Part shown: positions 1 to 57,774 of the stretch, in pieces
Numbering within the stretch: position 1 is the first letter of the stretch
How the letters are laid out: every line of letters starts with the position of its first letter
Virus record (IMG/VR): IMGVR_UViG_3300025126_000736
Length of the DNA stretch: 57,774 nt
Reading direction: 5' to 3' (one strand)
Origin: an uncultured virus (IMG/VR IMGVR_UViG_3300025126_000736)
Lineage: Duplodnaviria; Heunggongvirae; Uroviricota; Caudoviricetes
Position numbers and translations under genes: made by a program
Notes under the pieces: model-generated
The model's database searches: none
Seen by the model: only the letters and a program-made list of their open reading frames with translations
What the model was told of the DNA's origin: nothing

Positions 1-61
1 TATTTTTGTATATAAGATCTTAGATCCCTATCAAGAGTGATTTCCAATTAAGCATTCCTTT

Positions 62-658
62 TTAAAATGTAGATAATTTTTGATTAATATTATATTTATA
101 AATACTTGATAATATCATTTCTTTATGCACTAGTCCATTATTTTTATTAAAAACATTTAAAAATGCAGGTTGCGAAAGTAAGTAGGATGTTATATTTAAA
201 TGATTAGAATGGAATGATAGAGATACAGGATCAATTTCAGTAGAGATAATGTCAAAATTGTAATCGCACATATATCGAACAATATCGATGCGACCATATG
301 TGCAGGCAGTATGAAAATAATATTCCAATGCTGTTTCAAGTTCGAAATTATCAAAAAAAATAATATTTTCAGATTTTTTTAATATAATTCTTGTTATGTC
401 TAAATTGCCTTCTTTAATGCAGTTTAAAATAAAACTTTTATCCAACAATAGTCGTTCAGGACTCAATGAAGTTAATATATGACAGCAAATTATAAAAGAG
501 TCTTTATATTTTATTGTTTTATTATTTTTAATAAGCCAATTTAAAAAATCCATAATTTCTTCTTTTTTGGAGTGACAACCAACAATATACATTAAATGAT
601 TTTCAATATTTGCTTTTAAAAAGCAACTTGTGCTAAAGTTATTGTTTGTATAAGGCAT
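62..658 (-). CDS. Ankyrin-repeat-like protein with C-terminal K-L-x-x-F motif
   Basis: Ank-like segments (CIKEGNLDITRIIL, ACTYGRIDIVRYM); paralog of 673..1311; ends QKLSTF. Confidence 0.65.
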   Translation of the reverse strand: MPYTNNNFSTSCFLKANIENHLMYIVGCHSKKEEIMDFLNWLIKNNKTIKYKDSFIICCHILTSLSPERLLLDKSFILNCIKEGNLDITRIILKKSENIIFFDNFELETALEYYFHTACTYGRIDIVRYMCDYNFDIISTEIDPVSLSFHSNHLNITSYLLSQPAFLNVFNKNNGLVHKEMILSSIYKYNINQKLSTF

Positions 659-672
659 ATTTAATTCCTTTG

Positions 673-1311
673 TTAAAAATCATGTAATTTATTTTGAATG
701 TCATACTGTTTTATTTTTAAAAGAACATTATTTTTATCAGGAATATTTAATTTTAAAAATAATTGAAATATTTTTTCTTTTTTTATTAAAAATGAGGCAA
801 TATGTGGTTGCTGATGATCAAATGCTCTGGATATTTGATTTACGTGAATACTTGTTGTTTCTTTATACGTGTTGTAAATAAAATCAACAATACTAATGTG
901 ACCAAATCTACAGGCCGTGACAAAATAATGATTAACCCTAGTATGTTTATTAAAAACGTCAAGGAATCCTTTTTCATTTTCGTATTTTTCAAATATTAAG
1001 ATAACAATATTTAATTCACCAATCTCGATATATGTGTCAAGAAACCCAGTAGATAATTTAGAAGGAGAAATATTGCTAGATGAGAGAATTTTGTGACATA
1101 TATCGTAGCTTTTTTTATATTTAATTCTATTATGGTTTTTAGAGAGCCACTCTAAAAAAAAGACTTGCTCATCACTACTCAATCCATTATTAAGAAAGCA
1201 TTTAAGGTGGGTTTCAATATTTTTCTTTGAAAAACTTTTTGCATTAAATGGAAGTTCTAATTTTAATTCATCCGTTGTATACCTCATATAATCTAATCCT
1301 AAACTTAACAA
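673..1311 (-). CDS. Ankyrin-repeat-like protein, paralog of 62..658
   Basis: ACRFGHISIVDFI motif; ends NKLHDF; true start is probably the internal MRYTT. Confidence 0.65.
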   Translation of the reverse strand: MLSLGLDYMRYTTDELKLELPFNAKSFSKKNIETHLKCFLNNGLSSDEQVFFLEWLSKNHNRIKYKKSYDICHKILSSSNISPSKLSTGFLDTYIEIGELNIVILIFEKYENEKGFLDVFNKHTRVNHYFVTACRFGHISIVDFIYNTYKETTSIHVNQISRAFDHQQPHIASFLIKKEKIFQLFLKLNIPDKNNVLLKIKQYDIQNKLHDF

Positions 1312-1646
1312 TACGTTGAAGCAACACGAACTTTTTTTATTTCAGTTTCGTCAGTGATGACTACAACAGGTTTACCATTAAATTCCCTAAGATCAAAATC
1401 TAACCGTAATTCAGGGGAGTCAGCAAAATAACCAGCACTATTGACAGTATAAAGAAATTTAGGAATTTCATTATCTTTATGGAACAATCCAATATTATTA
1501 ATTGAAAAATAGGCGTTTTCAACGGAAACAATATCCTTGACTCTCAAAACAACATTGGAAATAAAAGAAAATGTTAATCCACTAAAAGGAGTCCCTTTAG
1601 CAGAAATATTGGGTGTCATTACCTTATTTATATTACTTTTGGTCAT
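1305..1646 (-). CDS. Hypothetical protein
   Basis: 113-aa ORF with AAGGA SD and TTGACT/TATAAT-like promoter upstream. Confidence 0.55.
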   Translation of the reverse strand: MTKSNINKVMTPNISAKGTPFSGLTFSFISNVVLRVKDIVSVENAYFSINNIGLFHKDNEIPKFLYTVNSAGYFADSPELRLDFDLREFNGKPVVVITDETEIKKVRVASTYC

Positions 1647-1762
1647 TTAAAATCCTTAGTGTTAGTAATTAATAGCATCTTATTATATAGGTACTTTAAG
1701 TTAAAGTCAAAAATAAGTTTTATCGGAACGACAGCCTTCTTTAATTGTGAATATATTTGATG

Positions 1763-2332
1763 TTAAAATTCTTGTATTTTTTTAGACAAATCTAATAAAT
1801 TAATTGCTGTAGTAATATCTTTTTTATATTGAAAAAATTTATTATAAAATAAATCTTGTGTAACTTTGTATTGTAAAAGAAGTTGACAAATATTTATATG
1901 GTTATTTAAAAACGCAGTTGATAATGGATTGTCATCAATGCGGAATTGAGTAATTTTTTTGCTTTCCATTAGCACTCTAACAATATCGATATGCCCATTT
2001 TTAGAAGCCTCAATAATAGCTTGATTATTAACGGCCATAACTCCTGTGCCTTTAAATTCTAATAAATAAGAAACTGCATTTAACCATCCACAACTGGCAC
2101 TTTCTCTAAATAATAAATCATCTAAAAATACAGGATTAATATTGCTTTGCTTAATAAGTAAAATAAGCAGTAATTCTGGATCAATTTTACTAAAATTTTT
2201 TCGTTGAGCTATAATATCAATAAGCAATACTTTTAATGATGGTTTATTTTTGCCTTCAGCAGGTTTGTAATTTAAAAAATCATTAATAAAAGTAGGTATA
2301 TCATCAATATAAAGTGCTGAGTGTATATTCAT
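1763..2332 (-). CDS. Ankyrin-repeat protein
   Basis: AIIEASKNGHIDIVRVLM, PLSTAFLNNHINICQLLL; ends KKIQEF; start moved to MNIHS. Confidence 0.75.
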   Translation of the reverse strand: MNIHSALYIDDIPTFINDFLNYKPAEGKNKPSLKVLLIDIIAQRKNFSKIDPELLLILLIKQSNINPVFLDDLLFRESASCGWLNAVSYLLEFKGTGVMAVNNQAIIEASKNGHIDIVRVLMESKKITQFRIDDNPLSTAFLNNHINICQLLLQYKVTQDLFYNKFFQYKKDITTAINLLDLSKKIQEF

Positions 2333-2333
2333 A

Positions 2334-2885
2334 TTAAAACCCCGAAACATTAAGTTGAGTGTTATGTATACTGATTGCATTCAAAGCCTTATTTTGCTCT
2401 TCTAATGGCATTTGTGCTAGTAAAGATTTAATATCTTCACGCTGATATAGTAAGTGGCAAATATCATTTCGATGATTTAAGTACGCAACCTTAAGAGGGT
2501 TAAAATTAAATATAGCAGGAAACATTAAATTGTGTGAGAGTAATAATTCAACAAGAGTAGTGTTACCATTAGCACAAGCAGTAAGTAATGCAAAGTTATT
2601 ATTAAGGCTTGGATCAACACCCTTATATTTAAGAAGATATGATGCTGAATTATTTAAATTGTGCATTACAAGAGATTGAAAAATAATATTATTTTCCTTT
2701 ATAGTGAGTGACTTTGTAGACTTTAGGATATCAACTAATATATTATCAAAAGAAGTAAAACTGTGATATTGAGAAATAAATAAAATTATGGATGAAAAAA
2801 TATCATCATCAAATTTATTGTTAATAAATAATGAATGAATGAGGGATATCGGCTTTAAAGGATTTTCTTTAAAAATAGTTAACAT
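2334..2885 (-). CDS. Ankyrin-repeat protein
   Basis: VDPSLNNNFALLTACANGNTTLVELLL; ends LNVSGF. Confidence 0.75.
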   Translation of the reverse strand: MLTIFKENPLKPISLIHSLFINNKFDDDIFSSIILFISQYHSFTSFDNILVDILKSTKSLTIKENNIIFQSLVMHNLNNSASYLLKYKGVDPSLNNNFALLTACANGNTTLVELLLSHNLMFPAIFNFNPLKVAYLNHRNDICHLLYQREDIKSLLAQMPLEEQNKALNAISIHNTQLNVSGF

Positions 2886-2933
2886 AAAATTGCCATAGTG
2901 AAAATAATTAAGTCATTATACTATGTTTATGTT

Positions 2934-3785
2934 TTAAAAACAATTGATTTTTATTTTATTAATCACTGTGTTCTTTATATCATCCATTATTTTATTGTCA
3001 TTTTTAAGCTTCAAAATAAAGTCGTTATCAAATATTGGATCAAAAAAGCCACTAAATATAAAATTAAATAAAATGTTTTTTTCTATATGAGTATAAGTAA
3101 TAATTTTATTAAAAAGACCATTAAATATAAATAATAAATCATTTTTTGAGTAACTAAGTTTATTAAATAAATTATTTTTTTCATCGTGTAAAATAAAATG
3201 ATAAGCAGTGGAAAGTTTATTATTTTGATTAATATATTGTAAATATTTTGGTTCCTTAAGAATAATTTCTTTAAGTAGAGTTAAATTATAAGAGAATGCT
3301 ACATTAATATTAATGCTAATGTTTTCTTCTGTTTCTTGATCAAGTTTAAGAATAATTTCTTTTGGATCAGAATTAGCTTCGATGTGGACGATAGACTCTG
3401 TAAGCTTGGTAAGCCTAATGTAAAAGTAAAAGCTTTTTTCAATAAATGAATTATTTTCAATGTAATCTAAAAAATGTATATGAAGTCTGCTAATAACAGC
3501 CCTTGATGAAGGGATAGGGTATTCAGTTATTAGTTGTTCTTCACCATCGTGCATTCCGTAATATCGAGTTAAGTTTTTATTATAATGGTGTATTCTCCTG
3601 TATTTAGTTCTAGGTTGACTGTCATTAAACTCAAAACAAAGCGTGTTAATGTCAAACCCCATATTTTTTAAAATTTTTAAATTTTTCTCAAAAAATAGAA
3701 TAGTATCCCTTTGAAAGGAAAGTGGAATGCCAGAAAAATTGGCAATAATTTTATTTTCATAACGAATACTTGCAGAAATAGACAT
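2934..3785 (-). CDS. Hypothetical protein with C-terminal K-I-x-x-F motif
   Basis: 283-aa ORF with GGAG SD; ends IKINCF. Confidence 0.6.
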   Translation of the reverse strand: MSISASIRYENKIIANFSGIPLSFQRDTILFFEKNLKILKNMGFDINTLCFEFNDSQPRTKYRRIHHYNKNLTRYYGMHDGEEQLITEYPIPSSRAVISRLHIHFLDYIENNSFIEKSFYFYIRLTKLTESIVHIEANSDPKEIILKLDQETEENISININVAFSYNLTLLKEIILKEPKYLQYINQNNKLSTAYHFILHDEKNNLFNKLSYSKNDLLFIFNGLFNKIITYTHIEKNILFNFIFSGFFDPIFDNDFILKLKNDNKIMDDIKNTVINKIKINCF

Positions 3786-3801
3786 TTTAAAACTCCGTTA
3801 A

Positions 3802-4452
3802 TTAAAAACGATTAATATTTGCTATTAAATTGGATACTTTATATCCTTTAATTGTGGTTTCAATCGCATCGTAAAAGTAATCTGAGTTTTCCATATCAAA
3901 ATAATGTAGTATATTTTCTGAGAAATTATTTTTAAGTGAAATAAGTTCTTTTTGACTAAATGTTCTAAATTCATTAAATGCGAAAATCCCAAAAATTTGT
4001 TGCAAATAAGTTACCTTATTAAAGCATTTATGTCGCATAATATTTGTGACAGGGATTTTTTTAATTAGATTAAGTATGAGGAAATCCGATGGTGTTAATT
4101 CTCCCTCAAAATAATATTGAAGCCTATATGCAGAGGGATGTAAGTTGGCGTTGAGAGCAGTAAAAATAAAGGCTCCACCAATGAGAATTGATTTAAAAAA
4201 ATATATGGCATACATAAATGAGAACAAAAATGGGGTGATAGATAATGCAATAAATGCTGGAAGGTAAGAGATCCGCAACGTATGAGAATCAATAGAAAAA
4301 TAACAGAGTGCAGAACAAAAAAACATTGCAATGCTTAATAGGATTAGCTTGTTGAAGCTGCGTAGTAGTTGCTGAGATTTGTCTTTATCACCAATAAGGA
4401 CAGTTAGTAGTTTTGTGTTAATGTATGAAAATGGCATTAGTTTAAGAAACAT
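3802..4452 (-). CDS. Membrane protein with C-terminal N-I-x-x-F motif
   Basis: Hydrophobic N-terminal helices; ends ANINRF. Confidence 0.6.
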   Translation of the reverse strand: MFLKLMPFSYINTKLLTVLIGDKDKSQQLLRSFNKLILLSIAMFFCSALCYFSIDSHTLRISYLPAFIALSITPFLFSFMYAIYFFKSILIGGAFIFTALNANLHPSAYRLQYYFEGELTPSDFLILNLIKKIPVTNIMRHKCFNKVTYLQQIFGIFAFNEFRTFSQKELISLKNNFSENILHYFDMENSDYFYDAIETTIKGYKVSNLIANINRF

Positions 4453-4688
4453 TATGAGCCTCGATTAATCAATTTTTAGATAACAATATTATATCACAAA
4501 GTAAACGTTAGGGATATTTTTAATTAAGAATAATGCTCTTTAATTTAAAATTAATAATTTTGCTTAAAATAATGATGAAATACTGAAATTATTGCTTTTT
4601 TATTTTTCTAATTATGGTAAATTATAGAGAAATTAATTAAGTAAAATAAAAGAGCAAAATTCACTCTTTTATTTTTCTTGCTAATTAA

Positions 4689-6479
4689 TTACTTATCTTG
4701 ATGGTAGTGTCTTATGGCGTGTTCTGTTTGTCTTGCTTCACTAAATGAGTCAACTTTTTTAAGGTATCCAATAACTCGTGTAGCATGTGAAATATTAGTG
4801 CTTTTACAGCAAACGCACTGAGATAATGTTTTTTTGTGAATGTGTCCACAATCATTGCAAACAGTAACCTTAACATTGATGCAGAAGTAGTTACAGCCTT
4901 CTTTTGCTGATGCATTAAAAAGTTTAAGATACTGCTCTTTTGATAGGTAATCGTCAAGATTTAAATGTAATGCAGAACCACCATCTAAGTAACGTGTAAC
5001 TTGTTCGCCATGAACAACAAATTTATCACCAACATGGCATTCTTCATCTTCTACTGCATAAAAGTAAGAATTATAGCAATCTCTTTTTGTGATAAGGCCA
5101 TCTGCTTTATCCCATTTTGCATTTTTGACACCTAAGTTTTCTGCTGGAACAAATTCCGTATTAAACATATATCCAGTTTCAAGTCTTTTGGCTTTGTTTT
5201 TATCATATATGATTTTCAATAATTTTGAGCAAAACTCTTTGTATTCTGGATTGTTTCCTGCTGTGAGTCCTTTAAACTCTGCTGCCTCAACTAAGCCGTT
5301 AATCCCAAGTGTTAAATACTGCTTATCAAGTGTAATAAATCCAGCATCGTAGACGGTAAGCATTTTGGCTTCTTTAAATTCATCCATGATTTTACGGTAT
5401 GCAATTTGATATTTATGGATTTTATCAACTTGCTCACCTAAATCAATATTTTTTTGTATAATACGGTTCATGTTCATTGTGATAACATTAATACTACCAG
5501 TGGCAACACCGCCTGCACCTAAACTGTAAGAGAACTCATTATCATTAAGTTCATTTCTAAGTCTACAGCAGCTTGCAAGGCTATCAACACTATCACTTTG
5601 ATAGATGAAGAAACTATTGCCTTCTGAAAGTTCTATTGCACAAAAATTAGCAAATTCTTTGTTTACAGCCCCATGTTCTTTATCAACAAGCATAGCTGCA
5701 GTAATAACTGGGAAGGTAAGGAGGCTTCTCTCTCTCTCTTTGTTGATCCACTTCATGAACATTTTTTGAAGTTGATTGATTGAGTCCCATTCTGGTTTAG
5801 TAAAATGTTCATCAGGGAATACAAAGTCGCCAAACATACCATTGAAGTATTCTTCATCATAAATAGTGATATTCCAGAAAACAGATTGATAACCACGAGC
5901 TGCTGCTGGTTGATTGATTGAGTAAACAACACTTTCAAAGAATGCTTGGATGGTTTCTTTGTGTTCTGTATGATAATCATCGCCAAAAGATTTTTTTGCA
6001 AAATAATCAAAATACATTAAAAATTCAACAGTTGCGACAGCTCCTGCAAATTGTGATGCAACTGCGAAAATTAAATTAATAAAAGATCCACAGAAACTGG
6101 CTAAATGTTTAGGTGCCTTTGATTCTCCTCCTAATTTTGTAAGACCATCGTGTAAGAATGGATACATATTAATGCTTACGCAGTATGGCTTGAGTGAGGT
6201 TTCGTCATGTACATAAATTTCATGAGATTCAATTTGACGAATATATTCAAGAGCAAGATCTTTGCCATAAAGTTCTTCAATTTTATTGCTAACCATTGTT
6301 CTGTTTACACCAATCATTATATCTTTTGGTAATTCATATTCCATTGTTGCTATATTTTTAGTTACAACGTTTGCATTAGCATCAAATTTTGATGATGATG
6401 CAGCATTTTGTCCTTTCATATAATCTTTAATAAATGCCATTTTTTCATTAATAAATTCTTGCTTGTATTTTTTTAACAT
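4689..6479 (-). CDS. nrdD: Anaerobic (class III) ribonucleoside-triphosphate reductase
   Basis: YVHD and PYC motifs, SCCRL, EFVPAE, C-terminal CxxC...CxxC and TRVIGY glycyl-radical motif. Confidence 0.95.
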   Translation of the reverse strand: MLKKYKQEFINEKMAFIKDYMKGQNAASSSKFDANANVVTKNIATMEYELPKDIMIGVNRTMVSNKIEELYGKDLALEYIRQIESHEIYVHDETSLKPYCVSINMYPFLHDGLTKLGGESKAPKHLASFCGSFINLIFAVASQFAGAVATVEFLMYFDYFAKKSFGDDYHTEHKETIQAFFESVVYSINQPAAARGYQSVFWNITIYDEEYFNGMFGDFVFPDEHFTKPEWDSINQLQKMFMKWINKERERSLLTFPVITAAMLVDKEHGAVNKEFANFCAIELSEGNSFFIYQSDSVDSLASCCRLRNELNDNEFSYSLGAGGVATGSINVITMNMNRIIQKNIDLGEQVDKIHKYQIAYRKIMDEFKEAKMLTVYDAGFITLDKQYLTLGINGLVEAAEFKGLTAGNNPEYKEFCSKLLKIIYDKNKAKRLETGYMFNTEFVPAENLGVKNAKWDKADGLITKRDCYNSYFYAVEDEECHVGDKFVVHGEQVTRYLDGGSALHLNLDDYLSKEQYLKLFNASAKEGCNYFCINVKVTVCNDCGHIHKKTLSQCVCCKSTNISHATRVIGYLKKVDSFSEARQTEHAIRHYHQDK

Positions 6480-6509
6480 ATTTTTTCCTTTTTTTTGTTT
6501 TAAGTTTGT

Positions 6510-6956
6510 TTATGATTTAATGAATAAGAAGGTGATATCTTTTTTGTTTTTTAAATCAATAAATTTTTGATTAGTTGTTTTTGAGTTTAATCCACCAAGA
6601 TCAGTAATCCACCGACCTGTTTTAATGAAGTCTAATTGTTGTAATATAGAAGGATGAACTCTGTTAAGTCCAGTGTATAGGCAGGTTTTAAGATTGAATG
6701 ACTTCACTATTTTTAATAGTTTAACTAAGCGTTCCTTCTCCCATTCACCACCAAGAAAACATACAGTAGAAATAATTGACTGATATTTTAGAATTAATTC
6801 CACTAAATGATTATTAGTTAGCTCAGTCCCTTTATCAGTCCAAGTATGAGAGGAATGACAACCTTCACAGGCTAAACTACACCCTGTAATTAATATTGTT
6901 AATGATATTTCATTAGGGACTTCACTGAATGTAACTCTTACTGTTTCATATTTCAT
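6510..6956 (-). CDS. nrdG: Anaerobic RNR activating protein (radical SAM)
   Basis: EVPNEISL, GCSLACEGCHS (CxxxCxxC), GGE, TNQ; adjacent to nrdD. Confidence 0.93.
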   Translation of the reverse strand: MKYETVRVTFSEVPNEISLTILITGCSLACEGCHSSHTWTDKGTELTNNHLVELILKYQSIISTVCFLGGEWEKERLVKLLKIVKSFNLKTCLYTGLNRVHPSILQQLDFIKTGRWITDLGGLNSKTTNQKFIDLKNKKDITFLFIKS

Positions 6957-6967
6957 ATTTTATGCTT

Positions 6968-7016
6968 AAACCTATATATTGTTGCTATAATCTAATTATA
7001 GCACTATATATAGATT
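6968..7016. promoter_or_regulatory. Tandem NrdR-box-like operators upstream of nrdGD
   Basis: AAACCTATATATTGTT and GCACTATATATAGATT, cores 32 bp apart; both resemble the acaCwAtATaTwGtg consensus. Confidence 0.6.
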
Positions 7017-7145
7017 TTAAAATAATAATAATAGACAATATAGCAATTTTATGATCTAGATCAAAGAAAGTATTTTGATATAATAATGTATAATGAAAAA
7101 AATATTGTAAAATTAAAAACTTATTAAAAACTTATTAAAAAGTAT

Positions 7146-7826
7146 TTAAAAATCATTAATCTTATTTGATAAAAGTTTTGTTCTAAGTGACGGTATTGAG
7201 TTAATAAAATTAATATATTCTGCTGGTGAAAGTAAATAGAATGAATCAGGATTAATAAAGTGATTGTTAATGAAGCTGAGTTCTTCATTGTTGAAATTAT
7301 ATTGGTTTGTTATGAGATATTGCTGGTATATAAGTAAGTAAATGTCAAGAGTTGCTGGCTTTAACGAAAAAATACAAGAATAAAGATCTTTTACTGGCAT
7401 ATTTTTTGATAGAATAGATGAGAGTTCAAAAGAAATCTCATTTCTAGTATAGCAAATTTCTTTGGAATGCTTTGATGCTACTTTTTTAAAAAAAACTCTA
7501 TAAATATAGTGTGGAATGAAAAAAGTTAAAAAGAAGGTTTTCTTTGAACGTAATGCAATGATACATTCGGTTAACTCATTTAGGGAGTTGAGTTGGTTTT
7601 TAGGAAATTTAATAACAAAAAAACAAATGGATATTATATTTAAAGTGACTATATTGAGTATGAAATGTGAATAGGAAGTATTTAAATAAATAAAAATCAA
7701 GTTAATGAAAAAAGTAATGGATATTGTTAATATAATATGGGTAATTAAACACATGAATTTAAAGTTAATAAAGTTATTGTCGGCTAAAAAAAGAAGGCAC
7801 TCTTGTTTGTTTATAAATTTTGTCAT
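7146..7826 (-). CDS. Membrane protein with C-terminal K-I-x-x-F motif
   Basis: Two N-terminal TM segments; ends NKINDF. Confidence 0.55.
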   Translation of the reverse strand: MTKFINKQECLLFLADNNFINFKFMCLITHIILTISITFFINLIFIYLNTSYSHFILNIVTLNIISICFFVIKFPKNQLNSLNELTECIIALRSKKTFFLTFFIPHYIYRVFFKKVASKHSKEICYTRNEISFELSSILSKNMPVKDLYSCIFSLKPATLDIYLLIYQQYLITNQYNFNNEELSFINNHFINPDSFYLLSPAEYINFINSIPSLRTKLLSNKINDF

Positions 7827-8027
7827 ATAAGATTTACCTGAATTTATTTAAAAGAGTGATTGCATTATTGAAGTAATTAAAATCTTTAAGCAATGAAATT
7901 TTGCTATAATTAATCAACTTCATAATATTAAGGAGTAATGCATTCACTCATAGTAGTTGGCTTAATAAAAATGTTTGGGATATTATAGCACTTAATGTAA
8001 ATAAGTAAAGGTGTTAATTGAGTGAAA

Positions 8028-8103
8028 TGGTGGGTGTGGAGGGATTCGAACCCACGACCTTCAGGTTAAAAGCCTGTTGCTCTACCAACTGAGCTACACA
8101 TCC
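8028..8103 (-). tRNA. tRNA-Lys(UUU), type A
   Basis: Cloverleaf GGATGTG...; anticodon arm ACAGG-CT-TTT-AA-CCTGA; encoded CCA. Confidence 0.95.
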
Positions 8104-8117
8104 AAAAAAAATAAAAC

Positions 8118-8193
8118 TGGTAGGCGCGGTGAGGTTCGAACTCACGACCAACTGGTTAAAAGCCAGATGCTCTACCAACTGAGCTACACGCCT
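8118..8193 (-). tRNA. tRNA-Lys(UUU), type B
   Basis: Cloverleaf AGGCGTG...; TCTGG-CT-TTT-AA-CCAGT; CCA. Confidence 0.95.
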
Positions 8194-8203
8194 AAAATAA
8201 AAC

Positions 8204-8279
8204 TGGTGGATGCGGTGGGGGTCGAACCCACGACCTTCAGGTTAAAAGCCTGTTGCTCTACCAACTGAGCTACACATCC
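8204..8279 (-). tRNA. tRNA-Lys(UUU), type A
   Basis: Tandem copy, TTT anticodon, CCA. Confidence 0.95.
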
Positions 8280-8293
8280 AAAAAAAATAAAAC

Positions 8294-8369
8294 TGGTAGG
8301 CGCGGTGAGGTTCGAACTCACGACCAACTGGTTAAAAGCCAGATGCTCTACCAACTGAGCTACACGCCT
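8294..8369 (-). tRNA. tRNA-Lys(UUU), type B
   Basis: Tandem copy, TTT anticodon, CCA. Confidence 0.95.
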
Positions 8370-8379
8370 AAAATAAAAC

Positions 8380-8455
8380 TGGTGGATGCGGTGGGGGTCG
8401 AACCCACGACCTTCAGGTTAAAAGCCTGTTGCTCTACCAACTGAGCTACACATCC
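8380..8455 (-). tRNA. tRNA-Lys(UUU), type A
   Basis: Tandem copy, TTT anticodon, CCA. Confidence 0.95.
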
Positions 8456-8468
8456 AAAAAAATAAAAC

Positions 8469-8544
8469 TGGTAGGCGTGGTGAGGTTCGAACTCACGACC
8501 AACTGGTTAAAAGCCAGATGCTCTACCAACTGAGCTACACGCCT
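8469..8544 (-). tRNA. tRNA-Lys(UUU), type B
   Basis: First Lys copy in transcription order, TTT anticodon, CCA. Confidence 0.95.
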
Positions 8545-8549
8545 AAAAT

Positions 8550-8581
8550 AAAAAACCCAAAGAAATATATATTCCTTTGGG
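8550..8581 (-). terminator. Attenuator-type intrinsic terminator directly 5' of the tRNA-Lys block
   Basis: CCCAAAGGAA-loop-TTTCTTTGGG-TTTTTT on the minus strand. Confidence 0.85.
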
Positions 8582-8634
8582 CTAAACAAAACACCTAAAG
8601 GCTACTTATTCGTAGCCTTTATATAGACTACTTT

Positions 8635-8673
8635 TTATGGTTTCTTTGATTTTTTAGATTTAAAAGTTTTCAT
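8635..8673 (-). CDS. Putative Lys-sensing leader peptide MKTFKSKKSKKP
   Basis: AAGGA SD; 6 of 12 codons Lys (5 AAA, 1 AAG); followed by alternative hairpins, a terminator and 6 tRNA-Lys. Confidence 0.75.
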   Translation of the reverse strand: MKTFKSKKSKKP

Positions 8674-8713
8674 TATATAGTTTCCTTAAATTTTGATTTA
8701 ATTTTATTAAAAT

Positions 8714-8778
8714 TGGTTGGGGTAGTAGGATTCGAACCTACGACTATTAAGCACTTTAACCGCCCAAGCTCTACCCCA
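8714..8778 (-). ncRNA. 65-nt tRNA-like RNA lacking a normal anticodon arm
   Basis: 7-bp acceptor TGGGGTA/TACCCCA, T-arm GTAGG-TTCGAAT-CCTAC, D-like arm, ACCA end; only 11 nt between D and T arms. Confidence 0.65.
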
Positions 8779-8797
8779 AATTGTGTTACATTAAAAC

Positions 8798-8872
8798 TGG
8801 CGGGGAAGGTAGGATTTGAACCTACGACCTATCGGTTAACAGCCGACTGCTCTACCACTGAGCTACATCCCC
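8798..8872 (-). tRNA. tRNA-Asn(GUU)
   Basis: GGGGATG... GTCGG-CT-GTT-AA-CCGAT ... G73-CCA. Confidence 0.95.
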
Positions 8873-8892
8873 AAATTGTGTTACATTAAAAC

Positions 8893-8967
8893 TGGCGGGG
8901 AAGGTAGGATTTGAACCTACGACCTATCGGTTAACAGCCGACTGCTCTACCACTGAGCTACATCCCC
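8893..8967 (-). tRNA. tRNA-Asn(GUU)
   Basis: Copy in 95-bp-period array. Confidence 0.95.
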
Positions 8968-8987
8968 AAATTGTGTTACATTGAAAC

Positions 8988-9062
8988 TGGCGGGGAAGGT
9001 AGGATTTGAACCTACGACCTATCGGTTAACAGCCGACTGCTCTACCACTGAGCTACATCCCC
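8988..9062 (-). tRNA. tRNA-Asn(GUU)
   Basis: Copy in 95-bp-period array. Confidence 0.95.
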
Positions 9063-9082
9063 AAATTATATTACATTAAAAC

Positions 9083-9157
9083 TGGCGGGGAAGGTAGGGC
9101 TTGAACCTACGACCTATCGACATATCACCGAGTGCTCTACCACTGAGCTACATCCCC
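9083..9157 (-). tRNA. tRNA-Asn-derived variant with non-canonical anticodon loop (UGAUAUG)
   Basis: Body near-identical to tRNA-Asn; anticodon arm CTCGG-TGATATG-TCGAT. Confidence 0.75.
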
Positions 9158-9177
9158 AAATTATATTACATTAAAAC

Positions 9178-9252
9178 TGGCGGGGAAGGTAGGGCTTGAA
9201 CCTACGACCTATCGACATATCACCGAGTGCTCTACCACTGAGCTACATCCCC
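9178..9252 (-). tRNA. tRNA-Asn-derived variant with non-canonical anticodon loop
   Basis: Same variant as 9083..9157. Confidence 0.75.
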
Positions 9253-9272
9253 AAATTGTATTACATTAAAAC

Positions 9273-9347
9273 TGGCGGGGAAGGTAGGACTTGAACCTAC
9301 GACCTATCGGTTAACAGCCGACTGCTCTACCACTGAGCTACATCCCC
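9273..9347 (-). tRNA. tRNA-Asn(GUU)
   Basis: GTT anticodon, CCA. Confidence 0.95.
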
Positions 9348-9367
9348 AAATTATATTACATTAAAAC

Positions 9368-9442
9368 TGGCGGGGAAGGTAGGGCTTGAACCTACGACCT
9401 ATCGACATATCACCGAGTGCTCTACCACTGAGCTACATCCCC
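9368..9442 (-). tRNA. tRNA-Asn-derived variant with non-canonical anticodon loop
   Basis: Same variant as 9083..9157. Confidence 0.75.
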
Positions 9443-9462
9443 AAATTATATTACATTAAAAC

Positions 9463-9537
9463 TGGCGGGGAAGGTAGGGCTTGAACCTACGACCTATCGA
9501 CATATCACCGAGTGCTCTACCACTGAGCTACATCCCC
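9463..9537 (-). tRNA. tRNA-Asn-derived variant with non-canonical anticodon loop
   Basis: Same variant as 9083..9157. Confidence 0.75.
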
Positions 9538-9557
9538 AAATTGTATTACATTAAAAC

Positions 9558-9632
9558 TGGCGGGGAAGGTAGGACTTGAACCTACGACCTATCGGTTAAC
9601 AGCCGACTGCTCTACCACTGAGCTACATCCCC
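9558..9632 (-). tRNA. tRNA-Asn(GUU)
   Basis: First copy in transcription order, GTT anticodon. Confidence 0.95.
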
Positions 9633-9639
9633 AAAATAT

Positions 9640-9677
9640 AAAAAAACCCAAAAACTTTATTAATTAGTCTTTGGGTT
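9640..9677 (-). terminator. Attenuator-type terminator directly 5' of the tRNA-Asn block
   Basis: AACCCAAAGACT-loop-AGTTTTTGGGTT-TTTTT. Confidence 0.85.
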
Positions 9678-9724
9678 GATAACAAAGACTGCGATTTCGT
9701 TTCGCAGTCAAAAAAGAAACTGCG

Positions 9725-9769
9725 CTAAATATTTAAATTTCGTTTATTATTCTTATTAAGTGTTTTCAT
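9725..9769 (-). CDS. Putative Asn(/Lys)-sensing leader peptide MKTLNKNNKRNLNI
   Basis: TAAGGT SD; 5 AAT codons and 3 Lys codons in 14; followed by alternative hairpins and a terminator. Confidence 0.7.
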   Translation of the reverse strand: MKTLNKNNKRNLNI

Positions 9770-9814
9770 TTTTTTAGTTACCTTATATGTTTGTTGTCTT
9801 GCTTTATGTTTTAC

Positions 9815-9843
9815 ATTATTACACGTTAATTTAAGTCTGTCAA
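9815..9843 (-). promoter_or_regulatory. Sigma70-type inner promoter of the Asn/Lys tRNA operon
   Basis: TTGACA-17 bp-(TGT)AATAAT; IHF-like ATTCAAACACTTA at 9870..9882. Confidence 0.7.
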
Positions 9844-9921
9844 GCTTTTTTTAAAAATATTTTCAATTAATTCAAACACTTAAAAAAAATAAAAGAGTAG
9901 TGTCGATAATTAAAACGCAAT

Positions 9922-9954
9922 AAAAAACCTCTTAAAATTTCTTCCAAGAGGTTT
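9922..9954 (-). terminator. Terminator of outer Asn attenuator
   Basis: AAACCTCTTGGAA-loop-TTTTAAGAGGTTT-TTT. Confidence 0.75.
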
Positions 9955-10002
9955 AGAGTAAACGACTTGGAAGTTTTGGCTCCCAAGTATTGTTTTTTTA
10001 TT

Positions 10003-10080
10003 TTACAAAAGACAATAGGAAGTCATAACAATATTTTTATTGTTATTTATCTTATTATTTTTTGAAAAACTAAATGACAT
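10003..10080 (-). CDS. Putative outer Asn(/Lys)-sensing leader peptide MSFSFSKNNKINNNKNIVMTSYCLL
   Basis: TAAGGGT SD; KNNKINNNKN run; followed by alternative hairpins and a terminator. Confidence 0.7.
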   Translation of the reverse strand: MSFSFSKNNKINNNKNIVMTSYCLL

Positions 10081-10111
10081 AATGTTACCCTTATTTATTA
10101 AACTTAACTAT

Positions 10112-10140
10112 ATTATATATGACGAAAAAAATAAAGTCAA
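10112..10140 (-). promoter_or_regulatory. Sigma70-type outer promoter of the Asn/Lys tRNA operon
   Basis: TTGACT-17 bp-TATAAT. Confidence 0.75.
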
Positions 10141-10154
10141 CACAAAAAAACTAA

Positions 10155-10460
10155 TTAATTAAAATCCGATAGATTTTTTTTACCAAAAATTACGAATTCT
10201 ACATTACTGATAATGCTTGGTAACAGATTTTTTAAATTTGACTTAACAATAAGTGTGAAAAGTGCGCGTTGCTCATTTGAAACATCCATTAATGAAATTA
10301 AAGCATCATCCATCCGACTATGATCTTTTTCTTCATGATGATTATTAACATAATTAAGTGAGGTTAATAATCGAAGCCAATTAATCTGCTCATTACGATA
10401 AGAAGCATGAGAAAACACAGTACGAACAACTTGATTAATTTCAGTGTTTTTATTTAACAT
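10155..10460 (-). CDS. Hypothetical protein with C-terminal N-L-x-x-F(N) motif
   Basis: AAGGA SD; ends KNLSDFN. Confidence 0.55.
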   Translation of the reverse strand: MLNKNTEINQVVRTVFSHASYRNEQINWLRLLTSLNYVNNHHEEKDHSRMDDALISLMDVSNEQRALFTLIVKSNLKNLLPSIISNVEFVIFGKKNLSDFN

Positions 10461-10514
10461 TAGTTTTTATTCCTTTTGTAAAGCGAAGAAAGAAAATAGA
10501 GTAAAGTAATTAAG

Positions 10515-10889
10515 TTATTTAAAAATAGAAAAATTGAATTTTTCTGCAAGAATGCGCAATATAAATTTAAACTTATATAAGAATAAAGCTGGAAGTGAAA
10601 ATGGAATAATAAAAGCTAATATACCTAAAATAAATGATATAGTTCCTGTAATATCATCACTAATTATAAAGTATTTAAAAACATTGGCTATTAATGTATT
10701 ACTAACAGTGCTAAGTAAAGTGCCTAAATAAAAAGAAATTAGACAGCTTGCGGAAAATCCAATGATGGAAATAAAGTAAACCATTGAATATTCTTTTACT
10801 TTAATAAAAAGTTCTGGCTTAATTTTTGATAATGCTAAAAGGCATAAACTTATTGATATAAAGAGAACGGTAAGAAATTTAATAATCAT
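10515..10889 (-). CDS. Small membrane protein
   Basis: Three hydrophobic segments from MIIKFL (start moved from 11009). Confidence 0.5.
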   Translation of the reverse strand: MIIKFLTVLFISISLCLLALSKIKPELFIKVKEYSMVYFISIIGFSASCLISFYLGTLLSTVSNTLIANVFKYFIISDDITGTISFILGILAFIIPFSLPALFLYKFKFILRILAEKFNFSIFK

Positions 10890-10902
10890 CAGTTTTTTCC
10901 TA

Positions 10903-11085
10903 TTACGCCTTAGAAGAATCTTGGATGTGACTCTTTTTATTGTCAATATTTTTTCGCTTTTTATCTTGAAAAACGGCACTTTTAAAATTATGAACAAGAT
11001 CGTAGGCAATAGAGTTTCTTGCAGAACCTTTTATTTTTTCTGCTTTTGCCAATTCTTCTTTATTAAAAACCTTAGTTTTAGACAT
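10903..11085 (-). CDS. Small basic protein, weak ArfA-like pattern
   Basis: KG..RN.IA.DL..NF...V..DKK pattern, by eye. Confidence 0.35.
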   Translation of the reverse strand: MSKTKVFNKEELAKAEKIKGSARNSIAYDLVHNFKSAVFQDKKRKNIDNKKSHIQDSSKA

Positions 11086-11162
11086 TTTTTTACTCTTTTT
11101 TTAATGGTGTTGTTGAATTAAAATAATTATACCATTAAATAAGGTAAGAGTATAGTGTTGTA

Positions 11163-11564
11163 TTAGATATTATTTTTGGATTGCTCTTCAATCTCTTTCA
11201 TATATTCCCAAATAGATATTACATCGCGGGAAAATAAATCTGAACTATCAAAAAAAATAACTCTTGATTGTATTTCATTAAATGTGTAAAAATTTTGAGT
11301 AGTAGGGTTAATTTCTCTAACAATTAAAGAAAAAGCACCAGTAAGAAAAGAAGAACCAAGTCCATAATCGCAATCTAAATCAATAGATATCATTTCTTTT
11401 GTGCAATTAAGCTTTGGAAGAAAGATGTTATTTAAAAAAAAGTAACCTGAGTTTTTGCCATCATTTTTTTCCATTCCAAAGGGCGTCTTTGAAAAATCAT
11501 TTGTTAGGCTAATGTGGATCACAATAATACTCCAAATTAAAATGGCTATTAAAAAAATAGCCAC
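11163..11564 (-). CDS. STAS-like (DUF4325-type) protein
   Basis: DFSKTPFG...DG..SG and IDLD..YGLGSSFL..AF pattern. Confidence 0.55.
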   Translation of the reverse strand: MAIFLIAILIWSIIVIHISLTNDFSKTPFGMEKNDGKNSGYFFLNNIFLPKLNCTKEMISIDLDCDYGLGSSFLTGAFSLIVREINPTTQNFYTFNEIQSRVIFFDSSDLFSRDVISIWEYMKEIEEQSKNNI

Positions 11565-11574
11565 AAAATATTAA

Positions 11575-12201
11575 TTATTGAACAATGGGTAAAATAAAGT
11601 CAAGAGTTTGCATATCTTCTGTCAACGTGTGAATAGTGACTTTATCTCGAAGGAAATCAATAACAGGTTCTGTCTTTTTAGTGTATTGAGATAGTCGAGT
11701 TTTAAGTGTTTCTGCATTGTCATCTACCCGTTGAGAGACTTCACCACCACAACTATCACAAACACCGTCTATTTTAGGTTGTAATGTGGTTTTATTATAT
11801 GAGTCACCACAGACTTTACAACAAAGTCGATTAGATACTCGCTTAATAATGGCACTATCTGGCATATTAAGATAAAGGACGACAATGTTATTAAGATCAG
11901 ATCTTAAAGAAAGTAATAGCTCTGCTTGACTTACTGAACGAGGGAAACCATCAAAAACAATATGGTTGTCTTTGAGCGATTCAATTTTGCTTTTCATCAT
12001 ACCATTCATGATGTGACTGCTAATTAGTTCTCCTGTTTTTAGGGCGTGAGTCGCCTCTTTATAATAGGGCGCAGATTCTGTTGTTGAATTCTCTCTAAGG
12101 ACATTGCTTCCACTAATATGAGCGTATTTTTCATTAAGTAAGAGCTTTGCTAATGTTCCTTTTCCGCTGCAAGGTTTACCAATTAAAATAATGTCTTTCA
12201 T
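11575..12201 (-). CDS. adk: Adenylate kinase with Zn lid
   Basis: GKPCSGKGT P-loop, HISG..LR, DGFPR, CxxC...CxxC lid, RVDD. Confidence 0.9.
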   Translation of the reverse strand: MKDIILIGKPCSGKGTLAKLLLNEKYAHISGSNVLRENSTTESAPYYKEATHALKTGELISSHIMNGMMKSKIESLKDNHIVFDGFPRSVSQAELLLSLRSDLNNIVVLYLNMPDSAIIKRVSNRLCCKVCGDSYNKTTLQPKIDGVCDSCGGEVSQRVDDNAETLKTRLSQYTKKTEPVIDFLRDKVTIHTLTEDMQTLDFILPIVQ

Positions 12202-12316
12202 AAATAATACATCCTAAGTAAGTTGAGTGGTAATTATACCGAAAATTAAAGTAAATAACAACATTAAATTATTAATATTAATGTTTAATCGAAGTAAGAT
12301 CTGGAGCCAAGCTAGA

Positions 12317-12598
12317 TTAGTATGAAAAGTCCATTATTTTTTGCTGCACTTGCAATTTTTTTAATGAATGATGGTCTGGAAAGTAAATTTTTCCTAATAA
12401 ATAAGTAAAGTCAATACTTGTTTGAATAATATAGAGATCACAATAATAAGGACTAATGACTGTGCCAAAATTACGACCAACACCAACAGTGGAAAGGACA
12501 TTAGATAGTCGGAATTGTAAAGAAAACATTTCTTTAGAACTAATTTGATTTAGTTGTGCTGATTGTCGAATAAGTTTTTTAAATTCTTTTGAGATCAA
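12317..12598 (-). CDS. Hypothetical protein, paralog of the 12595..13143 C-terminal half
   Basis: Shared LSTxGxGxNFG...YxCD...SID; ends QKIMDFSY. Confidence 0.55.
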   Translation of the reverse strand: MISKEFKKLIRQSAQLNQISSKEMFSLQFRLSNVLSTVGVGRNFGTVISPYYCDLYIIQTSIDFTYLLGKIYFPDHHSLKKLQVQQKIMDFSY

Positions 12599-13143
12599 AA
12601 GTGTTTTAAGTTGCTATTAATTTTTTCCTTTAAAAACACCTTATGCTTTGGAAAGTATCGTTTACTTATATAATATGTTAGATCAATACTCATATTAATA
12701 ATGTGGAAGTCACAAAGGTAAGTGTTTTGCACTTTACCAAAATTGCAACCGCGACCAATAGTGGATAAAATATCTGAAAATCTCTGTTGGAGATCTGTCA
12801 TTTCGATTATTGTTATTTGTTTTAGATTTAATGATTTTTTGAGAAATTTTCTAAAATCTTTTGAAATTTTCCATCGTTCTTTGTTCCCTCCTCCATTTTG
12901 GTAAAAATCATAAATTATTTGACTAAAGAGTTTGAAGGCTTGAAACAGTGGATGCTCATCATTATTTGAGAATATTTTTGGATGAACAGTCTCATCTAAA
13001 AGTAAGTCATATAACTCATTTAACTCACCTTTACCATCATTGATCTTATAGGTATTAATTATGTCAAGTAAATTTGATTGATAATTAGGTACCGAAAAAA
13101 TATGTTTAGTAAAAATATATTGATGACTCATAATTATATCCAT
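12595..13143 (-). CDS. Hypothetical protein with C-terminal N-L-x-x-F motif
   Basis: Ends SNLKHF. Confidence 0.6.
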   Translation of the reverse strand: MDIIMSHQYIFTKHIFSVPNYQSNLLDIINTYKINDGKGELNELYDLLLDETVHPKIFSNNDEHPLFQAFKLFSQIIYDFYQNGGGNKERWKISKDFRKFLKKSLNLKQITIIEMTDLQQRFSDILSTIGRGCNFGKVQNTYLCDFHIINMSIDLTYYISKRYFPKHKVFLKEKINSNLKHF

Positions 13144-13196
13144 TTGTATTTAAATGAATCATTATTATAGTTTATTTACTAGATAAAGTCAATTAT

Positions 13197-13991
13197 TTAA
13201 CGAGTTATTTTACACATATGAACTTCGTTTTTTGATTGAAAATACTCAACATTTTTAATATATTTTTTTTCAATAAGCTCATTGTTTGCCTTTTTTATTT
13301 CTTGATTTAGGTGCTTAGGTTGCATATTGTTTTTTCCAAGTCTGTAGCCTAATTTGTTCATTGAAAAATTAACAGATTCTTGATTAATAAATTTGAATGT
13401 TTCATAAAATAAAAATAATGCACGAGCATATTGAGATTTAATACTGCTAAATATTTCAAGATTTAAGACTTCATAATCCAGAGTTTGTTCCGCATTAAAT
13501 AAATCATCTGAGATTTCTATTTGAAATATTTTTGCTTTAACATTCCATTCAACTCGATTAATGAGATTAGAATAAATTTTGTGAGACACTTCGCCTTCTT
13601 CATTAAATTTTTCAATTTGAAAGAAACAACTCATCATTTTTTTTATACGATCATCAATATCTTTTTTATTGCTTTTTCTATTTTGAATGCCAAGGCTTTT
13701 AATAATTTCATACTCAGTTAACTCAAACTTTTTAGAACCAGTAATTTGTTTTTTTCTCATAATAATGTGAAATAAAGGGTAGTCACGTTGAAGATCAAGT
13801 TTCCAACCAGAAAAAGAAATTCGTTCACTTTTACTTCTGGAAAGTTCGAAGTCAAACATTTCTTTTGTTTTGCTCATTTTTCTTTCAACTGGTGAAAATA
13901 TAGGTGTCGCAGCTAATGATGACGGAATGAGAGCTTCCCCTTTAAAAAGATAATTATGTTTTATATTTTTGTTGTTTACGATATTTTCCAT
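13197..13991 (-). CDS. repA: Plasmid replication initiator (RepA/TrfA-like)
   Basis: IP..L...PIFSP and FSGWKLDLQRD motifs resemble IncFIB/P1 RepA and TrfA; iteron array directly upstream. Confidence 0.75.
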   Translation of the reverse strand: MENIVNNKNIKHNYLFKGEALIPSSLAATPIFSPVERKMSKTKEMFDFELSRSKSERISFSGWKLDLQRDYPLFHIIMRKKQITGSKKFELTEYEIIKSLGIQNRKSNKKDIDDRIKKMMSCFFQIEKFNEEGEVSHKIYSNLINRVEWNVKAKIFQIEISDDLFNAEQTLDYEVLNLEIFSSIKSQYARALFLFYETFKFINQESVNFSMNKLGYRLGKNNMQPKHLNQEIKKANNELIEKKYIKNVEYFQSKNEVHMCKITR

Positions 13992-14081
13992 TATTATATA
14001 TCCAGTTTTTTATAGTAGAAATGAAACATTATCACAAAAAAAGCAAATGTCATTAGCGTGTCAAGAAAAAATAAAAAAATA

Positions 14082-14491
14082 ATAGTGTTTTTAGTCCGAC
14101 CTAAAACAATGGTGTTTTTAGGCTTACCTAAATAATGGGTATTTTTATGTCTAAAAATAGGATTATAATGATTAAAAACTTATAAAAATAATAGTGTTTA
14201 TAGACCGACCTTATAGTGTTTATAGACCTACCACATAGTGTTTATAGACCTACCACATAGTGTTTATAGACCTACCCATCTTAAATATAGGCTTAGTGCT
14301 GCGTGGGTTTCAAAATGTCTAACTGATCTATAACTGATCTTTAACTGACTTTTAACTCGTAAGGTTTAATTATTTTTTTTATGTTTTTTTCGCTTCGCTC
14401 TCTGATTAAAAGATTATTTAGTTTTTGTGTTTTTGAAGTCTTATTTTATTTTTTTAAACATAAAATTTAATGGTAGGTCTATAATCACTAT
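14082..14491. repeat. Iteron-containing replication origin
   Basis: Four 22-bp-period ATAGTGTTTATAGACC(T/G)ACC repeats at 14191..14277; degenerate copies at 14082 and 14109; inverted copy at 14472..14491; TAACTGA(TC)T repeats of about 11 bp at 14320..14360. Confidence 0.85.
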
Positions 14492-14706
14492 TTTTAGCAA
14501 CAATTATCATTTACAACAGTAACTTATAGCTAAAATATGCAATAAATGATTGAGTTTTTTGTTGAGATAAAAAAAATAGTAAAATTAAGTTATTATAAAG
14601 TGACGATGCGGCAATGACTCAGACTTGTGGTGTATTGGGTGTTAAATTGTGTTTTAATGTGTGTTTTTGAGATAATAATGTAAGTGTTGTGCTTATTTAA
14701 AAATAA

Positions 14707-14997
14707 TTATTCCATAACATTTATAGTTTCTGGTATTTCATAACCGTTTCGTTTGAAAAAATCATGATGGAGTTTTCTTGTGAAATCTCTTTCAGCTTCA
14801 AAGGTTGTTATGTTCTCAACAATAATTAAGGTTTGTATACATCCAATCCACACCCCAATTTTATAGTGGTTCCATTTAGATTGATTTTTAGTCAATACTT
14901 CTAGCATTTTTACTATACGAACCTTGCTGTCATTATTTGATAATTTTGTTGCCATAAGGCCATAACGTTCGGATAATTTAGGTAACAAAATATGCAT
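14707..14997 (-). CDS. Hypothetical protein (phage-type)
   Basis: K.G.WIG.IQ...ERDFTR pattern; AAGGTG SD. Confidence 0.5.
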   Translation of the reverse strand: MHILLPKLSERYGLMATKLSNNDSKVRIVKMLEVLTKNQSKWNHYKIGVWIGCIQTLIIVENITTFEAERDFTRKLHHDFFKRNGYEIPETINVME

Positions 14998-15118
14998 TTA
15001 TTTCACCTTATTATTCAGTTTTACTTATTTTTTTTAATAAAAATTATTTTAAAAACATCTGCCTTTTTAATAAAACTATAAAAAAAGCAGAGTATTTTTT
15101 TACATTGTTAATACTTTA

Positions 15119-15559
15119 CTAGGCATTATTTATAAGATTTTCAAATTCATCATTAGATAATTTACTTAATATATCTATTGTTTCAAAAATATCTATACCA
15201 ATATTTAAATTGGAGTCGCTGATAGAAACAAGTTTGCTTAAAATATGATGGTTACGCTGAAAATCATTAAGTAAATTAAGATCTTTCATCTCTAAAAGAA
15301 TATGAGATTGCAAAGCAAGATTGAGTATCTGAGGGTTAAAATTAGGTTCATTGTACATTTCAAAGAATGCATCTTTGTGCAATAGGTGATAATTCTTCAT
15401 TTTTAGTATATAAGTAATAGAGAAAATTAAAAATTCTTCATCTTCTTCTTTTGTAAGTTTATCATTAATAAGGATAAGATTTTTTTTTAAATCATAAAAA
15501 ATGTAAAAATCTTGATCATTGTTTGTTGAGAACCCATTTAAAGTTAGCTTATTATACAC
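15119..15559 (-). CDS. Hypothetical protein
   Basis: 146-aa ORF downstream of the HTH gene. Confidence 0.5.
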   Translation of the reverse strand: MYNKLTLNGFSTNNDQDFYIFYDLKKNLILINDKLTKEEDEEFLIFSITYILKMKNYHLLHKDAFFEMYNEPNFNPQILNLALQSHILLEMKDLNLLNDFQRNHHILSKLVSISDSNLNIGIDIFETIDILSKLSNDEFENLINNA

Positions 15560-15583
15560 TATATTTTTCCTTAGTAGTTAAAT

Positions 15584-15880
15584 TTAATTGGCAGTAATAG
15601 TGCATTCTACATCGTCAGATGTAATTTGATAATCAAAATCAAATTTATGGCCGAGTAGATTTAGCATAATTATGCATTTATCAATTGAGAAATTTTCAGT
15701 TTTACCGTTTTTAATATTGGAAATACGTGGTTGAGAAACACCAAGAACCTCAGCAGCATCTTCTTGTTTTAAATCACGACTAAGAATTAGCTCCCATATT
15801 GCTTCAAGCATATTTTTTTTCATATTGGTTATTTGTTCAAATTGATCTTTAAATACAATTTTTGATGTTGAAGTTTTCAT
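15584..15880 (-). CDS. XRE-family HTH regulator
   Basis: LKQEDAAEVLGVSQPRISNIKNGKTENFSID. Confidence 0.85.
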   Translation of the reverse strand: MKTSTSKIVFKDQFEQITNMKKNMLEAIWELILSRDLKQEDAAEVLGVSQPRISNIKNGKTENFSIDKCIIMLNLLGHKFDFDYQITSDDVECTITAN

Positions 15881-16051
15881 ATAAGCCTTTAATTTATTAA
15901 GTAGAACTTATTATACAATAATTAATATAAAAATGGAAGTTATTTTTTTAAGCAATTAAGTAAAAAAACATTGGAATATAAGTCAAAATACATTAATATA
16001 TATTAAATATTTAGTGCTATTACTAACGACCTTCTAAGAGAGGAATATATA

Positions 16052-16273
16052 ATGCAGGCTGTCAGCGTACTTTTTAATAATGGCGGGAAAACATTTCAAA
16101 GTGACGATTATATTAATTATAATATAACTTCTTTAATTCACAATTTAGAAAATATGGTCAAACTAAGAAATACCAATAATAGAGATGGTGTTTATATGGT
16201 TACATTAGGTAAGATTAAAAATTTGTCATACAATTTATATCAATCAAATAATTGTACTTTTGAAATTATATAA
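16052..16273 (+). CDS. Hypothetical protein
   Basis: GAGGA SD; followed by a terminator. Confidence 0.5.
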   Translation: MQAVSVLFNNGGKTFQSDDYINYNITSLIHNLENMVKLRNTNNRDGVYMVTLGKIKNLSYNLYQSNNCTFEII

Positions 16274-16282
16274 TTGGTACGC

Positions 16283-16317
16283 AAAAAAAGCCCACTATAA
16301 TAAGTGGGCTTTTTTTG
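16283..16317. terminator. Bidirectional intrinsic terminator
   Basis: AAAAAAAGCCCACT-loop-AGTGGGCTTTTTTT between convergent genes. Confidence 0.85.
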
Positions 16318-16390
16318 TATTTGTAATAGCAATAATTAAAAAGGCACTTATTTTGTCAATAAGTGCCTTTTAGGTGAAACTGAAAATCAG

Positions 16391-17080
16391 TTAGTTAAAA
16401 AATGAGATTTCAGTATCTTCAATAAACCAAGATTGATCGATAAGTTGTGCATTACATAATTCGTTAAATGAAAAGTAGAATTCATATAAATTGCCGCCTT
16501 TTGAAATGTCAATAGTCCAGATAGTAGTATCATAATCATAATCTTCATTCATTCGTTCAACCCAATCACCATCAAGAATATAAGTGGTGCTTAAACCGTT
16601 AATGAATGTCTTAGGAGAGTCTTCAATTAAATCAAAAATAGTTTTATCATGTTTGAAATAACCCATTTTTTTTGCCAAATCGATAATGCTTGTAAATGAG
16701 ATTAGTTCTGGATTAATAATGAGAGGCAATTCAACAAGAACAATATTTGCATTAACAGAATTTGCATACTTTAATACATCTTCATCTTCAAGAGGAATGG
16801 TAGAGGATAACTCTACAATATCGTTAAAAACTAATATGCTGTAATCTCCATAGCGAAGATGATAAAGTGAATTTACTTTATCCAAATCCTTTATTTTTTT
16901 ACATGACACATGTTTAAATAAAAAATTATAATAATCTTCTTCAGTTAAAATAGTCTTGCTTGATTCAATAGTTTTTTTGAGTTCTTTTGCAACTAAATGT
17001 AGATTGGATTGGATTTTACTCATATGTAAACCTTTTAAGGTAGTCGTTAATAAGCAATTATTATAACAGTTTTTATTCAA
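16391..17080 (-). CDS. Hypothetical protein
   Basis: Long ORF; probable start at internal MSKIQ. Confidence 0.55.
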   Translation of the reverse strand: MNKNCYNNCLLTTTLKGLHMSKIQSNLHLVAKELKKTIESSKTILTEEDYYNFLFKHVSCKKIKDLDKVNSLYHLRYGDYSILVFNDIVELSSTIPLEDEDVLKYANSVNANIVLVELPLIINPELISFTSIIDLAKKMGYFKHDKTIFDLIEDSPKTFINGLSTTYILDGDWVERMNEDYDYDTTIWTIDISKGGNLYEFYFSFNELCNAQLIDQSWFIEDTEISFFN

Positions 17081-17104
17081 TATGGCAATGTAAAATAATT
17101 CACC

Positions 17105-17461
17105 TTAAAATAAAGAAATTTTGTATTTAATGTAAAGTTCTGGAAAATTAGATTGAAGAAAATTAATGTCAGTAAAATGTATTTTAACTTTATCTGCATG
17201 ATACATATGTTCCTTAAAATATTGTGATCGCGATTTAGAATGGTCAATTAGTACGCAAACTGTGTAATTCATACAATCTCTAAGAATTTCTGTATCTGTA
17301 TTATGTGGGTTTTTCCATAAAGGATCAAAGCCAAGTTGAGAAAAAACGTTATTTCTGTCAAGAGATAACGTTGATATATGAGTATCGATAGAGTATATGC
17401 TGTTTTTAACGTTAAATTTTGGATCGCAAATGTAAAAATATTTAAATTTAGCATAAAACAT
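17105..17461 (-). CDS. Hypothetical protein with C-terminal K-I-x-x-F motif
   Basis: Ends YKISLF. Confidence 0.55.
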   Translation of the reverse strand: MFYAKFKYFYICDPKFNVKNSIYSIDTHISTLSLDRNNVFSQLGFDPLWKNPHNTDTEILRDCMNYTVCVLIDHSKSRSQYFKEHMYHADKVKIHFTDINFLQSNFPELYIKYKISLF

Positions 17462-17463
17462 AA

Positions 17464-18201
17464 TTATTTAGTCTTTTGATATAAATTATTAAGAAAAGTA
17501 TTAAATTGGTCTTCAGTCATTGTAATGACATTAAATATATCTTCTTTGCTTGGAAGTTTTTGTGCATTAATATGGATATTTAAATCAGAGCTTCTATTTT
17601 CCTTAACAGCTAAAATATATTCGCAACGCTGAAGAACAGTGGAAAATGTATTTGGAATAATCTTATTTTTAATATTTTCCCATCTTTTTAGGCTCATTCC
17701 TTTATTGAAAATATCCTGATATGCATCCCATAAGTTAAATAAGTTAAATTGCTTGCAAATTTTATATACGGGGTTTAATGGGTGCTCAGGAGAATTTGAG
17801 AAATCAACAATAATATCTTTCTTTATTTCTCCATTTTCAAAATGGTCAAAATTAAAGTTCATTCCTAGTGAATAAGCTGCTTCCTGAATGTTGCGGATTG
17901 TTTTAAATAACATTCGGTTATTAATAATGAAATTAACTTTTTCAATAAGTATTTTTTTTTCTTCTTCGGTTATATCCGATTTAAAAAAAAGTTGACCTTT
18001 ATTTTGAGCTAAAATAATAAAATTATCATTCCATTCTTTAATTGTTCTAATCTGGAAATTTTTATTTTCAGAACATAAATTAATTTCTTTTTTTATAATT
18101 TTTGGTGTATAAATAAGAAATCCGTCAAATTGTTCAGCCCATAATTCATTAATTAAATTTGCAAATCCAGCTTTTGATTTAACGTTGATGTAAGAACCCA
18201 T
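17464..18201 (-). CDS. Hypothetical protein
   Basis: 245-aa ORF. Confidence 0.6.
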   Translation of the reverse strand: MGSYINVKSKAGFANLINELWAEQFDGFLIYTPKIIKKEINLCSENKNFQIRTIKEWNDNFIILAQNKGQLFFKSDITEEEKKILIEKVNFIINNRMLFKTIRNIQEAAYSLGMNFNFDHFENGEIKKDIIVDFSNSPEHPLNPVYKICKQFNLFNLWDAYQDIFNKGMSLKRWENIKNKIIPNTFSTVLQRCEYILAVKENRSSDLNIHINAQKLPSKEDIFNVITMTEDQFNTFLNNLYQKTK

Positions 18202-18271
18202 AATGGTGGCCTTAGTAAATTAATTGATAAGTAATTGTATCAAAATTTTATATAAAAATCAATAAATATTT

Positions 18272-18766
18272 TTAAAACTTATTTATTTTTGTATGCATTT
18301 TATGAGCAATTTCAACCTCTTTTAGTGATTCAAATGGCTCCCCTAAGTACCAAAACCGACTATTATCAAGTGAGTCAGAACCATAATAACCATCTATAAT
18401 GGCGCAGCTATTATGCCTGCTAAGTAATCCGTTATGAAAAGATCTATCCTCTTTTGTAAGCTCAAGATTATAGGAGTGAGGATAGGTTTTGTATAATGAA
18501 ATGAATTGATAAGTAATGTTATCAATAATAACAGTTTCAGGAGCAGACCAAAATTCCAAAAATGTAGATAGATAGTGTTTTTTATATAATAGATATATTG
18601 TAAAACCAATTGGTAAAAAAAATAAAATAGAAGTAATGATTTTTAATTCAAAAATAAAATAAAACAAATATGTAATTGTAATAAATATAGACACGATTGT
18701 ATACTTAATCAATTTAAGATGTTTTTTTATATTGCTTACATTTGAATAATCTGACAAATTTTTCAA
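18272..18766 (-). CDS. Membrane protein, paralog of 19374..19886
   Basis: Two TM helices; shared FWS.P.TV.I.NITYQFI; ends TKINKF. Confidence 0.65.
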   Translation of the reverse strand: MKNLSDYSNVSNIKKHLKLIKYTIVSIFITITYLFYFIFELKIITSILFFLPIGFTIYLLYKKHYLSTFLEFWSAPETVIIDNITYQFISLYKTYPHSYNLELTKEDRSFHNGLLSRHNSCAIIDGYYGSDSLDNSRFWYLGEPFESLKEVEIAHKMHTKINKF

Positions 18767-18781
18767 AGTTTTACTTCCTGA

Positions 18782-19358
18782 TTAAATTCTTAACTGAGGA
18801 TAAGATTTAATAATTTGAAAATAAAGGTTCCCTAAAAGAAAGCCAACTAAATGACCTTGCCAAAATATTGGTAAGTCAAAATATAGTACAACTGCATGGA
18901 ATATTCCTAGAAAAATAAGGTTGCTAATGATAATTTTAATTATCATGAATCTTAAAATAAATCCAAGCGCAAAAAAGGCAATACTAGAATATCCAATAGC
19001 AAGAGCATCACTGTCTAGTGCGTAAAGAAAAAAACTAGATAAAATTGAAATAGGAATGCCAGATACAAATAAAATTAAAAATTGCTCTTTATTGGAGCAA
19101 AGATGTCTAATGGTTGAAGAAATTTGAATAATAAAAAATAAATTAAAAAAACATATGTATGTATCCAGCATGCATAAAGTTACTAAGAATAAGGGAAAGA
19201 GGGTAGTCAATAATACTATTTTTGGATAACGCCACCTGCTCAACTGGAATAAGTGAATGATCCAGTCCATATTTTAAAGCAAAAAACAATGAAATATTAA
19301 CTAGGAAAACCAGCGAAATAACAATGTGCTTTGATTTATCTTGTATGAATTGTTCCAA
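18782..19358 (-). pseudogene. Rhomboid-family protease, frameshifted in a T7 run
   Basis: 5' frame FMHAGYIHMFF; 3' frame NLFF...IGYSS...GHLVGFLLG; removing one T at 19145..19151 joins them (HMFFN). Confidence 0.7.
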
Positions 19359-19373
19359 TGTAAACCCCTTGTA

Positions 19374-19886
19374 TTAATTAAATTGAGTAAGATTTTTTTG
19401 TAATTGATAGGCAGTCTTGACAGAATGCAAGGAATTATATTGTTGTCCTAAAAACCAATAACGTTCTTTTTCTTGAATATTTGTTTTAAAAAAACCATCT
19501 TGTATCGCTTCCGCATTGTGCATGCTAAGTAGACCATTTTGAAAATAACGTTTTTCCTGCTCAACAACGTTATTGCCATAAGGGTAATGCTGATATAATA
19601 AAATAAATTGATAAGTTATATTATTAATGACAACGGTATATGGTTCAGACCAAAAACTATCAAACTTAGATAGGTAATGTTTATTATATATAATAACTAA
19701 GGGAAGTACTATAATTATAGGAAAAACAAGTGATAACAAAGGATGGAAATCAAGATAAAAGTACAGGAAAATAAAAGTAGAAATAGTCAAAAATAATGAA
19801 CTATATTCTATTTTATCAAGATGATTTTTCATATTTTTTGTATTAGTATAATCTGATAATTTTTTCAAGGCCAAGCCCTTTTGCAT
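19374..19886 (-). CDS. Membrane protein, paralog of 18272..18766
   Basis: Ends KNLTQFN. Confidence 0.65.
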   Translation of the reverse strand: MQKGLALKKLSDYTNTKNMKNHLDKIEYSSLFLTISTFIFLYFYLDFHPLLSLVFPIIIVLPLVIIYNKHYLSKFDSFWSEPYTVVINNITYQFILLYQHYPYGNNVVEQEKRYFQNGLLSMHNAEAIQDGFFKTNIQEKERYWFLGQQYNSLHSVKTAYQLQKNLTQFN

Positions 19887-19938
19887 TTATTTTGTAATAA
19901 TATTATAATATGAAATCGTGTTTATTGCAAGTAATTAT

Positions 19939-20667
19939 TTATTCACAAATGTCATTTACCGTTACTTTTTGAGTTGTTTGAGCAATATAGACAATGATGC
20001 TGTTATTTGATACGCCATTGCAAAATGGGCTATTTAATTTTGGTTTTTTTGTATATTGTGAAGGGCTATCAATTCTGACTGGATAATCTTTTGATTCCAT
20101 AATTGCCAAATTAGATAGAGGAGATAAATCTTTTAAGTTGGGATTTCCAAAAATAAATAATCCATTTTGAGCTTTTATTATATTTTTAAGACCTTCAATG
20201 CTGACTAGATTATTATTATGAAGATACATGACATTTATCTCTAGAATATTAATTGCACCGTCAACATTATTGAGATTATTGTCATAAAAAAGAAATGCAT
20301 CGGCAGATTCTACTCCCTTTAAAAAATCAACATTAGTAATATTACTATTGGTTACTTTAAAATAGCCAATTTGTTTAACACCTAAATTTTCATTTGGAAA
20401 TTCTGATTCTTCAATATTATCAAGGATTATATTCGTTCCATTGATACCCCATCTCCAATTTTGAATAAAATCATTAATATTGGTAATTCCTTTTGATTCA
20501 AAAAACCTAATCCAGTTATCACTTTTTTCAATATTATTGTAGTTTGAGTCGATATTTTTTTGTACAACAACATCTGAATTGCTAGGTATTTTAATTATAT
20601 AGGACGTAGCATTAATTGAAAGCGGTATCAATAAAAGTAAAATTAATTTAATCATCTTTTTTATCAT
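19939..20667 (-). CDS. Secreted leucine-rich-repeat protein with shared post-signal motif
   Basis: Signal peptide; SYIIKIPSN; LRR-like NNLNNVDG, NNLVSIEGL, NPNLKDLSPLSNL. Confidence 0.7.
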   Translation of the reverse strand: MIKKMIKLILLLLIPLSINATSYIIKIPSNSDVVVQKNIDSNYNNIEKSDNWIRFFESKGITNINDFIQNWRWGINGTNIILDNIEESEFPNENLGVKQIGYFKVTNSNITNVDFLKGVESADAFLFYDNNLNNVDGAINILEINVMYLHNNNLVSIEGLKNIIKAQNGLFIFGNPNLKDLSPLSNLAIMESKDYPVRIDSPSQYTKKPKLNSPFCNGVSNNSIIVYIAQTTQKVTVNDICE

Positions 20668-20812
20668 CTTTGTTTGTTCCTGGTTAAGTGAGTATACATA
20701 TGCTTATACATACATATATATCATTAATTTCAAGATAGTAAAGTATATTTAATTTGCTTGGTAATTACTTTTGTGTTAAAATCAATAAAATTTTTAATAT
20801 CTGGAGCTTAAA

Positions 20813-21943
20813 ATGGTGTGGACTCAAAAAGATATAGGTAATATGATGAATGAAGATATTGATAAAGTGTTTGATTATTGTTTAAATGATGAAATTAATC
20901 TTTTTGATTATGATATGTCTTCGTTTTATAAAATATTATCCTCTAAAAATATAAGGTTTATTGAAATGTTAGATTCAAAAAATAAGTACAATAAAAACAT
21001 ATACAATTCTGATTTATTAAAGAATGCAGTGTATTTTGAGTCAGAAAAAATAGTTGAATTTATATTGAAGGATAAATCATTTAATATTGAGAATGAAGTG
21101 AAATATCGAATATTGGAAAACGCAGTGCATCTTGAAAAGCCAGATATTTTTAAATTATTAATGGCTGACGAAAGAATGGGTGACTTAGATGGTGTTAAGT
21201 TTACGAAATTATTGACGGGTTATATTGATAATCTGGAAATTTTAGAAATGTTGTTAAAAAATAATAAAGTGACCCCTTCTTATGATGTTTCAAATATATT
21301 ATCAAGTATTATTGGTAATAAAAGGATTCCTGATTCTGTTATTCATAATCATGTAAAAGTTATTTTAGATAGCAATAAAGTAAATCCAGTTGAAATAAAT
21401 AATGAGCCATTAAAAAAAGCTTGTCAGCTTGGCTATATTAAGGTTGTTAAGCTTTTATTGGCAGATCCTCGCATAAATCCACAGCAAAACATAGAAGAAT
21501 CATTATATTATGCTTCAAAAAATTGTCATTATGATATTATTATGTTGTTAATGAATGATAGTAGAATTACTGTAAAAGATGAAGATAATGATATATTTGA
21601 GGGAGCTTGTGTTTATGGAAATATCAAGTTGGTTGAGTTTTGGTTAGAAAATAAAATAACAACAAATAGAAATAAATCAGCGGGATTTTATCTTGCATGT
21701 AAAGAAGGTCATTATGAAATTGCTAAATTATTAATGAATAAAACGAAGATAAAAGTAAATGATTCATATCTTTGTTGTATAATGGATGCAATAGATTCAA
21801 AGCAATTCGAAATCGCAGAATTGTTATGGGATAATAAAAATATAAGAGAATTTTTAAAAAACACATACATTGAAGACTATAATGAGGCGTCTAAAATTAT
21901 ATTAAAAAGGAAAGTAGAGAGAAATATAAATGCATTTAATTAG
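20813..21943 (+). CDS. Ankyrin-repeat protein
   Basis: ACQLGYIKVVKLLLADPRINP, ACKEGHYEIAKLLM; ends RNINAFN. Confidence 0.85.
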   Translation: MVWTQKDIGNMMNEDIDKVFDYCLNDEINLFDYDMSSFYKILSSKNIRFIEMLDSKNKYNKNIYNSDLLKNAVYFESEKIVEFILKDKSFNIENEVKYRILENAVHLEKPDIFKLLMADERMGDLDGVKFTKLLTGYIDNLEILEMLLKNNKVTPSYDVSNILSSIIGNKRIPDSVIHNHVKVILDSNKVNPVEINNEPLKKACQLGYIKVVKLLLADPRINPQQNIEESLYYASKNCHYDIIMLLMNDSRITVKDEDNDIFEGACVYGNIKLVEFWLENKITTNRNKSAGFYLACKEGHYEIAKLLMNKTKIKVNDSYLCCIMDAIDSKQFEIAELLWDNKNIREFLKNTYIEDYNEASKIILKRKVERNINAFN

Positions 21944-22218
21944 CCAAAAAGAAGAGTCTTTGATAAGAAAAATATATTTAAAAATTATTATAAAATTTTA
22001 TTATATTTTTTTATTAATGAAATTATCGTTTGAATTAAATTTTAATGCAATATTAAAATATACAGATAGACCTTTATTGTTTGCATTATATGTTAAAAGT
22101 GATATATTTCTGAGATTATTGATAAATAATTATTTTAGTAATAATGATTATATGGAGGCTGTCACCAGAGCTATAAGATCTAGTGAAGTTAATGCATTAA
22201 AAATACTTATTAATAATA

Positions 22219-22440
22219 GTGAATAACCACACCCTAAAGGATGTGGCTTATTATTGAAGCCAAATTCTTAGGACTCAAGTTGCTTCGGCTTCTTGTGGTT
22301 ATTTTAATCCCACGTTTTAGTTGAAAAACTAAAGTATGATATGAGTATTACCTACAAATTTTTCCAGTTTGTAGCACTATTAACCTTATATCAAGGGTAG
22401 GAAAAAAAATAACAACCTTCGGGTTGATTTAACGTAAATA
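22219..22440 (+). ncRNA. IscB omegaRNA scaffold
   Basis: Structured non-coding region 5' of iscB (AATAACCAC pairs with GTGGTTATT); conserved in three other loci. Confidence 0.8.
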
Positions 22441-22445
22441 AGAGG

Positions 22446-23978
22446 ATGATAATGCAAAAAAGCAAAAGTAATGATGAGCAATATTACGTTTATGTCCAAG
22501 ACATAGATGGAACTCCGCTTATGCCGACCAAACGTTTTCGCAAAGTGAGACTTTTATTAAAAAAAGGTGAGGCGAAAGTCGTTTCTTACGATCCTTTCAC
22601 CATTAAAATGCTTTATAATGTAGGGAAAGAAGTTCAGACGCTTAATTTGGGCATTGATACAGGCACATCAAATATTGGCGTTTCTGTCACAACAAACGAA
22701 GGTAAAGAATTACTTTCTTCTACATTTAAAACAAACACATTAAAGATAAAAGGCACTATGGAAAAACGCCTTTCCCATAGACACACAAGAACACGATTCA
22801 AACGAGAAAAGAAAAAACGTAGAGCTATTGCTAATAACACTCATTTTAAGGGTGTTAAAGAATTTATGGCCTATGGCGCAAAAACCACAACAAAATACAA
22901 AGTAATTCGTTCTTCAATTTGTCGTTTAGAAAAGAAAGTTAAACATGGCAAGTTATCAAATACCGCGCAACATTGCCTTGATAATCACATCAATGTAGTC
23001 AACAAAATAAAGAAAATATTACCCATTAAAAACGTAATGGTAGAATATGCTTCATTCGATCTTCATAAGTTAATTAACCCCAATGTGAAAGGCGTTGATT
23101 ATCAAAAAGGGGCGCTCTATAATGAATTAAATCATAAATCTTATGTATTGAATAGAGATGGGCATACTTGTGTTTTGTGTAACAAAAGAAAAAAAGATGA
23201 GCTTGTCGAAGTGCATCATGTTATTTATAGATCTAATGGAGGTGCAGATCATTTTAATAATCTGGTCACTTTACACAGTGAATGTCATAAAAAAGTGCAT
23301 AATGATGTTAAAATAGAGGAAAATCTTTTTAACATAATTAAACAGAAAGATATTTTAAAAGAGACGATTCAAACAAAACAAGCCACTATTTTAAACAGTA
23401 TTATGTCACGATTTTTTCTATTTTTACATAATAATTTTGAATATGTAGAAGAAACTTTTGGTTATGAAACAAAAGCAAAACGTTATGAATACGGGATTGA
23501 TAAATCGCATAGTAATGATGCATTTGTTATTTCCTTTGGCAATAATAAGCCCAAAAAATTAAGTCGTGCGATAGAAATTGAATACGAACAATTTGCCAAT
23601 AACAAGCGTGTATTCATTTATGCAACGACAAAAAGAAGGTATACTACCACTATTGATGGTAAAAAAGTCACTGTTTATAATCGAAAAAAAGCAATGAACC
23701 AAAAAGAAGATTCTCTTGAAGAGTTTAGAGAAAAATACACTCAAAAACACGTTTCTCAACTAAAAGTATTGAAAGGTACAGTTAAGTTTCAAAATCGGTC
23801 AAATTATTCGTTTGAAAAGGGAGATTTGGTCAAGCTCAATGGAAAACTAAGGGTAATTTCAGGCAATACCAATAACGGAAGGTATGTAAGACTGAAAAAT
23901 GAGGGAGCAACTAATTTCAGCCCTAAAGAGTTAACAATGCTTAACCCTCGCCAAAATTTTAGAAGGATTAATTGGTAA
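22446..23978 (+). CDS. iscB: RNA-guided endonuclease IscB
   Basis: PLMP motif (GTPLMPT), RuvC-I GIDTG, Arg-rich bridge helix, RuvC-II VEYASFD, HNH CxxC...HH...NNL...CH, RuvC-III SHSNDA. Confidence 0.95.
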   Translation: MIMQKSKSNDEQYYVYVQDIDGTPLMPTKRFRKVRLLLKKGEAKVVSYDPFTIKMLYNVGKEVQTLNLGIDTGTSNIGVSVTTNEGKELLSSTFKTNTLKIKGTMEKRLSHRHTRTRFKREKKKRRAIANNTHFKGVKEFMAYGAKTTTKYKVIRSSICRLEKKVKHGKLSNTAQHCLDNHINVVNKIKKILPIKNVMVEYASFDLHKLINPNVKGVDYQKGALYNELNHKSYVLNRDGHTCVLCNKRKKDELVEVHHVIYRSNGGADHFNNLVTLHSECHKKVHNDVKIEENLFNIIKQKDILKETIQTKQATILNSIMSRFFLFLHNNFEYVEETFGYETKAKRYEYGIDKSHSNDAFVISFGNNKPKKLSRAIEIEYEQFANNKRVFIYATTKRRYTTTIDGKKVTVYNRKKAMNQKEDSLEEFREKYTQKHVSQLKVLKGTVKFQNRSNYSFEKGDLVKLNGKLRVISGNTNNGRYVRLKNEGATNFSPKELTMLNPRQNFRRINW

Positions 23979-24461
23979 CTAAGGCGCAATTTATCCCTGA
24001 CCTGAAGGACAGGGTATTATTGCTAAAATTTGAGTACTAAATGATAAAATAGTTAATTTTTATGATTACCCATTATTAAGTATTGCATCGGTTAATGGTT
24101 GTATTGAAACTATTAAAATGTTAAGTAAAAATGATAAAGTTAGCTTAGAAGAAGGATTCCCATTATCTAGAATTATGAATGGTAGTATTTACGGAATTAA
24201 TGATAATAAAAGTGAAGTATTGGAGTATTTATGGAGTTTGAAAGAGATGCGAAATCTATTGTTTTTCTCAGATAATAAATTGCATAGGGAGTTAAAAAAT
24301 AAAGATGTGATGAGAAAGATTTCTGTTTTTTAATAAGTTGAATTTTATCGTGTTGCTATAATGTATTTAATGTTTTCGGTTTAATATGCTTATACTAGAA
24401 ATTTTACAGATAATATTAAGTATAGTAAATCAATCTAGGAGTATTCCAAAATATATAAATC

Positions 24462-24549
24462 TGGCAGAAGGTGTGAGATTCGAACTCACGGAGGAGTAAC
24501 CCTCGCTGATTTTCAAGACCAATGCCATAAACCGCTCGGCCAACCTTCT
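24462..24549 (-). tRNA. tRNA-Ser(UGA)
   Basis: Long variable arm; CT-TGA-AA loop; GCCA. Confidence 0.9.
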
Positions 24550-24554
24550 AAATT

Positions 24555-24630
24555 TGGGGTGAATGACGGGACTCGAACCCGCAACCATCTGGATCACAAC
24601 CAGAAGCTCTGCCATTGAGCTACAAGCACC
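24555..24630 (-). tRNA. tRNA-His(GUG)
   Basis: G-1/C73; TT-GTG-AT loop; two acceptor mismatches. Confidence 0.85.
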
Positions 24631-24644
24631 ATTGTGTGTAAATC

Positions 24645-24686
24645 TGGTGAAAAGGGAGGCCACTTAAACCACTCATGCACCTTTCC
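24645..24686 (-). pseudogene. Internally deleted tRNA-Ser (acceptor plus D arm only)
   Basis: Deletion between repeated CCTCCCT segments. Confidence 0.8.
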
Positions 24687-24700
24687 AAAATATATAAAAC

Positions 24701-24790
24701 TGGAGGAAGATAAGGGATTCGAACCCTTGTGCCGATCACTCGACCAACTGTTTTCAAGACAGAGCTAATAAGCCACTCTAGCAATCTTCC
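24701..24790 (-). tRNA. tRNA-Ser(UGA)
   Basis: GGAAGAT acceptor; CT-TGA-AA loop; long variable arm. Confidence 0.9.
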
Positions 24791-24808
24791 AAAATATGTA
24801 ACTAAATT

Positions 24809-24899
24809 TGGTGGAAAGGGAGGGATTCGAACCCTCGTGCCGATTTCTCGACTCACTCCTTAGTAGGGAGGCCATTTAAGCCAGCTCATGCACCTTTCC
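24809..24899 (-). tRNA. tRNA-Ser(ACU), A34 variant of Ser(GCU)
   Basis: CCTCC-CT-ACT-AA-GGAGT; otherwise identical to 25022..25112. Confidence 0.8.
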
Positions 24900-24913
24900 A
24901 AAATATATAAAAC

Positions 24914-25003
24914 TGGAGGAAGATAAGGGATTCGAACCCTTGTGCCGATCACTCGACCAACTGTTTTCAAGACAGAGCTAATAAGCCACTCTAGCAATCT
25001 TCC
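24914..25003 (-). tRNA. tRNA-Ser(UGA)
   Basis: CT-TGA-AA loop; long variable arm. Confidence 0.9.
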
Positions 25004-25021
25004 AAAATATGTAACTAAATT

Positions 25022-25112
25022 TGGTGGAAAGGGAGGGATTCGAACCCTCGTGCCGATTTCTCGACTCACTCCTTAGCAGGGAGGCCATTTAAGCCAGCTC
25101 ATGCACCTTTCC
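25022..25112 (-). tRNA. tRNA-Ser(GCU)
   Basis: CT-GCT-AA loop; long variable arm. Confidence 0.9.
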
Positions 25113-25126
25113 AAAATATATAAAAC

Positions 25127-25216
25127 TGGAGGAAGATAAGGGATTTGAACCCTCGTGCCGATTTCTCGACCATCTGTTTTCCAAACAGAGCTAATAAGCC
25201 ACTCTAGCAATCTTCC
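25127..25216 (-). tRNA. tRNA-Ser(GGA)
   Basis: TT-GGA-AA loop. Confidence 0.85.
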
Positions 25217-25234
25217 AAAATATGTAATTAAATC

Positions 25235-25324
25235 TGGTGGAAAGGGAGGGATTCGAACCCTCGTGCCGATTTCTCGACTCACTCCTTAGCAGGGAGGCCA
25301 CTTAAACCACTCATGCACCTTTCC
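25235..25324 (-). tRNA. tRNA-Ser(GCU)
   Basis: CT-GCT-AA loop. Confidence 0.9.
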
Positions 25325-25338
25325 AAAATATATAAAAC

Positions 25339-25428
25339 TGGAGGAAGATAAGGGATTTGAACCCTTGTGCCGATTTCTCGACCATCTGTTTTCCAAACAG
25401 AGCTAATAAGCCACTCTAGCAATCTTCC
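25339..25428 (-). tRNA. tRNA-Ser(GGA)
   Basis: TT-GGA-AA loop. Confidence 0.9.
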
Positions 25429-25446
25429 AAAATATGTAATTAAATC

Positions 25447-25488
25447 TGGTGGAAAGGGAGGCCACTTAAACCACTCATGCACCTTTCC
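25447..25488 (-). pseudogene. Internally deleted tRNA-Ser (acceptor plus D arm only)
   Basis: Same deletion as 24645..24686. Confidence 0.8.
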
Positions 25489-25502
25489 AAAATATATAAA
25501 AC

Positions 25503-25592
25503 TGGAGGAAGATAAGGGATTTGAACCCTTGTGCCGATCACTCGACCAACTGTTTTCAAGACAGAGCTAATAAGCCACTCTAGCAATCTTCC
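25503..25592 (-). tRNA. tRNA-Ser(UGA)
   Basis: CT-TGA-AA loop. Confidence 0.9.
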
Positions 25593-25606
25593 AAAATATG
25601 TAAATC

Positions 25607-25694
25607 TGGCAGAAGATGTGAGATTCGAACTCACGGAGGAGTAACCCTCGCTGGGTTTCAAGACCAGTGCCATAAACCGCTCGGCCAATCTTCT
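25607..25694 (-). tRNA. tRNA-Ser(UGA)
   Basis: AGAAGAT acceptor; CT-TGA-AA loop; GCCA. Confidence 0.88.
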
Positions 25695-25699
25695 AAATT

Positions 25700-25775
25700 T
25701 GGGGTGCATGACGGGACTCGAACCCGCAACCATCTGGATCACAACCAGAAGCTCTGCCATTGAGCTACAAACACC
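25700..25775 (-). tRNA. tRNA-His(GUG)
   Basis: G-1/C73; TT-GTG-AT loop. Confidence 0.9.
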
Positions 25776-25789
25776 ATTGTATGTAAATA

Positions 25790-25880
25790 TGGTGGAAAGG
25801 GAGGGATTCGAACCCTCGTGCCGATTTTTCGGCTCACTCCTTAGCAGGGAGGCCATTTAAGCCATCTCATGCACCCTTCC
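25790..25880 (-). tRNA. tRNA-Ser(GCU)
   Basis: First in transcription order; CT-GCT-AA loop. Confidence 0.9.
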
Positions 25881-25890
25881 AAAATTTCAT

Positions 25891-25926
25891 AAAAAACCCT
25901 CTTTAAGTGTAACCTAAAGAGGGTTT
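25891..25926 (-). terminator. Attenuator-type terminator directly 5' of the Ser/His tRNA block
   Basis: AAACCCTCTTTAGG-loop-CTTAAAGAGGGTTT-TTT. Confidence 0.88.
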
Positions 25927-25976
25927 CTTTAAGGTTAGTTTATCAATGACAAACTAACCTATATAGAGGTAGTCTA

Positions 25977-26039
25977 TCAAATATGTTTGCTACTCGAATG
26001 TAGCGAATAAGCGCTGTAATGTGAATTAATGTTTTTCAT
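25977..26039 (-). CDS. Putative Ser/His-sensing leader peptide MKNINSHYSAYSLHSSSKHI
   Basis: AAGGT SD; 6 Ser and 3 His codons in 20; followed by alternative hairpins and a terminator. Confidence 0.82.
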   Translation of the reverse strand: MKNINSHYSAYSLHSSSKHI

Positions 26040-26081
26040 TTTAGTTAATACCTTTTAGTGTGTGTCTCTATTATGTTTAAC

Positions 26082-26110
26082 ATTATGTCATGTAAAAATC
26101 ATTATGTCAA
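26082..26110 (-). promoter_or_regulatory. Sigma70-type inner promoter of the Ser/His tRNA operon
   Basis: TTGACA-17 bp-(TGA)CATAAT; IHF consensus match AATCAATGACTTA at 26137..26149. Confidence 0.75.
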
Positions 26111-26190
26111 TAGTTTTTTTAAATATTTTTCAATTAAATCAATGACTTAAAATAAAAATAGCATTACCCCTCATTAATAAAAAAATGCAT

Positions 26191-26223
26191 AAAAAAAACC
26201 TTGAAGTTTTGCCTTCAAGGTTT
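26191..26223 (-). terminator. Terminator of outer Ser/His attenuator
   Basis: AAACCTTGAAG-loop-CTTCAAGGTTT-TTTTT. Confidence 0.85.
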
Positions 26224-26280
26224 AAAATTGCAATAATTTTATGTTGAAGGCTTGTCTTGACAAACCTTCGTAAACGAAGT

Positions 26281-26364
26281 TTAAGTTTGCATTAGACATA
26301 GGAAAACGGAACTAGAAGAACTAGAACTCGAATGACTATGTGAATGTGCTTTAAAATTAAACAT
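26281..26364 (-). CDS. Putative outer Ser/His-sensing leader peptide MFNFKAHSHSHSSSSSSSSVFLCLMQT
   Basis: AAGGCG SD; 13 consecutive His/Ser codons using mixed Ser codons (TCA, AGT, TCG, TCT, TCC); hairpins and a terminator follow. Confidence 0.85.
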   Translation of the reverse strand: MFNFKAHSHSHSSSSSSSSVFLCLMQT

Positions 26365-26405
26365 TTTTTATTCGCCTTTTTAATTTAATTATTTATAATA
26401 TTTAC

Positions 26406-26434
26406 ATTGTAATATAGTTATTTAAAAATATCAA
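26406..26434 (-). promoter_or_regulatory. Sigma70-type outer promoter of the Ser/His tRNA operon
   Basis: TTGATA-17 bp-TACAAT. Confidence 0.65.
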
Positions 26435-26441
26435 GCTTTTT

Positions 26442-27059
26442 TTAAATTTTATAATTATTTTTAATATTAACTGTGTTTTCTGTATTAGAGTTATTTAAAA
26501 ATAAATCAATATCGTTAATTTTCTTAATATCTAAAAGAATGTCATTAGCCCACTCAATTTGATTGTCGAATTTAGATAGCATAGAACGTAATTCAATAGT
26601 GCTTGTTTTTTTTGATATGGATTGATTGAGATAATAAGGGTCTGGATCAATATTAAATCTCATTAAATCAAGTCTGTCAGCGTCCCAACAAGTGGCGATA
26701 TCAAGATCATCATGATAAAGTTCATCAGTGTGACCAGAGCAAGCAGAAAAAACTTTTTCAAATTCATGTTCAGTTAAATTGATCTTATCTTTATATAAGT
26801 TCATTAATAAGGCTCCACGAAATCCATGATCAGGGTCGTTTGCATCATTTTCACGTTGACTATCATGAAAGAAACCAAAGGCAATAATAACCTTTGGATT
26901 AGCATTATTATGTTCTGATAAAAATAATCCATTCTCAATAACTCTAGCCCAGTGTTGAAAGCCATGTTTCCCTGAAAATACATCAAGATCAAATTTTTTG
27001 AAAATTGAATTTATAACTTCTTTTGGAATGACATCATAGATGTCTTTTTTCGTAATCAT
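26442..27059 (-). CDS. HD-domain phosphohydrolase
   Basis: HGFQHWARV, FHDS.R..D..D..HG, CWDADRLDL. Confidence 0.85.
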   Translation of the reverse strand: MITKKDIYDVIPKEVINSIFKKFDLDVFSGKHGFQHWARVIENGLFLSEHNNANPKVIIAFGFFHDSQRENDANDPDHGFRGALLMNLYKDKINLTEHEFEKVFSACSGHTDELYHDDLDIATCWDADRLDLMRFNIDPDPYYLNQSISKKTSTIELRSMLSKFDNQIEWANDILLDIKKINDIDLFLNNSNTENTVNIKNNYKI

Positions 27060-27118
27060 TTGTGTGTGTAATCCTATTTAATGTAAAGTATATAATTATT
27101 ATACCATAAAAAAATAAA

Positions 27119-27787
27119 TTACTTAATTACTGGAATATTTATATTAGAATTATTTTTTGAACTTAGTGTTGTATTTCCATCGCTAACAAATATAACTCCA
27201 TATGCATTATTGCCACTTAATAAATGATTTACATCGGTTTGGTTATTAACTCCAAAAACGATATTTTGGAAATAATCAACGCCTATATATCTTAATATTC
27301 CTTTATCAAGAAATAATCCTGCACTCCATGTTGTATTGGTTGTTCCAAAAAAGTCATGCCATCGTAAAAGCTCTGCATTGGTTATATTTTTGTCGTAATG
27401 TTGGTTGCCATAGAGTATGCCATTTTGGTTTTCATACAAAGAAGTAATAGGGAATGAATTTTGGATAAGTTCTTTAATTTCTAAGTAAGTAGGTTTTCTC
27501 CAACCCGTTAAATTTGTGGAGTAAGGATACCCTTTTGTTCTTGAAAAATCTAACCATTCAAGTCCAGTTTTAGTATCAAGTGTTGCGGCAGAATCGCCAA
27601 CTGAAAGCCAATCTGTTTTAACAAGAGTGTGTTCAGTATAGGGGCTTTCAGGCAGTAATGGTGCTTGCGTCTTATTAACAGTAATGCTGTTTAATATTGA
27701 GTTGCTTTTAATAACTGAATAATATTCGCCTGCAGTAGCTGAGTTAAGTAAGAGAAAGCTTAATAGTAAGATAGTTTTTTGATTCAT
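27119..27787 (-). CDS. Secreted protein with shared post-signal motif
   Basis: Signal peptide; EYYSVIKSN..LNSI; DTKTGLEWLD...GWR.PT..EI domain. Confidence 0.65.
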   Translation of the reverse strand: MNQKTILLLSFLLLNSATAGEYYSVIKSNSILNSITVNKTQAPLLPESPYTEHTLVKTDWLSVGDSAATLDTKTGLEWLDFSRTKGYPYSTNLTGWRKPTYLEIKELIQNSFPITSLYENQNGILYGNQHYDKNITNAELLRWHDFFGTTNTTWSAGLFLDKGILRYIGVDYFQNIVFGVNNQTDVNHLLSGNNAYGVIFVSDGNTTLSSKNNSNINIPVIK

Positions 27788-27878
27788 ATTTGTAAAATCC
27801 TTTTATATAAAAATATATCATTTAAACAATATATGTCAATAAATTTTATATAAAAGGTTGTTAGGAAATATAGTTATT

Positions 27879-28094
27879 TTAGCGATGCATATCATCTAAA
27901 TATCTTCGCTCGTAAGAGTCTTCACAAGACTTTTGATAAGCAACCCAATCAATGACTTCTTTTAAGGATTGTACTTGTTCAGAAGTCAGAGAACTTGTAA
28001 TGCTATCCATTTTAGATTGCATAATGTCAGCCTCTTTAACTTCAGTATTCCAAAATGCTTTTTCTATCATTGATATAGTAGAGGTATTGCTCAT
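27879..28094 (-). CDS. Small hypothetical protein
   Basis: SLTSEQVQSLKEVIDWV resembles the C-terminal extension of SpeD 31659..32204 (SLTPEQVLELQDVLDFV). Confidence 0.5.
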   Translation of the reverse strand: MSNTSTISMIEKAFWNTEVKEADIMQSKMDSITSSLTSEQVQSLKEVIDWVAYQKSCEDSYERRYLDDMHR

Positions 28095-28389
28095 TTAAAT
28101 TTCCTAGTTTTTTATTTTCAATTAAATTATTATAAAAGAGTTGAGAGGGAAAGTCAATTTTTTTATAATAATTTAAAAATAAGTAAAAAAATGATTGATT
28201 TATTGGGAGTAAGTGATTAAATAGTGGAGAAAAATATAAAGGTTTTAATTTAAGGAGTAGATAAGTGAATGTCAATTACTCCCACCAAATCAAACAAGTT
28301 TGATTATGGAAGGAGCTTGAATAAAAATTAATAGAGATACAATCTAAAAACCCTTATTTCTTCTCATTAAAGAAATCTTATATAAATAG

Positions 28390-29003
28390 TTATACTAAAT
28401 TCACTCTAATTGGCTGAAAGACACAGCCACTATTGATTAGATTTCCTAGGAAACCATCACCAATTGCTTTTCTCATTATATTTAAAGCACCATTAACATC
28501 AGCATTGATTAATTTTCCAATACTTGATTGATACAATCCTCTTTGCTTTCTTTTTCCTTTAAATTTATACTTTTCTTTGTTAGCTTTATTAAAGATAGGC
28601 AATATATCATAAGCTAACGCATCGCTTTTAGAGGTATAACTTTCCTCTTGAAAAACAACCTCAACACCTATTTCCATTAATTTATACTCCATAAATGAAA
28701 TAAGTAATTCAAAAGGGATCATAGTGAATTTTTGATTATTCACTTTGCCAATATTAATATCTTGTTTCCAAAAGTTGTTTTTACCAATAATAACCTGTCC
28801 GATATTATGTGTTAAACAATAATTTTTAACAAATAAACTTATTTTATGAAATATGTCTTTCATCGCTAAATGTCTTTTTAACGCAATATTATTCATGAAT
28901 GCATGATTGTTTTTATGTCGATAATAAGCCATTGATTTATTGTATTGTTGATTAATGGATTTAATAACTTTTCCGTTTATCAAGATGGGTCTTAAATCAT
29001 CTT
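28390..29003 (-). pseudogene. tnpB: 5'-truncated TnpB (IS200/IS605)
   Basis: RPILINGK, QEESYTSK, INADVNGALNI; hairpin end at 28271..28320. Confidence 0.85.
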
Positions 29004-29309
29004 GATTATATATTTCTACTTGGACATTCGAAATAATATCGGGTAATGGAGATTTTAAGGAATTTAATTATGCAAATGGAGAATATTCTATATTTTATGA
29101 TGAATATGAAGAGGTAAAAAGAGTGAGTTTTCCTAGAAATATAGCAACAAAAATAAATAGAGTAAAAGGTTTGAAGAATAATAATTATATATATAATGCT
29201 GCAATAATAAATGGTGAAGTTAGTCTAAAAAATAATAAAACGGAGTTAATATTAAATATTGGGGAGTAAAAATTAAAGCTTTGTAATTTAATGATAGTTT
29301 GATATTATG

Positions 29310-29408
29310 GAAAAAGGCAATTCAATCAAGGTTGTTAAAAGTAATTGATAAAGCAATCGGTTAGCGCTTTATCGATGAAGCCTCGTCATTCATGGCGGGG
29401 AGTTTCAC
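29310..29408 (+). ncRNA. Orphan IS605-type right end / TnpB reRNA-like remnant
   Basis: GAAGCCTCGTCATTCATGGCGGGGAGTTTCAC terminal hairpin typical of IS605 right ends; 5' boundary uncertain. Confidence 0.5.
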
Positions 29409-29459
29409 CAGCAAAATTTATAAAATAAATTATTTGTGCAATCACAGTATTAAAAGGAT

Positions 29460-30980
29460 ATGGAAATGGTAAATAGTAAATTTAAAAAAGTAATATTGGT
29501 ATTATCATTAGCTACAGGTTTTAATTTGTCAGCAATGGAAGTAGTTAATTGTAATAAGGAAGAGATTAATAAAGATTTTGACTATTTTTGTGTAGTAAAA
29601 AAAGGAGAAAATTACTATATAAAAGAAGCAATCAGTTTGATAGATGAAGAAAAAGAGGTAAAGAAGGGAGAATTATATAAAAATAAAGAATTAGAGAACT
29701 CATCTAATTCATTGTCATTTAGAACTAAAATAATAAATCCAGAAAAACCATCAAAACAAATATATAGAATTCAGGAAGTTAAATATATTAATGACGAAAT
29801 ATTTAAACATAAGATTGAAGTGGAAAATCAAAATGGCCTAATAACTGTGATTGGTGATAATAATAGTTTATATACATTAAGGGCAGGGTATATTCAAAAA
29901 AATGGGCAGTATCTAGAAGTAAGAAATAATAAATTAGGATCATTAGATAAAGAAAATATTGAAGATGTAAAAAAGGTATCCTCTAATTATGAAATATATG
30001 CTTTAAATTATAATAACGAACTTTGGAACAAAAAAGATGAATTATGGAAAAAAGTAGACATAGGTTTAGTTTATGATTTTGTATACCTAGAAGATGGAAT
30101 ATTGTACGCATTGACGGATAAAGGTCTTTATGAAAATAAACCAACATTTAAAAAGAAAGGAGTTGGCGAAAAAGATTTGATAATCGACAATTTTATTCTT
30201 ATGGATCTTAAAATTGATGAAAGCTTATATTTGGATAAAATTAAATACAATGAATATAAAAATAACATATCTAATTTACTATTTAATAAAGATTCAGAAT
30301 TAGGCACTCATTTAACTGGAATGTTAGGTAATGAATTGAGACCTTATTTTAAAAACAAATATAGTGACGAGTATGATATTGAGATAAACTCTGGCGTAAT
30401 CAACGTTGTAAATTCTAAAAATAGAGGATTTGATATAGCTACACTGCATTATAGAGATACAGTTAAAGATAACCAACTTGAGTCTTATTATTATAGAGGA
30501 GTTAATATAGATGAACAATTGATTTACTCTGTTGAATCTCAAACATATCTAACTACTGTTTTAAGGGGAGTTATAGAAACAAAATATAATGGTAGTGTAG
30601 TTTTTGAAAATAAAGAAAAGGTAGTACTAAAAAACAAAAATGATAACCCTGTTAAAAATTATGAATATAGAAGTGATGTAATTAATGTAAAAAATAAAGA
30701 TGGTGTTTATTTTTCATTAAGAACCAATGGAATGCTAACTATATTTGATACAATAAAGGATAAGGAGCATGAGGTTTATAATGTAAATAATGTATTTTTA
30801 GAGAATAATGATATATATATATTAATAGATAAGAATTTTGAATCAGAAATAAGAGAGATGAAGGCATTGCCAATTATTGATTATTCAAAAATAACGAGAG
30901 AGAAAAAGTTTGTATTTAAATTTACAACTTTTGAGGACTTAAGTGAAGATTTTAAAAATAAGTACTTAATGCCGCAATGA
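29460..30980 (+). CDS. Secreted beta-rich protein
   Basis: Signal peptide (KKVILVLSLATGFNLSA); short beta-repeat-like segments. Confidence 0.6.
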   Translation: MEMVNSKFKKVILVLSLATGFNLSAMEVVNCNKEEINKDFDYFCVVKKGENYYIKEAISLIDEEKEVKKGELYKNKELENSSNSLSFRTKIINPEKPSKQIYRIQEVKYINDEIFKHKIEVENQNGLITVIGDNNSLYTLRAGYIQKNGQYLEVRNNKLGSLDKENIEDVKKVSSNYEIYALNYNNELWNKKDELWKKVDIGLVYDFVYLEDGILYALTDKGLYENKPTFKKKGVGEKDLIIDNFILMDLKIDESLYLDKIKYNEYKNNISNLLFNKDSELGTHLTGMLGNELRPYFKNKYSDEYDIEINSGVINVVNSKNRGFDIATLHYRDTVKDNQLESYYYRGVNIDEQLIYSVESQTYLTTVLRGVIETKYNGSVVFENKEKVVLKNKNDNPVKNYEYRSDVINVKNKDGVYFSLRTNGMLTIFDTIKDKEHEVYNVNNVFLENNDIYILIDKNFESEIREMKALPIIDYSKITREKKFVFKFTTFEDLSEDFKNKYLMPQ

Positions 30981-31368
30981 TACAATATTCCATTAAAAAA
31001 GAGCCTTTTTGGTTCTTTTTTTTGAATTTAGAGTGAAGGTTTTATCCATCCAGATTTTCTGTAATTAGATTGGTTATTTTGTTTTTGTATTGGACGGAAT
31101 GCTAAATAGGGAAATAGTGACGGCCATAAATAAGGTGCCATAAATAACAAACTTAGTTTTCTTTTTAAAGTTAGAAACAGTCGCCATAAAGTTTCTCCAA
31201 GTTTGAATTATTAGATTTATTTTATTAATAAGGCCGCAACAGGTGTATTTATTCTTGCTGAAAGTAGTGCAGTAATGTCGATGTTCAAAAGTGTAAAGAA
31301 TGTTTTTAATAGCCCTTTCAATTCAACTCAAAATGCGTTACAATACACATTAAAATAATCTAAAGTTA

Positions 31369-31587
31369 GTGCAAATGACTGAACAATTTTATGATCATAA
31401 AGGAACACACGCGACAGCGGATATTATGCTAAATAAATATCCTAAAAATGCAGTAAATTTATTTAAAGAAAGTTTAAAATATAGTAACTTAAATATTATT
31501 TCAGAAAAGATCCATCAATTTACAGATGAAGCAGCAACAGGTGTTTATATACTTTCTGAAAGCAGTGCCTTAATGTCGATACACTAA
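31369..31587 (+). pseudogene. Truncated S-adenosylmethionine decarboxylase copy
   Basis: Homologous to the N-terminal half of the downstream SpeD; ends just after ILSES. Confidence 0.7.
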
Positions 31588-31658
31588 TTGTAAAGAATAA
31601 ATATATAGAAACATAAGTATTGCCTTACTTTAAAGTTTACAAACTAATAATAGGAAGA

Positions 31659-32204
31659 ATGATGGAAGTGAGTGTTGAAAATAAAAAATATGATTACGAA
31701 GGTTGTCACGCAACAGGTGATATTTTATTAAAGGAATACCCTAAAAATATGGTTGACTTAGTTCGTGATTGTATTAAATATTCAAACCTAACAGTTGTAT
31801 CAGAACATATTAAACAGTTCACTTCTGAAGCTGCTACAGTGGTATGGATCTTGTCGGAATCGCATTTCAGTCTTCACGAATATCCCGAAAATAAATATAT
31901 TACAGTTGATTGTTACACTTGTGGTGAAGAGGGTGATCCTCTTGCGGCTATTAATAATTTAATTGAAAAACTTGATAAATTAGTTGGTATAAAAAAACAA
32001 AAAGTAAAATTTTTTAAACGAGGTGAGTTTGAAGAAAAATCTGCTAATATTTTAGATTTTAATTATTTTGATGTTTCTAAAAAGCAAAAAAACGACAAAC
32101 AAGAAAAGCTAAATAAAATATGTAAATCATTAACACCAGAACAAGTTTTGGAATTGCAAGACGTTTTGGATTTTGTCGTTGATTTCGTAGTAGATGACGT
32201 TTAA
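31659..32204 (+). CDS. speD: S-adenosylmethionine decarboxylase proenzyme family
   Basis: ILSESHFSLHEYPE...VDCYTCG pyruvoyl self-cleavage motif. Confidence 0.88.
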   Translation: MMEVSVENKKYDYEGCHATGDILLKEYPKNMVDLVRDCIKYSNLTVVSEHIKQFTSEAATVVWILSESHFSLHEYPENKYITVDCYTCGEEGDPLAAINNLIEKLDKLVGIKKQKVKFFKRGEFEEKSANILDFNYFDVSKKQKNDKQEKLNKICKSLTPEQVLELQDVLDFVVDFVVDDV

Positions 32205-32218
32205 TATTTAATTAATTC

Positions 32219-32307
32219 TGAATAACCACACAATAAAGGATGTGGCTTCTTATTGAAGTTAAATTCTCAGGAATCAAGTTGCTTCGGCTTCTTGTGGTTA
32301 TTTTAAT
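32219..32307 (+). mobile_element. Isolated 5' hairpin of the IscB omegaRNA
   Basis: About 90 nt near-identical to 22220..22308. Confidence 0.8.
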
Positions 32308-32506
32308 TACTCTTGCAATATTAAGGCATAGGAAAAGTTAGTGAAAATTTAATAAAAAAGAGCCTATCTAGGTTCTTTTTTTTAATTAACAAATAAAAAC
32401 AATAACTTGTAAATAAAAATTATATAAAAAAACGTATAAAAAGTTAGTAATTCTAGGTGCTTTGTGATATAATAGATACTTAATTTACAAGAGACGGAGT
32501 GATAGA

Positions 32507-32887
32507 ATGTCATTAATAGAACAATTTTCTTCTGAACTTTTTCAATTAGCATTATCGCTATCAATGTTGTTGTGCTTTATTGTTGTAAGTCGAAAAAATA
32601 CTCAAAGAAAAAATCTTGAAAAAAAATATGAAGAAGCGTTAAATGCTATTTTGTTTTTACTTGAGACTGAAAGTAATCATTGTAAAAATAATGAAGTAGT
32701 TAGCGGAAATTCATTAAGAAACACAATGAGAAGTCATACAAAAATGGAAACAAATTTAACTTGGAATTCTAGTTTTTCAAAATCAAATTGTATAGAAGAA
32801 ATTAATAAAATAAAAAATGGAAAGAATGTTAATAATGCTTTGTTTACGGAGTTGATTAAGCTTTTTGTTTTAAAGGTTAAAGGATAA
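32507..32887 (+). CDS. Membrane-anchored hypothetical protein
   Basis: GGAG SD, N-terminal TM. Confidence 0.55.
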   Translation: MSLIEQFSSELFQLALSLSMLLCFIVVSRKNTQRKNLEKKYEEALNAILFLLETESNHCKNNEVVSGNSLRNTMRSHTKMETNLTWNSSFSKSNCIEEINKIKNGKNVNNALFTELIKLFVLKVKG

Positions 32888-32935
32888 TAATTTTATTAAT
32901 GGCAGTGTTAGCAATATCGCTGCCATTAATTTAAA

Positions 32936-33283
32936 TTAAAATTTATATTGAATGGAAAGTACTGTGCTGTCTTTCTTGAAGTGAAGCTTAACATGTTCTG
33001 TACTAAAAACACCAATGGCACAGCCGATAGCATCATACATTAAGTCTTCTTTTGAAAAACCCCCATAATCATATTGATCGTAGAATTCCTTAGCTAGCCC
33101 AATACTAAAGCAAGTCGCAAGACTATATCTATAATCATCAAAAATAAATGAACTTCCTGCACCGATTGCTGTTGATATAACAAGGTGTTTACGTTTATCA
33201 TCCTCAATGGAATAGGCGCTAAATGAAATAGATAATAGTGTAGAAAGTAAGAGAAAAAGTCTTGTATTTTTTTTAATTTCCAT
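32936..33283 (-). CDS. YfiM-like exported/membrane protein
   Basis: DDKRKH...S, GLAKEFYD, GFS.EDL.YD..G. Confidence 0.65.
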   Translation of the reverse strand: MEIKKNTRLFLLLSTLLSISFSAYSIEDDKRKHLVISTAIGAGSSFIFDDYRYSLATCFSIGLAKEFYDQYDYGGFSKEDLMYDAIGCAIGVFSTEHVKLHFKKDSTVLSIQYKF

Positions 33284-33365
33284 AATGTAAAACCTTATAA
33301 GGAAGATAGTTGATTGACAATATCGATTTTATATTATTTTACAAAAATAGCAATTTAATTAATAA

Positions 33366-33956
33366 TTATTCAACGTCATATGAGATGCCATACCAAGACT
33401 TTAATGTAAGTGTTTGGTTATTCTCTCTCATAGCATTACACAGTGGATAGTAATTGGCATTTTTGGTAACAAAATCATACTTTCCTTCATTATCAACAAA
33501 TACAGTATGTTTAATTGTACTAATAACTTCGAAATTATCAAAATTATCTTCATCAATATTATCCCAAGCTTCAATAAGTGATTCAGAAAGTTCAGGGGTT
33601 TGAGCGATGAAATAGCCATCTTTATGTTGGTATACTTCTGAGTCAACTGTATTGTGTGTTGGAGGATTATTATTAATTGAAGTGACGGATAATAATTGGC
33701 TAACATCTTTTTTCCAATATCGAGTTTCCTCACAAATTTCAGTATAAGCATTTCCGTCAGTATCAATTTCTGTGCATATAGATGTATAGTCCTCAGAGAA
33801 GTTAGCAATTTGCTTAACAGACGTATCTACACGACAACTGGTGATTGTTGAGTTGCTAGTTGAGAATCCATTGTAAATGCCACCTGAAACAGCAATGATT
33901 ATTGCAGAAATAATGGCTATTTTTTGAGAAGTCAAAAGGTTTTCAAAGCTGCGCAT
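33366..33956 (-). CDS. Membrane-anchored hypothetical protein
   Basis: N-terminal TM; Cys-containing exported domain. Confidence 0.55.
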   Translation of the reverse strand: MRSFENLLTSQKIAIISAIIIAVSGGIYNGFSTSNSTITSCRVDTSVKQIANFSEDYTSICTEIDTDGNAYTEICEETRYWKKDVSQLLSVTSINNNPPTHNTVDSEVYQHKDGYFIAQTPELSESLIEAWDNIDEDNFDNFEVISTIKHTVFVDNEGKYDFVTKNANYYPLCNAMRENNQTLTLKSWYGISYDVE

Positions 33957-34023
33957 AATATATGTGTTCTCTCTTGGTTAATATTGTATGAAATAAATCT
34001 AAAATAGTTCATTTTACAGTAAA

Positions 34024-34713
34024 TTACTTCTTCATGTAACTTGGTTTAGTATTGCTATTTAGTTCACCATTTTTTTCAACATTTTTAAGCCAATGTTCTG
34101 AATTGATCTGAACGTGATCTTTTCTAACCCATTTTGCTAAATATTTCGTTGAGTCTTCACGCCTAAACCCCTTGACAGTGCGAACAACAAAACCTTCCAT
34201 AACGTCAGTGTCAATATTTGCAGCCAATTCTTTAAGAATTTTTTCAGAATATATTCCGCGATACAATACTTTTGGTGTAGGCAAATCAAGTTTATTTGCA
34301 TATTCAATAATAGAATCATAATCCAAACAAAAATCAGTCCCGTCTTCAAGATCTTGCCATACTGAAAATAAGTAAAAGTAGCCTTCTAAATAGTTGTCTG
34401 GGTAGCCTATTGTGTGTTTACCCCATAGGTTCTCACCGACTAACTTAATGTCATTGGGGATTAAAAATCGCATACAAGAATGCATAGTGGCGACCCAAGA
34501 TCGAGTGAAATTATAGACGCTATCAAGCGAACGAGCATGATATCCATCAGTGTAACAAGTAGTGCATTCACCATCTAATTTTTCACTTACAACAACTTCT
34601 TCGTCTTCGAAATATTCAAGTGTTTCGATAATCTTGTCATCAGATTGAACACCTTGACTATAAGGGAGATGGTATGATCTAATGTATTTTATTTTAATTG
34701 CTGACTGTTCCAT
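34024..34713 (-). CDS. RNA ligase family nucleotidyltransferase
   Basis: Motif I SEKLDGE, GEN, EGFVVR, KWVRKDHVQ. Confidence 0.85.
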   Translation of the reverse strand: MEQSAIKIKYIRSYHLPYSQGVQSDDKIIETLEYFEDEEVVVSEKLDGECTTCYTDGYHARSLDSVYNFTRSWVATMHSCMRFLIPNDIKLVGENLWGKHTIGYPDNYLEGYFYLFSVWQDLEDGTDFCLDYDSIIEYANKLDLPTPKVLYRGIYSEKILKELAANIDTDVMEGFVVRTVKGFRREDSTKYLAKWVRKDHVQINSEHWLKNVEKNGELNSNTKPSYMKK

Positions 34714-34720
34714 AATGACC

Positions 34721-35020
34721 TTATTTAAATGTAAGTATTAAACATTGATTTATATTGTGATTAAGAACATATATTCTGTTGTTTAATTCAAGTTCATTAA
34801 TGAGATCTTGAATGCTATTAGAATGAAGTTCAATACAATGATCACATTTAAAGCCGCAACTTAATGTAACATCTCTCTGATTTTGGTTACTTGTCATTAA
34901 TTCGAGTTTATCTGAGTTAATAGTAAATGATTGAACTCCTGCTGATAAGAAGTCTTTAAGCAATGTAATTAGAGCGCTTTTTTTTAGGGCAACATTGCTA
35001 TCTATTGTAAGTTGTGACAT
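34721..35020 (-). CDS. Hypothetical protein
   Basis: AAGGA SD; operon-like spacing. Confidence 0.5.
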   Translation of the reverse strand: MSQLTIDSNVALKKSALITLLKDFLSAGVQSFTINSDKLELMTSNQNQRDVTLSCGFKCDHCIELHSNSIQDLINELELNNRIYVLNHNINQCLILTFK

Positions 35021-35032
35021 TTGAAAGTCCTT

Positions 35033-35377
35033 TTAATTAATTTCTTCTGAAACAGATAAGTGAAGCTGAATGAGATTATCTAAAAATTGAACATAATTAT
35101 CTTTCTTAGAGTAAGACTTGTAAGAATCTTTCATTTGGCTAATTTCAGTAGCACGAGAAACTAGTGCTGTTTTGGCCTCTAAAACTGAAGTCATTTTAGA
35201 TAAGCCACTCAATACTAATGAATCAATTTCAGAAGATACGGCTAATTTTAATCGCGAAATATCAGCTTCTTCAATAGTTGGATCTTTTTTATTGCGTTTA
35301 AAACTGATTTTTTTAAGATGGCTTGAAGTAATAGATATCATATAAGCGCCTTTATTATAATGAATTTTGAATACCAA
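35033..35377 (-). CDS. Hypothetical protein
   Basis: Probable start at internal MISIT. Confidence 0.5.
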   Translation of the reverse strand: MVFKIHYNKGAYMISITSSHLKKISFKRNKKDPTIEEADISRLKLAVSSEIDSLVLSGLSKMTSVLEAKTALVSRATEISQMKDSYKSYSKKDNYVQFLDNLIQLHLSVSEEIN

Positions 35378-35411
35378 TTATACTAAAAAAATAAGATTGA
35401 GTCAATAAGAA

Positions 35412-36029
35412 TTATTGTCCAAATCCATCTTTATGTGCATGTTCTTTGATCTGCATCCAACTTTCAAGGTTTTTAAAGCGATGATCTTCGGCAAGTGGGA
35501 CACCATTTGAGAAAAGAATAGGTCTGATTTTTTCAGAAATAGATTCTTCGATATGAGAGATTTTATCATCAACAAATGTATATACATTGTGTTTCTTTTT
35601 AAGTTCAGATAAATAAGGCGCTTTTGATTGTCCATAGCCAATACATAAAACATCGAGGAAAATATTTCCATATATAGAAGTTAAATTAAGTGTTCTCATT
35701 TTTTGCATTTTTTTATTTTTACTAATACAACTTAGCGCGATGAAATCAAAATGATTCGAAAGCTCTTTTATGTGAATAATATCATTTTTGTTGAATGCAG
35801 GTAAATTGTAGATAAATTCACTTTTGCTAAATTCCTTTACCAAAAACTTATTTTTTTCAGCACAATTAAGTTTAGTAATAACAGGTATTGGAATAAAATT
35901 TGTAGTACCTAAATGTTGTGTGATATGGCTTGTGTCAAATCCCTTAGATTGTAAAAACAAAGTAAATCCTAAAAGCCAATCAAGCAAAACGGAATCAACA
36001 TCAGTAACGATAACAGGTTTATTATTCAA
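35412..36029 (-). CDS. HAD-superfamily phosphatase (phage-type nucleotidase-like)
   Basis: VTDVDSVLLDW, K, FVDDK motifs. Confidence 0.8.
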   Translation of the reverse strand: MNNKPVIVTDVDSVLLDWLLGFTLFLQSKGFDTSHITQHLGTTNFIPIPVITKLNCAEKNKFLVKEFSKSEFIYNLPAFNKNDIIHIKELSNHFDFIALSCISKNKKMQKMRTLNLTSIYGNIFLDVLCIGYGQSKAPYLSELKKKHNVYTFVDDKISHIEESISEKIRPILFSNGVPLAEDHRFKNLESWMQIKEHAHKDGFGQ

Positions 36030-36224
36030 GGGAAGTCCTAATTATTTATAACTTAATGACTAATTATAGCAAGAATGTGTTTTAGAGTCAAGAAAATAAA
36101 TAAAATATAATAAAAACAAGTATCATTATCATTACACTTAGTTATTGATATATATAAAAAAATTAGTTTGAAAAAAAGAAAAAAAAGGATAAGATGTAAT
36201 TTTGTAAATAATAAGGCTAACTAA

Positions 36225-37088
36225 ATGGAACACGATCACTCAGGCAGTAAAATAAATAAAAAAAAGCAATATAAAATTTATTTTGCTTTATTAATAACAT
36301 TGGCATTTGCTGTAATTGAATTTATTACAGGGAATATATTTAATTCCTTAGCATTAATAGCAGACGCAGGACATATGGTGACAGATGGGATCGCCTTATT
36401 TATTGCCTCAATCGCAACTTACTTCGCATCAAAGCCAGCAAGCAATAAGTATACCTATGGCGTCAGTAAAATGGAAGTGACAGCAGCAATTTTAAATTTA
36501 TTGCTTATTGCTTTTGTGGTATTCGATATTGCAAAAGAAACATATTTTCGTTTTTCAAGTGATGTAGTAATTAGAGGTGACGGGGTAATATTGGTCGCAT
36601 TTATAGGATTAATGGTAAATATTGCAGTATTTGTAATGCTCCACAATGGTCATCAGTCACTAAACACTAAGGCGGCTAAAATGCACGTAATAGGTGATAT
36701 GTTTGGTAGTGTTGCTGCAATATTTAGTGGAATAATGATTTACTTCTTTAATCTAACAATGTTTGATCCATTAATGTCAGCGATAATATGTGTTGTATTA
36801 CTAAATATGGCATATTCACTATTAAGAGAGGTTACTGGTGTAATATTAGATGCTGTGCCAGAAGGGTTATGCATAAAAGATGTAGAAAAAGAAATATTGA
36901 AAATAAGGACAGTGATTAATATTCATGATTTGCACGTATGGAGAAGTACAGATACAGAAGTCTCATTAACTGCACACTTAGATATGGAAAGTCTTGATGA
37001 TTGGAATAATGTGTTATTAGAGATAAACGCAATGCTATTAGATAAATACCAAATAGAACACATAACATTACAGCCAGAACTATATTAG
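36225..37088 (+). CDS. Cation diffusion facilitator (ZitB/CzcD-like)
   Basis: SLALIADAGHMVTD, YTYG..K.E, HVIGD, IHDLHVW, HITLQPE. Confidence 0.92.
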   Translation: MEHDHSGSKINKKKQYKIYFALLITLAFAVIEFITGNIFNSLALIADAGHMVTDGIALFIASIATYFASKPASNKYTYGVSKMEVTAAILNLLLIAFVVFDIAKETYFRFSSDVVIRGDGVILVAFIGLMVNIAVFVMLHNGHQSLNTKAAKMHVIGDMFGSVAAIFSGIMIYFFNLTMFDPLMSAIICVVLLNMAYSLLREVTGVILDAVPEGLCIKDVEKEILKIRTVINIHDLHVWRSTDTEVSLTAHLDMESLDDWNNVLLEINAMLLDKYQIEHITLQPELY

Positions 37089-37148
37089 CGTTAAATATTT
37101 AGATGAAAAAGCCTACAAAATAATATTTGTAGGCTTTTTTACATACAT

Positions 37149-37712
37149 TTAATGTTTGATATTTTGATAACTACCAGTCCATTTAGGAATAGCTGCAAGT
37201 GAAATAGATTTAAATGAATTTTTCTTTTCAATAAAATCATTAATACAATTCTTTCTTGCAGAATATTCATCTTTTAGATTTAAGTCTTCAAGCGCACTTA
37301 ATGATAAATATTTTTTAAATGGAGGGCAAAAAACATATAAAAATGGATCGAAACCAAAGGAATTTGTTAGGTCATGAGTCGGATTGCCAATAACACCTTT
37401 AATTTCGGAAGTTGAATAAAGAACTTCATCGCCAATAAGACAAGCAATAGATACTTTCCAAGTGGCTTTTTTATTTAAAAATAAAGGAAGTTCATTAATG
37501 CGATCTCTAATATCGACAATTTCAATGCCGTCAATAATCAAGATGGTGTCTTCAACCATTAATCCTTCACCTGCTTCAATAGCCTTATAAATAACAACTT
37601 CTTCTGGTGTGCCATTAACTTCTTTTAAGTCAAGACCTTCTTGAATGTCAATTTCTAGGCCAAAGCGCTGAAATTCTCTAAGTTTTTTTCTATTGGACGT
37701 AACAAGCTTCAT
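37149..37712 (-). CDS. Ham1/ITPase-family non-canonical NTP pyrophosphatase
   Basis: VTSNRKKLREF, KA, VEDT, FGFDP, SAR. Confidence 0.85.
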   Translation of the reverse strand: MKLVTSNRKKLREFQRFGLEIDIQEGLDLKEVNGTPEEVVIYKAIEAGEGLMVEDTILIIDGIEIVDIRDRINELPLFLNKKATWKVSIACLIGDEVLYSTSEIKGVIGNPTHDLTNSFGFDPFLYVFCPPFKKYLSLSALEDLNLKDEYSARKNCINDFIEKKNSFKSISLAAIPKWTGSYQNIKH

Positions 37713-37751
37713 TTTTTTTCCTTATATAATTTTAAGTAATTATAATAACAT

Positions 37752-38147
37752 TTAAGTGAATGATAAGCAACTATCTTCCAAGTTATAGTAAGGTAATACT
37801 TTCCATGAATTTTGGTGAAATTGTGAATCCACCATTGTGATCAATGGCTGTAAGCCTTTCCCCTTCAAGAATAAATTAAGTAAATCACCATAGTTAGACT
37901 TAATATAAGGAATTCTAACATGTTTGGTAACTCCAAAGGTAAAAAGTCCATTATCGGTATTTTCAGCAGAGAAAACTGCTTGAAGGCCATAATTTGGGTA
38001 TGCCCTAGAACACGGAGATATTTCCCCAATAATATTTCCATATTTTGATGGAAATATAAAAGTATTAGTATTTAAATCTGAAATTAATGTTGTTTCTATC
38101 ATTTTTTTTATCTCATAAATGTGTTTTTGAATAATAAATGATATCAT
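37752..38147 (-). CDS. Hypothetical protein
   Basis: 131-aa ORF. Confidence 0.45.
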   Translation of the reverse strand: MISFIIQKHIYEIKKMIETTLISDLNTNTFIFPSKYGNIIGEISPCSRAYPNYGLQAVFSAENTDNGLFTFGVTKHVRIPYIKSNYGDLLNLFLKGKGLQPLITMVDSQFHQNSWKVLPYYNLEDSCLSFT

Positions 38148-38171
38148 AATGCACGTAAAATATCAATTAAA

Positions 38172-38879
38172 TTAATGTGCGAATTTTTCTAAAATAATAG
38201 ATAGAGTCGCATAGTCAAGATTTAAATCATTTAATTTGCCTTTTTGAATAACACCTTTAAAAAGTTCTCCACCAAATTTTTCTTTAACAATCTTATTTAT
38301 TAAAGACTCATTGTAAATATAAGAAATTGCTTTATTATTTGGAAGATCTTTACTTGATAATAAAATATTATTTTTGTATAAAAAAGCCTTAATATTTGAT
38401 TTATTAAGATCTTTTACAATCTTTTTTATGAAATTTTCTAATTCATCTTTTTTATAGTTTTGTTCATTTTTATTGTTTGGTTTTCCAATTTTAATACAAT
38501 AATCAAAACAAAATAAGTCAGAATTAATATAATCAAGAATTAAATTATTAAGAATTTCTTTTTTCTCTACTAAGATAGATGAAGTAGAAGTTTTGTTTTT
38601 CTCAATATCAATAATTTTTTTATCATTATTGATAAGGAACGGACTTGGATCTAAGATAAAGTCAGAAAGCATAGCGTATAATGCGGAATTAGGTTTAATT
38701 AAATTAATAGTATTTGCAATAGTAAGATCTGATAATGAACTACTTTCACCAGTTTTAACATTCTGGAACTCTAAATTAGCCTCCTGAATAATAGCTAGCT
38801 CTTGGTCAAAAGAATTGATTTCTAAATTGAGTTTTTTTACTAAATCATTGATTAAACTAATTGATTTTAATGTAATCAT
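38172..38879 (-). CDS. Hypothetical protein
   Basis: AAGGAG SD; 235 aa. Confidence 0.6.
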   Translation of the reverse strand: MITLKSISLINDLVKKLNLEINSFDQELAIIQEANLEFQNVKTGESSSLSDLTIANTINLIKPNSALYAMLSDFILDPSPFLINNDKKIIDIEKNKTSTSSILVEKKEILNNLILDYINSDLFCFDYCIKIGKPNNKNEQNYKKDELENFIKKIVKDLNKSNIKAFLYKNNILLSSKDLPNNKAISYIYNESLINKIVKEKFGGELFKGVIQKGKLNDLNLDYATLSIILEKFAH

Positions 38880-38896
38880 AAAGACTCCTTTATAGT

Positions 38897-39153
38897 ATCA
38901 TTACTTTTGTTTTTTCGCATAACTATCCTCTTATTTATATTAAATCAACCCGAAGGTTGTTATTTTTTTCTACCCTTGATATAAGATTAATAGTGCTACA
39001 AACTGGAAAAATTTGTAGGTAATACTCATATCATATTTTAGTTTTTTTCAACTAAAAAGTGGGATTAAAATAACCACAAGAAGCCGAAGCAACTTGAATC
39101 CTGAGAATTTGGCTTCAATAAGAAGCCACATCCATTAGGGTGTGGTTATTCAC
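38897..39153 (-). mobile_element. Stand-alone omegaRNA copy plus first iscB codons
   Basis: Reverse complement matches 22219..22475; its left end supplies the RNase H stop codon. Confidence 0.85.
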
Positions 39154-39809
39154 TTTCTACCAAAATCTGCTGCAATTTCTCCCCAATCCTTTGTGTGCCA
39201 TTTTTCAATTTTATATTGATATTTTTTTGCACTACCTTGAAGGAATAAGAAGGATTGTTCAAACTTACGGATCATTTCTGTATCATTATCTGGATTATCC
39301 AAGATTGTGCATTTGTGTGCTTTATTTTTGTGCCAAGCCATAGCAGTTTTACTGTCTGAGTAAATTGGAATGTGTAATAAATTATTTTTAATTAGATAGC
39401 AAATACCTTCAATAAGGGCTAAAAACTCACCAATGTTATTGCTTCCACCTAAGTAAATAGGTGAGCGAAAAACTTCAACGTCTTCAATATCTTTGCCACA
39501 TAATACACCTCGCCATTCTGACTCTTTTCCATTAAATGCTGCATCAACGGTAAGATACATTGGAAGATCAAGTTTTTTTGTTAATTTAGGTGTTTTTTTG
39601 ATAGTTTTTTTATCGTTTAAATCTTTTGAGCTATTATTATAATGAATTTCAAACCCATCTGATAATGCTTGTTTTGCGGAATTATAATTTGGGAAGCTTT
39701 TAAATTTTGCACCCTTAAAACCCGAAGTTGATTTCTGGGTTTCAGCCCAATTATTGAAAACGCCAACAGAATGGCCTATCCAAACGACATAATGTTTACT
39801 ATCTGACAT
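39150..39809 (-). CDS. rnhA: RNase H with N-terminal viroplasmin (Cauli_VI) domain
   Basis: YVVW.G...GVF..W...GFKGAKFKSF; VDAA, NNIGEFLA, IYSDS, KW.T..WGEIAADFGRK. Confidence 0.9.
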   Translation of the reverse strand: MSDSKHYVVWIGHSVGVFNNWAETQKSTSGFKGAKFKSFPNYNSAKQALSDGFEIHYNNSSKDLNDKKTIKKTPKLTKKLDLPMYLTVDAAFNGKESEWRGVLCGKDIEDVEVFRSPIYLGGSNNIGEFLALIEGICYLIKNNLLHIPIYSDSKTAMAWHKNKAHKCTILDNPDNDTEMIRKFEQSFLFLQGSAKKYQYKIEKWHTKDWGEIAADFGRK

Positions 39810-39904
39810 ATTAAAGGTTCTTTCTGTTAGTTAAAATAATATCGCAATTATAACATAGATTTAAATAAAGTCAATATTGCGATATTATATTAATGGATAA
39901 ATAA

Positions 39905-40408
39905 TTAAGGCTTATTCTTATTGGCCTTTTTAATGTTTGGGTTTTCAGCACTAAATGGTGTGCTTTTTAATACAATGCCTTCACTAGAAAAAACAACTGC
40001 ATATCTTTCTTTACCATCTTTGTATTTCGGCTTATCAATTTCATTAAGAGCAATAAGATCAATAAGAGCTTCTGCGTCTTCAAAATCTTTGCCGATGATT
40101 GAATAATTAAAGGCAGGCTTACCACTGCATTCTTTATCATCAAAGACAGCAAATGTTACAGAAGTTACTTTAGACAGTTGTTCAGCAAAATGTTGTGCTT
40201 CTGCGTCTGGATATTTGGCTTTAATGAGTGCTGCAATACCAGTAACACTTTCAGTTGTGTCAGGATTAATTACTTGTCCAAAATTATCAATAATTTGTCT
40301 AAGTAAAATACCACTATCAGCGGTAGTAGGTAAATCAAGGTTCCAAGAATTATGATTTCTTCTAATAGAAGCTTGAGTTGCAAATTTCACATGTTTTGTA
40401 TCAGTCAT
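39905..40408 (-). CDS. Hypothetical protein
   Basis: AAGGA SD; basic tail KKANKNKP. Confidence 0.6.
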   Translation of the reverse strand: MTDTKHVKFATQASIRRNHNSWNLDLPTTADSGILLRQIIDNFGQVINPDTTESVTGIAALIKAKYPDAEAQHFAEQLSKVTSVTFAVFDDKECSGKPAFNYSIIGKDFEDAEALIDLIALNEIDKPKYKDGKERYAVVFSSEGIVLKSTPFSAENPNIKKANKNKP

Positions 40409-40436
40409 TATATTTTCCTTTTTTTATTATTAACTA

Positions 40437-40955
40437 TTAACTATTTTTTAATGGTATATTAGGTAATGCACCGTACTTATTAATATACCATTCTTTTGTT
40501 ACGGTTCTAATTCTATCTATCTCATCAAGTATCCATCGGTATTCTTCCTTATTAACAATATGCTCACCTTGAACATAAAAATGTTCTAAAGGTAAGTCAG
40601 TTGATATAAGTTGCATAAGTATTTGTTTGTGTGTGCGTAACTTGCACTGAATGCATTCTAAAATAAATTGCTTAAAACGGTCTGAAATAGGTGTGGATTC
40701 TTCAAGCCATTCTTTTGGTATAACTCTTCTGCCTTCTTTTTTTGCTGCGCCCCCACTTAATAAGCGAAGTTGTTCATGTATTTTTCCTGTAAGAAAATAA
40801 TAAAATGCACCTTCAATGCTATTGAAATTACCTAGTGACGGGTGGGTGAAAGGAGTGTGGGCAAAATTACTAAGATTTTGTCCAAGTGTGGTTTGTCCCT
40901 TACTATATACATTAATAAATAGTATACCATCATTTAATATATTGAGCTTTGACAT
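40437..40955 (-). CDS. NADAR-like (T4 gp30.3/YbiA-type) protein
   Basis: LSNFAHTPF...FNSIEG...LSG..AKKEGR...K....L..T..LPL.H.YV. Confidence 0.65.
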   Translation of the reverse strand: MSKLNILNDGILFINVYSKGQTTLGQNLSNFAHTPFTHPSLGNFNSIEGAFYYFLTGKIHEQLRLLSGGAAKKEGRRVIPKEWLEESTPISDRFKQFILECIQCKLRTHKQILMQLISTDLPLEHFYVQGEHIVNKEEYRWILDEIDRIRTVTKEWYINKYGALPNIPLKNS

Positions 40956-41004
40956 AAATAACCCCTTATCGATAAATGAATTATATCACAAAAGAGCTAG
41001 GAAA

Positions 41005-41194
41005 TCAATTATCGATCTTGCACTTACTTATTAATTTCGTAATTTCGTCAATTTCAGTCATAGCAGCATAAATCATATCAGGATCTTCTTCCTTATCAAG
41101 AGCTTCTTGTATATACTCTAGATCCTTTTTTAATTCACTATATTTTTCGATATTGCAGTCTTTATTGTTAGTTTGCTTAGTTGTAGCTGTCATT
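41005..41194 (-). CDS. Small acidic protein
   Basis: AGGAG SD before MTATT; start approximate. Confidence 0.45.
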
Positions 41195-41370
41195 GTAGCT
41201 CCTAAGATACTGATTAGTGTAACTAGTATACTAGGTATTGTATTTAGCGTCAATATAAATCTGCTAGAATGGCTATGCTTACTAATTATTGAGTAATTTA
41301 TGAAAAAATTGACTAATATTATTTTTTTGTGTAAAATATAGTTAAATTTATTTTAAAGGAGATTTTTAAA

Positions 41371-41708
41371 ATGAGTGTGCAAGAGAATCAATATTTGCTG
41401 TATGGTTAAAATTAAATTATAATAAATACAATACAGTGGAAAATAGTGAAAAATTTGAAAAATATGAAGATAACGCTTTTGACCAAATATCGAATATAGA
41501 CGGATTACTTTGTTTATTCGATGGAATGAGTGGAGATTATATTTACATCGGTATGTGTATAAAAAAATCAGGGAATAATGAAAGACTTGACAATATAGAG
41601 ATTCCAGAATTGGAAAGTTCAGTTATTGAGGAAGTTAAAGAAAGATTAAGCACGGAATTCGGCATTAAAGAAAATATGGCATTTCATTTAGTAACACACT
41701 ATAGATAA
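41371..41708 (+). CDS. Hypothetical protein (5' part appears frameshifted)
   Basis: GGGAG SD and ATG at 31371-type spacing (ATG at 41371); main frame 41436..41708. Confidence 0.4.
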
Positions 41709-41754
41709 GAAAATAAGTGCTATAATGTAAATATGAGTAAAAAAAGGAATACTA

Positions 41755-42978
41755 ATGGATATTGAAGATGTTATTGAAAAAAAGAAAAATGAATTATTAA
41801 TGGCTGCTGAAAAAAAAGCACTTGAAGATAAAATTGCTGCTAGTAAAGTAAATAAATATGTAGTTGCTTGCAAAGCTGGAAATTATGATATTTTAGGGTT
41901 TATTAAAAAATTTGAAAATATAAAAAATATTGAAGAGGTAATTCCTAAAAAGTATTATCATTTTGAATTAGAGAAACGAGAAGATTTTGAGTTGATAGAA
42001 AAAGTGTTTGAGGAATATTTTGATGAAAAATCACAACTTACAAAAATGGGTAGAAGTGCAAAGGAAAATTCAATATATATAGATAATCCATATATTGATA
42101 ATTTTAATCCATATTTTAGCAAAGAAAGAGTGTTGGAAAATTATGCTGAAAATTATGACGAGTTATGTATTTTAGAGCAAGACCAAAACTTGGCAATAGC
42201 TAAATCAGAAACTGAAGTAAATAAACTTAAGTCTAAGTATGTATTAGCGATGAAAGCGATATTTAGTAATTTATCAGACGAACAAGCTGAGAATTTCATA
42301 AACGCAGTGGTAGAACAAGTCAATAAATTCAGTGATAAAAATAAGCAATTAGGATCTAATTCAACTATAAATTCTTATGCAATAATTCCAATAGCAGTAA
42401 ATGTTGATGTTTCTGAGAGAATAAATGTATTAAAGAAATTTGATGCATTTTTAGGAAAAATTAATAAAGAAAGTAATTTTGCCGACAACAAAATTGGTGA
42501 TTTATTTTCAGTTATAACGAAAGAGGCAAAGAAGGTTTCAGAGGTAAAAAAACTAACAAGTCATAAGTCAAAATCTTGGAGAGAAGCGTATTTAGAAGGA
42601 AATGAGTCCGAAATGTCAAGGCTAAGTAGTGATTTAAGGAGAGTGATAGAAGAAATAAAAATACCTTCTGCAAGTACTATTATAGGAACGAAGCCATTTG
42701 AGTTTTTTAATTACTATAATATTAATGAAAGGGAACAAAATATTGAAAGACCATTTGTTATGGAAGTTGCAAATACTTTTTTAGCTTTAAATATTGCAAA
42801 ATATAGAAATAAAGTATATTCTTTTTTAGATATGGTGATAAATAAAAATCCCGAAATTACAGAAATAAAAGATTTTGTTAATAATTTTAAAATGGATAAA
42901 TTAACAATAGAATCTTTTAATGACCATAAGAATGCAATAAGTTGCACTGTAAAAAGAATAAATAAAAATAAAATGTAA
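41755..42978 (+). CDS. Hypothetical protein
   Basis: 407 aa, AAGGA SD; basic tail KRINKNKM. Confidence 0.65.
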   Translation: MDIEDVIEKKKNELLMAAEKKALEDKIAASKVNKYVVACKAGNYDILGFIKKFENIKNIEEVIPKKYYHFELEKREDFELIEKVFEEYFDEKSQLTKMGRSAKENSIYIDNPYIDNFNPYFSKERVLENYAENYDELCILEQDQNLAIAKSETEVNKLKSKYVLAMKAIFSNLSDEQAENFINAVVEQVNKFSDKNKQLGSNSTINSYAIIPIAVNVDVSERINVLKKFDAFLGKINKESNFADNKIGDLFSVITKEAKKVSEVKKLTSHKSKSWREAYLEGNESEMSRLSSDLRRVIEEIKIPSASTIIGTKPFEFFNYYNINEREQNIERPFVMEVANTFLALNIAKYRNKVYSFLDMVINKNPEITEIKDFVNNFKMDKLTIESFNDHKNAISCTVKRINKNKM

Positions 42979-43118
42979 TATAAGTATTGTGTAACATAAT
43001 ACACTTTTACAATAGTTTTAGATAATTAATAGTAAAAAGTGTAGGTTGTTACACTATACTGAGATATTTAAAAAAACCACTTAAATTAATTAAGTGGTTT
43101 TTTTAAGAAAATTACTTG

Positions 43119-43679
43119 CTATGACTTGCTATTGCTTATTTTATGTAATTTATTTTTAAGTTTACTAATTTCAAGATTTAGTTTATTGATTTCGTCATTT
43201 TTGAGTTCTTTTGATTTTTTTGTAGATTCGTAAATGCTCTCAGCCTTTAAAAGAATTAAAGGATATAAGTTGATGAGATTTTTAGACAATAAAACTCTAT
43301 CTAAGTAATCTCGCTCTAATTCAGTTTCTGTATAATTTACATAAAGTAAAACACCGCATTCACCTTCAAATCCATTAGAAACAAGATTTATGCTTTCAAT
43401 ATCATCTTCAAGAATATTTAGTTTTAATAATTCATTGGAAACCAAAGTTTCTGAAGCATTAAATAATTCCTTTAAAGATTTTGATGTAGGAGGGATAATA
43501 GAGAACTCAACTTCACGGCTGATTGATTTTCGCTCAATATTTTGAAGTTCGCTCAAATTACCTTTGCATACCCTTTTTAGACAAAAATTATAGTCTGAGG
43601 ACTTTAATTTAAAGGAGTTGAATAATTTTTTAATTTCTTTTGAATTGGCCGAAAATCCAAACTTATTTAATGTTGACAT
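43119..43679 (-). CDS. Hypothetical coiled-coil protein, paralog of 43762..44319
   Basis: Shared TLNKFGF...YPLIL..A. Confidence 0.65.
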   Translation of the reverse strand: MSTLNKFGFSANSKEIKKLFNSFKLKSSDYNFCLKRVCKGNLSELQNIERKSISREVEFSIIPPTSKSLKELFNASETLVSNELLKLNILEDDIESINLVSNGFEGECGVLLYVNYTETELERDYLDRVLLSKNLINLYPLILLKAESIYESTKKSKELKNDEINKLNLEISKLKNKLHKISNSKS

Positions 43680-43761
43680 ATAAACCTTGATAAAGTATTG
43701 AGTGATAAAAAATAATTATAGAGCAAATTAATGAAAATGTAAACTAATTTATAGTATAAAA

Positions 43762-44319
43762 TTACTTTGTACTATTGATTTTATTTAATTTTTTCTGCAA
43801 TTCTTCAATCTCTTTCTGTATTTTAATGGATTCTGCGTTTTTAATATTCTTATCTTCCTGATTTATATCATATAATCTTTTTGCTTCTGCAAGAATTAAA
43901 GGGTATTGCTCAGTAAGTTTTTTTATTAAATTTAGTCGATTATTATACTTATCCTCTAATTCAACCTGATCATAGGTTACTGAGAAATTAATCTCATTTA
44001 CTTCGTCCAAGTATTCATTTTCTATACATATTTCTTTAATTTTTTCTTTTTGAATATTTAGTGAAATTAGCTTATTAAGTAACGTATTTTTTGCAGAATC
44101 AAATAACTCATCGACATTACAGGCTGAGTTAAAACAAACACAAACCTCAGTCTTACGTTTTATAACCTCCTGTTCGATATTTTGAGTGAAAGCTAATTTT
44201 CCAGCACATATTTTTTGAAGAAAATCAGAGTAATCATCAAAATTTAAGCCAAATTTAGAAAATAATTTTCTTGTTTCGCGAGACGATTTTGTGAATCCAA
44301 ATTTATTTAATGTATCCAT
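43762..44319 (-). CDS. Hypothetical coiled-coil protein, paralog of 43119..43679
   Basis: Shared TLNKFGF...YPLIL..A. Confidence 0.65.
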   Translation of the reverse strand: MDTLNKFGFTKSSRETRKLFSKFGLNFDDYSDFLQKICAGKLAFTQNIEQEVIKRKTEVCVCFNSACNVDELFDSAKNTLLNKLISLNIQKEKIKEICIENEYLDEVNEINFSVTYDQVELEDKYNNRLNLIKKLTEQYPLILAEAKRLYDINQEDKNIKNAESIKIQKEIEELQKKLNKINSTK

Positions 44320-44385
44320 TGTAAAGCCTTATTAAAGTGTAATTTAAGACTAAATTATATCATAATTAAAATCATAAGTATATTT

Positions 44386-44441
44386 TTTTTAGGAATGTGA
44401 GCGGGAATCCTCGGTAATTAATTGCCGAGAGGAAGTCACAT
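44386..44441 (+). repeat. 56-bp IS605-right-end-like hairpin repeat, copy 1
   Basis: TTTTTAGGAATGTGAGCGGGAATCCTCGGTAATTAATTGCCGAGAGGAAGTCACAT. Confidence 0.8.
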
Positions 44442-44528
44442 ATTACGTAAAAATAACTTAATGTGTAGTAATTAAAATAATTTGCCATATTAGTATATTT
44501 TTGATACAATAAGTTCACAAAAAAATAA

Positions 44529-45428
44529 TTGGAAAAAAAAATGCAAGAAGAAATTACAATTGACGAAGAAATAGAACTCATTGAATTAAAGATAAATTAT
44601 TCAAAAAAAGAAATGAAGGAGTTAATCATTGAGTTAAAAAAACAAATAAATATGCTTTTAGTTGATATAGAGGAAGAGTACTTCCTTGATATAAAATGTG
44701 AGGAAAATAATGTCTATAATTTCATAATAAATGTAGAAATACAAAATAAATCACATAGAAAACTAGATAAAAATAGGTTAAAAATAATAATTGGGGAATC
44801 AATATTGTTCTCAATAGATGAAGCTGGTGCATTATATAACAAATTAAGGAAAGAAGTTTTATTGGAAGTATTAATAAATAATAAAAGAATTATGGAATTT
44901 TTTGAAAAAGTAATAAATTTTATTGATACTGATTTACTAAAGGATATAGGTAGGGAATTTAGAAAAGAGGTTAATTTAAATAAGCAATTATCAAATTTTA
45001 AAATAATTAAAAATAAGAATTATTGTGAAAAAATAATTAGAGATACAATTAACGCAATATCTGAAGAAGTAACAGAAGAAGATATTGAAGAAATATTAAG
45101 TAATAATAAAAATTATTTAACAATTGAGTATCATACCCAAGATAAGATATCAGTTAATCAAAATAATGTAAGTACGAGTGGTTTTTATAGGACTACATAT
45201 TACTTAGAAAAAGGAGGTAGGAACAGAAAAAGTTTAAAGTTTGCAGATTTAAAGTCTAATATGCGCAATGCAATTAAATTAAATGGGAAGATTATTGAGA
45301 GTATAGTTGAGTTTGAAAAAGAATTTATGAATAAAGTTGAAAGCAGTGTTGGAGAAAAGCAATTACTGATAAATAGTGCTGATTTTCATAATATATTTGA
45401 TATGAGAGTAAAATTAAGTAAGTTTTAA
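44529..45428 (+). CDS. Hypothetical protein with C-terminal K-L-x-x-F motif
   Basis: Ends VKLSKF; flanked by inverted copies of the 56-bp repeat. Confidence 0.6.
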   Translation: MEKKMQEEITIDEEIELIELKINYSKKEMKELIIELKKQINMLLVDIEEEYFLDIKCEENNVYNFIINVEIQNKSHRKLDKNRLKIIIGESILFSIDEAGALYNKLRKEVLLEVLINNKRIMEFFEKVINFIDTDLLKDIGREFRKEVNLNKQLSNFKIIKNKNYCEKIIRDTINAISEEVTEEDIEEILSNNKNYLTIEYHTQDKISVNQNNVSTSGFYRTTYYLEKGGRNRKSLKFADLKSNMRNAIKLNGKIIESIVEFEKEFMNKVESSVGEKQLLINSADFHNIFDMRVKLSKF

Positions 45429-45482
45429 AAATAATAATTTTATAAAAACCCACTATAATATATAGTGGGTCTTTAATAGATA

Positions 45483-45538
45483 ATGTGACTTCCTCTTGGC
45501 AATTAATTGCCGAGGATTACCGCTCACATTCCTAAAAA
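45483..45538 (-). repeat. 56-bp IS605-right-end-like hairpin repeat, copy 2
   Basis: Inverted, 3 substitutions versus copy 1. Confidence 0.8.
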
Positions 45539-45567
45539 TTAATAAGTTGGTAGGAGTAAGAGAAAAA

Positions 45568-46350
45568 CTACCTTACTTTTCCTCCATTAGACGTTTTAAC
45601 TAAAATCTTGGGATCTCCATTTACATGTAATCTTCCAAGACTTGTAATTTTGCCTTCAATTAAATTATTAGCGAAAATAGAAATATCTCCAATGGAAGTA
45701 ATTAAAATAAATGCATCTTGAGAAATTAAATTTTTAGCATTAATGCTACCAGTACTTTTAACTTCAAGATTGCATCGGGAGCAGTTACCACTATTAACAT
45801 TAATACTGCCTATGGAGGTTGTTTTTGCATTTAATAAATGAGCATTTAGCGTATCCAAGGTAATCCCCCCAACACTACTTGACTCTAGCTGAATCACTTT
45901 ATCCGCAGATACAGAGGTAGCAGAAATATGACCAACAGAGCTAACTTTTAATGTAATATTGTTGTCGGAGTGTAAATCATTATTAATGAAAATATCGCCA
46001 ACTGATTTATTTAAAACTTTAATTAAATGGTTGAAGTCGATATAAATATTGCATATTGGGGCATTATAATTTTGTTGAATAGATAGATTGTCGCGTTGTG
46101 TTATTTCTAAAATACCACTGCGAATATTAATACTAAATTGATCTTTAATTTGAAAATCATAACTTAACTCTAGTGTGTTTTTCTTAGTATCGGTATTATT
46201 AAAAATAAAAATATTAAATAATGAATTATTAGATATAGTATTAATGATATCAGAAATATAAATTGACGCTTCAATCGGTTCGGTCTGAATAATTTTTTCT
46301 TCTTTTGGATGGTTTTCTTTGACAAAGAATCTAAATATATTTTTTAACAT
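45568..46350 (-). CDS. GIN-domain (DUF2807-like) beta-helix protein
   Basis: Repeating SSVG.I / TSIGSI / TSIGDI; C-terminal G.L...GDP. Confidence 0.75.
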   Translation of the reverse strand: MLKNIFRFFVKENHPKEEKIIQTEPIEASIYISDIINTISNNSLFNIFIFNNTDTKKNTLELSYDFQIKDQFSINIRSGILEITQRDNLSIQQNYNAPICNIYIDFNHLIKVLNKSVGDIFINNDLHSDNNITLKVSSVGHISATSVSADKVIQLESSSVGGITLDTLNAHLLNAKTTSIGSINVNSGNCSRCNLEVKSTGSINAKNLISQDAFILITSIGDISIFANNLIEGKITSLGRLHVNGDPKILVKTSNGGKVR

Positions 46351-46379
46351 AATGTTGTTATTCCTTCTATTTGTAATAA

Positions 46380-47147
46380 TTATTTTGGATTACCAAAGAT
46401 AAAAAGTTCTCCAAGGCTACTTACATCTTTCTGTATTGTATTGCTTGCATAAACGTAGGCATCGCCCACAGAAGAAATGGAGACTTCAGCATCTTTCGCT
46501 TTAAAGCATTGTGTATTAATGATACCTACACTATCAGAAGTTAACTCTAGTAGTTCACAAGAGCCACTTTTAATTTCTATATCACCTGTTGACGATGAGT
46601 TAATGTTGACTGAATTTGCTTTTAAGTATTTTATTAGTGTGTTACCGGGACCATTTGATCTTAATGTCACATTTTTTTCAGTTTTAACATAATAAGCAAT
46701 AATGCTGCCAGAAGACTCAGTTTCAAAATTAAGGTGTTTTTTTGAGTTTAAAGACTCAAGGATAATAATATCTCCACAAGAAACATTAACAATAGATATG
46801 ATATTGTTTAAATCAGTATAAACATTACAAGTAGCTTTGTATCTACTAGTCGAAATAGAAAACTTTCCTTTATTGATAAATTCGAGAATGCCATTTTCAA
46901 ACTTAATGTCAAATTTCTTTATAGTCTTATCCTTACATAACATTTCGACAATATTTTTCTTTTCTTCCGTATTACTACATATATTAATTGTTAGTAATGA
47001 GTTATTTAATATTTTATGTATTTTTGTAGGAATTGCTTGAGTGTGATGAGTATAATCTTCTTCAGTAGAAATATTGTTAATTTCTTCGTTAACGTTTTTT
47101 TTATTTTTTGAAAAAAATCTAATAATTGAAGATAAAAAAGTATTCAT
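46380..47147 (-). CDS. GIN-domain (DUF2807-like) beta-helix protein
   Basis: Repeating SSGSI / STGDI / SVGDA; paralog of 45568..46350; start moved to MNTFL. Confidence 0.75.
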   Translation of the reverse strand: MNTFLSSIIRFFSKNKKNVNEEINNISTEEDYTHHTQAIPTKIHKILNNSLLTINICSNTEEKKNIVEMLCKDKTIKKFDIKFENGILEFINKGKFSISTSRYKATCNVYTDLNNIISIVNVSCGDIIILESLNSKKHLNFETESSGSIIAYYVKTEKNVTLRSNGPGNTLIKYLKANSVNINSSSTGDIEIKSGSCELLELTSDSVGIINTQCFKAKDAEVSISSVGDAYVYASNTIQKDVSSLGELFIFGNPK

Positions 47148-47166
47148 GTAATTACGCCTTATTAAA

Positions 47167-47550
47167 TTAAAATGAAGAAACTTTGTTATTAATTCTAATT
47201 TGGTGAAAGATAGGGCTGGCAACCTTCACAAACTCCTCAAAATCAAAATCAGAAGTCCAATCATCATGGAAATCATCTTTGTTAAAATTGTTATTGTTGT
47301 AAAAGAAATTATCATTTCTGTAAATACAGTTGAATTCTGCCAGAATATTATCAACTGCTGTTACTGTGATCTCTTTTTGTAGTGATAAATAATTAATTAA
47401 GTCATTAAGGAAATCCTCATCTTCTCCAACACAAAAAAAATCGTCAGGAGTCATGGTGTTATAACTCCAAGCGCTCCAAACTCTTGTGCAGAAAAAGTAA
47501 TTTTGAAAAAATGGTGATAATTGATTATGGATTTGAGTCATAAAAAACAA
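47167..47550 (-). CDS. Hypothetical protein with C-terminal K-V-x-x-F motif
   Basis: Paralog of 47601..47996; ends NKVSSF. Confidence 0.65.
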   Translation of the reverse strand: MFFMTQIHNQLSPFFQNYFFCTRVWSAWSYNTMTPDDFFCVGEDEDFLNDLINYLSLQKEITVTAVDNILAEFNCIYRNDNFFYNNNNFNKDDFHDDWTSDFDFEEFVKVASPIFHQIRINNKVSSF

Positions 47551-47600
47551 CCTTTGTAGTTAAGGTGATATTAATTATGTTATTGTAACATATATTTTAA

Positions 47601-47996
47601 TTAAAAAGAACTAACTTTATGATTAATTTTTAATTTAAAAATAAGAGGTTTAGCAACCTTTAAAAAGGAATCATAATCAAAAGTATCAGTCCAGTATTCC
47701 TCAAACTCATTTTTTTTAAAACTTCCTTTATGATAAAGTGAGTAATTGAGGTATAAGTCTGTAAAACAAGAGAATAAGAACTCAACATCTTCTAATTGTA
47801 ACTCAGACAACTCCAAAAGAGAGTTAATTAAGTCTATAAAGAATTTATTTTCACTTTCAATGAGGCAAAAATCATTAATACTCATTTGATCACAATTCCA
47901 AGAATCCCAAGGTTTGGAACAAATAAAAATGCATTTAAAAAATGGTGACAACTTATCGATAATATGCTGCATATTAACTACTATTCCGTTATACAC
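47601..47996 (-). CDS. Hypothetical protein with C-terminal K-V-x-x-F motif
   Basis: Ends HKVSSF. Confidence 0.65.
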   Translation of the reverse strand: MYNGIVVNMQHIIDKLSPFFKCIFICSKPWDSWNCDQMSINDFCLIESENKFFIDLINSLLELSELQLEDVEFLFSCFTDLYLNYSLYHKGSFKKNEFEEYWTDTFDYDSFLKVAKPLIFKLKINHKVSSF

Positions 47997-48724
47997 GTTT
48001 GTGTTTTAGGATTGACTTCTGAACCATCATAGCAAGTTAGTCTATTCTCAAGATAATCACGGATCAACTCAACAGTTATAAAATCAGAAATAGGAATGAT
48101 TGGCTTATTATAGTCATCGACTTTTTCATATTCTATACTTAAAAGTAAATTATCTAATGTTGTTGTTGCAACGAATTGATTATTTTTAATTTTATTTCGT
48201 AATTCAATATAATCATGTTGTGCAGTAAGTTTAATAATATTGATAATATTCTCTGCCCTTTTAAGAAGAAAACTATTATCATTATTAACCTTTAAAACAG
48301 CTATATTGGATTGAATTAAATTAATATCTTTATTGGTTAAGTAGTAATCTTCAACGGGAATATCAATATTTTTGCTTTCACTAAAAAGAAAAGAGAATAA
48401 GGGCTTTTTATTTTCTTTAATTTGATTTAAGAAGGTATAAAGTAGTGCTTTGGAATTTATTTTGTTAAGGCTATCTATTGAATGGTTTTCATTAGTTTCG
48501 TAAGCAACAATGGTGCTTTCTTTATTGAAAAAGGAAAAGTCAATATCGGATAAAGAATTTTGAACAAGAGTTTCATAATCTTTACTTAAAAGATTCTTAT
48601 TCGTATATTCCGAATTATAATGAGATAAATTTATCTCTTGTTGAAATATTAGAGAACCGAAAATAAATCCAAAGATAAATACTGCAATAAGTGTTAATAT
48701 TTTTAGTTTTTTAAGAAAATTCAT
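47981..48724 (-). CDS. Membrane-anchored hypothetical protein
   Basis: N-terminal TM; C-terminal Cys pair. Confidence 0.6.
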   Translation of the reverse strand: MNFLKKLKILTLIAVFIFGFIFGSLIFQQEINLSHYNSEYTNKNLLSKDYETLVQNSLSDIDFSFFNKESTIVAYETNENHSIDSLNKINSKALLYTFLNQIKENKKPLFSFLFSESKNIDIPVEDYYLTNKDINLIQSNIAVLKVNNDNSFLLKRAENIINIIKLTAQHDYIELRNKIKNNQFVATTTLDNLLLSIEYEKVDDYNKPIIPISDFITVELIRDYLENRLTCYDGSEVNPKTQTCITE

Positions 48725-48799
48725 TTTTTACCTATTTAGTGTTAAAGTATAGTACCAAGTAGTGTATTATACTGAATTGTTTAAAAAAGGTCAATAAAT

Positions 48800-49354
48800 T
48801 TAATTCTCTATTCGAGATATAACATATCCAGCGAAGAGTGTTTGATTATAACCATACCGCAAAACCCCGCCAAACTCAGCAGAATGTTGACTGTATGAAG
48901 TTGTTTTTGAATCTGCAAAATAAAAACTATCTTGATATTCATTGGTTATAGATTTGGGATATCCAGACAATCCGCAACGTCCAAAGTAGGATCTTTGTAA
49001 ATCTGGAGTTAAATTTGCGTATTCATAAGAGAATGTGCGCCTAAATCCCTCTGGAATTTCAAGGTCAATATTAATTGACTGAGAGTTATGTTTTGCTCTT
49101 AGGAAATAAATGTTTGCGCCACTATCAATTTGCTTAATTCCTCCACACTCATCTGTTGTATTAACCCAGTCAGGCATAACAATTGGAGGGTAAACAACTT
49201 CTTCTGTTGGTGGTTTTATAATTTCTGTTGGATTTACAACTTGAATGCTATTATTAAGATTATTATCTAATTTAATAACAAAGTTATTGGAATAGGAATT
49301 TGGAGTAAAAATTAATCCTATTAAAGAAAGTGTGACGATTTTTAAATCAAACAT
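48800..49354 (-). CDS. Secreted protein with shared post-signal motif
   Basis: Signal peptide; NFVIKLDNNLNNSIQV; Pro-rich linker; variable domain. Confidence 0.65.
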   Translation of the reverse strand: MFDLKIVTLSLIGLIFTPNSYSNNFVIKLDNNLNNSIQVVNPTEIIKPPTEEVVYPPIVMPDWVNTTDECGGIKQIDSGANIYFLRAKHNSQSINIDLEIPEGFRRTFSYEYANLTPDLQRSYFGRCGLSGYPKSITNEYQDSFYFADSKTTSYSQHSAEFGGVLRYGYNQTLFAGYVISRIEN

Positions 49355-49543
49355 GATATGGCCTTTTAATTATATATAATTAATATTCTATACTTTATTA
49401 TTAATAAGTCAATGAATGGTAGTTTTGGCTAAAAAAATGCGGGAGAGGTTATTTTGAAGTTGACTTTTTTGCTTTAAATAATATGATTATATTATTAATA
49501 TAAAAGGAGTTGATTTTTCTCCTTATGTGAAGGAGTAATAATC

Positions 49544-50614
49544 ATGAGAAAAAATATAAATAAAAAACTATTAATCGCATTACTAATAAGTGGTGTATTC
49601 AAAATATCTGCGAATGATATTGATATGGTGAGGATGGCTGAGTCAGGTGATTCATTGCAACAATATAAATTAGCAGAAAGTTATGCTATTGGAAACGAAA
49701 ATATAAAAAAAGATATGAAGAAGTCTGCTAAATGGTATTTAAGATCTGCTCAACAAGGTTATGCAAAATCTCAGTATGTAATAGCAACAATGTATGCTAC
49801 TGGTAATGGTGTTGATTATGATCAAGAAAAGGCTTTTAAATGGTATTTACGCTCCGCTAATCAAGGTTATTTAAAGTCGCAGTATGAATTAAGCTCTATT
49901 TATTATATAGAGGGAGATGAGGTTCAATCATTAAAATGGAAAATAAAGGCAGCATCTCAAAATCACACAAAATCACTTTATGAATTATCATCACTTTATA
50001 ATTTGAAGTCTAATTTTTCTTCTGGTGATATGAGTAGTTTTGGAGACTATTTATTGAAAGCAGAAAGTGGTGATGAAGGGGAGATGTATAATGTTGGACT
50101 ATTATTATTAAATGGATATGGTGTAGTAAAAAACAAGGAAGAAGGATTTAAGTGGATACTTAAAGCCTCAGAAAATAATTTTATTGCTGCTGAAAAAACA
50201 CTAGGTGAACTATATATGCTTGGAGAAGGGGTAGAGGTAAATAAAAAAGATGCTTTTGATTGGTTTTTAAAAGCTGCAGAACAGGGAGATCAAAATGCTC
50301 AAAACAATATAAGTATTTTGTATTATACTGGGGAAGGTGTAATAAAAAACAATAGTGAGTCATTTAAATGGGCAATGAAATCAGCAAAGAACGGGAATAA
50401 TATAGCACAATATAACCTTGGATTATTTTATTTTAAAGGTGAAGGTGTAAAAAAATCTAATAAAGAATCATATAAGTGGTTTTATTTATCAAAAAATGCA
50501 GGAAATAAAAAAGCAGCAAAAGAAATTAAATTAGTTGAAAATAATTTAACCTCCAAAGAGTTAAAGGGTATAGTTAAAGAAGCCAATGAGATAGTTGTGA
50601 AAATAAATGATTAA
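49544..50614 (+). CDS. Secreted Sel1-repeat protein
   Basis: Multiple A..W...SA.QG...AQY.LG..Y..G.GV repeats; signal peptide. Confidence 0.92.
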   Translation: MRKNINKKLLIALLISGVFKISANDIDMVRMAESGDSLQQYKLAESYAIGNENIKKDMKKSAKWYLRSAQQGYAKSQYVIATMYATGNGVDYDQEKAFKWYLRSANQGYLKSQYELSSIYYIEGDEVQSLKWKIKAASQNHTKSLYELSSLYNLKSNFSSGDMSSFGDYLLKAESGDEGEMYNVGLLLLNGYGVVKNKEEGFKWILKASENNFIAAEKTLGELYMLGEGVEVNKKDAFDWFLKAAEQGDQNAQNNISILYYTGEGVIKNNSESFKWAMKSAKNGNNIAQYNLGLFYFKGEGVKKSNKESYKWFYLSKNAGNKKAAKEIKLVENNLTSKELKGIVKEANEIVVKIND

Positions 50615-50778
50615 GGGTTGATTTTTGATAAAACATATCCTGATAATTCTTTCTCTTTTTCATCGGCTATAATGATATTGTTATTAAATGAATTATCAAG
50701 TTTAATATAATATTGTTCTGCTGCATAGGCTGAATTTAAAAATAAAGAGATCGTTAATGTTAGTGCTATTTTAATCAA
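50611..50778 (-). CDS. Unannotated 55-aa secreted mini-protein MIKIALTLTISLFLNSAYAAEQYYIKLDNSFNNNIIIADEKEKELSGYVLSKINP
   Basis: AAGGA SD plus TTG start; signal peptide; shared motif; C-terminus resembles that of 48800..49354 (GYVISRIEN). Confidence 0.65.
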   Translation of the reverse strand: MIKIALTLTISLFLNSAYAAEQYYIKLDNSFNNNIIIADEKEKELSGYVLSKINP

Positions 50779-50824
50779 TTTGAGAATTCCTTTTCTATAT
50801 AATTATATTAAAACACATAATGGC

Positions 50825-51625
50825 GTGAATAACCACACCCTAAAGGATGTGGCTTCTTATTGAAGCAAAATTCTTAGGATTCAAGTTGCTTCGGCTTCTT
50901 GTGGTTATTTTAATCCCACTTTTTAGTTGAAAAAAACTAAAATATGATATGAGTATTACCTACAAATTTTTCCAGTTTGTAGGACTATTAATCTTATATC
51001 AAGGGTAGGAGAAAATAACAACCTTCGGGTTGAAAACCTTTGGTTATGAAACAAAAGCAAAACGTTGTGAATATGGGATTGATAAATCGCATAATAATGA
51101 TGCATTTGTTATTTCCTTTGGGAATAATAAACCCAAAAAATTAAGTCGTGCGGTGGAAATTGAATACGAACAATTTGCCAATAACAAGCGTGTATTCATT
51201 TATGCAACGACAAAAAGAAGGTATACCGCCATTATTGAGGGTGAAAAAAATCACTATTTATAATCGAAAAAAAGCAATGAACCAAAAAGAAGACTCTCTT
51301 GAAGAGTTTAGAGCAAAATACACTCAAAAACACGTTTCTCAACTAAAAGTATTGAAAGGTATAGTTAAGTTTCAAGATCGGTCACATTATTCGTTTGAAA
51401 AGGGGATTTGGTCACGCTAAATGGAAAATTAAGGGTAATTTCAGGCAATACCAATAACGGAAAGTATGTAAGATTGAAGAATGAGGGGACAACTAATTTC
51501 AGTCCTAAAGAGTTAACAATGCTTAACCCTCGCCAAAATTTCAGAAGGATTAATTGGTAACTAAGGCGCAATTTATCCCTGACCTGAAGGACAGGGTATT
51601 ATTGCTAAAATTTGAGTACTAAATG
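50825..51625 (+). mobile_element. Internally deleted IscB element (intact omegaRNA, frameshifted 3' iscB remnant)
   Basis: Same ends as 22219..24043; jumps from the omegaRNA end to TFGYETK. Confidence 0.9.
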
Positions 51626-51719
51626 ATAAAGTAAAGCGTTAAAAAAATAGTGGTATTTTTAAAAATTTTGCAAATTATTATTATTCAAAGCTTAATTAAG
51701 CTTTGAATAATAAATAAAT

Positions 51720-52079
51720 TTAAAACAAAATATCATTAACTAATTTAATTAATTCAAGTCTATCAGCAATAAAGTGTTTAAAATTATTATCAAGTAAAAA
51801 ATCAGAAGTTAATAATGAGCGATTACCTTGATTTTCTACAGAGTAATACAGTTGAGGTTTAGTTTTCATTAGAGAATAATGAATGGTATCAATAAGAACC
51901 CATTTTTCTTCTGCCCATAAATAGGCTTGTGCGTAAGACTGAAAAGAATATGAGTCACTTCTGATTTTTAATTTAATTTTATGAGATTTAATTGAGTATA
52001 TCTCTTGAAAATCAAGATTTTGTGTTCCAAATGATATTTCTCTTAATATTTCTTTCATTTCTCTTAATATTTCTTTCAT
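51720..52079 (-). CDS. Hypothetical protein, paralog of 52091..52399
   Basis: Shared IK..I.SDSY..Q..A..YLW...W.LI..I.YS.M.T...ADR. Confidence 0.65.
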   Translation of the reverse strand: MKEILREMKEILREISFGTQNLDFQEIYSIKSHKIKLKIRSDSYSFQSYAQAYLWAEEKWVLIDTIHYSLMKTKPQLYYSVENQGNRSLLTSDFLLDNNFKHFIADRLELIKLVNDILF

Positions 52080-52090
52080 CAGTTGACTCC

Positions 52091-52399
52091 TTATGCAATA
52101 ATTTTTTTAGAAATAGATAAGAGAAGATCTCTATCTGCCTTAAAGAAAGATTTATTGCTTTCTTTTTTTGCAAAATCAATACTTGTTCTTAGTTCTTTTT
52201 CTGTATTCATTGCTGAATAAGGAATGCTATGAATGAGATTCCATCCAGTATTACTCCATAAGTAAGAAATGGCATGGCATTGATTTAAGTATGAGTCACT
52301 TTTAATTGATATTTTAATTCTTTTGTCTTTAACTTTAATAATTTCCTTATATTCAGCGCTTTGTTTTCCAGCGCCAATAGTGAGAGATAATGTAGTCAT
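52091..52399 (-). CDS. Hypothetical protein, paralog of 51720..52079
   Basis: Same shared motif as 51720..52079. Confidence 0.65.
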   Translation of the reverse strand: MTTLSLTIGAGKQSAEYKEIIKVKDKRIKISIKSDSYLNQCHAISYLWSNTGWNLIHSIPYSAMNTEKELRTSIDFAKKESNKSFFKADRDLLLSISKKIIA

Positions 52400-52571
52400 A
52401 AATAAAGTGCCTTTTTAAAATAAGTTGTTTTAGAGCAAACATTATCTCATAATCTAATAGGTATGTAAAGGAATTTAGAAAAAAATGAATTATTTTAAAG
52501 CCATTTTTTTAAATACCGCTGGAATAAATTTGTAACCTCTAATATTGTAGGTTTTAACCTAAAATTAAGAT

Positions 52572-54143
52572 TTAAAACTTAAAGCCTTCTTCGTTTAATA
52601 TTTTTTTTATTTCTTTTTCTGAATTATTATAATCTTCTATTGATAAATTGAAGTCATTTAGTATTTCCCTATAATTTAAACAAGCATCTTCTACCATTTT
52701 TTTTAATGAAATTATTTTAGTAATATCTTCATCAAAACATTCGCTTCCTCCATTTATATCTTTCATTATATGGAACATCGGCTTTCTTTGTTTTGAAAAC
52801 GTTTTTAATATCCAATACTCTGATAGTAAACTTTGTATATTTTTTAATTTAAGTGTGGTTTGGTTTATGATTTTAATTCCATTGTTTTTTAATTTTATAC
52901 TTGAGTACCTACTATTGACTCCTCTATGAGTTAATCCTATTTTGTAAAAAATTTTACCCTTAAATTGAAATGTGATATAATAAAGTATTCTATCTTTTTG
53001 AAATTGTTTTGTTTTTGTTAAGCACTTTTTTAAATCTTGCCCTTCTATTGAGCATTTTGGACAACCTCCTCCATTATTTAACTTATGTATAGTGGGGTTC
53101 CATTTTTTTTCAAAAAAATCTCCAATACCATGAACTTCGCACTTCATTATGCATTTTGAGTGAACTGTTTTGTATCCTTCTACAAATCCAATGACTTCAT
53201 ATTTTTTAGAAACATTATCTTTTAAACGTTCTAATGCTTCATTTTCTGTATATCTGTATAAGCCTAAACATTTAGGGCACCCCTTGGATTTTTTTAAACT
53301 ATTTATTGTTGGGAGCCAAGGATTGCCCCATTCAGAGGAGTTTCCATGCACTTTACACTCAACAATACATTTGGTTTGCATATTGTTATTTTTGCCAACA
53401 AAAGATAATGCTTTTATTTTTTTATTATTTAATTGCTTATTTAAACACGCTACTGTTTCTTTTAATATTTTTGTATTACTTTTGCGTGTGCCATATAATT
53501 TATTGCATTTGGGGCATTGTTGTCCATGTTTTAATTGGGATAAGCTAGGAGTCCAAGGAATTCCCCATTTAGAGCTGTCACCATGTATTATGCACTCCAT
53601 TATGCATTTTGATTGCAAATTTTTAAATTTACCACCAATAAACCTTAAAAATAAATATTTGCCTTTTATTGTCTGATTTAAGTCAGATAAAGCTTCTTGA
53701 TCTGTTTGTTTGTAATTTCCATAACATTTAGGACAACCATGACCTTTTTTCAATGTATCAAAATATGGAATCCAAGGATTTCCCCATTTAGAACTGTCTC
53801 CATGAATGCTACAATTTAAAATAACGGCATATTTTTTTTGTTCTTTTTTAATACTTAGTACAGAAAGATTATTAGAAAGATATTTTTTTAATTCTGCTCT
53901 TAATTCTCTTTCTGATTTTACATATCGATTTGAGCATTTAGGACAGCCTGAACCATATCTTAAATTGTCAAATGTTGGAGTCCAAGGTGTATCCCATCCT
54001 AAACCATTTCCATGTATTTTGCATATAATTGAACATTTTGAGTGAATATTTTTATATTCAGACTCAAGAAATCCTACAACGGTATAGTCATCGTTTATGA
54101 TTTTATTGAGTTCTATTATTTTTTCACTACTAATTTCGTTCAT
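52572..54143 (-). CDS. Zn-ribbon repeat protein with C-terminal GIY-YIG/T5orf172-like nuclease domain
   Basis: Five C..HG...W.P....L....CPKC repeats; LYYITF...YKIGLT...RY...E...GGSECF. Confidence 0.7.
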   Translation of the reverse strand: MNEISSEKIIELNKIINDDYTVVGFLESEYKNIHSKCSIICKIHGNGLGWDTPWTPTFDNLRYGSGCPKCSNRYVKSERELRAELKKYLSNNLSVLSIKKEQKKYAVILNCSIHGDSSKWGNPWIPYFDTLKKGHGCPKCYGNYKQTDQEALSDLNQTIKGKYLFLRFIGGKFKNLQSKCIMECIIHGDSSKWGIPWTPSLSQLKHGQQCPKCNKLYGTRKSNTKILKETVACLNKQLNNKKIKALSFVGKNNNMQTKCIVECKVHGNSSEWGNPWLPTINSLKKSKGCPKCLGLYRYTENEALERLKDNVSKKYEVIGFVEGYKTVHSKCIMKCEVHGIGDFFEKKWNPTIHKLNNGGGCPKCSIEGQDLKKCLTKTKQFQKDRILYYITFQFKGKIFYKIGLTHRGVNSRYSSIKLKNNGIKIINQTTLKLKNIQSLLSEYWILKTFSKQRKPMFHIMKDINGGSECFDEDITKIISLKKMVEDACLNYREILNDFNLSIEDYNNSEKEIKKILNEEGFKF

Positions 54144-54204
54144 TGATAACTCTATTTTATTTATTTAAAAACTAATTATACCAAAATATTTTTCAAAAAA
54201 AATA

Positions 54205-54690
54205 TTAGGTATTGGGCATCTTGTATGTAATCGAATTATCTAAATTATCAAGTAATAGCTTAAATATTTTGGTATTATTATTGAAATGGGCTGTATTTAA
54301 TGCTGTTAAGTAGCCATTATATAGAGATATGTTTCTTTTTTTTAACAATAATTGGGTCATTAAAAAATTGTTATTTTGGACTGCATAATTAAGGCAAGAG
54401 TTATTGAGTATAGTTGGGTCAACCAAATCAAAATCCAATAAAAGATCAGCTATGGCAAAGTGAGAGTTTTTAAAGGCCGCTCGAATAGAAAATTGATTAC
54501 TTACCGTGACGTCAACGTTTTTATTTTTTATTAATATTTTAAAAATATTTAAATCTCCACGAGAAGATGTGATCTTTAATGCATGATCTTTTAAATAAGA
54601 GTAGTCAATTTTTGCATTTTTAATTAAAAATTTGATGCTTGCAAGATCATTATTAAAAATAGCTTGCTGGAATTTTAGTTGCGTGTTCAT
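54205..54690 (-). CDS. Ankyrin-repeat protein
   Basis: VDVTVSNQFSIRAAFKNSHFAIADLLL, VDPTILNNSCLNYAV. Confidence 0.75.
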   Translation of the reverse strand: MNTQLKFQQAIFNNDLASIKFLIKNAKIDYSYLKDHALKITSSRGDLNIFKILIKNKNVDVTVSNQFSIRAAFKNSHFAIADLLLDFDLVDPTILNNSCLNYAVQNNNFLMTQLLLKKRNISLYNGYLTALNTAHFNNNTKIFKLLLDNLDNSITYKMPNT

Positions 54691-54793
54691 GATATATGAT
54701 TACCTAGTAATTAAAGTTGGTTTATTATACTGTAGTTATAATGAAAATGCAAAAAAAATAGCCAAAAGAGGCTATTTTTGTAAGTATAAAATA

Positions 54794-54849
54794 TTTTTAG
54801 GAATGTGAGCGGGAATCCTCGGTAATTAATTGCCGAGAGGAAGTCACAT
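54794..54849 (+). repeat. 56-bp IS605-right-end-like hairpin repeat, copy 3
   Basis: Identical to copy 1; overlaps the stop codon of 54844..55407. Confidence 0.8.
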
Positions 54850-55407
54850 TCTAGATAATGCGTAATTTAAAATATCATATTTATCATAATTGTCTTTAAA
54901 GCTTTGTGTTGTAGTGCTTCCAAAAGTCGAATTTTGTTCACGGAATAAAAGCTTGATAAATAATGCACTATTATTAAATATAAATGTTGAGGATGATAAA
55001 AGTAAACAAAAGCGATCCCAACCTATTTCAGTGGCATTTGAAATTGAATTAATAGTAACTTTGGTTATAAAATCTTTAATATTAACGTCAGGAGAATCAG
55101 ATAAGAAATCAGAAGATAGTAATTTGATGACCAATGAAAAATACCCATCAGAGCCAGCCTTATTTGATAAAGAGCTTTTAATAATCATTCCTTCTTTAAA
55201 CTTATTTCCCATTTCATAAAGATATGTAATTGAGTCAAGGAATAATTGTTCGTCTTGAAAATTATTTTCTTCAATTATTTTTCCTATTTCTTTAAAATTG
55301 TGCTTTTCTGCACTTTTAACAATGTTAAGGAAAACGGGATGAGTACTCATATTTTGCAATTCATTAAAATTTATAGCACTATTTTTTAGTTTAATTATTG
55401 TAGTCAT
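54844..55407 (-). CDS. Hypothetical protein, possibly truncated by the repeat
   Basis: Stop codon lies inside repeat copy 3. Confidence 0.55.
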   Translation of the reverse strand: MTTIIKLKNSAINFNELQNMSTHPVFLNIVKSAEKHNFKEIGKIIEENNFQDEQLFLDSITYLYEMGNKFKEGMIIKSSLSNKAGSDGYFSLVIKLLSSDFLSDSPDVNIKDFITKVTINSISNATEIGWDRFCLLLSSSTFIFNNSALFIKLLFREQNSTFGSTTTQSFKDNYDKYDILNYALSRM

Positions 55408-55795
55408 TTAAAATGTCCTTTATTGATAAATATATTTAGAGGATTATTGAAAATTGAGATTGATTTATTATATTATAATTAAGGAAAAGAATCAAGAAAT
55501 TTATTGAAAATTAAGCGAAATAATATTTTAAATTTGGTATAATTATTGAGAAGATATTTTTTTCTTAAAATAATACTAATTATTAATTTTGGATAATACG
55601 TAAACTGGAAAATGAGTATATTAAATATTATATGTCATAGGTAAGTTAGATACCATTAATTTAATATTCATTATGTTTGCATTGACATTTTTAGAATTAA
55701 TGACAGTATGAAAATATAAAACAGTTAATTAATCAAACCTAAATGGCTTGAAATAGAAAAATCAATTAACGAACCAAATAAGAAGGCATATTGAA

Positions 55796-56167
55796 ATGGA
55801 AAAATCAAAATCAATAATATTAATACTTATTTTATTGGTTTCATTTAATAGCTTCGCTGAAAGCTCTTATTTTATAAGATTGAATGAAAATTTAACAAAA
55901 AGCATTAATATAGTTAGTAATATAGCCGCTCCTGTTATTACATTGGAATGGGGAATTCCAATACATAGTGGAGATAGATATGGTTCCAATATTACAGAAT
56001 GTAAAAATAATGCAATAAATGCTGGATTTCCAAGTGGTAATGAGAAGTTTGGTGAGTGTGAGATAGAAGGTGAACAGCATAAATACTCTAAAACATGGAG
56101 TTATACAAGTGCTAATGCATCTTGTAGTGTGAGGTTATTTGCTCAAAATTGTAATATAAAAAAATAG
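55796..56167 (+). CDS. Secreted Cys-containing protein with shared post-signal motif
   Basis: Signal peptide; SYFIRLNENLTKSINIV; 4 Cys. Confidence 0.65.
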   Translation: MEKSKSIILILILLVSFNSFAESSYFIRLNENLTKSINIVSNIAAPVITLEWGIPIHSGDRYGSNITECKNNAINAGFPSGNEKFGECEIEGEQHKYSKTWSYTSANASCSVRLFAQNCNIKK

Positions 56168-56307
56168 AGACTAAAAGCCTCTATTTTTTTTATATTATTT
56201 TAAAGCTATTTTTTTAATGCCGTTAAGGTGAGTAAAATATCATTAATTCTCTCTACACCGTGTGGAACTAATTTGTAGATTTTAATATTATAGACCTTAT
56301 TATAATG

Positions 56308-56973
56308 TTAAGAAGGATAACCTTCTATAACGCTAGTCCAATCATTAAGCCTATCATTTGAACTATTTTTAAAGACGAACATATCTTTACGTCTAATTTT
56401 ACACATTCTTCCATCTGGATGATGAAAAACAATACCTTCTACATAATTATTAAATAACCATTTTTTTATACCGTCATAGGTGAGTAAAATATCATTAATT
56501 TCCTCTGCACCGTGTGGGACTAATTTGTGGCCTTTAATATTATAAATATTATTCTGAACTTTTTCTCCAATAAGCTCGTAGGTTGCACCCTCAATAAGAA
56601 CAGGATGTAAACTTAATGCTTCTTGGAACCATCTATCCTCTGGACTATCCGTTACTTCTACCCAAAAAGGCTGGTGAAAGGTAATAGGATCAGGTAATTG
56701 ACAAGCAATAGCACCTAATGGTAAATCTTTAAACATATGATCTTCTATTGCAAGTTTTCCACCTAATCGTTTATTCTTAAGTGAAAACTTTTTGCGCAAT
56801 TTGCGATCAAATCGTTTATGTAATTTTCCATTAAGAAAAATAGCTGCGGTACCGTCAATTTTAACGGTTGCCTTACCTTCTCCATTAATAGCCCATTGAC
56901 ACTCTTCTCGAACAATCTCTGTAACAAGATTAGTGTCATAGTTCATTTCAAACAATGTTTTCATTTTCTTCAT
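56308..56973 (-). CDS. RNA-ligase-like nucleotidyltransferase (DUF5565-like)
   Basis: TVKIDGT, TYELIG, EGIVF, KIRRKD. Confidence 0.75.
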   Translation of the reverse strand: MKKMKTLFEMNYDTNLVTEIVREECQWAINGEGKATVKIDGTAAIFLNGKLHKRFDRKLRKKFSLKNKRLGGKLAIEDHMFKDLPLGAIACQLPDPITFHQPFWVEVTDSPEDRWFQEALSLHPVLIEGATYELIGEKVQNNIYNIKGHKLVPHGAEEINDILLTYDGIKKWLFNNYVEGIVFHHPDGRMCKIRRKDMFVFKNSSNDRLNDWTSVIEGYPS

Positions 56974-57082
56974 TTTTTTTAACCTCTGTTAGTTGGGAAA
57001 TTTCGAGTCCCGCCAGCCACAGATTTTTCAAAAGAGAACAGTTGTATTATGTATTATTTTTAAGTTAAAGTCAACTTTTTTT

Positions 57083-57351
57083 GTGAATCTCTACCACCAA
57101 ATTAAACAAGTTTAATTATGGAAGTAGCTTCTATAATTGAATGCAGTTCCCTAGGGATAGCCACATCCAATCGAAGACGATTGTCACTATCAAAAAAAAA
57201 GGCATTCAAGTGATAAATGTTTTCTCTTGATAAGTTGCCAATTATATTATAAATAATTAACAAAGTCAACAATTATTTATAGAAAACAAAATCGAAATTC
57301 ATCCCCACCCAAATCAAAGATTATGGATGGAGTGTTATTTCGGTCTTATCG
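57083..57351 (+). mobile_element. Non-coding IS200/IS605-type miniature element
   Basis: Left end GTGAAT plus a hairpin similar to 28271..28320; right-end hairpin ATCCCCACCC...GGATGGAGTG followed by ATAAA. Confidence 0.6.
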
Positions 57352-57420
57352 ATAAAATTTCAACAAAAAAAGAGCCAAAAAAAGGCTCTTACATTGGGTA
57401 TTTATTAAAAAATATATAAT

Positions 57421-57774
57421 TTAATAATTATCAATATTGCTATCAAGGACTTCCGTAAGATTGGAAAAGAAAATCATTGTTAAGACTTTAATATTGACAT
57501 TATTAATGTCAAAAAGTCTTACAGTATAAGAGTCATCAGCAATCAATTCAATATTAACGCAACCAGAGTGTAATTTTCCAGACACCTTAAAGGTTAATCC
57601 TCCTAAAACATGATCGTCTTCTGCATTAAGTCCAGAAGGTAAGGCGACAGGTTCTAGTAAGTTCCAATCTAGAATACATTGAGATCCAATTTTGCCATCT
57701 TCAGAATGACCTAATTTAATTTGATTTAAAATTATATTAGCGATAGAACTATTTTTTTTATTTAAATTGCGCAT
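57421..57774 (-). CDS. Hypothetical protein (phage-type)
   Basis: GGLTFKVSG..H.G.V.I.L...D.Y.V; reaches the window edge. Confidence 0.55.
   Translation of the reverse strand: MRNLNKKNSSIANIILNQIKLGHSEDGKIGSQCILDWNLLEPVALPSGLNAEDDHVLGGLTFKVSGKLHSGCVNIELIADDSYTVRLFDINNVNIKVLTMIFFSNLTEVLDSNIDNY

Follow-up and report, generated by a model that had tools for sequence, protein, structure and literature searches.

The locus raises the question of how the transcription of its tRNA gene arrays is controlled. The window analysed, a stretch of 57,774 nt with a GC content of 26%, comes from an uncultured virus of aquifer origin and most likely belongs to a large AT-rich phage; no close relatives of the element were found in any collection. 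A preliminary description proposed that the arrays lie behind cognate leader-peptide attenuators, and this proposal was followed up computationally.

tRNA arrays and leader reading frames

tRNA genes were predicted by ARAGORN and Rfam, and all tRNAs in the window were located on the minus strand. The tRNA content proposed for the regions downstream of the leaders was recovered, as follows:

8028..8544, minus strand: Lys array, six tRNA-Lys(UUU) of two alternating sequence types (ARAGORN, Rfam)
8717..8778, minus strand: tRNA-like element of 62 nt lacking a D arm, in the spacer that separates the Asn array from leader L3
8798..9632, minus strand: Asn array, five tRNA-Asn(GUU) and four Asn-like copies with an aberrant anticodon loop
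24462..25880, minus strand: Ser/His array, 11 tRNA-Ser, two tRNA-His(GUG) and two truncated tRNA-Ser remnants

The tRNA-Ser anticodons were UGA, GCU and GGA, with one ACU. The 62-nt tRNA-like element may be a processing signal.

Five short ORFs preceded by Shine-Dalgarno sequences had been reported upstream of these arrays, and all five were located on the minus strand where they had been placed:

10003..10080, minus strand: leader ORF L1 (type I module), 25 codons, six Asn and three Lys
9725..9769, minus strand: leader ORF L2 (type II module), 14 codons, five Asn and three Lys
8635..8673, minus strand: leader ORF L3 (type II module, without its own promoter), 12 codons, six Lys
26281..26364, minus strand: leader ORF L4 (type I module), 27 codons, of which codons 7-19 are 13 consecutive His/Ser codons (three His and ten Ser)
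25977..26039, minus strand: leader ORF L5 (type II module), 20 codons, six Ser and three His

The ribosome-binding sites of all five are of the TAAGG type, with spacing as in the protein genes of the window, and L1 to L5 are predicted on this sequence to be translated. Contigs from RNA libraries spanned L5 and its terminator in three of four runs, with DNA carry-over a possible source.

The match between leader composition and downstream tRNAs was evaluated against chance by taking all 752 ATG-initiated ORFs with 10-40 codons from the two strands and giving each the score of its highest-scoring 10-residue window. For Ser+His, L4 (score 10) and L5 (6) ranked first and second, the next best ORF scoring 5; for Asn+Lys, L1 (9) and L2 (7) ranked first and second, ahead of an ORF scoring 6; and for Lys alone, L3 (6) ranked first, the next best ORF again scoring 5. 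Each top scorer precedes its cognate array, in agreement with the preliminary description. The match extends to the codons themselves: Lys codons AAA/AAG correspond to anticodon UUU, Asn codons AAU/AAC to GUU and His codons CAU to GUG, while the ten Ser codons of L4 fall into the UCA/UCG, UCU/UCC and AGU classes read by the array anticodons UGA, GGA and GCU, so that all three Ser anticodon classes of the array are covered. Taken alone, the enrichment in L1 to L3 is weaker evidence than that of the Ser/His leaders, because no triplets are commoner in the genome than Lys and Asn codons.

A mismatch between leaders and tRNAs in other arrays had been named as a possible refutation. In four unrelated public huge-phage genomes (LR745206, LR756501, LR745208 and LR756504) a match was found. 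The comparison covered 20 author-chosen regions drawn from an incomplete tRNA list, in which 58 candidate leaders were selected by a rule blind to composition. Mean enrichment for the downstream tRNA isotypes was z = 1.35, against -0.02 for mismatched pairs, and none of 5000 permutations reached the observed mean. Individually, 20 of the 58 candidates exceeded z = 2 and 38 did not. Of 18 matched candidates, 13 had a U-tailed hairpin between the stop codon and the tRNA, vs 4 of 32 unmatched ones. The isotypes behind these leaders include Gln, Pro, Ala, Thr, Ile, Val, Gly and Glu.

These results bear on a non-regulatory explanation, in which the leaders arose by chance as frames in AT-rich spacers and are not translated, and the hairpins are leaky terminators or tRNA-precursor processing signals. 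DNA of 26% GC does readily yield Lys- or Asn-rich frames, and the RNA-library contigs could stem from carry-over. However, AT-rich sequence does not produce 13 consecutive His/Ser codons, the five leaders outscore the other ORFs among the 752 for just the amino acids of the arrays that they precede, and the association of leaders with tRNAs recurs in four other phage genomes. Coincidence is accordingly considered very unlikely.

Promoters, terminators and alternative pairings

Candidate promoters were found upstream of four leaders:

10112..10140, minus strand: promoter P1 (for L1), sigma-70-like, 11/12 match, 17-nt spacer
9815..9843, minus strand: promoter P2 (for L2), sigma-70-like, 11/12 match, 17-nt spacer, extended -10
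26406..26434, minus strand: promoter P4 (for L4), sigma-70-like, 10/12 match, 17-nt spacer
26082..26110, minus strand: promoter P5 (for L5), sigma-70-like, 11/12 match, 17-nt spacer, extended -10

L3 has no promoter and is intra-operon, between the Asn and Lys arrays. L2 (with P2) and L5 (with P5) have in common a 40-nt promoter/5'UTR pattern that is absent elsewhere in the window, but their regulatory codons differ, each set following its own array. No further promoter match of at least 10/12 was found between any of the terminators and its array; tRNA expression therefore requires read-through.

A chain of five segments (A-B-C-D-E) with alternative pairings A:B, B:C and C:D and a U-tailed D:E terminator had been described after each leader, with A at or next to the stop codon. 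Both features were present in all five leaders:

9925..10022, minus strand: attenuator 1, A 10022-10012 (within the ORF end), B 9993-9980, C 9973-9965, D 9954-9941, E 9937-9925, U tail
9640..9724, minus strand: attenuator 2, A 9724-9719 (directly 3' of the stop codon), B 9709-9703, C 9693-9683, D 9675-9666, E 9656-9647, U tail
8548..8631, minus strand: attenuator 3, A 8631-8625, B 8620-8612, C 8605-8594, D 8581-8570, E 8567-8556, U tail
26196..26289, minus strand: attenuator 4, A 26289-26274 (across the stop codon), B 26270-26259, C 26256-26244, D 26221-26211, E 26206-26198, U tail
25887..25979, minus strand: attenuator 5, A 25979-25967 (from the stop codon; a near-copy of C), B 25960-25948, C 25944-25926, D 25923-25910, E 25907-25897, U tail

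The first tRNA after attenuator 2 begins at 9632, the first tRNA-Lys after attenuator 3 at 8544 and the first tRNA-Ser after attenuator 5 at 25880. In all five leaders segment A largely repeats segment C and segment B starts 10-17 nt past the stop codon; 37 of the 45 cognate codons lie at least 16 nt upstream of A.

The significance of the pairings was estimated from 2000 dinucleotide shuffles per leader, with segments delimited after the folds had been seen, which makes the p-values somewhat optimistic. For A:B the values in L1 to L5 were 0.118, 0.008, 0.006, 0.045 and 0.023 (Fisher 3.8e-5), and for C:D 0.0005, 0.004, 0.064, 0.004 and 0.045 (Fisher 4.1e-7); A:B in L1 (p 0.12) and C:D in L3 (p 0.064) were thus no better than shuffles, and A:B in L4 is weak, at about -6 kcal/mol. 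Among ordinary gene-end terminators of the window, only 1 of 14 had upstream complementarity at p<0.05, which argues further against chance hairpins.

Constrained folding largely bore out the switch proposed in the preliminary description. When the first 10 nt after the stop codon were blocked to mimic a ribosome at the stop, B:C and D:E formed in all five leaders; with the E arm blocked, the minimum-energy fold was A:B and C:D in four, while L3 kept its strong B:C. Terminator/antiterminator energies for L1 to L5 were -25.3/-23.7, -24.4/-17.6, -26.6/-16.7, -26.4/-17.5 and -31.7/-12.2 kcal/mol. In every leader the terminator conformer thus has the lower energy, so that the switch must be kinetic.

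Rfam searches gave a full-length but sub-threshold match of attenuator 1 to His_leader (27 bits). Two weak matches of L5, to the PyrR binding site at 28 bits and to the trpB motif at 29 bits, fell below the respective gathering thresholds of 54 and 59. These two are what can be cited for direct sensing, in which the leader RNA reads the tRNA itself, as a T-box does, or an RNA-binding protein (PyrR, TRAP) exerts control, and the ribosome is uninvolved. Against this, no T-box match was found in the leaders in Rfam searches up to E = 1, the 85-100 nt or so from stop codon to terminator are too short for a T-box, and direct sensing leaves the ribosome-binding sites and cognate codon runs unexplained. 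Such control is considered very unlikely here.

Proposed attenuation mechanism and its trigger

The codon match, the ribosome-binding sites and promoters, the terminator in the path of transcription, the mutually exclusive pairings, the position of A at the stop codon and the distance from codons to A together support the attenuator reading. Directly visible in the window are the parts in their order, together with the codon match and the alternative pairings. It is likely, judging from these sequence features, that ribosome-mediated (leader-peptide) transcription attenuators gate tRNA arrays in a large AT-rich phage, and the arrayed tRNAs are probably made only while ribosomes decode the cognate codons slowly. 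Translation of the leaders, the kinetic choice of fold, the sign of regulation and the physiological trigger are what we infer beyond the parts.

In the proposed scheme, transcription from each promoter would first cross a short leader ORF whose regulatory codons are decoded by the downstream tRNAs. With cognate charged tRNA abundant, the ribosome would reach the stop codon and mask A, so that B:C and D:E form and the U-tailed D:E hairpin terminates transcription ahead of the tRNAs. With cognate tRNA scarce, the ribosome would stall at least 16 nt upstream of A and leave it free; A would pair with B once B emerges, C would then pair with D, and the array would be transcribed in the absence of the terminator. 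As a near-copy of C, A would offer C little toehold for its displacement. The expected outcome is an isotype-specific negative feedback, with tRNA synthesis continuing until cognate codons are again decoded quickly. The wiring would be nested: L1 and L2, with Asn and Lys codons, would gate the Asn array and everything downstream, and L3, of these codons holding only Lys, would gate the Lys array separately from within the operon.

The same parts and ribosome sensing could also operate by a different detailed logic, with A:B a mere RNA-polymerase pause hairpin or irrelevant and with another decision (a ribosome reading on or re-initiating and so melting B:C), another sign or another default. 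The weak A:B of L4, the A:B of L1 that does not exceed shuffles, the invariably more stable terminator and the B:C that L3 retains with E blocked all fit such a logic. It is nevertheless judged unlikely: B begins far enough past the stop codon in all five leaders that a ribosome in the ORF or at its stop cannot cover it, so that a trp-like scheme of four segments, lacking A, could not reach antitermination, and it is hard to see why else A should be placed at the stop codon and be largely a repeat of C in every leader.

Under the proposed attenuation, the trigger could be the codon demand that an AT-rich genome creates, a shortage of amino acids or the loss of tRNAs to host nucleases. The last concerns role rather than mechanism: the attenuators would serve as sensors of host anticodon nucleases that deplete tRNA-Lys, Asn, His or Ser, and would switch on replacement tRNAs instead of governing general supply. 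Known targets of anticodon nucleases include Lys and the queuosine family, to which Asn and His belong. The window encodes two RNA ligases, and the anticodon loops of four Asn-like tRNA copies are altered; huge phages are thought to re-join cleaved tRNAs with such ligases (Al-Shayeb et al. 2020, PMC7162821). On the other side, codon demand is by itself sufficient to account for the Lys and Asn arrays, as no codons are used more often in 48 ORFs of the window than AAA (7.9%) and AAU (7.5%); the many isotypes behind the huge-phage leaders fit general supply control better; and no nuclease or host is known for the element. The link to anticodon nucleases is speculation, and a dedicated counter-defence role is possible though rather improbable.

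Comparison with known systems

The preliminary description knew of no leader-peptide attenuation of tRNA arrays on a mobile element, and a literature search likewise found no published case of leader-peptide (trp/his-style) control of tRNA genes. The closest likeness is to the enterobacterial his leader, with its multi-hairpin chain, and to the multivalent ilvGMEDA and thr leaders: a promoter, a short ORF of regulatory codons, a chain of exclusive hairpins and a U-tailed terminator, with the fold set by ribosome position. As in the multivalent leaders, a single leader would respond to more than one amino acid, L1 and L2 to Asn+Lys and L4 and L5 to Ser+His, and the Rfam His_leader match of L1 runs full length. 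The enterobacterial leaders regulate biosynthetic enzymes, whereas those described here precede tRNA genes on a phage. The chain here has five segments, an odd number, so that an untranslated leader should default to read-through, unlike trp and his; the segment that decides the outcome, A, is located at the stop codon and not under the regulatory codons; two tandem promoter-leader-terminator modules precede an array, with a third leader intra-operon; and sequence homology is below Rfam thresholds.

Leaders of synthetase genes, such as pheST (pheM), likewise sense charged cognate tRNA and control a decoding component for the same amino acid; leader-peptide attenuators of alaS, thrS, trpS and leuS are listed for Streptomyces lividans (PMC8079986). 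Whereas pheST-type leaders control production of the charging enzyme, those described here would control the tRNA itself, and the loop would thus close directly on the molecule awaited by the ribosome. T-box riboswitches are alike in exerting amino-acid-specific terminator/antiterminator control by reading the state of a particular tRNA, but they bind uncharged tRNA directly, without translation. To our knowledge, tRNA genes are not among T-box targets.

The arrays themselves resemble those of huge or jumbo phages as described in PMC7162821, with large AT-rich genomes, dozens of isotype-sorted tRNA genes and RNA ligases. In the main text of that study the terms 'leader' and 'attenuat' are absent and array regulation is not addressed; the four of its genomes compared above carry analogous leaders.

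tRNA clusters and their leader ORFs

Twenty-eight tRNA genes were located in two clusters, all on the minus strand. In the direction of transcription, the first cluster comprises a promoter (P1), a leader ORF (L1) with putative attenuator 1, a second promoter (P2), L2 with putative attenuator 2, nine Asn-type tRNA genes, a 62-nt tRNA-like element, L3 with putative attenuator 3 and six tRNA-Lys genes. The second comprises P4, L4 with putative attenuator 4, P5, L5 with putative attenuator 5, and eleven tRNA-Ser and two tRNA-His genes. The coordinates of the five leader ORFs in the preliminary description were all borne out.

10003..10080, minus strand, leader ORF L1
9725..9769, minus strand, leader ORF L2
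8798..9632, minus strand, Asn array
8635..8673, minus strand, leader ORF L3
8028..8544, minus strand, Lys array
26281..26364, minus strand, leader ORF L4
25977..26039, minus strand, leader ORF L5
24462..25880, minus strand, Ser/His array

Each leader ORF is preceded by a ribosome-binding site of the TAAGG type at the spacing usual for the element, and four of the five have a sigma-70-like promoter of their own (10–11 of 12 positions matched). No further promoter match (at least 10 of 12) was found between each terminator and its array, so tRNA expression would depend on read-through. The wiring of the first cluster is nested: L1 and L2, with Asn and Lys codons, precede both arrays, and L3, with Lys codons only, lies within the operon before the Lys array. 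From this codon content, a shortage of Asn could open the Asn array alone and a shortage of Lys could open both.

Since Lys- and Asn-rich reading frames are cheap in AT-rich DNA, the leaders were compared with all short ORFs of the window (752 ATG ORFs of 10–40 codons, both strands), each scored by its best 10-residue window. For Ser plus His, L4 ranked first (10) and L5 second (6), with the next ORF at 5; for Asn plus Lys, L1 ranked first (9) and L2 second (7), with the next at 6, and these two also led for Asn alone; for Lys, L3 ranked first (6), with the next at 5. The leaders, described earlier as rich in the amino acids of the downstream tRNAs, are thus the top scorers, each directly upstream of the matching array, a pairing that composition alone does not give; the original observation is confirmed. 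Leader codons also correspond to array anticodons. The clearest case is L4, in which six codons are followed by 13 unbroken His/Ser codons, and whose ten Ser codons include all three classes that the array, with its three Ser anticodons, can read. Across 48 window ORFs, AAA (7.9%) and AAU (7.5%) are the two commonest codons, Ser is fifth (7.6%) and His is rare (2.1%).

A 40-nt promoter/5'UTR pattern is common to L2 and L5 and absent from the rest of the window; 100 shuffles gave 0 chance matches. The L2 and L5 peptides have similar starts, and L1 and L4 have a common start of their own and a hydrophobic tail. A module scaffold that appears conserved, with regulatory codons exchanged to suit each array, argues for function. 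MAFFT alignments of the paralogous modules were of insufficient quality for pair counting.

Several unusual tRNA-related sequences were observed within the arrays and between them:

8717-8778, minus strand, 62-nt tRNA-like element exactly between the Asn array and L3
9086-9157, 9181-9252, 9371-9442 and 9466-9537, minus strand, four identical Asn-like tRNA copies interleaved with true tRNA-Asn genes
~25488-25446 and 24686-24644, minus strand, two truncated tRNA-Ser remnants
24809-24899, minus strand, tRNA-Ser with anticodon ACU, not GCU

The 62-nt element (Rfam tRNA, 38.7 bits) has an acceptor stem, a T arm and one more arm, lacks a D arm, and may be a processing site that releases the L3 leader from the tRNA precursor. 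In the Asn-like copies the anticodon loop is rewritten and the anticodon stem weakened; ARAGORN calls them Tyr(AUA), Rfam scores them at 53 bits versus 75–77 in the true tRNA-Asn genes, and no cloverleaf forms in their minimum-energy fold. Decay, a decoy role or some other use could account for them. In the tRNA-Ser remnants the 5' part is fused directly to the 3' acceptor end, and they look like scars of recombination within the array. The ACU gene is a single-base variant of neighbouring copies.

The predicted RNA switch

The preliminary description assigned to every leader five segments, A to E, with alternative pairings A:B, B:C and C:D and a U-tailed terminator D:E. This layout was recovered throughout, A:B and C:D being present in all five leaders. 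In the minimum-energy fold of each leader transcript a strong B:C hairpin is followed by the D:E terminator. The D:E span folds at -10.8 to -15.3 kcal/mol and is U-tailed in 5/5 leaders, and in L2, L3 and L5 the terminator ends 6–15 nt upstream of the first tRNA. Segment A had been placed at or next to the stop codon, and it lies there in each case: within the last codons (L1), over the stop codon (L4, L5) or 1–4 nt past it (L2, L3). In all five leaders A is largely a repeat of the C sequence, so A and C would compete for B on equal terms.

The two predicted states were examined by constrained folding. With the stop codon masked together with the ten bases that follow it, as by a terminating ribosome, all five leaders adopted B:C plus D:E, as had been proposed. 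With the 3' arm of the terminator blocked, the proposed alternative of A:B plus C:D was obtained in L1, L2, L4 and L5 but not in L3, which kept its very stable B:C hairpin. A plain four-segment scheme of the trp type was also considered. Segment B starts 10–17 nt past the stop codon, so that the footprint of a ribosome at the stop would not extend to it or would just meet it; with B so placed, such a scheme would be unable to antiterminate, and the switch would need A. Most cognate codons (37/45) lie at least 16 nt upstream of A, and a ribosome stalled at these codons would leave A free.

Pairing was compared with 2000 dinucleotide shuffles of the partner region. For L1 to L5, A:B gave p values of 0.118, 0.008, 0.006, 0.045 and 0.023 (Fisher 3.8e-5) and C:D gave 0.0005, 0.004, 0.064, 0.004 and 0.045 (Fisher 4.1e-7), all somewhat generous because the segments were delimited after the folds had been seen. 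Individually, A:B of L1 and C:D of L3 were not significant against the shuffles. Among 14 ordinary gene-end terminators of the window used as a control, upstream complementarity at p<0.05 occurred in one. The terminator conformer is the more stable state in every leader, so the choice between folds must be kinetic. A:B is weak in L4 (~ -6 kcal/mol). Because the segments are odd in number, a leader that is not translated is expected to read through, which sets it apart from those of trp and his. An energy-"gain" metric for antiterminators was dropped, as it was confounded by the strong B:C hairpins.

Two other kinds of leader were weighed against ribosome-mediated attenuation. A T-box riboswitch was rejected, no T-box covariance model matching either leader region at E values up to 1, and a protein-binding leader was rejected on the Rfam scan of the leader regions. 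The attenuator interpretation is supported by these comparisons and folds.

Contigs from four aquifer metatranscriptome runs were compared with 25881-27100. In three of the four, a contig spanning 25881-26058 or 25881-26100 runs into the first tRNA-Ser and bridges the L5 terminator; such contigs show no transcript ends and may reflect DNA carry-over. No contig in the four runs covers 26209-26283, a gap that is uninformative. Immediately past the L4 terminator, 40 nt (26168-26207) are found again, differing by two substitutions and a deletion of 2 nt, in otherwise unrelated contigs of three of the four RNA runs, and this points to a related element in that habitat.

Setting of the element and leaders in other huge phages

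The window has a GC content of 26%, and its ORFs are mostly short and of unknown family. Recognisable genes encode ankyrin and Sel1 repeat proteins, NrdD/NrdG, adenylate kinase, RNase H, homing endonucleases and several PHROG families; structural phage genes were not found within the window. For a phage, such a number of repeat genes in 58 kb, five of the ankyrin and one of the Sel1 type (62-658, 1763-2380, 2334-2885, 20813-21943, 54205-54690 and 49544-50614), is unusual. Expression signals are of bacterial type, with sigma-70-like promoters, TAAGG ribosome-binding sites and U-tailed hairpin terminators. Some of these terminators work in both directions between convergent genes, which shows the element to depend on intrinsic termination. 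These terminators and two RNA ligase genes are as follows:

16289-16342, bidirectional hairpin terminator between convergent/adjacent genes
37110-37135, bidirectional hairpin terminator between convergent/adjacent genes
43076-43098, bidirectional hairpin terminator between convergent/adjacent genes
54758-54775, bidirectional hairpin terminator between convergent/adjacent genes
34024-34713 and 56308-56973, minus strand, two RNA ligase genes (Pfam RNA_ligase and RLIG1; PHROG RNA ligase families)

The RNA ligases may repair cleaved tRNAs. Relatives of the first (34024-34713) were found solely in phages of 300–735 kb, and the window DNA was found in aquifer metagenomes; on these two grounds the element is read as part of a large phage.

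No close relatives of the element or its leaders were found in IMG/VR, JGI metagenomes, GTDB genomes, INPHARED or PLSDB. The L1-L2 region had no blastn match among plasmids and phages, no relatives of two flanking ORFan proteins were found in IMG/VR, and the L2/L5 promoter/5'UTR pattern had 0 matches in GTDB genomes. NrdD relatives in IMG/VR, from 25 loci, reached at most 62% identity, and 0/25 of these loci carry a tRNA; the closest NrdD proteins overall were 70–90% identical. Patterns for tRNA-Asn, tRNA-His and tRNA-Lys had 0 matches in IMG/VR, and that for tRNA-Asn had 0 in GTDB genomes. The sole match to the tRNA-Asn pattern in JGI metagenomes was contig L001, with a chromosomal tRNA-Asn beside 5S rRNA and no array. 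This gene (L001, 214-285) has the 51-nt core of the window tRNA-Asn and no encoded CCA, lies just upstream of a tRNA-Glu and an apparent rRNA-operon end (5S-like), and might point to the lineage of the host.

The preliminary description had named a lack of correspondence between leaders and tRNAs in other arrays as grounds for rejection. Four public huge phages sharing an RNA ligase with the window were therefore scanned (LR745206, LR756501, LR745208 and LR756504; 33–62 tRNA matches each), using 20 tRNA-bearing regions of the authors' choice, a non-exhaustive set. The tRNAs were divided into blocks at gaps >70 nt, and for each gap the longest ATG ORF of 8–45 codons ending 25–170 nt before the block was taken as the candidate regardless of composition (n=58). 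Enrichment for the amino acids of tRNAs in the next 1.5 kb had a mean z of 1.35, versus -0.02 for mismatched pairs from the same genome; z exceeded 2 in 20/58 candidates, and 0/5000 within-genome permutations reached the observed mean. When scored against the immediate block only, the mean z was 1.01, z exceeded 2 in 16/58 and again 0/5000 permutations reached the mean. A U-tailed hairpin lay between stop codon and tRNA in 13/18 candidates with z>2.5 versus 4/32 with z<=1. There was no clear match in 38/58 candidates. In the set as a whole, leader composition nonetheless matched tRNA isotypes, and the predicted association of leaders with isotypes is strong and independent of the window.

Many matched leaders start like L2, L3 and L5, with Met, then Lys or Thr, then Thr, and Asn a few residues on (regions L032-L035, L036-L040 and L048-L051, in LR745206, LR756501 and LR756504). 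This common start hints at a module shared across distant huge phages.

Interpretation and comparison with known attenuators

Judged from sequence comparison, the element is probably a known mechanism acting on a new target, and one widespread in large phages. The position of AAA and AAU as top codons fits a supply-and-demand governor of an AT-rich genome. The two RNA ligases and the four altered-loop Asn-like tRNAs leave room for a link to host tRNA-cleaving defences, which no result requires; the wide isotype range of leaders in the other phages is better fitted by general supply control than by such a link. A broader proposal, considered possible though on balance unlikely, is that large phages carry a general modular family of "decoding-speed sensors", in which every isotype-sorted tRNA block is a self-limiting resupply circuit, one module being recoded for various amino acids and nested within operons. 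The circuits would also act as counter-defence against anticodon nucleases, with the RNA ligases and altered-loop tRNAs belonging to the same tool kit. In such a sensor, the leader peptide would let the ribosomes of the host signal for each codon which tRNAs run short.

If the attenuator reading is correct, control of tRNA genes would be the shortest possible translational feedback loop, in which the wait of a ribosome for a tRNA switches on the genes for it, and this would bear on whether phage tRNAs are constitutive or made on demand and on what they are for. The leaders would provide a built-in read-out of the codons that the phage "expects" to be limiting in its host, and their codon content could help to predict the host tRNA pools of uncultured phages. 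As compact, amino-acid-specific sensors of decoding capacity, the modules would be candidate parts for synthetic circuits.

Full-text searching, judged by listings and abstracts, found no description of leader-peptide control of tRNA genes, in agreement with the earlier belief that no such system has been described. In the main text of the paper reporting the four huge-phage genomes, the terms "leader" and "attenuat" do not appear (PMC7162821), and the available portions of a genome-wide attenuator survey do not mention tRNA genes (PMC2965389). A possible attenuator before the E. coli tRNA-Phe genes was considered as a precedent and rejected, the K-12 pheV region having only a promoter directly before the tRNA; leaders of 3–4 nt are given for pheU and pheV elsewhere (PMC7049720). 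Curated Rfam leader families had no match in the leader regions at gathering thresholds; L1 gave a full-length match to His_leader (RF00514) at 27 bits versus a threshold of 49 (E 0.074).

Attenuation by leader peptides has featured in textbooks for fifty years. To our knowledge, the genes regulated by all described class I (ribosome-mediated, leader-peptide) attenuators are those for amino-acid biosynthesis, transport or aminoacyl-tRNA synthetases. The modules resemble this class in having a short ORF with a ribosome-binding site, cognate codons, an intrinsic terminator and a mutually exclusive antiterminator with a maskable segment. By logic they come closest to the multi-hairpin his leader and to the multivalent leaders of ilv and thr; in purpose, their closest counterparts are aminoacyl-tRNA synthetase leaders. 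The candidate system differs from class I attenuators in that the genes behind the terminators are tRNA genes, and from known attenuators in its five-segment geometry, where the stop codon is the site of the decisive segment, in its arrangement of tandem modules before each array with one module inside an operon, and in its setting in a phage.

Follow-up and report, generated by a model that had tools for sequence, protein, structure and literature searches.

Organisation of the Asn/Lys tRNA Operon

The window, that is, the whole stretch of 57,774 nucleotides that was analysed, carries on its minus strand an operon in which a block of Asn-type tRNA genes is followed by a block of tRNA-Lys genes. 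Promoters and codon-rich leaders precede the Asn block, and a further leader, coded in Lys, is located between the two blocks and would form the third gate of the operon. In the direction of transcription, the parts of the operon outside this internal leader are the following:

10112..10140, minus strand: P1, distal promoter, 11/12 match to the sigma-70 consensus
10003..10080, minus strand: L1, distal leader ORF, 25 codons, 6 for Asn and 3 for Lys
9925..9954, minus strand: T1, terminator after L1, a 13-pair stem followed by a T run
9815..9875, minus strand: P2, proximal promoter cassette, consisting of an upstream motif (9838-9875) and a promoter (9815-9843)
9725..9769, minus strand: L2, proximal leader ORF, 14 codons, 5 for Asn and 3 for Lys
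9638..9724, minus strand: L2 switch with helices A:B, B:C and C:D and terminator D:E with T7, ending 5 nt before tRNA-Asn
8798..9632, minus strand: Asn block, five tRNA-Asn genes and four Asn-like variants with an aberrant anticodon loop (ARAGORN, Rfam)
8717..8778, minus strand: 62-nt tRNA-like remnant directly 5' of the Lys leader (Rfam tRNA, 38.7 bits)
8028..8544, minus strand: Lys block, six tRNA-Lys (UUU) genes in which two types alternate (ARAGORN)

Asn and Lys together account for 9 of 24 codons in L1 (P = 0.022) and for 8 of 13 codons in L2 (P = 6.8e-4). The fold predicted for the T1 region has a z-score of -5.9. The promoter of the P2 cassette matches the consensus at 11 of 12 positions and has an extended -10 element, while the upstream motif occurs twice in the window, each time preceding a tRNA array, with 0.03 occurrences expected by chance. 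In the L2 switch, the energies of the helices A:B, B:C, C:D and D:E were calculated as -10.2, -12.5, -7.6 and -14.0 kcal/mol, respectively, and each of the three helices 5' of the terminator is better than in shuffled sequences (p<=0.01).

The six tRNA-Lys genes reached Rfam scores of 70 to 74 bits, and the tRNA-like remnant at 8778-8717 was not called by ARAGORN. At the gathering score, Rfam returned only tRNA matches over the window, with no leader family and no T-box, and a search restricted to positions 8540-8800 yielded nothing at an E-value below 0.03 except the tRNA remnant.

The Internal Lys Leader

Between the remnant and the Lys block lies a short reading frame preceded by a ribosome-binding site:

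8683..8687, minus strand: purine-rich ribosome-binding site of L3, 9 nt 5' of the start codon
8635..8673, minus strand: L3, internal Lys leader ORF, 12 codons with 6 Lys and 0 Asn

The start and stop codons of L3 occupy positions 8673-8671 and 8637-8635 of the minus strand, and the encoded peptide is composed of Met, six Lys (five AAA codons and one AAG), Thr, Phe, two Ser and Pro. The ribosome-binding site, which is seen directly in the sequence, has the type and spacing of those preceding 43 of the 62 long ORFs in the window, while bacterial-type sites are present at 12% of random positions. Since such sites are widespread in the window, translation coupled to transcription is plausible.

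Lys occupies 6 of the 11 codons after the start, against a background of 9.5% among the 13,428 codons contained in the 63 long ORFs of the window (binomial P = 2.3e-4). The window has 875 small ATG frames, of which 108 bear a ribosome-binding site, and among these 108 L3 ranks first for single-residue enrichment. The original prediction had cautioned that this genome uses AAA codons frequently; measured against the window's own codon usage, the enrichment is nevertheless significant.

Overlapping Helices and the Terminator

Downstream of the stop codon, five segments and the structures formed by them were located as follows:

8631-8625, minus strand: segment A, pairing with B
8620-8612, minus strand: segment B
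8605-8594, minus strand: segment C
8581-8574, minus strand: segment D
8563-8556, minus strand: segment E
8596..8621, minus strand: B:C hairpin (anti-antiterminator), 10 pairs, -14.7 kcal/mol
8574..8605, minus strand: C:D antiterminator pairing, -7.5 kcal/mol, p = 0.023 against shuffles
8550..8583, minus strand: terminator D:E with T6, 13-pair stem at 8583-8554, -15.2 kcal/mol

All five segments coincide exactly with those listed in the original prediction, and every part which it had described, namely the Lys-rich 12-codon leader with its ribosome-binding site, the five segments and the T6 run, is present in its place. The T6 run extends over positions 8555-8550, and the first tRNA-Lys gene begins 5 nt further on, at 8544. 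The energy of the A:B helix is -8.2 kcal/mol. The predicted fold of the 156-nt stretch comprising the Lys leader has a z-score of -3.3, and an equally good fold was obtained for 1 of 200 shuffles; for the helices 5' of the terminator, comparison with shuffled upstream sequence gave p-values of 0.023, 0.007 and 0.027.

In the Lys leader, as well as in both proximal leaders of the window, the four successive helices A:B, B:C, C:D and D:E overlap, making neighbouring helices mutually exclusive. Segment A lies 6 to 12 nt past the first base of the stop codon, and an automated search placed it at stop+7 to +12. A ribosome reaches about 12 nt past its A-site codon, as known from toeprinting work, and a terminating ribosome would cover segment A. 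When segment A is masked by a ribosome at the stop codon, the predicted fold consists of B:C and the terminator.

In the nascent Lys leader transcribed through D and before E, the combination of A:B and C:D (-15.7 kcal/mol) has a slight advantage over B:C (-14.7 kcal/mol); the corresponding values for the nascent chain of L2 through D are -17.8 and -12.5 kcal/mol. The barrier for the transition from A:B to B:C was estimated at 8.5 kcal/mol in the Lys leader and at 8.5 to 9.5 kcal/mol with L2 included. In the full-length Lys leader, the terminator fold is the minimum-energy structure at every ribosome position tested, its advantage over the antiterminated fold being about 14 kcal/mol. Read-through must therefore be under kinetic control. 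The same is true of classical attenuators, and in the folding model the kinetics of the choice between A:B with C:D and its alternative look feasible for the Lys leader. The hairpin logic proposed earlier is thus borne out in its elements: the four overlapping helices exist, segment A is located in the stretch covered by the ribosome, and A:B with C:D rivals B:C in the nascent chain.

Codon-Matched Leaders Elsewhere in the Window

The window contains five codon-matched leaders: a serial pair at the head of the Asn/Lys operon, another pair ahead of a Ser/His array, and the internal L3. The sister system is organised as follows:

24462..26440, minus strand: Ser/His system, a two-tier head followed by a Ser/His tRNA array
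26364-26281, minus strand: distal leader, 10 Ser and 3 His of 26, with a terminator next to it
26105-26142, minus strand: copy of the P2 cassette, after the terminator of the distal leader
26039-25977, minus strand: proximal leader (S2), 6 Ser and 3 His of 19, followed by a switch
25880-24462, minus strand: Ser/His tRNA array

Each of the five leaders is enriched in its cognate residues, with P-values from 0.022 to 2.8e-7, and in every case (5/5) a codon-matched leader and a terminator precede a tRNA block of matching isotypes. The helix chains in L3, L2 and S2 are made from differing sequences. These three paralogous leaders differ in sequence, yet keep the chain; therefore, the segments have changed in concert.

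Relatives in Metagenomes

The promoter cassette motif common to both tRNA arrays of the window was used to retrieve relatives. It was found at 26 loci in metagenome contigs, and at 22 of them tRNA genes begin no more than 700 nt downstream of the motif. Three motif loci (L003, L011 and L012) were set aside, having no array within 700 nt, as was L028, where the array lies about 720 nt from the motif. L015 was also rejected, being a contig of 41.5% GC with a mixed Tyr-Gly-Thr set that is probably an ordinary bacterial tRNA operon.

The arrays of the relatives are isotype-sorted, the groups being Leu; His/Ser; Gly/Cys; Asn then Lys; Tyr; Gln/Pro/Trp; Thr/Ala/Arg; and Met. Short reading frames bearing a ribosome-binding site, in distal, proximal or internal position, are rich in residues of the downstream isotypes, and this holds for eight isotype groups. 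The match between leader and array was scored for one frame, the best candidate, per regulatory region; over 26 distinct but not fully independent regions from the window and the metagenome loci, its mean was 0.403, compared to 0.166 +/- 0.028 after re-pairing of leaders and arrays, and none of 10,000 re-pairings scored as high. Four of the 26 regions had no matching leader: two proximal regions of Leu loci (the stretch from P2 to a 99-nt tRNA-like gene, with matches of just 0.05 and 0.15), one gap in the Gly/Cys array (0.08), and one of 329 nt in the marine Asn block (0.0). The recurrence of the codon-tRNA match in 5/5 leaders of the window and in eight isotype groups among the relatives also answers the reservation about frequent AAA codons.

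An operon of the same layout was found in three marine contigs (L009, L017 and L026), where P1 and a distal Asn/Lys leader with its terminator are followed by P2 and a proximal leader, as in the window. The marine proximal leader has 5 Lys and 4 Asn of 15. The operon continues with five Asn-type genes, a 170-nt gap and nine tRNA-Lys genes, and within the gap lie a leader of 16 codons, 5 of them Lys and none Asn, and a terminator with a 12-pair stem and a T9 run, abutting the first Lys gene. The three contigs differ from each other at three positions, a synonymous Lys codon, another leader codon and a base in the terminator loop, leaving the stems untouched. In an alignment of the marine and window terminator stems, an A-U pair is exchanged for G-C.

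An automated helix-chain test, which relies on crude boundary rules, assigned p<0.05 to all three pre-terminator helices in 7 of 11 leaders and failed at at least one step in the other four, namely S2, the marine Lys leader, L005 and L023. For the marine Lys leader, the p-values in this test were 0.18, 0.38 and 0.23. With regions set by hand after this non-significant result, the helices A:B, B:C, C:D and D:E of the marine leader were calculated at -8.2, -10.9, -5.8 and -16.8 kcal/mol, respectively, and in its nascent chain A:B with C:D amounts to -14.0 versus -10.9 kcal/mol for B:C. The sequences of its segments A and B are unlike those in the window.

In one marine relative, a gene for seryl-tRNA synthetase is located directly behind a leader-gated His/Ser array. 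A Cas1 gene and further endonucleases are also carried by the relatives.

The Carrier Genome

The window has a GC content of 26 to 36% and uses sigma-70-type promoters and intrinsic terminators. The majority of its ORFs have no family match. The recognisable genes encode an anaerobic ribonucleotide reductase and its activase, adenylate kinase, two RNA ligases, RNase H, homing-type endonucleases, a TnpB fragment, ankyrin and Sel1 repeat proteins, and a cation efflux protein. The NrdD protein is nearest to those of large T4-like phages, with 61% identity. No capsid, portal or terminase genes were seen. A large phage is the likeliest, though still putative, carrier.

Parts of the region 8400-10400 are contained in 24 public runs, all labelled as aquifer metagenomes, four of which are RNA. 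When contigs of three RNA runs and one DNA run were compared with positions 8460-8900, none of them spanned 8565-8699, and the matching pieces in these four runs were mostly tRNA parts from other organisms. Among the viral contigs of IMG/VR, no relatives were found for the ORFs at 7146-7826 and 10515-11009, and neither an exact tRNA-Lys 36-mer nor the promoter cassette motif had a match; a search with the ORF 7146-7826 against 5.8 billion proteins retrieved only its own fragment. The two matches of the promoter motif in species genomes are both at loci without a tRNA gene and were taken as chance. Comparison of the leaders with GenBank phages by blastn produced tRNA matches and AT-rich chance matches only, and a weakly matching 462-kb phage record has no tRNA and no leader at the matched place.

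Promoters around the Lys Leader and Proposed Serial Gating

No promoter-like site matching at least 9 of 12 consensus positions was found on the minus strand from 8795 to 8680, and the P2 cassette could not be aligned to the region upstream of the Lys leader. A terminator scan listed none between the Asn block and the Lys leader. The lack of a dedicated promoter before the ribosome-binding site of L3, as originally noted, was therefore upheld, but the gap itself was larger than the ~25 nt given, the distance from the remnant to the ribosome-binding site being 29 nt.

These observations argue for serial gating within one transcript, because neither a promoter 5' of the Lys leader nor a terminator listed between it and the Asn block separates the two units. 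The inner terminator ends 5 nt before tRNA-Lys, which leaves no room for a promoter there, and the Lys genes would therefore be reached by read-through alone. Serial gating is further suggested by the distribution of codons, since L1 and L2 carry Lys codons besides Asn, while L3 has Lys without Asn, and by the conservation of the promoter-less arrangement in the diverged marine contigs. It also fits the sequence that the inner terminator, in its default state, would end the Asn unit as well. Of the 13 codons of L2, no more than 3 are Lys, an observation that was counted against the serial-gate reading.

The strictest form of the earlier claim, that Lys tRNAs are made only if the upstream attenuator is passed, may go too far, since a weak cryptic promoter is possible. 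A -10-like hexamer overlaps the start codon of L3, the same feature occurs in the marine lineage, and a marine contig has in addition a single 9/12 promoter-like match before its Lys leader. On this basis, the attenuator could be real and head an independent Lys unit transcribed from a weak promoter in the remnant or the spacer, with no serial gating. However, transcription starting about 7 nt past the hexamer would begin within the ORF, removing the ribosome-binding site and the start codon that the switch needs, and a weak promoter at this place would yield untranslated transcripts. Matches of 9/12 occur at chance frequency in the marine contig (10 found versus 8.8 expected) and none precedes the leader in the window, whereas the real promoters match at 11/12 and belong to a conserved cassette, which is absent before the internal Lys leader in both the window and the marine lineages. 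An independent Lys unit is thus rather unlikely.

Proposed Mechanism

The sequence features described above are best explained by the Lys leader being a ribosome-mediated leader-peptide transcription attenuator that lies within a tRNA operon and gives serial gating, a reading to which we assign a probability of roughly 0.7. Under this scheme, a host-type RNA polymerase would start at P2, and also at P1 upon read-through of T1, pass the Asn/Lys-coded L2, transcribe the Asn block and then directly enter the Lys leader, where a ribosome would load on the nascent transcript. With charged tRNA-Lys plentiful, the ribosome would arrive at the stop codon and cover segment A, so that B:C and D:E could form and transcription would terminate at the T6 run, 5 nt before tRNA-Lys. 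Slow reading of the Lys codons would make the ribosome stall at codon 5, 7, 8 or 10 and leave A free; A would then pair with B, C would hold D, no terminator would form, and the six tRNA-Lys genes would be transcribed.

The Asn block would accordingly respond to a shortage of Asn or Lys, and the Lys block would require an open upstream gate plus a shortage of Lys. This amounts to a supply-on-demand loop in which the sensed quantity would be the product itself. With five segments and not six, an untranslated leader is expected to give read-through, with no super-attenuation. The anatomy of the leader, its codon match and the conserved helix chain are seen in the sequence itself; from them we infer that the gate responds to tRNA-Lys, that it is transcribed together with the Asn block, and what purpose it may serve. 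This purpose could be a supply matched to the demand of an AT-rich genome, or compensation for the loss of tRNA to host nucleases.

The read-through predicted by a five-segment design when translation is absent would also be compatible with a switch that senses general translation failure, caused by ribosome shortage, host shut-off or antibiotics, and not specifically the decoding of Lys. A precedent is offered by the accessible parts of two papers on a cyanobacterial tRNA array, which describe its induction by translational stress (PMC8421152, PMC10272220). For such a sensor, codon identity would be needless, yet it tracks the downstream isotypes in 5/5 leaders of the window and in eight isotype groups, and the internal leader has Lys without Asn codons in both lineages. 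We regard a general sensor as distinctly improbable. Most improbable of all is a constitutive terminator that ends the Asn operon, with the small ORF being there by chance and the Lys genes expressed otherwise or silent: the terminator fold is indeed the stable state, but six intact tRNA-Lys genes stand 5 nt behind it with no room for a promoter, Lys is significantly enriched in the frame (P = 2.3e-4), the arrangement is conserved in the marine contigs, and the sister leaders have the same design.

Beyond the nested attenuator itself, one could hypothesise that this phage-like element runs an isotype-resolved, demand-driven tRNA network in which nested sensors compute logic and the Lys gate counters anticodon nucleases. 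Every spare tRNA block would then have a ribosome-stalling sensor of its own, and the Lys gate would detect the depletion of tRNA-Lys by host anticodon nucleases and replace the lost tRNA. The presence of two RNA ligase genes in the same window fits such a tRNA conflict, and we offer this wider view tentatively, as a possibility that is on balance doubtful.

Comparison with Known Systems

In the enterobacterial trp, his, leu, thr, ilv and pheA attenuators, a codon-rich leader is combined with alternative hairpins and an intrinsic terminator, and the fold is chosen by the ribosome. The Lys leader resembles attenuators of the trp/his/leu type in having a codon-rich ORF, overlapping hairpins and an intrinsic terminator, and the his attenuator in its multi-segment chain of helices. 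Unlike in attenuators of the trp/his type, the regulated genes are tRNA genes and not genes of biosynthetic enzymes or synthetases, and the sensed molecule would be the product; the number of segments is five instead of four or six, predicting read-through of the untranslated leader; and the leader is located inside the operon, behind other tRNA genes. It has no sequence likeness to the leader families of Rfam (Trp, His, Leu, Thr). As far as its predicted structure tells, the Lys leader works like a member of the leader-peptide attenuator family and is outside the classical scope of this family.

Two other known systems come close to it in part. In the E. coli pheST operon, phenylalanyl-tRNA synthetase is controlled by leader-peptide attenuation via charged tRNA; the target likewise belongs to the translation apparatus, but it is a synthetase gene at the head of an operon and not tRNA genes. 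Another E. coli precedent, a leader upstream of pheV, which encodes tRNA-Phe, was considered and found to be wrong, the promoter running straight into the tRNA. T-box riboswitches bind uncharged tRNA directly, have no ORF, choose between a terminator and an antiterminator, and gate serially when present in tandem copies. They would share with the Lys leader the sensing of tRNA status and serial gating, whereas the Lys leader has a translated frame and no T-box match.

Cyanobacterial arrays, such as the Anabaena trn operon, are described in the accessible parts of the reports as silent by default and switched on under translational stress (PMC8421152, PMC10272220), and control of the trn array is attributed there to the transcriptional repressor TrcR (PMC10272220). 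The text of PMC8421152 contains no mention of attenuat-, leader, terminator or small ORF. These arrays mix isotypes, whereas those of the window are isotype-sorted.

For phages, the available portions of three papers indicate that phage tRNA genes offset the cleavage of tRNA by host defences (PMC10264068, PMC11464382, PMC13096335), and one of them describes how a homing endonuclease drives the tandem amplification of a tRNA-Tyr gene in a phage, by which a tRNA-cleaving defence is overcome (PMC13096335). Like the amplified tRNA-Tyr gene, as far as it is described in the portion available (PMC13096335), the arrays of the window are tandem repeats with endonuclease genes nearby. In the same portions of the three papers, leader-peptide sensing of phage tRNA genes is not mentioned (PMC10264068, PMC11464382, PMC13096335). 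In the literature searched, mostly outside subscription journals, no paper on leader-peptide attenuation of tRNA genes was found.

Significance

What phage tRNA genes are for has been a matter of debate for decades. A leader composed of the very codons read by the downstream tRNAs implies that the speed of decoding is measured isotype by isotype and that tRNAs are made on demand. The internal gate adds to this that such sensors may be chained within one transcript, which would permit hierarchical control. Classical attenuation would thereby come to include a case in which the product under control is also what is sensed; what is non-classical here is that tRNA genes are the target and that the leader is placed inside the operon. 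The shared promoter cassette provides a practical handle, since one motif fetched arrays for eight isotype groups from marine metagenomes. The idea that phage-like elements may produce their tRNAs on demand is testable with ordinary reporters.

Aberrant tRNA Genes in and near the Asn Block

The window holds four Asn-like genes within the Asn block and a tRNA-like remnant directly upstream of the internal Lys leader, the 12-codon ORF that precedes the tRNA-Lys genes:

9083-9157, 9178-9252, 9368-9442 and 9463-9537, minus strand: Asn-like tRNA genes (ARAGORN, Rfam)
8717-8778, minus strand: tRNA-like remnant of 62 nt

The four Asn-like genes retain the body of tRNA-Asn, while their anticodon loop is rewritten and lacks the usual U33; ARAGORN called them as Tyr with anticodon ATA, and Rfam gave them 53 bits, whereas the true Asn genes scored 75 to 77. 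One possibility is that they are tRNA-like molecules that do not decode, perhaps decoys or copies in decay. The 62-nt remnant may be a decayed array copy, or else a processing handle that releases the leader RNA.

In both the window (8678-8672) and the second lineage, represented by the marine contig L009 (4037-4032), the internal Lys leader has a -10-like hexamer overlapping its start codon. This hexamer may simply reflect the AT richness of the spacer, or it may act as a weak promoter yielding untranslated transcripts.

Directly ahead of the Lys leader of L009, an odd Asn-type gene (4062-4137) has an apparent 9-nt loop, as judged by eye. The Asn block of this contig also contains a 329-nt gap (4219-4549, minus strand), shared with the marine contigs L017 and L026, whose ends resemble two tRNA halves; it may be a tRNA gene with an intron-like insertion.

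Irregular Genes in Other Arrays

The Ser/His array, the second tRNA array of the window, contains a tRNA-Ser whose anticodon, ACT, differs from GCT by a single base (24809-24899, minus strand), and two tRNA-Ser fragments with internal deletions (about 25440-25490 and 24650-24700, minus strand). These irregularities point to rapid turnover through tandem duplication.

Among loci retrieved from metagenomes with the motif of the promoter cassette, tRNA-like genes measuring 95 to 99 nt, whose anticodons were called as four-base or stop-reading, were located either ahead of the distal promoter P1 or in the stretch separating the Leu leader from the proximal promoter P2:

L004 4503-4601; L016 4365-4463 and 5438-5536; L027 5433-5531; L025 5438-5535; L014 4563-4657

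Accessory Genes

Genes for RNA ligation and homing-type endonucleases were identified as follows:

Window 34024-34713 and 56308-56973, minus strand: RNA ligases (Pfam RNA_ligase and RLIG1; PHROG RNA ligase families)
Window 22446-23978 (plus) and 52572-54143 (minus): homing-type endonucleases
L027 6453-7727 and 7999-9522, L025 6587-8086, L004 2249-3751: homing-type endonucleases of relatives

The two RNA ligase genes are in keeping with repair of cleaved tRNAs and with an arms race against tRNA nucleases of the host. The homing-type endonuclease genes adjoin tRNA arrays in both the window and its relatives. A 2026 study (PMC13096335) shows tandem amplification of a tRNA gene by a phage homing endonuclease, by which a tRNA-cleaving defence was beaten; the arrays described here could have grown through such amplification. 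A Cas1 gene is present in L008 (8221-9111), on the same contig as a Gly/Cys array of this cassette-bearing lineage.

Promoter Cassette and Array Architecture in Relatives

A conserved cassette that immediately precedes the proximal promoter is a marker of the tRNA arrays. Its copies in the window, and a His/Ser locus of a relative, lie at these positions:

Window 9838-9875 and 26105-26142, minus strand: conserved cassette
L006 632-718, 989-1033, 1158-2462 and 2484-3746, plus strand: His/Ser array with both leaders, then a seryl-tRNA synthetase gene

Used as a search pattern, the cassette recovered isotype-sorted arrays of eight isotype groups from marine metagenomes, on contigs reaching 100 kb in length (loci L003-L028). 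The two-tier design, in which a distal leader and terminator precede the P2 cassette and a proximal leader, is not universal, since the Gly/Cys and Met arrays (L018 4793-5130 and L006 4840-5100, coordinates on the oriented loci) have the distal leader only, with the first tRNA directly after P2. This leader is rich in Gly and Cys in the former, and in the latter is a 6-codon frame with two Met.

In L006, the seryl-tRNA synthetase gene follows the His/Ser array after 22 nt on the same strand, and therefore the leaders may gate the synthetase in addition to the tRNAs. The cassette of this array departs a little from the pattern used for searching, so counts of exact matches are minimum values. 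The cassette provides a practical handle for gathering more of the array-carrying lineage.

Follow-up and report, generated by a model that had tools for sequence, protein, structure and literature searches.

The tRNA-Asn genes in the stretch of DNA analysed here (57,774 nucleotides, recorded in IMG/VR as the uncultured virus IMGVR_UViG_3300025126_000736 and called the window throughout) are preceded by two tandem units that, on the features tested by computation, are supported as leader-peptide attenuators. We consider it very probable that they constitute two ribosome-dependent attenuators in series, which would hold the supply of tRNA under feedback control. All three tRNA arrays of the window (Asn, Lys and Ser/His) are headed by leaders rich in their own amino acids, and on seven megaplasmids of Vibrio and Pseudomonas, tRNA arrays are likewise headed by matched leaders.

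Two tandem leader units ahead of the tRNA-Asn genes

Both units lie on the minus strand and share a common layout, in which a promoter-like site and an SD-like motif are followed by a short leader ORF and by five segments, A to E, that can pair in alternative ways, the last pairing, D:E, being an intrinsic terminator with a T tract (Table 1). The leader ORFs, all ten segments and both terminators, with tails of six T in the outer and seven T in the inner unit, were found at the places given in the original prediction, as were the eight perfect pairs that it had described for the C:D helix of each unit. The computed energies of the A:B, B:C, C:D and D:E helices are -9.3, -11.2, -14.4 and -13.6 kcal/mol in the outer unit, and -10.2, -11.3, -7.1 and -13.4 kcal/mol in the inner unit, just past whose terminator the first tRNA-Asn starts at 9632.

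Table 1. Positions of the features discussed in the text; positions are those of the window unless a locus is named
Feature	Positions	Strand	Remarks
Outer promoter-like site P1, sigma70-type	10112-10140	-	11/12 consensus, 17-nt spacer; predicted
Outer SD-like motif	about 10092-10088	-	upstream of outer leader ORF
Outer leader ORF, 25 codons	10080-10003	-	6 Asn and 3 Lys, all in codons 7-16
Outer segment A	10012-10022	-	in last codons of leader; partner B
Outer segment B	9980-9993	-	partner A or C
Outer segment C	9965-9973	-	partner D (antiterminator) or B
Outer segment D	9951-9941	-	from sequence anatomy
Outer segment E	9937-9928	-	then six T at 9927-9922
Outer intrinsic terminator D:E	9922-9954	-	six-T tail
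A/T tract shared by inner promoters of Asn / Ser/His arrays	about 9844-9872 / 26110-26140	-	
Inner promoter-like site P2, sigma70-type	9815-9843	-	11/12 consensus, extended -10, A/T tract upstream; predicted
Inner SD-like motif	9784-9780	-	upstream of inner leader ORF
Inner leader ORF, 14 codons	9769-9725	-	5 Asn and 3 Lys
Inner segment A	about 9718-9724	-	directly after stop codon; pairs with B
Inner segment B	9702-9709	-	pairs with A or C
Inner segment C	9683-9694	-	pairs with B or D
Inner segment D	9675-9666	-	from sequence anatomy
Inner segment E	9656-9647	-	then seven T at 9646-9640
Inner intrinsic terminator D:E	9640-9677	-	seven-T tail, ends 8 nt before first tRNA
Array of nine 95-bp units	8798-9632	-	five tRNA-Asn(GUU), four identical altered copies
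Altered tRNA-Asn copies	9463-9537, 9368-9442, 9178-9252, 9083-9157	-	anticodon arm disturbed or rearranged
Degenerate tRNA-like unit	8714-8778	-	38.7 bits; between Asn array and Lys leader
Third, internal Lys unit	8545-8673	-	12-codon leader 8673-8635 with 6 Lys; hairpin 8621-8596; terminator 8583-8554
Six tRNA-Lys(UUU) genes	8028-8544	-	distal to Lys leader
Outer Ser/His unit	26188-26364	-	leader 26364-26281, 13/26 Ser or His; terminator about 26223-26196
Inner Ser/His unit	25888-26039	-	leader 26039-25977, 9/19 Ser or His; terminator about 25925-25895
13 tRNA genes (11 Ser, 2 His)	24462-25880	-	downstream of the two Ser/His units
ORF of orphan 264-aa protein	13197-13991	-	resembles Rep3/TrfA plasmid initiators by language-model features
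RNA ligase genes (RNA_ligase, RLIG1)	34024-34713 and 56308-56973	-	Pfam
Proteins with final-Phe motif	2934-3785, 3802-4452, 7146-7826, 18272-18766	-	by eye
T-box and four tRNA-Asn genes, uncultured Bacilli-like genomes	L205 7-594; L064 302-898		Rfam

The proposal that each unit has a sigma70-like promoter of its own agrees with what the sequence offers: both candidate sites match 11 of the 12 consensus positions and score best among the 17 promoter-like sites found in 9000-12500, a count that is uninformative by itself because shuffled sequences give about as many (mean 15.6). The Asn and Ser/His arrays have inner promoters with a near-identical A/T tract upstream of the -35 box, which resembles a UP element or a shared operator.

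The leaders had been described as rich in both Asn and Lys, and of this description the Asn part stands. Asn accounts for 5 of the 13 residues after the start codon in the inner leader (p=0.004) and for 6 of 24 in the outer one (p=0.016), against 8.8% in the codon usage of the window, where Lys stands at 9.5% and Ser at 7.8%. Lys taken alone (3 of 13, p=0.12, in the inner leader; 3 of 24, p=0.41, in the outer) is within chance because the element is Lys-rich; the two residues together make up 8 of the 13 in the inner leader (p=7e-4). Asn carries the leader signal, and a separate sensing of Lys is unsupported by the Lys counts. One might still suppose, from the 28.5% G+C of the window, its high background of Asn and Lys and the unexceptional Lys content of the leaders, that these are chance ORFs of AT-rich DNA, and that the hairpins act as leaky terminators that form constitutively, or as processing stems, and so keep tRNA at a fixed level. 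We regard this as extremely improbable: of 701 small ATG ORFs examined across the window, only 3 show an Asn enrichment at p<=0.016, two of them being the outer and inner leaders, and the Ser/His, Glu/Asp/Arg, Pro/Gln/Trp and Leu/Ser/Tyr/His leaders described below precede arrays of matching content, also on plasmids of about 53-55% G+C.

A probable operon of tRNA-Asn and tRNA-Lys genes

The label of tRNA-Asn array, under which the downstream genes had been introduced, holds for five of the nine units, which are tRNA-Asn(GUU), while the other four are altered copies. The latter differ from tRNA-Asn at 9 of 75 positions, score 53 bits in Rfam as opposed to 75-77 bits, and lack a folded anticodon arm in their MFE structure, on which ground the label of tRNA-Tyr (Tyr-ATA) given to them by ARAGORN was rejected. 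Their reading as tRNA-Ile, by which Ile would join Asn and Lys among the sensed residues, was also set aside, the fit (p=0.05 outer, 0.003 inner) being weaker in both units than that of Asn and Lys. A slip of one base in the altered copies would expose a GAU triplet. As candidate readings, they might be pseudogenes spread by tandem duplication, or else decoys; a contig with the altered copy occurs in two RNA runs and a DNA run, at a depth similar to that of the normal unit.

Beyond the array lies a degenerate tRNA-like unit, in which the acceptor arm, a D-like arm, the T arm and a terminal CCA are recognisable and the anticodon arm is almost entirely lacking. It is followed by a third, internal unit with a Lys-rich leader, for which no promoter of its own was found and whose switch does not beat shuffles (p=0.54), and then by the tRNA-Lys genes. 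As the stretch from the Asn array to the Lys leader yielded neither a minus-strand promoter-like site nor a terminator, the tRNA-Asn and tRNA-Lys genes probably form one operon, in keeping with the combined Asn and Lys content originally ascribed to it.

Alternative folds and the predicted switch

In both units the MFE folds computed for the two states are the named helices, that is, A:B with C:D in one state and B:C with D:E in the other. C:D and D:E share segment D, and C:D, which belongs to the MFE fold when A is free, is more competitive than in shuffled sequences (p=0.03 and 0.02). When the energies of the antiterminated and terminated states were compared directly, the gap between them shifted by 5.3 kcal/mol in the inner unit (p=0.02) and by 5.5 kcal/mol in the outer unit (p=0.03) as the modelled ribosome was taken off the cognate codons and placed at the stop; in 60 shuffles the mean shift was -0.1 and 0.4, respectively. 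The ribosome footprint in the fold model, to +12, is an assumed value. In an inner transcript cut before E, segment D is predicted to be paired with upstream RNA at a probability of 0.62 when the ribosome is stalled on the cognate codons, of 0.22 once it has reached the stop and of 0.20 if no ribosome is present; the corresponding outer transcript has no switch (0.84, 0.82 and 0.81, respectively). In the folding energetics, which the original prediction had put forward as a check, both units show the shift at full length, and the outer unit shows no change when cut before E.

Because C:D persists in the outer unit before E even when the ribosome is at the stop, its switch needs either an order of folding or the energy balance of the full-length transcript, and it would probably rely on B:C forming before D is made. 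This persistence, in which C:D outcompetes B:C before E is made, combined with the modest Asn enrichment of the outer leader, could be taken to mean that only the inner unit is functional, the outer one being weaker or decayed, or representing a separate small transcript whose terminator insulates the operon. We think this quite unlikely, given that the outer unit has all five segments, a significant energy shift, a good promoter-like site and an SD-like motif, and that paired units also head the Ser/His array of the window and the arrays in loci L032, L041, L049, L061 and L278.

Returning to two functional attenuators, comparable switches are predicted in many of the units from other arrays. 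The energy shift reaches p<=0.05 in 11 of 19 units and falls short of it in 8, and 5 of 8 further plasmid units have the switch at this level. Inspected by eye, most of 27 units would form A:B and C:D if A is free, and B:C and D:E if the stop is covered, with A located at or just after the stop. A clear antiterminator is absent by eye from three of the 27, namely the Lys unit and the inner Ser/His unit of the window and one Vibrio unit.

A second tandem pair at the Ser/His array

Sixteen kb from the Asn/Lys units, a further pair of units heads the Ser/His array of the window, with leaders that are enriched in these residues at p=2e-7 and 3e-5. AT-richness does not explain this match. The three arrays of the window, each with leaders rich in its own amino acids, amount to an internal replication of the design.

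Two truncated tRNA-Ser units in this array (about 25448-25487 and 24650-24690, minus strand) look by eye like short-direct-repeat deletions. An A at the wobble position of a tRNA is rare in bacteria; genes of this kind were seen for Ser (ACU) at 24809-24899 on the minus strand of the window, and for Ala (AGC) and Thr (AGU) at 5524-5599 and 7200-7275 of the Vibrio plasmid locus L032.

The same design on Vibrio and Pseudomonas megaplasmids

For plasmids, we used a pipeline that takes clusters of at least three tRNAs with a terminator at most 750 bases upstream and selects the best small ORF ending 10-130 bases before the terminator. The first set comprised 14 clusters from the plasmids of V. vulnificus FORC_036, of V. 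parahaemolyticus 16-VB00198 and of Pseudomonas FeN3W and from pMPPla107; an upstream terminator was present at 10 of them, and all 10 of these had a matched leader at p<0.01 (here and below uncorrected, with each leader the best of 1-8 candidates per terminator), arranged as tandem paired units in 4. A prediction fixed beforehand was then tested on 11 clusters of pPL1 and pBASL58, two plasmids found via a window protein, where a terminator lay within 260 nt at 6 clusters and the leader reached an uncorrected p<0.01 at 5 of these; the sixth leader gave p=0.024, or 5.5e-4 once a split array was joined. Leader control is not universal, as 4 of the 14 clusters of the first set and 5 of the 11 on pPL1 and pBASL58 have no nearby terminator.

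The compositions of these leaders are diverse. At L032, 40 of 40 and 32 of 33 leader residues fall within an 11-amino-acid set ahead of a 43-gene array, and a third Vibrio plasmid has two leaders with the same peptides. Others are of the Leu/Ser/Tyr/His (L049), Glu/Asp/Arg (L056, L061) and GTG-started Pro/Gln/Trp (L048) types. The plasmid units are mutually related, two of them being identical, and unit counts thus overstate their independence. When 19 units were compared with 13 arrays, the own array was the best match of the leader in 17 and the second best in 2, a result with some circularity, given that this match had served to choose the leaders; the outer Asn leader, whose p of 0.016 missed the 0.01 cut, had been added to the unit set by its coordinates. 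A codon-level test that is independent of the leader-selection match, and that applies our own wobble rules and counts related units separately, found 64 of 66 informative leader codons to be readable by the anticodons of their own array, against 50.9 expected (z about 4). Furthermore, all five amino-acid differences between the V. vulnificus and V. parahaemolyticus leaders end inside the set of the array.

Six Glu/Asp/Arg units from Pseudomonas plasmids show covariation in their A:B helix, which is 90.5% paired with 4 of its 7 pairs changed on both sides; its score, for a structure read from the same six sequences, was reached by none of 500 shuffles and lies above all slid registers. It is from these plasmid units that the covariation comes, as no close relative of the window units was found. 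The recurrence of the design at other arrays, the identity of the named helices with the MFE folds and the excess of the energy shift over shuffles together support, as far as modelling goes, the attenuator reading with which the analysis began.

Real attenuators might, alternatively, sense a general failure of translation, as caused by antibiotics, ribosome damage or lost coupling, with the amino-acid match being secondary. In most plasmid units the no-ribosome fold resembles the stalled state, so that read-through would follow whenever the ribosome fails to reach the stop, and the trn operon of Anabaena is likewise induced by translational stress (PMC8421152). What makes this alternative unlikely is that the match follows array content at both the amino-acid and the codon level, which a general sensor would not need, and that the inner unit of the window is predicted to terminate in the absence of a ribosome. 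We thus retain the sensing of specific tRNAs as the preferred reading.

Control clusters of the Asn type, mostly chromosomal and drawn from 207 loci (106 metagenome and 101 genome matches), had a matched leader in 0 of 65 cases, with a terminator in 32 and a candidate ORF in only 8; this control is weak because most loci hold just 230-271 upstream bases and few candidate ORFs. Five further clusters, on chromosome-like segments, an E. coli plasmid and a Vibrio phage, had no matched leader.

Some additional observations concern the plasmid arrays themselves. On the V. vulnificus plasmid, a second promoter-like site was noted by eye downstream of the Pro/Gln/Trp attenuator (L048, about 1300-1680), and an Arg/Met array was seen with a promoter-like site and no attenuator (L050, about 1770-1835); judged by eye, attenuated and unattenuated inputs would seem to coexist on this plasmid. 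A gene with a GatB/YqeY domain lies just downstream of a large mixed tRNA array both in Vibrio (L032, 8581-8991) and on pMPPla107 (L040, 7790-8203).

The element and its relatives

The sequence of the element is present in aquifer metagenome runs. Pfam matches among 52 ORFs include NrdD/NrdG, adenylate kinase, two RNA ligases, ankyrin, Sel1 and IscB/TnpB-like proteins, while 3 of 25 ORFs scanned with PHROGs match families of unknown function; no virion family is found among either set of matches. An orphan protein with features of plasmid initiators (Table 1) gave no tblastn match in plasmids. The protein encoded at 40437-40955 has only four plasmid matches, all of them Pseudomonas megaplasmids of 0.9-1.2 Mb that include pMPPla107 and pBASL58, and one of the same four is the best plasmid match of NrdD; viral contigs match both proteins about as well, four of them in the case of 40437-40955. 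Relatives of NrdD in viral contigs are 39-62% identical, and 5 of the 28 loci scanned have no tRNA. On these grounds a megaplasmid-like replicon seems a reasonably better reading of the element than a jumbo phage. A similar short C-terminal motif with a final Phe was noticed by eye in several unrelated hypothetical proteins of the window, and is possibly a shared C-terminal signal.

Searches of plasmids, phages, viral contigs and metagenomes found no close relative of the element. A blastn search with 8500-10200 against plasmids and phages returned, among the matches listed, only tRNA bodies, with no record covering 80%; a 25-base tRNA pattern occurs at six viral loci, none of which has the design, and its tandem version was not found in metagenomes. 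From three RNA runs and one DNA run queried with 9540-11340, a contig of RNA run X22 (234 bases) spans 9606-9839 without differences, crosses the inner terminator and extends past the predicted inner start by about 30 bases on the upstream side; since contigs reveal neither strand nor transcript ends, and the run may contain DNA, it counts neither for nor against the proposed transcript.

Proposed feedback control of tRNA supply

In the mechanism that we favour, RNA polymerase would start at P1 or P2 and a ribosome would translate the short leader. With an ample supply of charged tRNA-Asn (and, with less certainty, of tRNA-Lys), the ribosome would reach the stop and cover A, upon which B:C and D:E would form and transcription would terminate before the tRNA genes. 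A ribosome that is slow on the Asn-rich codons would let A:B and C:D form, no terminator would arise, and the tRNA-Asn units would be transcribed. Polymerase that has passed these units would, if the genes are co-transcribed, meet the third, Lys-rich leader before the tRNA-Lys genes. Transcripts from P1 would have to pass both gates and might thus provide extra output only under stronger shortage; the loop would be self-limiting, since the product of the operon is the very molecule being sensed. Relief of a shortage of tRNA is a more likely purpose than relief of amino-acid starvation, because extra tRNA would not cure a lack of the amino acid. Such a shortage might stem from the AT-rich element loading its host with Asn, Lys and Ser codons, or from cleavage of tRNA by nucleases; the element's two RNA ligase genes, which possibly act in tRNA repair, fit a tRNA-damage setting and prove nothing.

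More generally, we posit that giant plasmids likely run a modular tRNA homeostat, in which one or two leader ORFs precede each tRNA operon and use the codons decoded by the tRNAs of that operon, so that each module would detect loss or overload of exactly these and refill the pool. To the question of why plasmids and phages carry large tRNA arrays, and when these come into use, codon burden, stress and the replacement of tRNAs cleaved by defence nucleases are candidate answers. A leader written in the codons of its own array is a built-in readout of the signal to which the array responds, and makes the question testable, all the more as the same putative switches, each under 250 bases, are found on sequenced plasmids of cultured Pseudomonas and Vibrio. 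If the homeostat is real, a megabase element would offset its codon burden and answer the anticodon nucleases of its host automatically, and the units would be natural single- or multi-codon sensors of tRNA availability that could be used as reporters.

Comparison with known systems

Large tRNA arrays of mobile elements have been considered before from other angles. The plasmid family of pMPPla107 and pBASL58 carries 44-54 tRNA genes, which were proposed to offset tRNA depletion (PMC6482414); the terms 'attenuat' and 'leader' do not occur in the accessible portion of that paper. The window differs from these plasmids in being far more AT-rich (28.5% G+C) and in having protein identities of only 35-61%, and since viral contigs also match about as well, its membership in the family is not established. 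The trn operon of Anabaena sp. PCC 7120 is a horizontally spread extra set of tRNAs, an 'L-array' that is normally quiet and is induced when translation is impaired; it is regulated at initiation, by means of direct repeats that cover the -10 box and the start site and of a presumed repressor, and 'attenuat', 'leader' and 'terminat' are absent from the text of that article as available (PMC8421152). It is one mixed array, whereas those of the window and the plasmids are amino-acid-specific modules, and no direct repeats of the Anabaena style over the -10 box are evident by eye at the window promoters.

On the side of attenuation, the accessible parts of a genome-wide survey of attenuators hold no passage on tRNA genes as targets, a reporter aside (PMC2965389), and we found no published account of leader-peptide attenuation of tRNA genes among the matches listed, which come mostly from outside subscription journals. 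No leader family of Rfam matches the window, nor L032, L040, L049 or L061 among the matches listed (150 of 161). What appears new is the array-by-array modular control, the recurring tandem layout and the codon-level matching, on plasmids of cultured bacteria. The leader of Salmonella mgtCBR also has two short ORFs, each expected to affect stem-loops and transcription, as described in the accessible text (PMC3641672); in that system the genes under control encode proteins, whereas the two units of the window read the same codons and are each preceded by a promoter-like site.

The feedback logic has a parallel in the T-box, in which tRNA status sets the choice between terminator and antiterminator, according to the available text (PMC7778990), and which, unlike the window units, binds uncharged tRNA directly and needs no translation. 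Control of the window by a T-box was rejected, as RF00230 has no match there at the gathering score while the same model matched four control loci. Among 20 loci scanned against Rfam, two (L205 and L064) have a T-box directly upstream of four tandem tRNA-Asn genes; this tRNA operon is apparently controlled by its own uncharged tRNA, and would thus follow the same feedback logic as the window units by another mechanism. L196, L228 and L237 look similar to these two loci.

The closest counterparts are the classical leader-peptide attenuators of trpL, hisL and pheL, where, in the portion of the source available, slow decoding of leader codons brings about read-through (PMC1183508), and with which the present units share the short leader ORF, the regulatory codons, the alternative hairpins and the intrinsic terminator. 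Unlike the attenuators of amino-acid operons, they have five segments with A at or just after the stop, and their leaders may list 11-12 amino acids. Multivalent leaders as such are known from thrL and ilvGMEDA. The main difference lies in what is controlled, namely tRNA genes, the output being the sensed molecule and not a biosynthetic enzyme; if the proposed mechanism is true, textbook attenuation would extend from the enzymes of amino-acid synthesis to direct feedback on the transcription of tRNA genes.

Follow-up and report, generated by a model that had tools for sequence, protein, structure and literature searches.

Two tandem candidate leader-peptide attenuators before a serine and histidine tRNA array in a probably viral genome

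Two tandem ribosome-mediated, leader-peptide transcription attenuators appear to gate an array of serine and histidine tRNA genes in the DNA analysed here, a stretch of 57,774 nucleotides (the window). Judged from sequence and modelled RNA folds, we give this reading a probability of about 0.72. The array is probably carried by a large AT-rich phage of an aquifer bacterium. The original prediction of two leaders, each followed by pairing segments and a T tract, is confirmed, and the minus strand between 26434 and 25881 holds two complete units, each with a promoter, an AAGG motif, a short ORF, overlapping hairpins and a terminator. Promoters, AAGG motifs, codons matched to the array, terminators and predicted helices that depend on ribosome position each occur twice, which supports the attenuator reading. 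The features of the locus are listed below, with the basis of each.

24462 to 25880, minus strand: the putatively regulated array of 13 tRNA genes, 11 Ser and 2 His (ARAGORN)
26406 to 26434, minus strand: outer promoter, TTGATA, 17 nt, TACAAT (consensus match 10 of 12)
26281 to 26364, minus strand: outer leader ORF, MFNFKAHSHSHSSSSSSSSVFLCLMQT and stop, 27 codons (ORF translation; rank 1 for Ser+His)
26244 to 26279, minus strand: outer segments A (CUUCG, 26279-75), B (26270-60) and C (26255-44) (folding)
26191 to 26223, minus strand: outer terminator D:E with T8 (consensus scan, 11 pairs)
26082 to 26137, minus strand: inner promoter, A/T-rich upstream block TTAATTGAAAAATATTTAAAAAAA, TTGACA, 17 nt, TG-n-CATAAT (consensus match 11 of 12, with TG)
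25977 to 26039, minus strand: inner leader ORF, MKNINSHYSAYSLHSSSKHI and stop, 20 codons (ORF translation; rank 2 for Ser+His)
25927 to 25979, minus strand: inner segments A (25979-67), B (25960-47) and C (25944-27) (folding)
25891 to 25926, minus strand: inner terminator D:E with T6 (18-pair hairpin and U6 in the fold)

The array consists of Ser and His tRNAs only, as had been claimed. ARAGORN assigns its 13 genes the anticodons Ser-TGA (five), Ser-GCT (three), Ser-GGA (two), Ser-ACT (one) and His-GTG (two); all 13 encode CCA, and 10 lie above the Rfam tRNA gathering score. Two further Ser remnants with internal deletions are also found within the array. There are no protein genes before 24462 on the minus strand, and the downstream genes are the 13 tRNAs rather than genes for biosynthesis or a synthetase. 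Together the leaders use both Ser codon boxes, TCN (TCA, TCG, TCT and TCC) and AGY (AGT and AGC), again as predicted. The match runs both ways, in that each Ser or His codon family in the leaders has an anticodon in the array, and conversely. Among the 683 ATG ORFs of at least 10 codons on both strands of the window, scored with a 13-residue sliding window, the outer leader ranks first for Ser+His and the inner leader second (counts of 13 and 8, next best 7), and the match is therefore beyond chance. These ranks, and the placement of the two frames exactly before a Ser/His array, bear out the claim that AT bias does not explain them.

Both leader peptides were recovered exactly as first read when the ORFs were re-translated. 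The outer promoter lies about 35 nt upstream of the outer leader ATG, with AAGG at 26378-26375, at -14 from the ATG. In the outer peptide, His and Ser alone fill residues 7-19, an unbroken run of 13 encoded by CAT (three), TCA, TCG, TCT (three), TCC and AGT (four). This run had been described as 13 consecutive codons that are not a microsatellite; both points stand, but the run is in part a small in-frame duplication, since six of the 13 codons fall within a 9-nt tandem duplication (26309-26326). In the inner leader the AAGG lies 15 nt 5' of the ATG, nine of the 20 residues are Ser or His (TCA, TCG twice, AGC twice, AGT, and CAT three times), and the TGA stop is followed by TAG.

Folding found every helix listed earlier for the two units. 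In the outer unit, A:B is a 5-bp hairpin lengthened by pairing with the 3' end of the ORF, and B:C is a 10-bp hairpin matched or beaten in 2 of 500 shuffles. The outer terminator has its 5' arm at 26223-12 and its 3' arm at 26206-196; alternatively, D (26218-11) pairs with C (GCCUUCAA:UUGAAGGC, 8 bp, -12.7 kcal/mol, equalled in 10 of 500 shuffles) to form the predicted antiterminator. Segment A of the inner unit exists as proposed but is longer than was claimed (UGAUAGACUACCU, 25979-25967), with the stop codon at its start, and it forms 13 pairs with one bulge with 25960-47. The inner B:C is a 13-bp hairpin that was equalled in none of 500 shuffles. The inner terminator (5' arm 25926-13, 3' arm 25907-894) ends about 10 nt from the first tRNA; it is seen in the fold and is absent from the consensus terminator scan, which lists the outer one. 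Inner D (25920-09) can pair with C (25938-27), and this C:D helix is present in the fold of RNA stopped before E, with a strength like that of shuffles (293 of 500 as good).

Three paralogous units lie elsewhere in the window, two before an Asn array, with leaders rich in Asn and Lys, and one before a Lys array, with a Lys-rich leader.

9925 to 10140, minus strand: outer Asn unit, with promoter TTGACT-17-TATAAT, leader MSFSFSKNNKINNNKNIVMTSYCLL and stop (10080 to 10003) and terminator (9954-9925)
9633 to 9870, minus strand: inner Asn unit, with promoter TTGACA-17-TG-AATAAT, leader MKTLNKNNKRNLNI and stop (9769 to 9725), hairpins and terminator (9676-9646)
8545 to 8690, minus strand: Lys unit, with AAGGA, leader MKTFKSKKSKKP and stop (8673 to 8635), hairpins and terminator (8583-8554)

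The inner Asn unit directly adjoins the Asn tRNA array (9632-8798), and the Lys unit directly adjoins six tRNA-Lys(UUU) genes (8544-8028); no promoter belonging to the Lys unit itself was found. The outer Asn unit has both a B:C hairpin and a C:D pairing (CUUCCAAG:CUUGGAAG). Among the same 683 ORFs, the Lys leader ranks first for Lys, and the outer Asn leader ranks first for Asn+Lys and joint first for Asn. The promoter and upstream block are near-identical in the inner Ser and inner Asn units, while the leader codons differ, and a 24-nt promoter-block pattern has exact matches in the window only at 26114-37 and 9847-70. Likewise, the outer Ser and outer Asn ORFs have common ends (MF.F.K and ..CL..) and different middles. 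The paralogy of the promoters suggests a cassette rewritten to suit each array, and Asn/Lys and Lys cassettes before matching arrays are as expected of a codon-matched sensor.

All five units have a similar geometry, with 78-85 nt from the stop codon to the end of the terminator. Both Ser/His leader regions fold much more stably than their shuffles, none of 200 being as good (z -6.0 and -7.5). For the outer Asn, inner Asn and Lys units, the C:D helix was equalled in 2, 2 and 32 of 500 shuffles and B:C in 0, 27 and 2, so that the C:D antiterminator exceeds shuffles in four of the five units (Fisher combination about 1e-4). To follow ribosome position, the MFE of RNA stopped before segment E was computed with the A site stepped along the codons. 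With the A site at outer codons up to 25, or at inner codons 13-17, this MFE fold is A:B plus C:D; on the final three or four codons, including the stop, it is B:C with D free in both Ser units. A clean MFE switch is absent from the outer Asn and Lys units. When ensemble pairing of the D arm was compared between a stalled ribosome and one at the stop, the outer Ser unit alone exceeded shuffles (9 of 200), the others being unremarkable (inner Ser 84, outer Asn 92, inner Asn 37 and Lys 72 of 200). The full-length equilibrium fold is the terminator at every ribosome position (27 outer, 20 inner), and the model therefore hinges on kinetic, co-transcriptional folding.

Expression signals add to the case. 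Four predicted promoters in the window reach 10-11 of 12 matches to a sigma-70-like consensus. AAGG occurs at -12 to -15 in all five leaders, compared with 10.3% of random positions and, at the same spacing, 37 of 61 long ORFs; the chance of finding it in all five is about 1e-5. Contigs from RNA libraries (three of three runs) are identical to the window and span the inner leader, its terminator and the first tRNA, and two of them end at 26058, about 17 nt into the predicted transcript. These contigs give a weak hint that the inner unit is transcribed, could reflect DNA carry-over, and say nothing on regulation. Bins 26110-26160 and 26212-26262 lack cover in three RNA-library runs; a hole between contigs proves nothing, and termination is thus not deduced from it. 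A 38-nt piece (26168-26207) in both RNA and DNA contigs was rejected as a transcript of the window, since its flanks are unlike the window on both sides and it belongs to other DNA.

From this anatomy we infer that the leaders are translated and that the choice of fold is made kinetically. In each unit a sigma-70-type promoter of its own would drive transcription, with the short ORF translated immediately. When Ser and His codons are decoded fast, the ribosome would reach the stop codon and mask segment A, whose start coincides with the stop or lies just past it. B would then pair with C, leaving D free to form the D:E terminator about 80 nt past the stop, and the terminated transcript would fall about 10 nt short of the first tRNA. 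When charged cognate tRNA is scarce, the ribosome would instead stall on the Ser/His codons; A, left free, would pair with B, and C with D, blocking the terminator and letting RNA polymerase enter the array. Transcripts from the outer promoter would face both checkpoints and those from the inner promoter one. As the product, tRNA-Ser and tRNA-His, is also the molecule sensed, the circuit would amount to negative-feedback, supply-on-demand control of tRNA level. Extra tRNA is no remedy for amino-acid starvation, which counts against this reading unless tRNA itself is what runs short, the only state in which this logic is sensible.

Other readings of the same features were weighed. The leaders could be translated and sense Ser/His decoding, yet act through RNase processing, precursor stability or Rho-dependent polarity. 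The mixed thermodynamic support for a terminator/antiterminator switch, and the RNA-library contigs that cross the inner terminator in all three runs, lean that way; we still think it unlikely, given the canonical hairpin and U6-U8 tract that close each unit, an upstream segment complementary to the terminator 5' arm that beats shuffles in four of five units, and pre-E folds that change with ribosome position in both Ser units. More improbable again is a reading in which the hairpins terminate constitutively or insulate neighbouring transcription units, and the short ORFs are frames that arose by chance and go untranslated. The terminator is always present at equilibrium, the switch index is unremarkable in four of five units, and Lys- and Asn-rich frames come easily in a genome of 27% GC, all of which fit such a view. 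Yet the Ser/His frames do not arise from AT bias, ranking first and second of 683 exactly before their array; the top Lys and Asn+Lys frames precede their own arrays; and suitably spaced AAGG in five of five leaders (about 1e-5 by chance) argues against untranslated frames. In addition, with no further promoter downstream, the 13 tRNA genes would be silenced by a terminator that acted constitutively 10 nt ahead of them.

That the ORFs encode functional small peptides, such as Ser/His-rich metal-binding or regulatory ones whose proximity to tRNA genes is incidental, strikes us as very improbable. They have promoters and ribosome sites, and metals can be bound by peptides rich in His and Ser. 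However, the paralogous cassettes, whose leader peptides are shorter than 30 residues, exchange the middle of the peptide for Asn/Lys or Lys, tracking the downstream tRNAs, in line with selection on the codons and not on the peptide. There is scarcely any likelihood of a T-box-like mode, in which uncharged tRNA would be sensed by the leader RNA itself without translation. T-boxes do have terminator and antiterminator alternatives and a codon matched to a tRNA. They do not read by runs of many codons, though; the approximately 85 nt after the ORF are too short for a Stem I/specifier architecture; and no T-box or other riboswitch family was found, whether in the whole window at gathering score or in 25860-26480 with E allowed to reach 10. 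Ribosome-mediated attenuation thus remains the reading that we prefer.

Protein and DNA-pattern searches of IMG/VR, metagenome contigs and genome contigs found no relatives carrying these tRNA arrays, which counts against the attenuator reading in that conservation and covariation in other genomes lend it no support. An HD-domain protein gene (26442-27059) adjoins the outer unit. As a single query this protein had no relatives in IMG/VR; an alignment of 17 homologues found IMG/VR relatives at 44% identity or less only, and two metagenome contigs carry relatives at 57-58% identity. Both contigs were rejected, as neither has a tRNA within 10 kb nor any other window protein in common (45 queried). 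Relatives of NrdD occur at 25 IMG/VR loci, none with a tRNA nearby; of the five largest such records, four have no tRNA at all and one has an unsorted tRNA cluster. The inner promoter block pattern had no matches in IMG/VR, a pattern from an odd Asn-derived tRNA had none, and an Asn-tRNA word had none in genome contigs. A Ser-tRNA word gave one match, an unrelated phage fragment of higher GC without leader units, which was set aside. In a distant blastn comparison with named phages only tRNA genes matched.

A survey of 215 ORFs upstream of 117 tRNA blocks returned one clear further case, which on its sequence appears to be an independent example of a leader ORF matched to a tRNA block. It comes from an unrelated viral contig (L206), where a block of 12 tRNAs has an ORF of 39 residues ahead of it, and 30 of these residues are among the block's nine amino acids (binomial 3.8e-5, the best of the 215 ORFs). 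The ORF is followed by a 14-pair terminator, with whose 5' arm its 3' end can pair. Another candidate, a tRNA-Val with a Val-rich ORF (VVVVV) 233 nt ahead of it, was not significant after correction, and no terminator was evident when the interval between the two was inspected by eye.

Leader-peptide attenuation is a textbook mechanism for genes of amino-acid biosynthesis and for synthetase genes. What is new here is that it appears to act on tRNA genes, and on a mobile, probably viral genome; no published account of leader-peptide attenuation gating tRNA genes was found in the literature searched. Attenuation of tRNA genes would join decoding speed and tRNA supply in a direct feedback loop. 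If true, this would explain how large, isotype-sorted phage tRNA arrays can be expressed non-constitutively, would provide a natural and portable codon-specific reporter of tRNA availability, and would connect such arrays with the recently recognised arms race around defence systems that cleave tRNA. That a single window holds five paralogous cassettes suggests that the sensor can be re-targeted by rewriting about a dozen codons.

It is possible, if doubtful, that the attenuators let the virus sense when host tRNAs are depleted, as parts of an inducible, isotype-specific counter-defence circuit. Cleavage by a defence nuclease, or AT-rich codon demand beyond the host pool, would stall ribosomes on the leader codons; a burst of multi-copy replacement tRNAs of that isotype would follow and would cease once decoding recovers. 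The cassette would be rewritable, with promoter and scaffold constant and leader codons exchanged for each array. In the accessible text of PMC12409363, the PARIS nuclease AriB cleaves host tRNAs, for which phage-encoded tRNA-Lys(UUU) and tRNA-Asn(GUU) substitute, and the accessible parts of PMC10264068 and PMC11555353 likewise present phage tRNAs as counter-defence against tRNA-cleaving immunity. The window similarly has adjacent multi-copy Lys(UUU) and Asn(GUU) arrays, the isotypes that PARIS AriB cuts according to that text, and by analogy a counter-defence role for the arrays here may be suggested. Sensing or regulation of phage tRNA genes goes unmentioned in the accessible portions of these three papers. 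A term search of the available text of a paper on bacterial Schlafen (PMC13056530) did not find tRNA-Ser named among the targets, and the Ser array is therefore not tied to a known nuclease by that text.

Across the whole window, the Rfam search at gathering score returned tRNA matches only and no leader or attenuator family. The best matches below threshold in 25860-26480 were SpF22 (36 bits, cut-off 55) and the trpB motif (29, cut-off 59), with PyrR (28, cut-off 54) and Phe_leader (26, cut-off 55) further down. The leader of the his operon and the multivalent ilv leaders combine a short ORF containing regulatory codons with overlapping hairpins and an intrinsic terminator. The units described here are similar in having a promoter-proximal ORF with a codon run and a chain of hairpins leading to a terminator, where ribosome position would pick the fold, and their bivalence for Ser and His recalls the multivalent ilv leaders. 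They differ from the leaders of amino-acid operons in that tRNA genes would be controlled rather than biosynthetic enzymes, the product itself being sensed, and in having five segments, with segment A opening at the stop codon, on a probably phage-borne element; there is no homology to those leaders at the sequence or Rfam level. The attenuator of pheST (phenylalanyl-tRNA synthetase) in E. coli is a single chromosomal unit that reads Phe codons. Both it and the present units would place a component of the translation apparatus under leader-peptide attenuation for the same amino acid, the synthetase there and the tRNA here. The T-box riboswitch couples charging state to read-through of a terminator by binding the tRNA itself, independently of translation. 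The T-box and the units here would both link the charging of a specific tRNA to read-through before translation-related genes; unlike the T-box, the leaders here carry translatable codon runs. Leader-peptide attenuators of amino-acid operons are treated in the accessible text of a review (PMC1183508). The mgtCBR leader of Salmonella, as described in the available sections of PMC3641672, has two short ORFs under one promoter that respond to proline- and ATP-related signals. Like that leader, the Ser/His locus has two successive short ORFs, each of them proposed to govern the choice of a stem-loop; unlike it as described there, the Ser/His locus has a promoter and a terminator for each unit, and both units read the same amino acids.

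The interval 26434-25881, read on the minus strand, contains two complete candidate attenuators in series (the outer and inner Ser units) ahead of an array of Ser and His tRNA genes, and similar cassettes head the Asn and Lys arrays of the same window. Each unit has five successive pairing segments, A to E. A starts at or right after the stop codon of the leader ORF, B:C forms a strong hairpin, C is complementary also to D, the 5' arm of the terminator, and D:E is the terminator. The distance from stop codon to terminator end is 78-85 nt in all five units. There are 28 tRNA genes in the window, all on the minus strand and sorted by isotype into three arrays (ARAGORN), outside which the GC content is 25-32%.

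Leader units and tRNA arrays (each leader ORF ends at a stop codon)
26434-26406 (-): outer Ser promoter, TTGATA-17-TACAAT, 10/12 matches
14 nt upstream of the ATG (-): outer Ser ribosome site, AAGG
26364-26281 (-): outer Ser leader ORF, MFNFKAHSHSHSSSSSSSSVFLCLMQT
26223-26196, then T8 (-): outer Ser terminator, after the hairpins
26137-26082 (-): inner Ser A/T-rich block and promoter, TTGACA-17-TG-n-CATAAT, 11/12 matches
15 nt upstream of the ATG (-): inner Ser ribosome site, AAGG
26039-25977 (-): inner Ser leader ORF, MKNINSHYSAYSLHSSSKHI, ending TGA TAG
25926-25891 (-): inner Ser terminator, after the hairpins, 18 pairs and U6 (fold)
24462-25880 (-): Ser/His array, 11 tRNA-Ser and 2 tRNA-His (ARAGORN)
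10080-10003 (-): outer Asn leader, MSFSFSKNNKINNNKNIVMTSYCLL
9769-9725 (-): inner Asn leader, MKTLNKNNKRNLNI
8798-9632 (-): Asn array, 5 tRNA-Asn(GUU) interleaved with 4 Asn-derived genes with odd anticodon loops (ARAGORN)
8673-8635 (-): Lys leader, MKTFKSKKSKKP, between the Asn and Lys arrays, in a unit without its own promoter
8028-8544 (-): Lys array, 6 tRNA-Lys(UUU) (ARAGORN)

About 10 nt separate the end of the inner Ser terminator from the first tRNA (25880). This terminator was missing from a consensus terminator scan, likely because its stem takes up part of the U tract.

With both strands counted, the window has 683 ATG ORFs that reach 10 codons or more; among these the outer Ser leader ranks first for Ser plus His per 13-residue window (13) and the inner leader second (8), the next ORF reaching 7. 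Ser makes up 7.3% and His 2.2% in the window's long ORFs, so AT bias is unable to yield such frames, and the original prediction was right to discard it as an explanation of the match. The further claim that the Ser/His run is not a microsatellite holds, with the correction that six Ser codons are spanned by a 9-nt in-frame tandem duplication (26309-26326, TRF), the other seven codons being non-repetitive; part of the outer run arose by duplication of three codons. The leaders use TCA, TCG, TCT and TCC, AGT and AGC, and CAT, thereby sampling both Ser codon boxes as had been proposed. The array, which does consist of Ser and His tRNAs only, carries the anticodons UGA, GGA, GCU, ACU and GUG, and codons and anticodons cover each other fully. 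The Rfam tRNA model confirmed 10 of its 13 genes at the gathering score.

The Asn array is likewise preceded by two units, each with a promoter, AAGG, ORF, hairpins and terminator. Of the 683 ORFs, the Lys leader has the top rank for Lys (6/10), and the outer Asn leader heads the list for Asn plus Lys (9/10) and shares first place for Asn. The inner Ser unit and the inner Asn unit match almost base for base through the upstream block, -35, spacer and -10, and are alone in the window in having an exact 24-nt pattern; they diverge from the leader onward. Judged by sequence, these two units are paralogues. The outer Ser and outer Asn ORFs have their first and last residues in common and unlike middles. 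Common promoters and ORF ends with differing middles indicate a shared cassette, recoded so that the leader codons fit the tRNAs that follow, and we consider this rewriting the strongest argument for selection on leader codon content. All five leaders have AAGG at -12 to -15, compared with 10.3% of random positions and 37/61 long ORFs, a placement which argues for a bacterial host.

The tRNA-Ser(ACT) gene at 24809-24899 (-) differs from the Ser(GCT) copy at 25022-25112 only in its wobble position, which has changed from G to A; this gene and the two Ser(GGA) genes were not reported by the Rfam tRNA model at the gathering score. Two Ser(GCT) remnants, at 25429-25502 and 24630-24700 (-), are internally deleted, with the 5' part fused to the 3' end and CCA, and a 62-nt tRNA-like remnant (8717-8778 (-); Rfam 38.7 bits) has the Asn array on one side and the Lys leader on the other. 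The remnants and repeated modules suggest that the arrays recombine often internally. Four identical genes of the Asn array (9083-9157, 9178-9252, 9368-9442 and 9463-9537 (-)), called Tyr(ATA) by ARAGORN, are copies of the adjoining tRNA-Asn with a rewritten anticodon stem-loop. Their loop, UGAUAUG, gives G33 and U37, the anticodon stem is weakened, and the D and T stems carry one change each. These genes score 53 bits compared with 75-77 for the Asn copies, and may represent decoys, a new identity or decay.

Both Ser leader regions fold far better than dinucleotide shuffles (outer, -50.5 vs -28.4 ± 3.7 kcal/mol; inner, -51.0 vs -25.2 ± 3.4 kcal/mol; 0/200 as good for each). At equilibrium the full-length transcript forms the terminator in every ribosome-footprint placement, as is expected of kinetically controlled attenuators, and the computed thermodynamics leave the attenuator model unproven. 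We also folded only the RNA made before segment E and 3' of the ribosome (pre-E fold). For the outer Ser unit this gives A:B and C:D with the A site at any codon up to 25, which includes all the Ser/His codons, and B:C with D free at codons 26-28. The inner Ser unit gives A:B and C:D at codons 13-17 (L H S S S) and 5-8, and B:C at codons 18-21 and 9-12. The outer Asn and Lys units showed no clean MFE switch.

Shuffles as good as each unit (C:D duplex energy, /500; B:C hairpin, /500; D-arm index, the D-arm pairing probability when stalled minus that at the stop, /200)
Outer Ser: 10; 2; 9
Inner Ser: 293; 0; 84
Outer Asn: 2; 0; 92
Inner Asn: 2; 27; 37
Lys: 32; 2; 72

From these shuffle controls and MFE results, the outer Ser unit is well supported as a switch, and the other four are supported mainly by the architecture in common. 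In the proposed mechanism, a stalled ribosome would leave A free, allowing A:B and C:D and read-through into the tRNAs, and a ribosome at the stop codon would cover A, giving B:C and D:E and ending transcription. The quantity sensed would be the decoding rate of the leader codons, i.e. the supply of charged cognate tRNA, and the output more of that tRNA. Such an output would be of use only where tRNA, not amino acid, limits, which could occur if the host in which an AT-rich genome is expressed differs in its tRNA pool, or if host tRNAs are destroyed.

About 20 DNA runs with the label aquifer metagenome contain the stretch, as do four metatranscriptome runs. RNA-library contigs from three runs were compared over 25600-27100, and all three have an identical contig that runs from the inner leader through its terminator into the first tRNA (25708-26100, 25835-26058 and 25837-26058). 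Of these, two from separate studies end at 26058, about 17 nt 3' of the start predicted from the inner -10 box, where the DNA contig runs on. The contigs, which tell neither ends nor levels and may themselves be DNA carry-over, hint weakly at use of the inner promoter with some transcripts reading through. RNA and DNA contigs also contain a 38-nt terminator tail matching 26168-26207 with a 2-nt deletion, both flanks being unlike the window, so that a near-identical terminator lies either in another locus or in another element of the same samples.

Pfam and PHROG scans of 60 ORFs of the window identified anaerobic ribonucleotide reductase and its activase, adenylate kinase, RNA ligase, RNase H, an HD-domain protein, HNH/RRXRR and TnpB-like genes, and several ankyrin and Sel1 repeat proteins; most remaining ORFs had no match in these scans. 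NrdD is closest (61%) to that of Vibrio phages of about 190 kb, and the HD protein has relatives in a Vibrio phage of 239 kb and on contigs as large as 400-530 kb. The scans found no virion genes in the window, which leaves its identity as a large phage likely, short of demonstrated. Around the Ser/His array, genes of mobile-element type encode an RRXRR and HNH protein (510 aa; 22446-23978 (+)), a short TnpB/Cas12f-like TNB-domain protein and a CapR/HNH endonuclease (28390-28983 and 52572-54143 (-)). Five ankyrin-repeat proteins (62-658, 1763-2380, 2334-2885, 20813-21943 and 54205-54690) and one Sel1-repeat protein (49544-50614) sit in an otherwise phage-like, mostly unannotatable 57 kb.

Searches of IMG/VR and metagenome contigs by protein or DNA pattern found no array-bearing relative, and therefore gave no cross-genome evidence of conservation or covariation for the locus. 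As an independent check, we surveyed 53 viral loci with a common tRNA-Lys word, sorting the tRNAs into 117 blocks preceded by 150 nt or more of sequence and scoring 215 upstream ORFs for residues matching the block amino acids. The best of the 215 lies on an unrelated viral contig of 40% GC (L206, 2712-2960 (-): promoter-like site, 39-residue ORF and terminator). In this ORF 30/39 residues are among the nine amino acids represented in the 12-tRNA block that comes next (binomial 3.8e-5; about 0.008 corrected for 215 tests). A 14-pair terminator with a U10 tract stands immediately ahead of the first tRNA, and 8 nt in the last ORF codons (GAUCCGGA) are complementary to its 5' arm. L206 thus carries an independent, multivalent version of the design, which therefore occurs beyond this window.

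Destruction of host tRNAs is exemplified by the PARIS nuclease AriB; as described in PMC12409363, phage T5 needs its own tRNA-Lys(UUU) and tRNA-Asn(GUU) variants for escape, and the AriB site in the E. coli tRNA targets is U36AAUC|A41, with U at position 39. In the window, the Lys(UUU) and Asn(GUU) arrays, both multi-copy, adjoin each other and the Asn leaders carry mixed Asn and Lys codons, making a counter-defence role for the arrays plausible by analogy. Both tRNA-Lys types (8028-8544) and the tRNA-Asn (8798-9632) have C at position 39, unlike the U of the AriB targets, and one tRNA-Lys type differs at position 41 as well. Within the passages of a bacterial Schlafen paper returned by a term search (PMC13056530), no tRNA-Ser-targeting nuclease appears.

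Besides tRNA, no Rfam family, T-box included, matched at threshold, and full-text searches, largely of literature outside subscription journals, turned up no description of tRNA genes under leader-peptide attenuation. The Ser units would follow the same logic as the his leader, with stalling leading to read-through and arrival at the stop to termination. Compared with classical leader-peptide attenuators, the proposed mechanism is alike and the regulated genes differ, being here tRNA genes.
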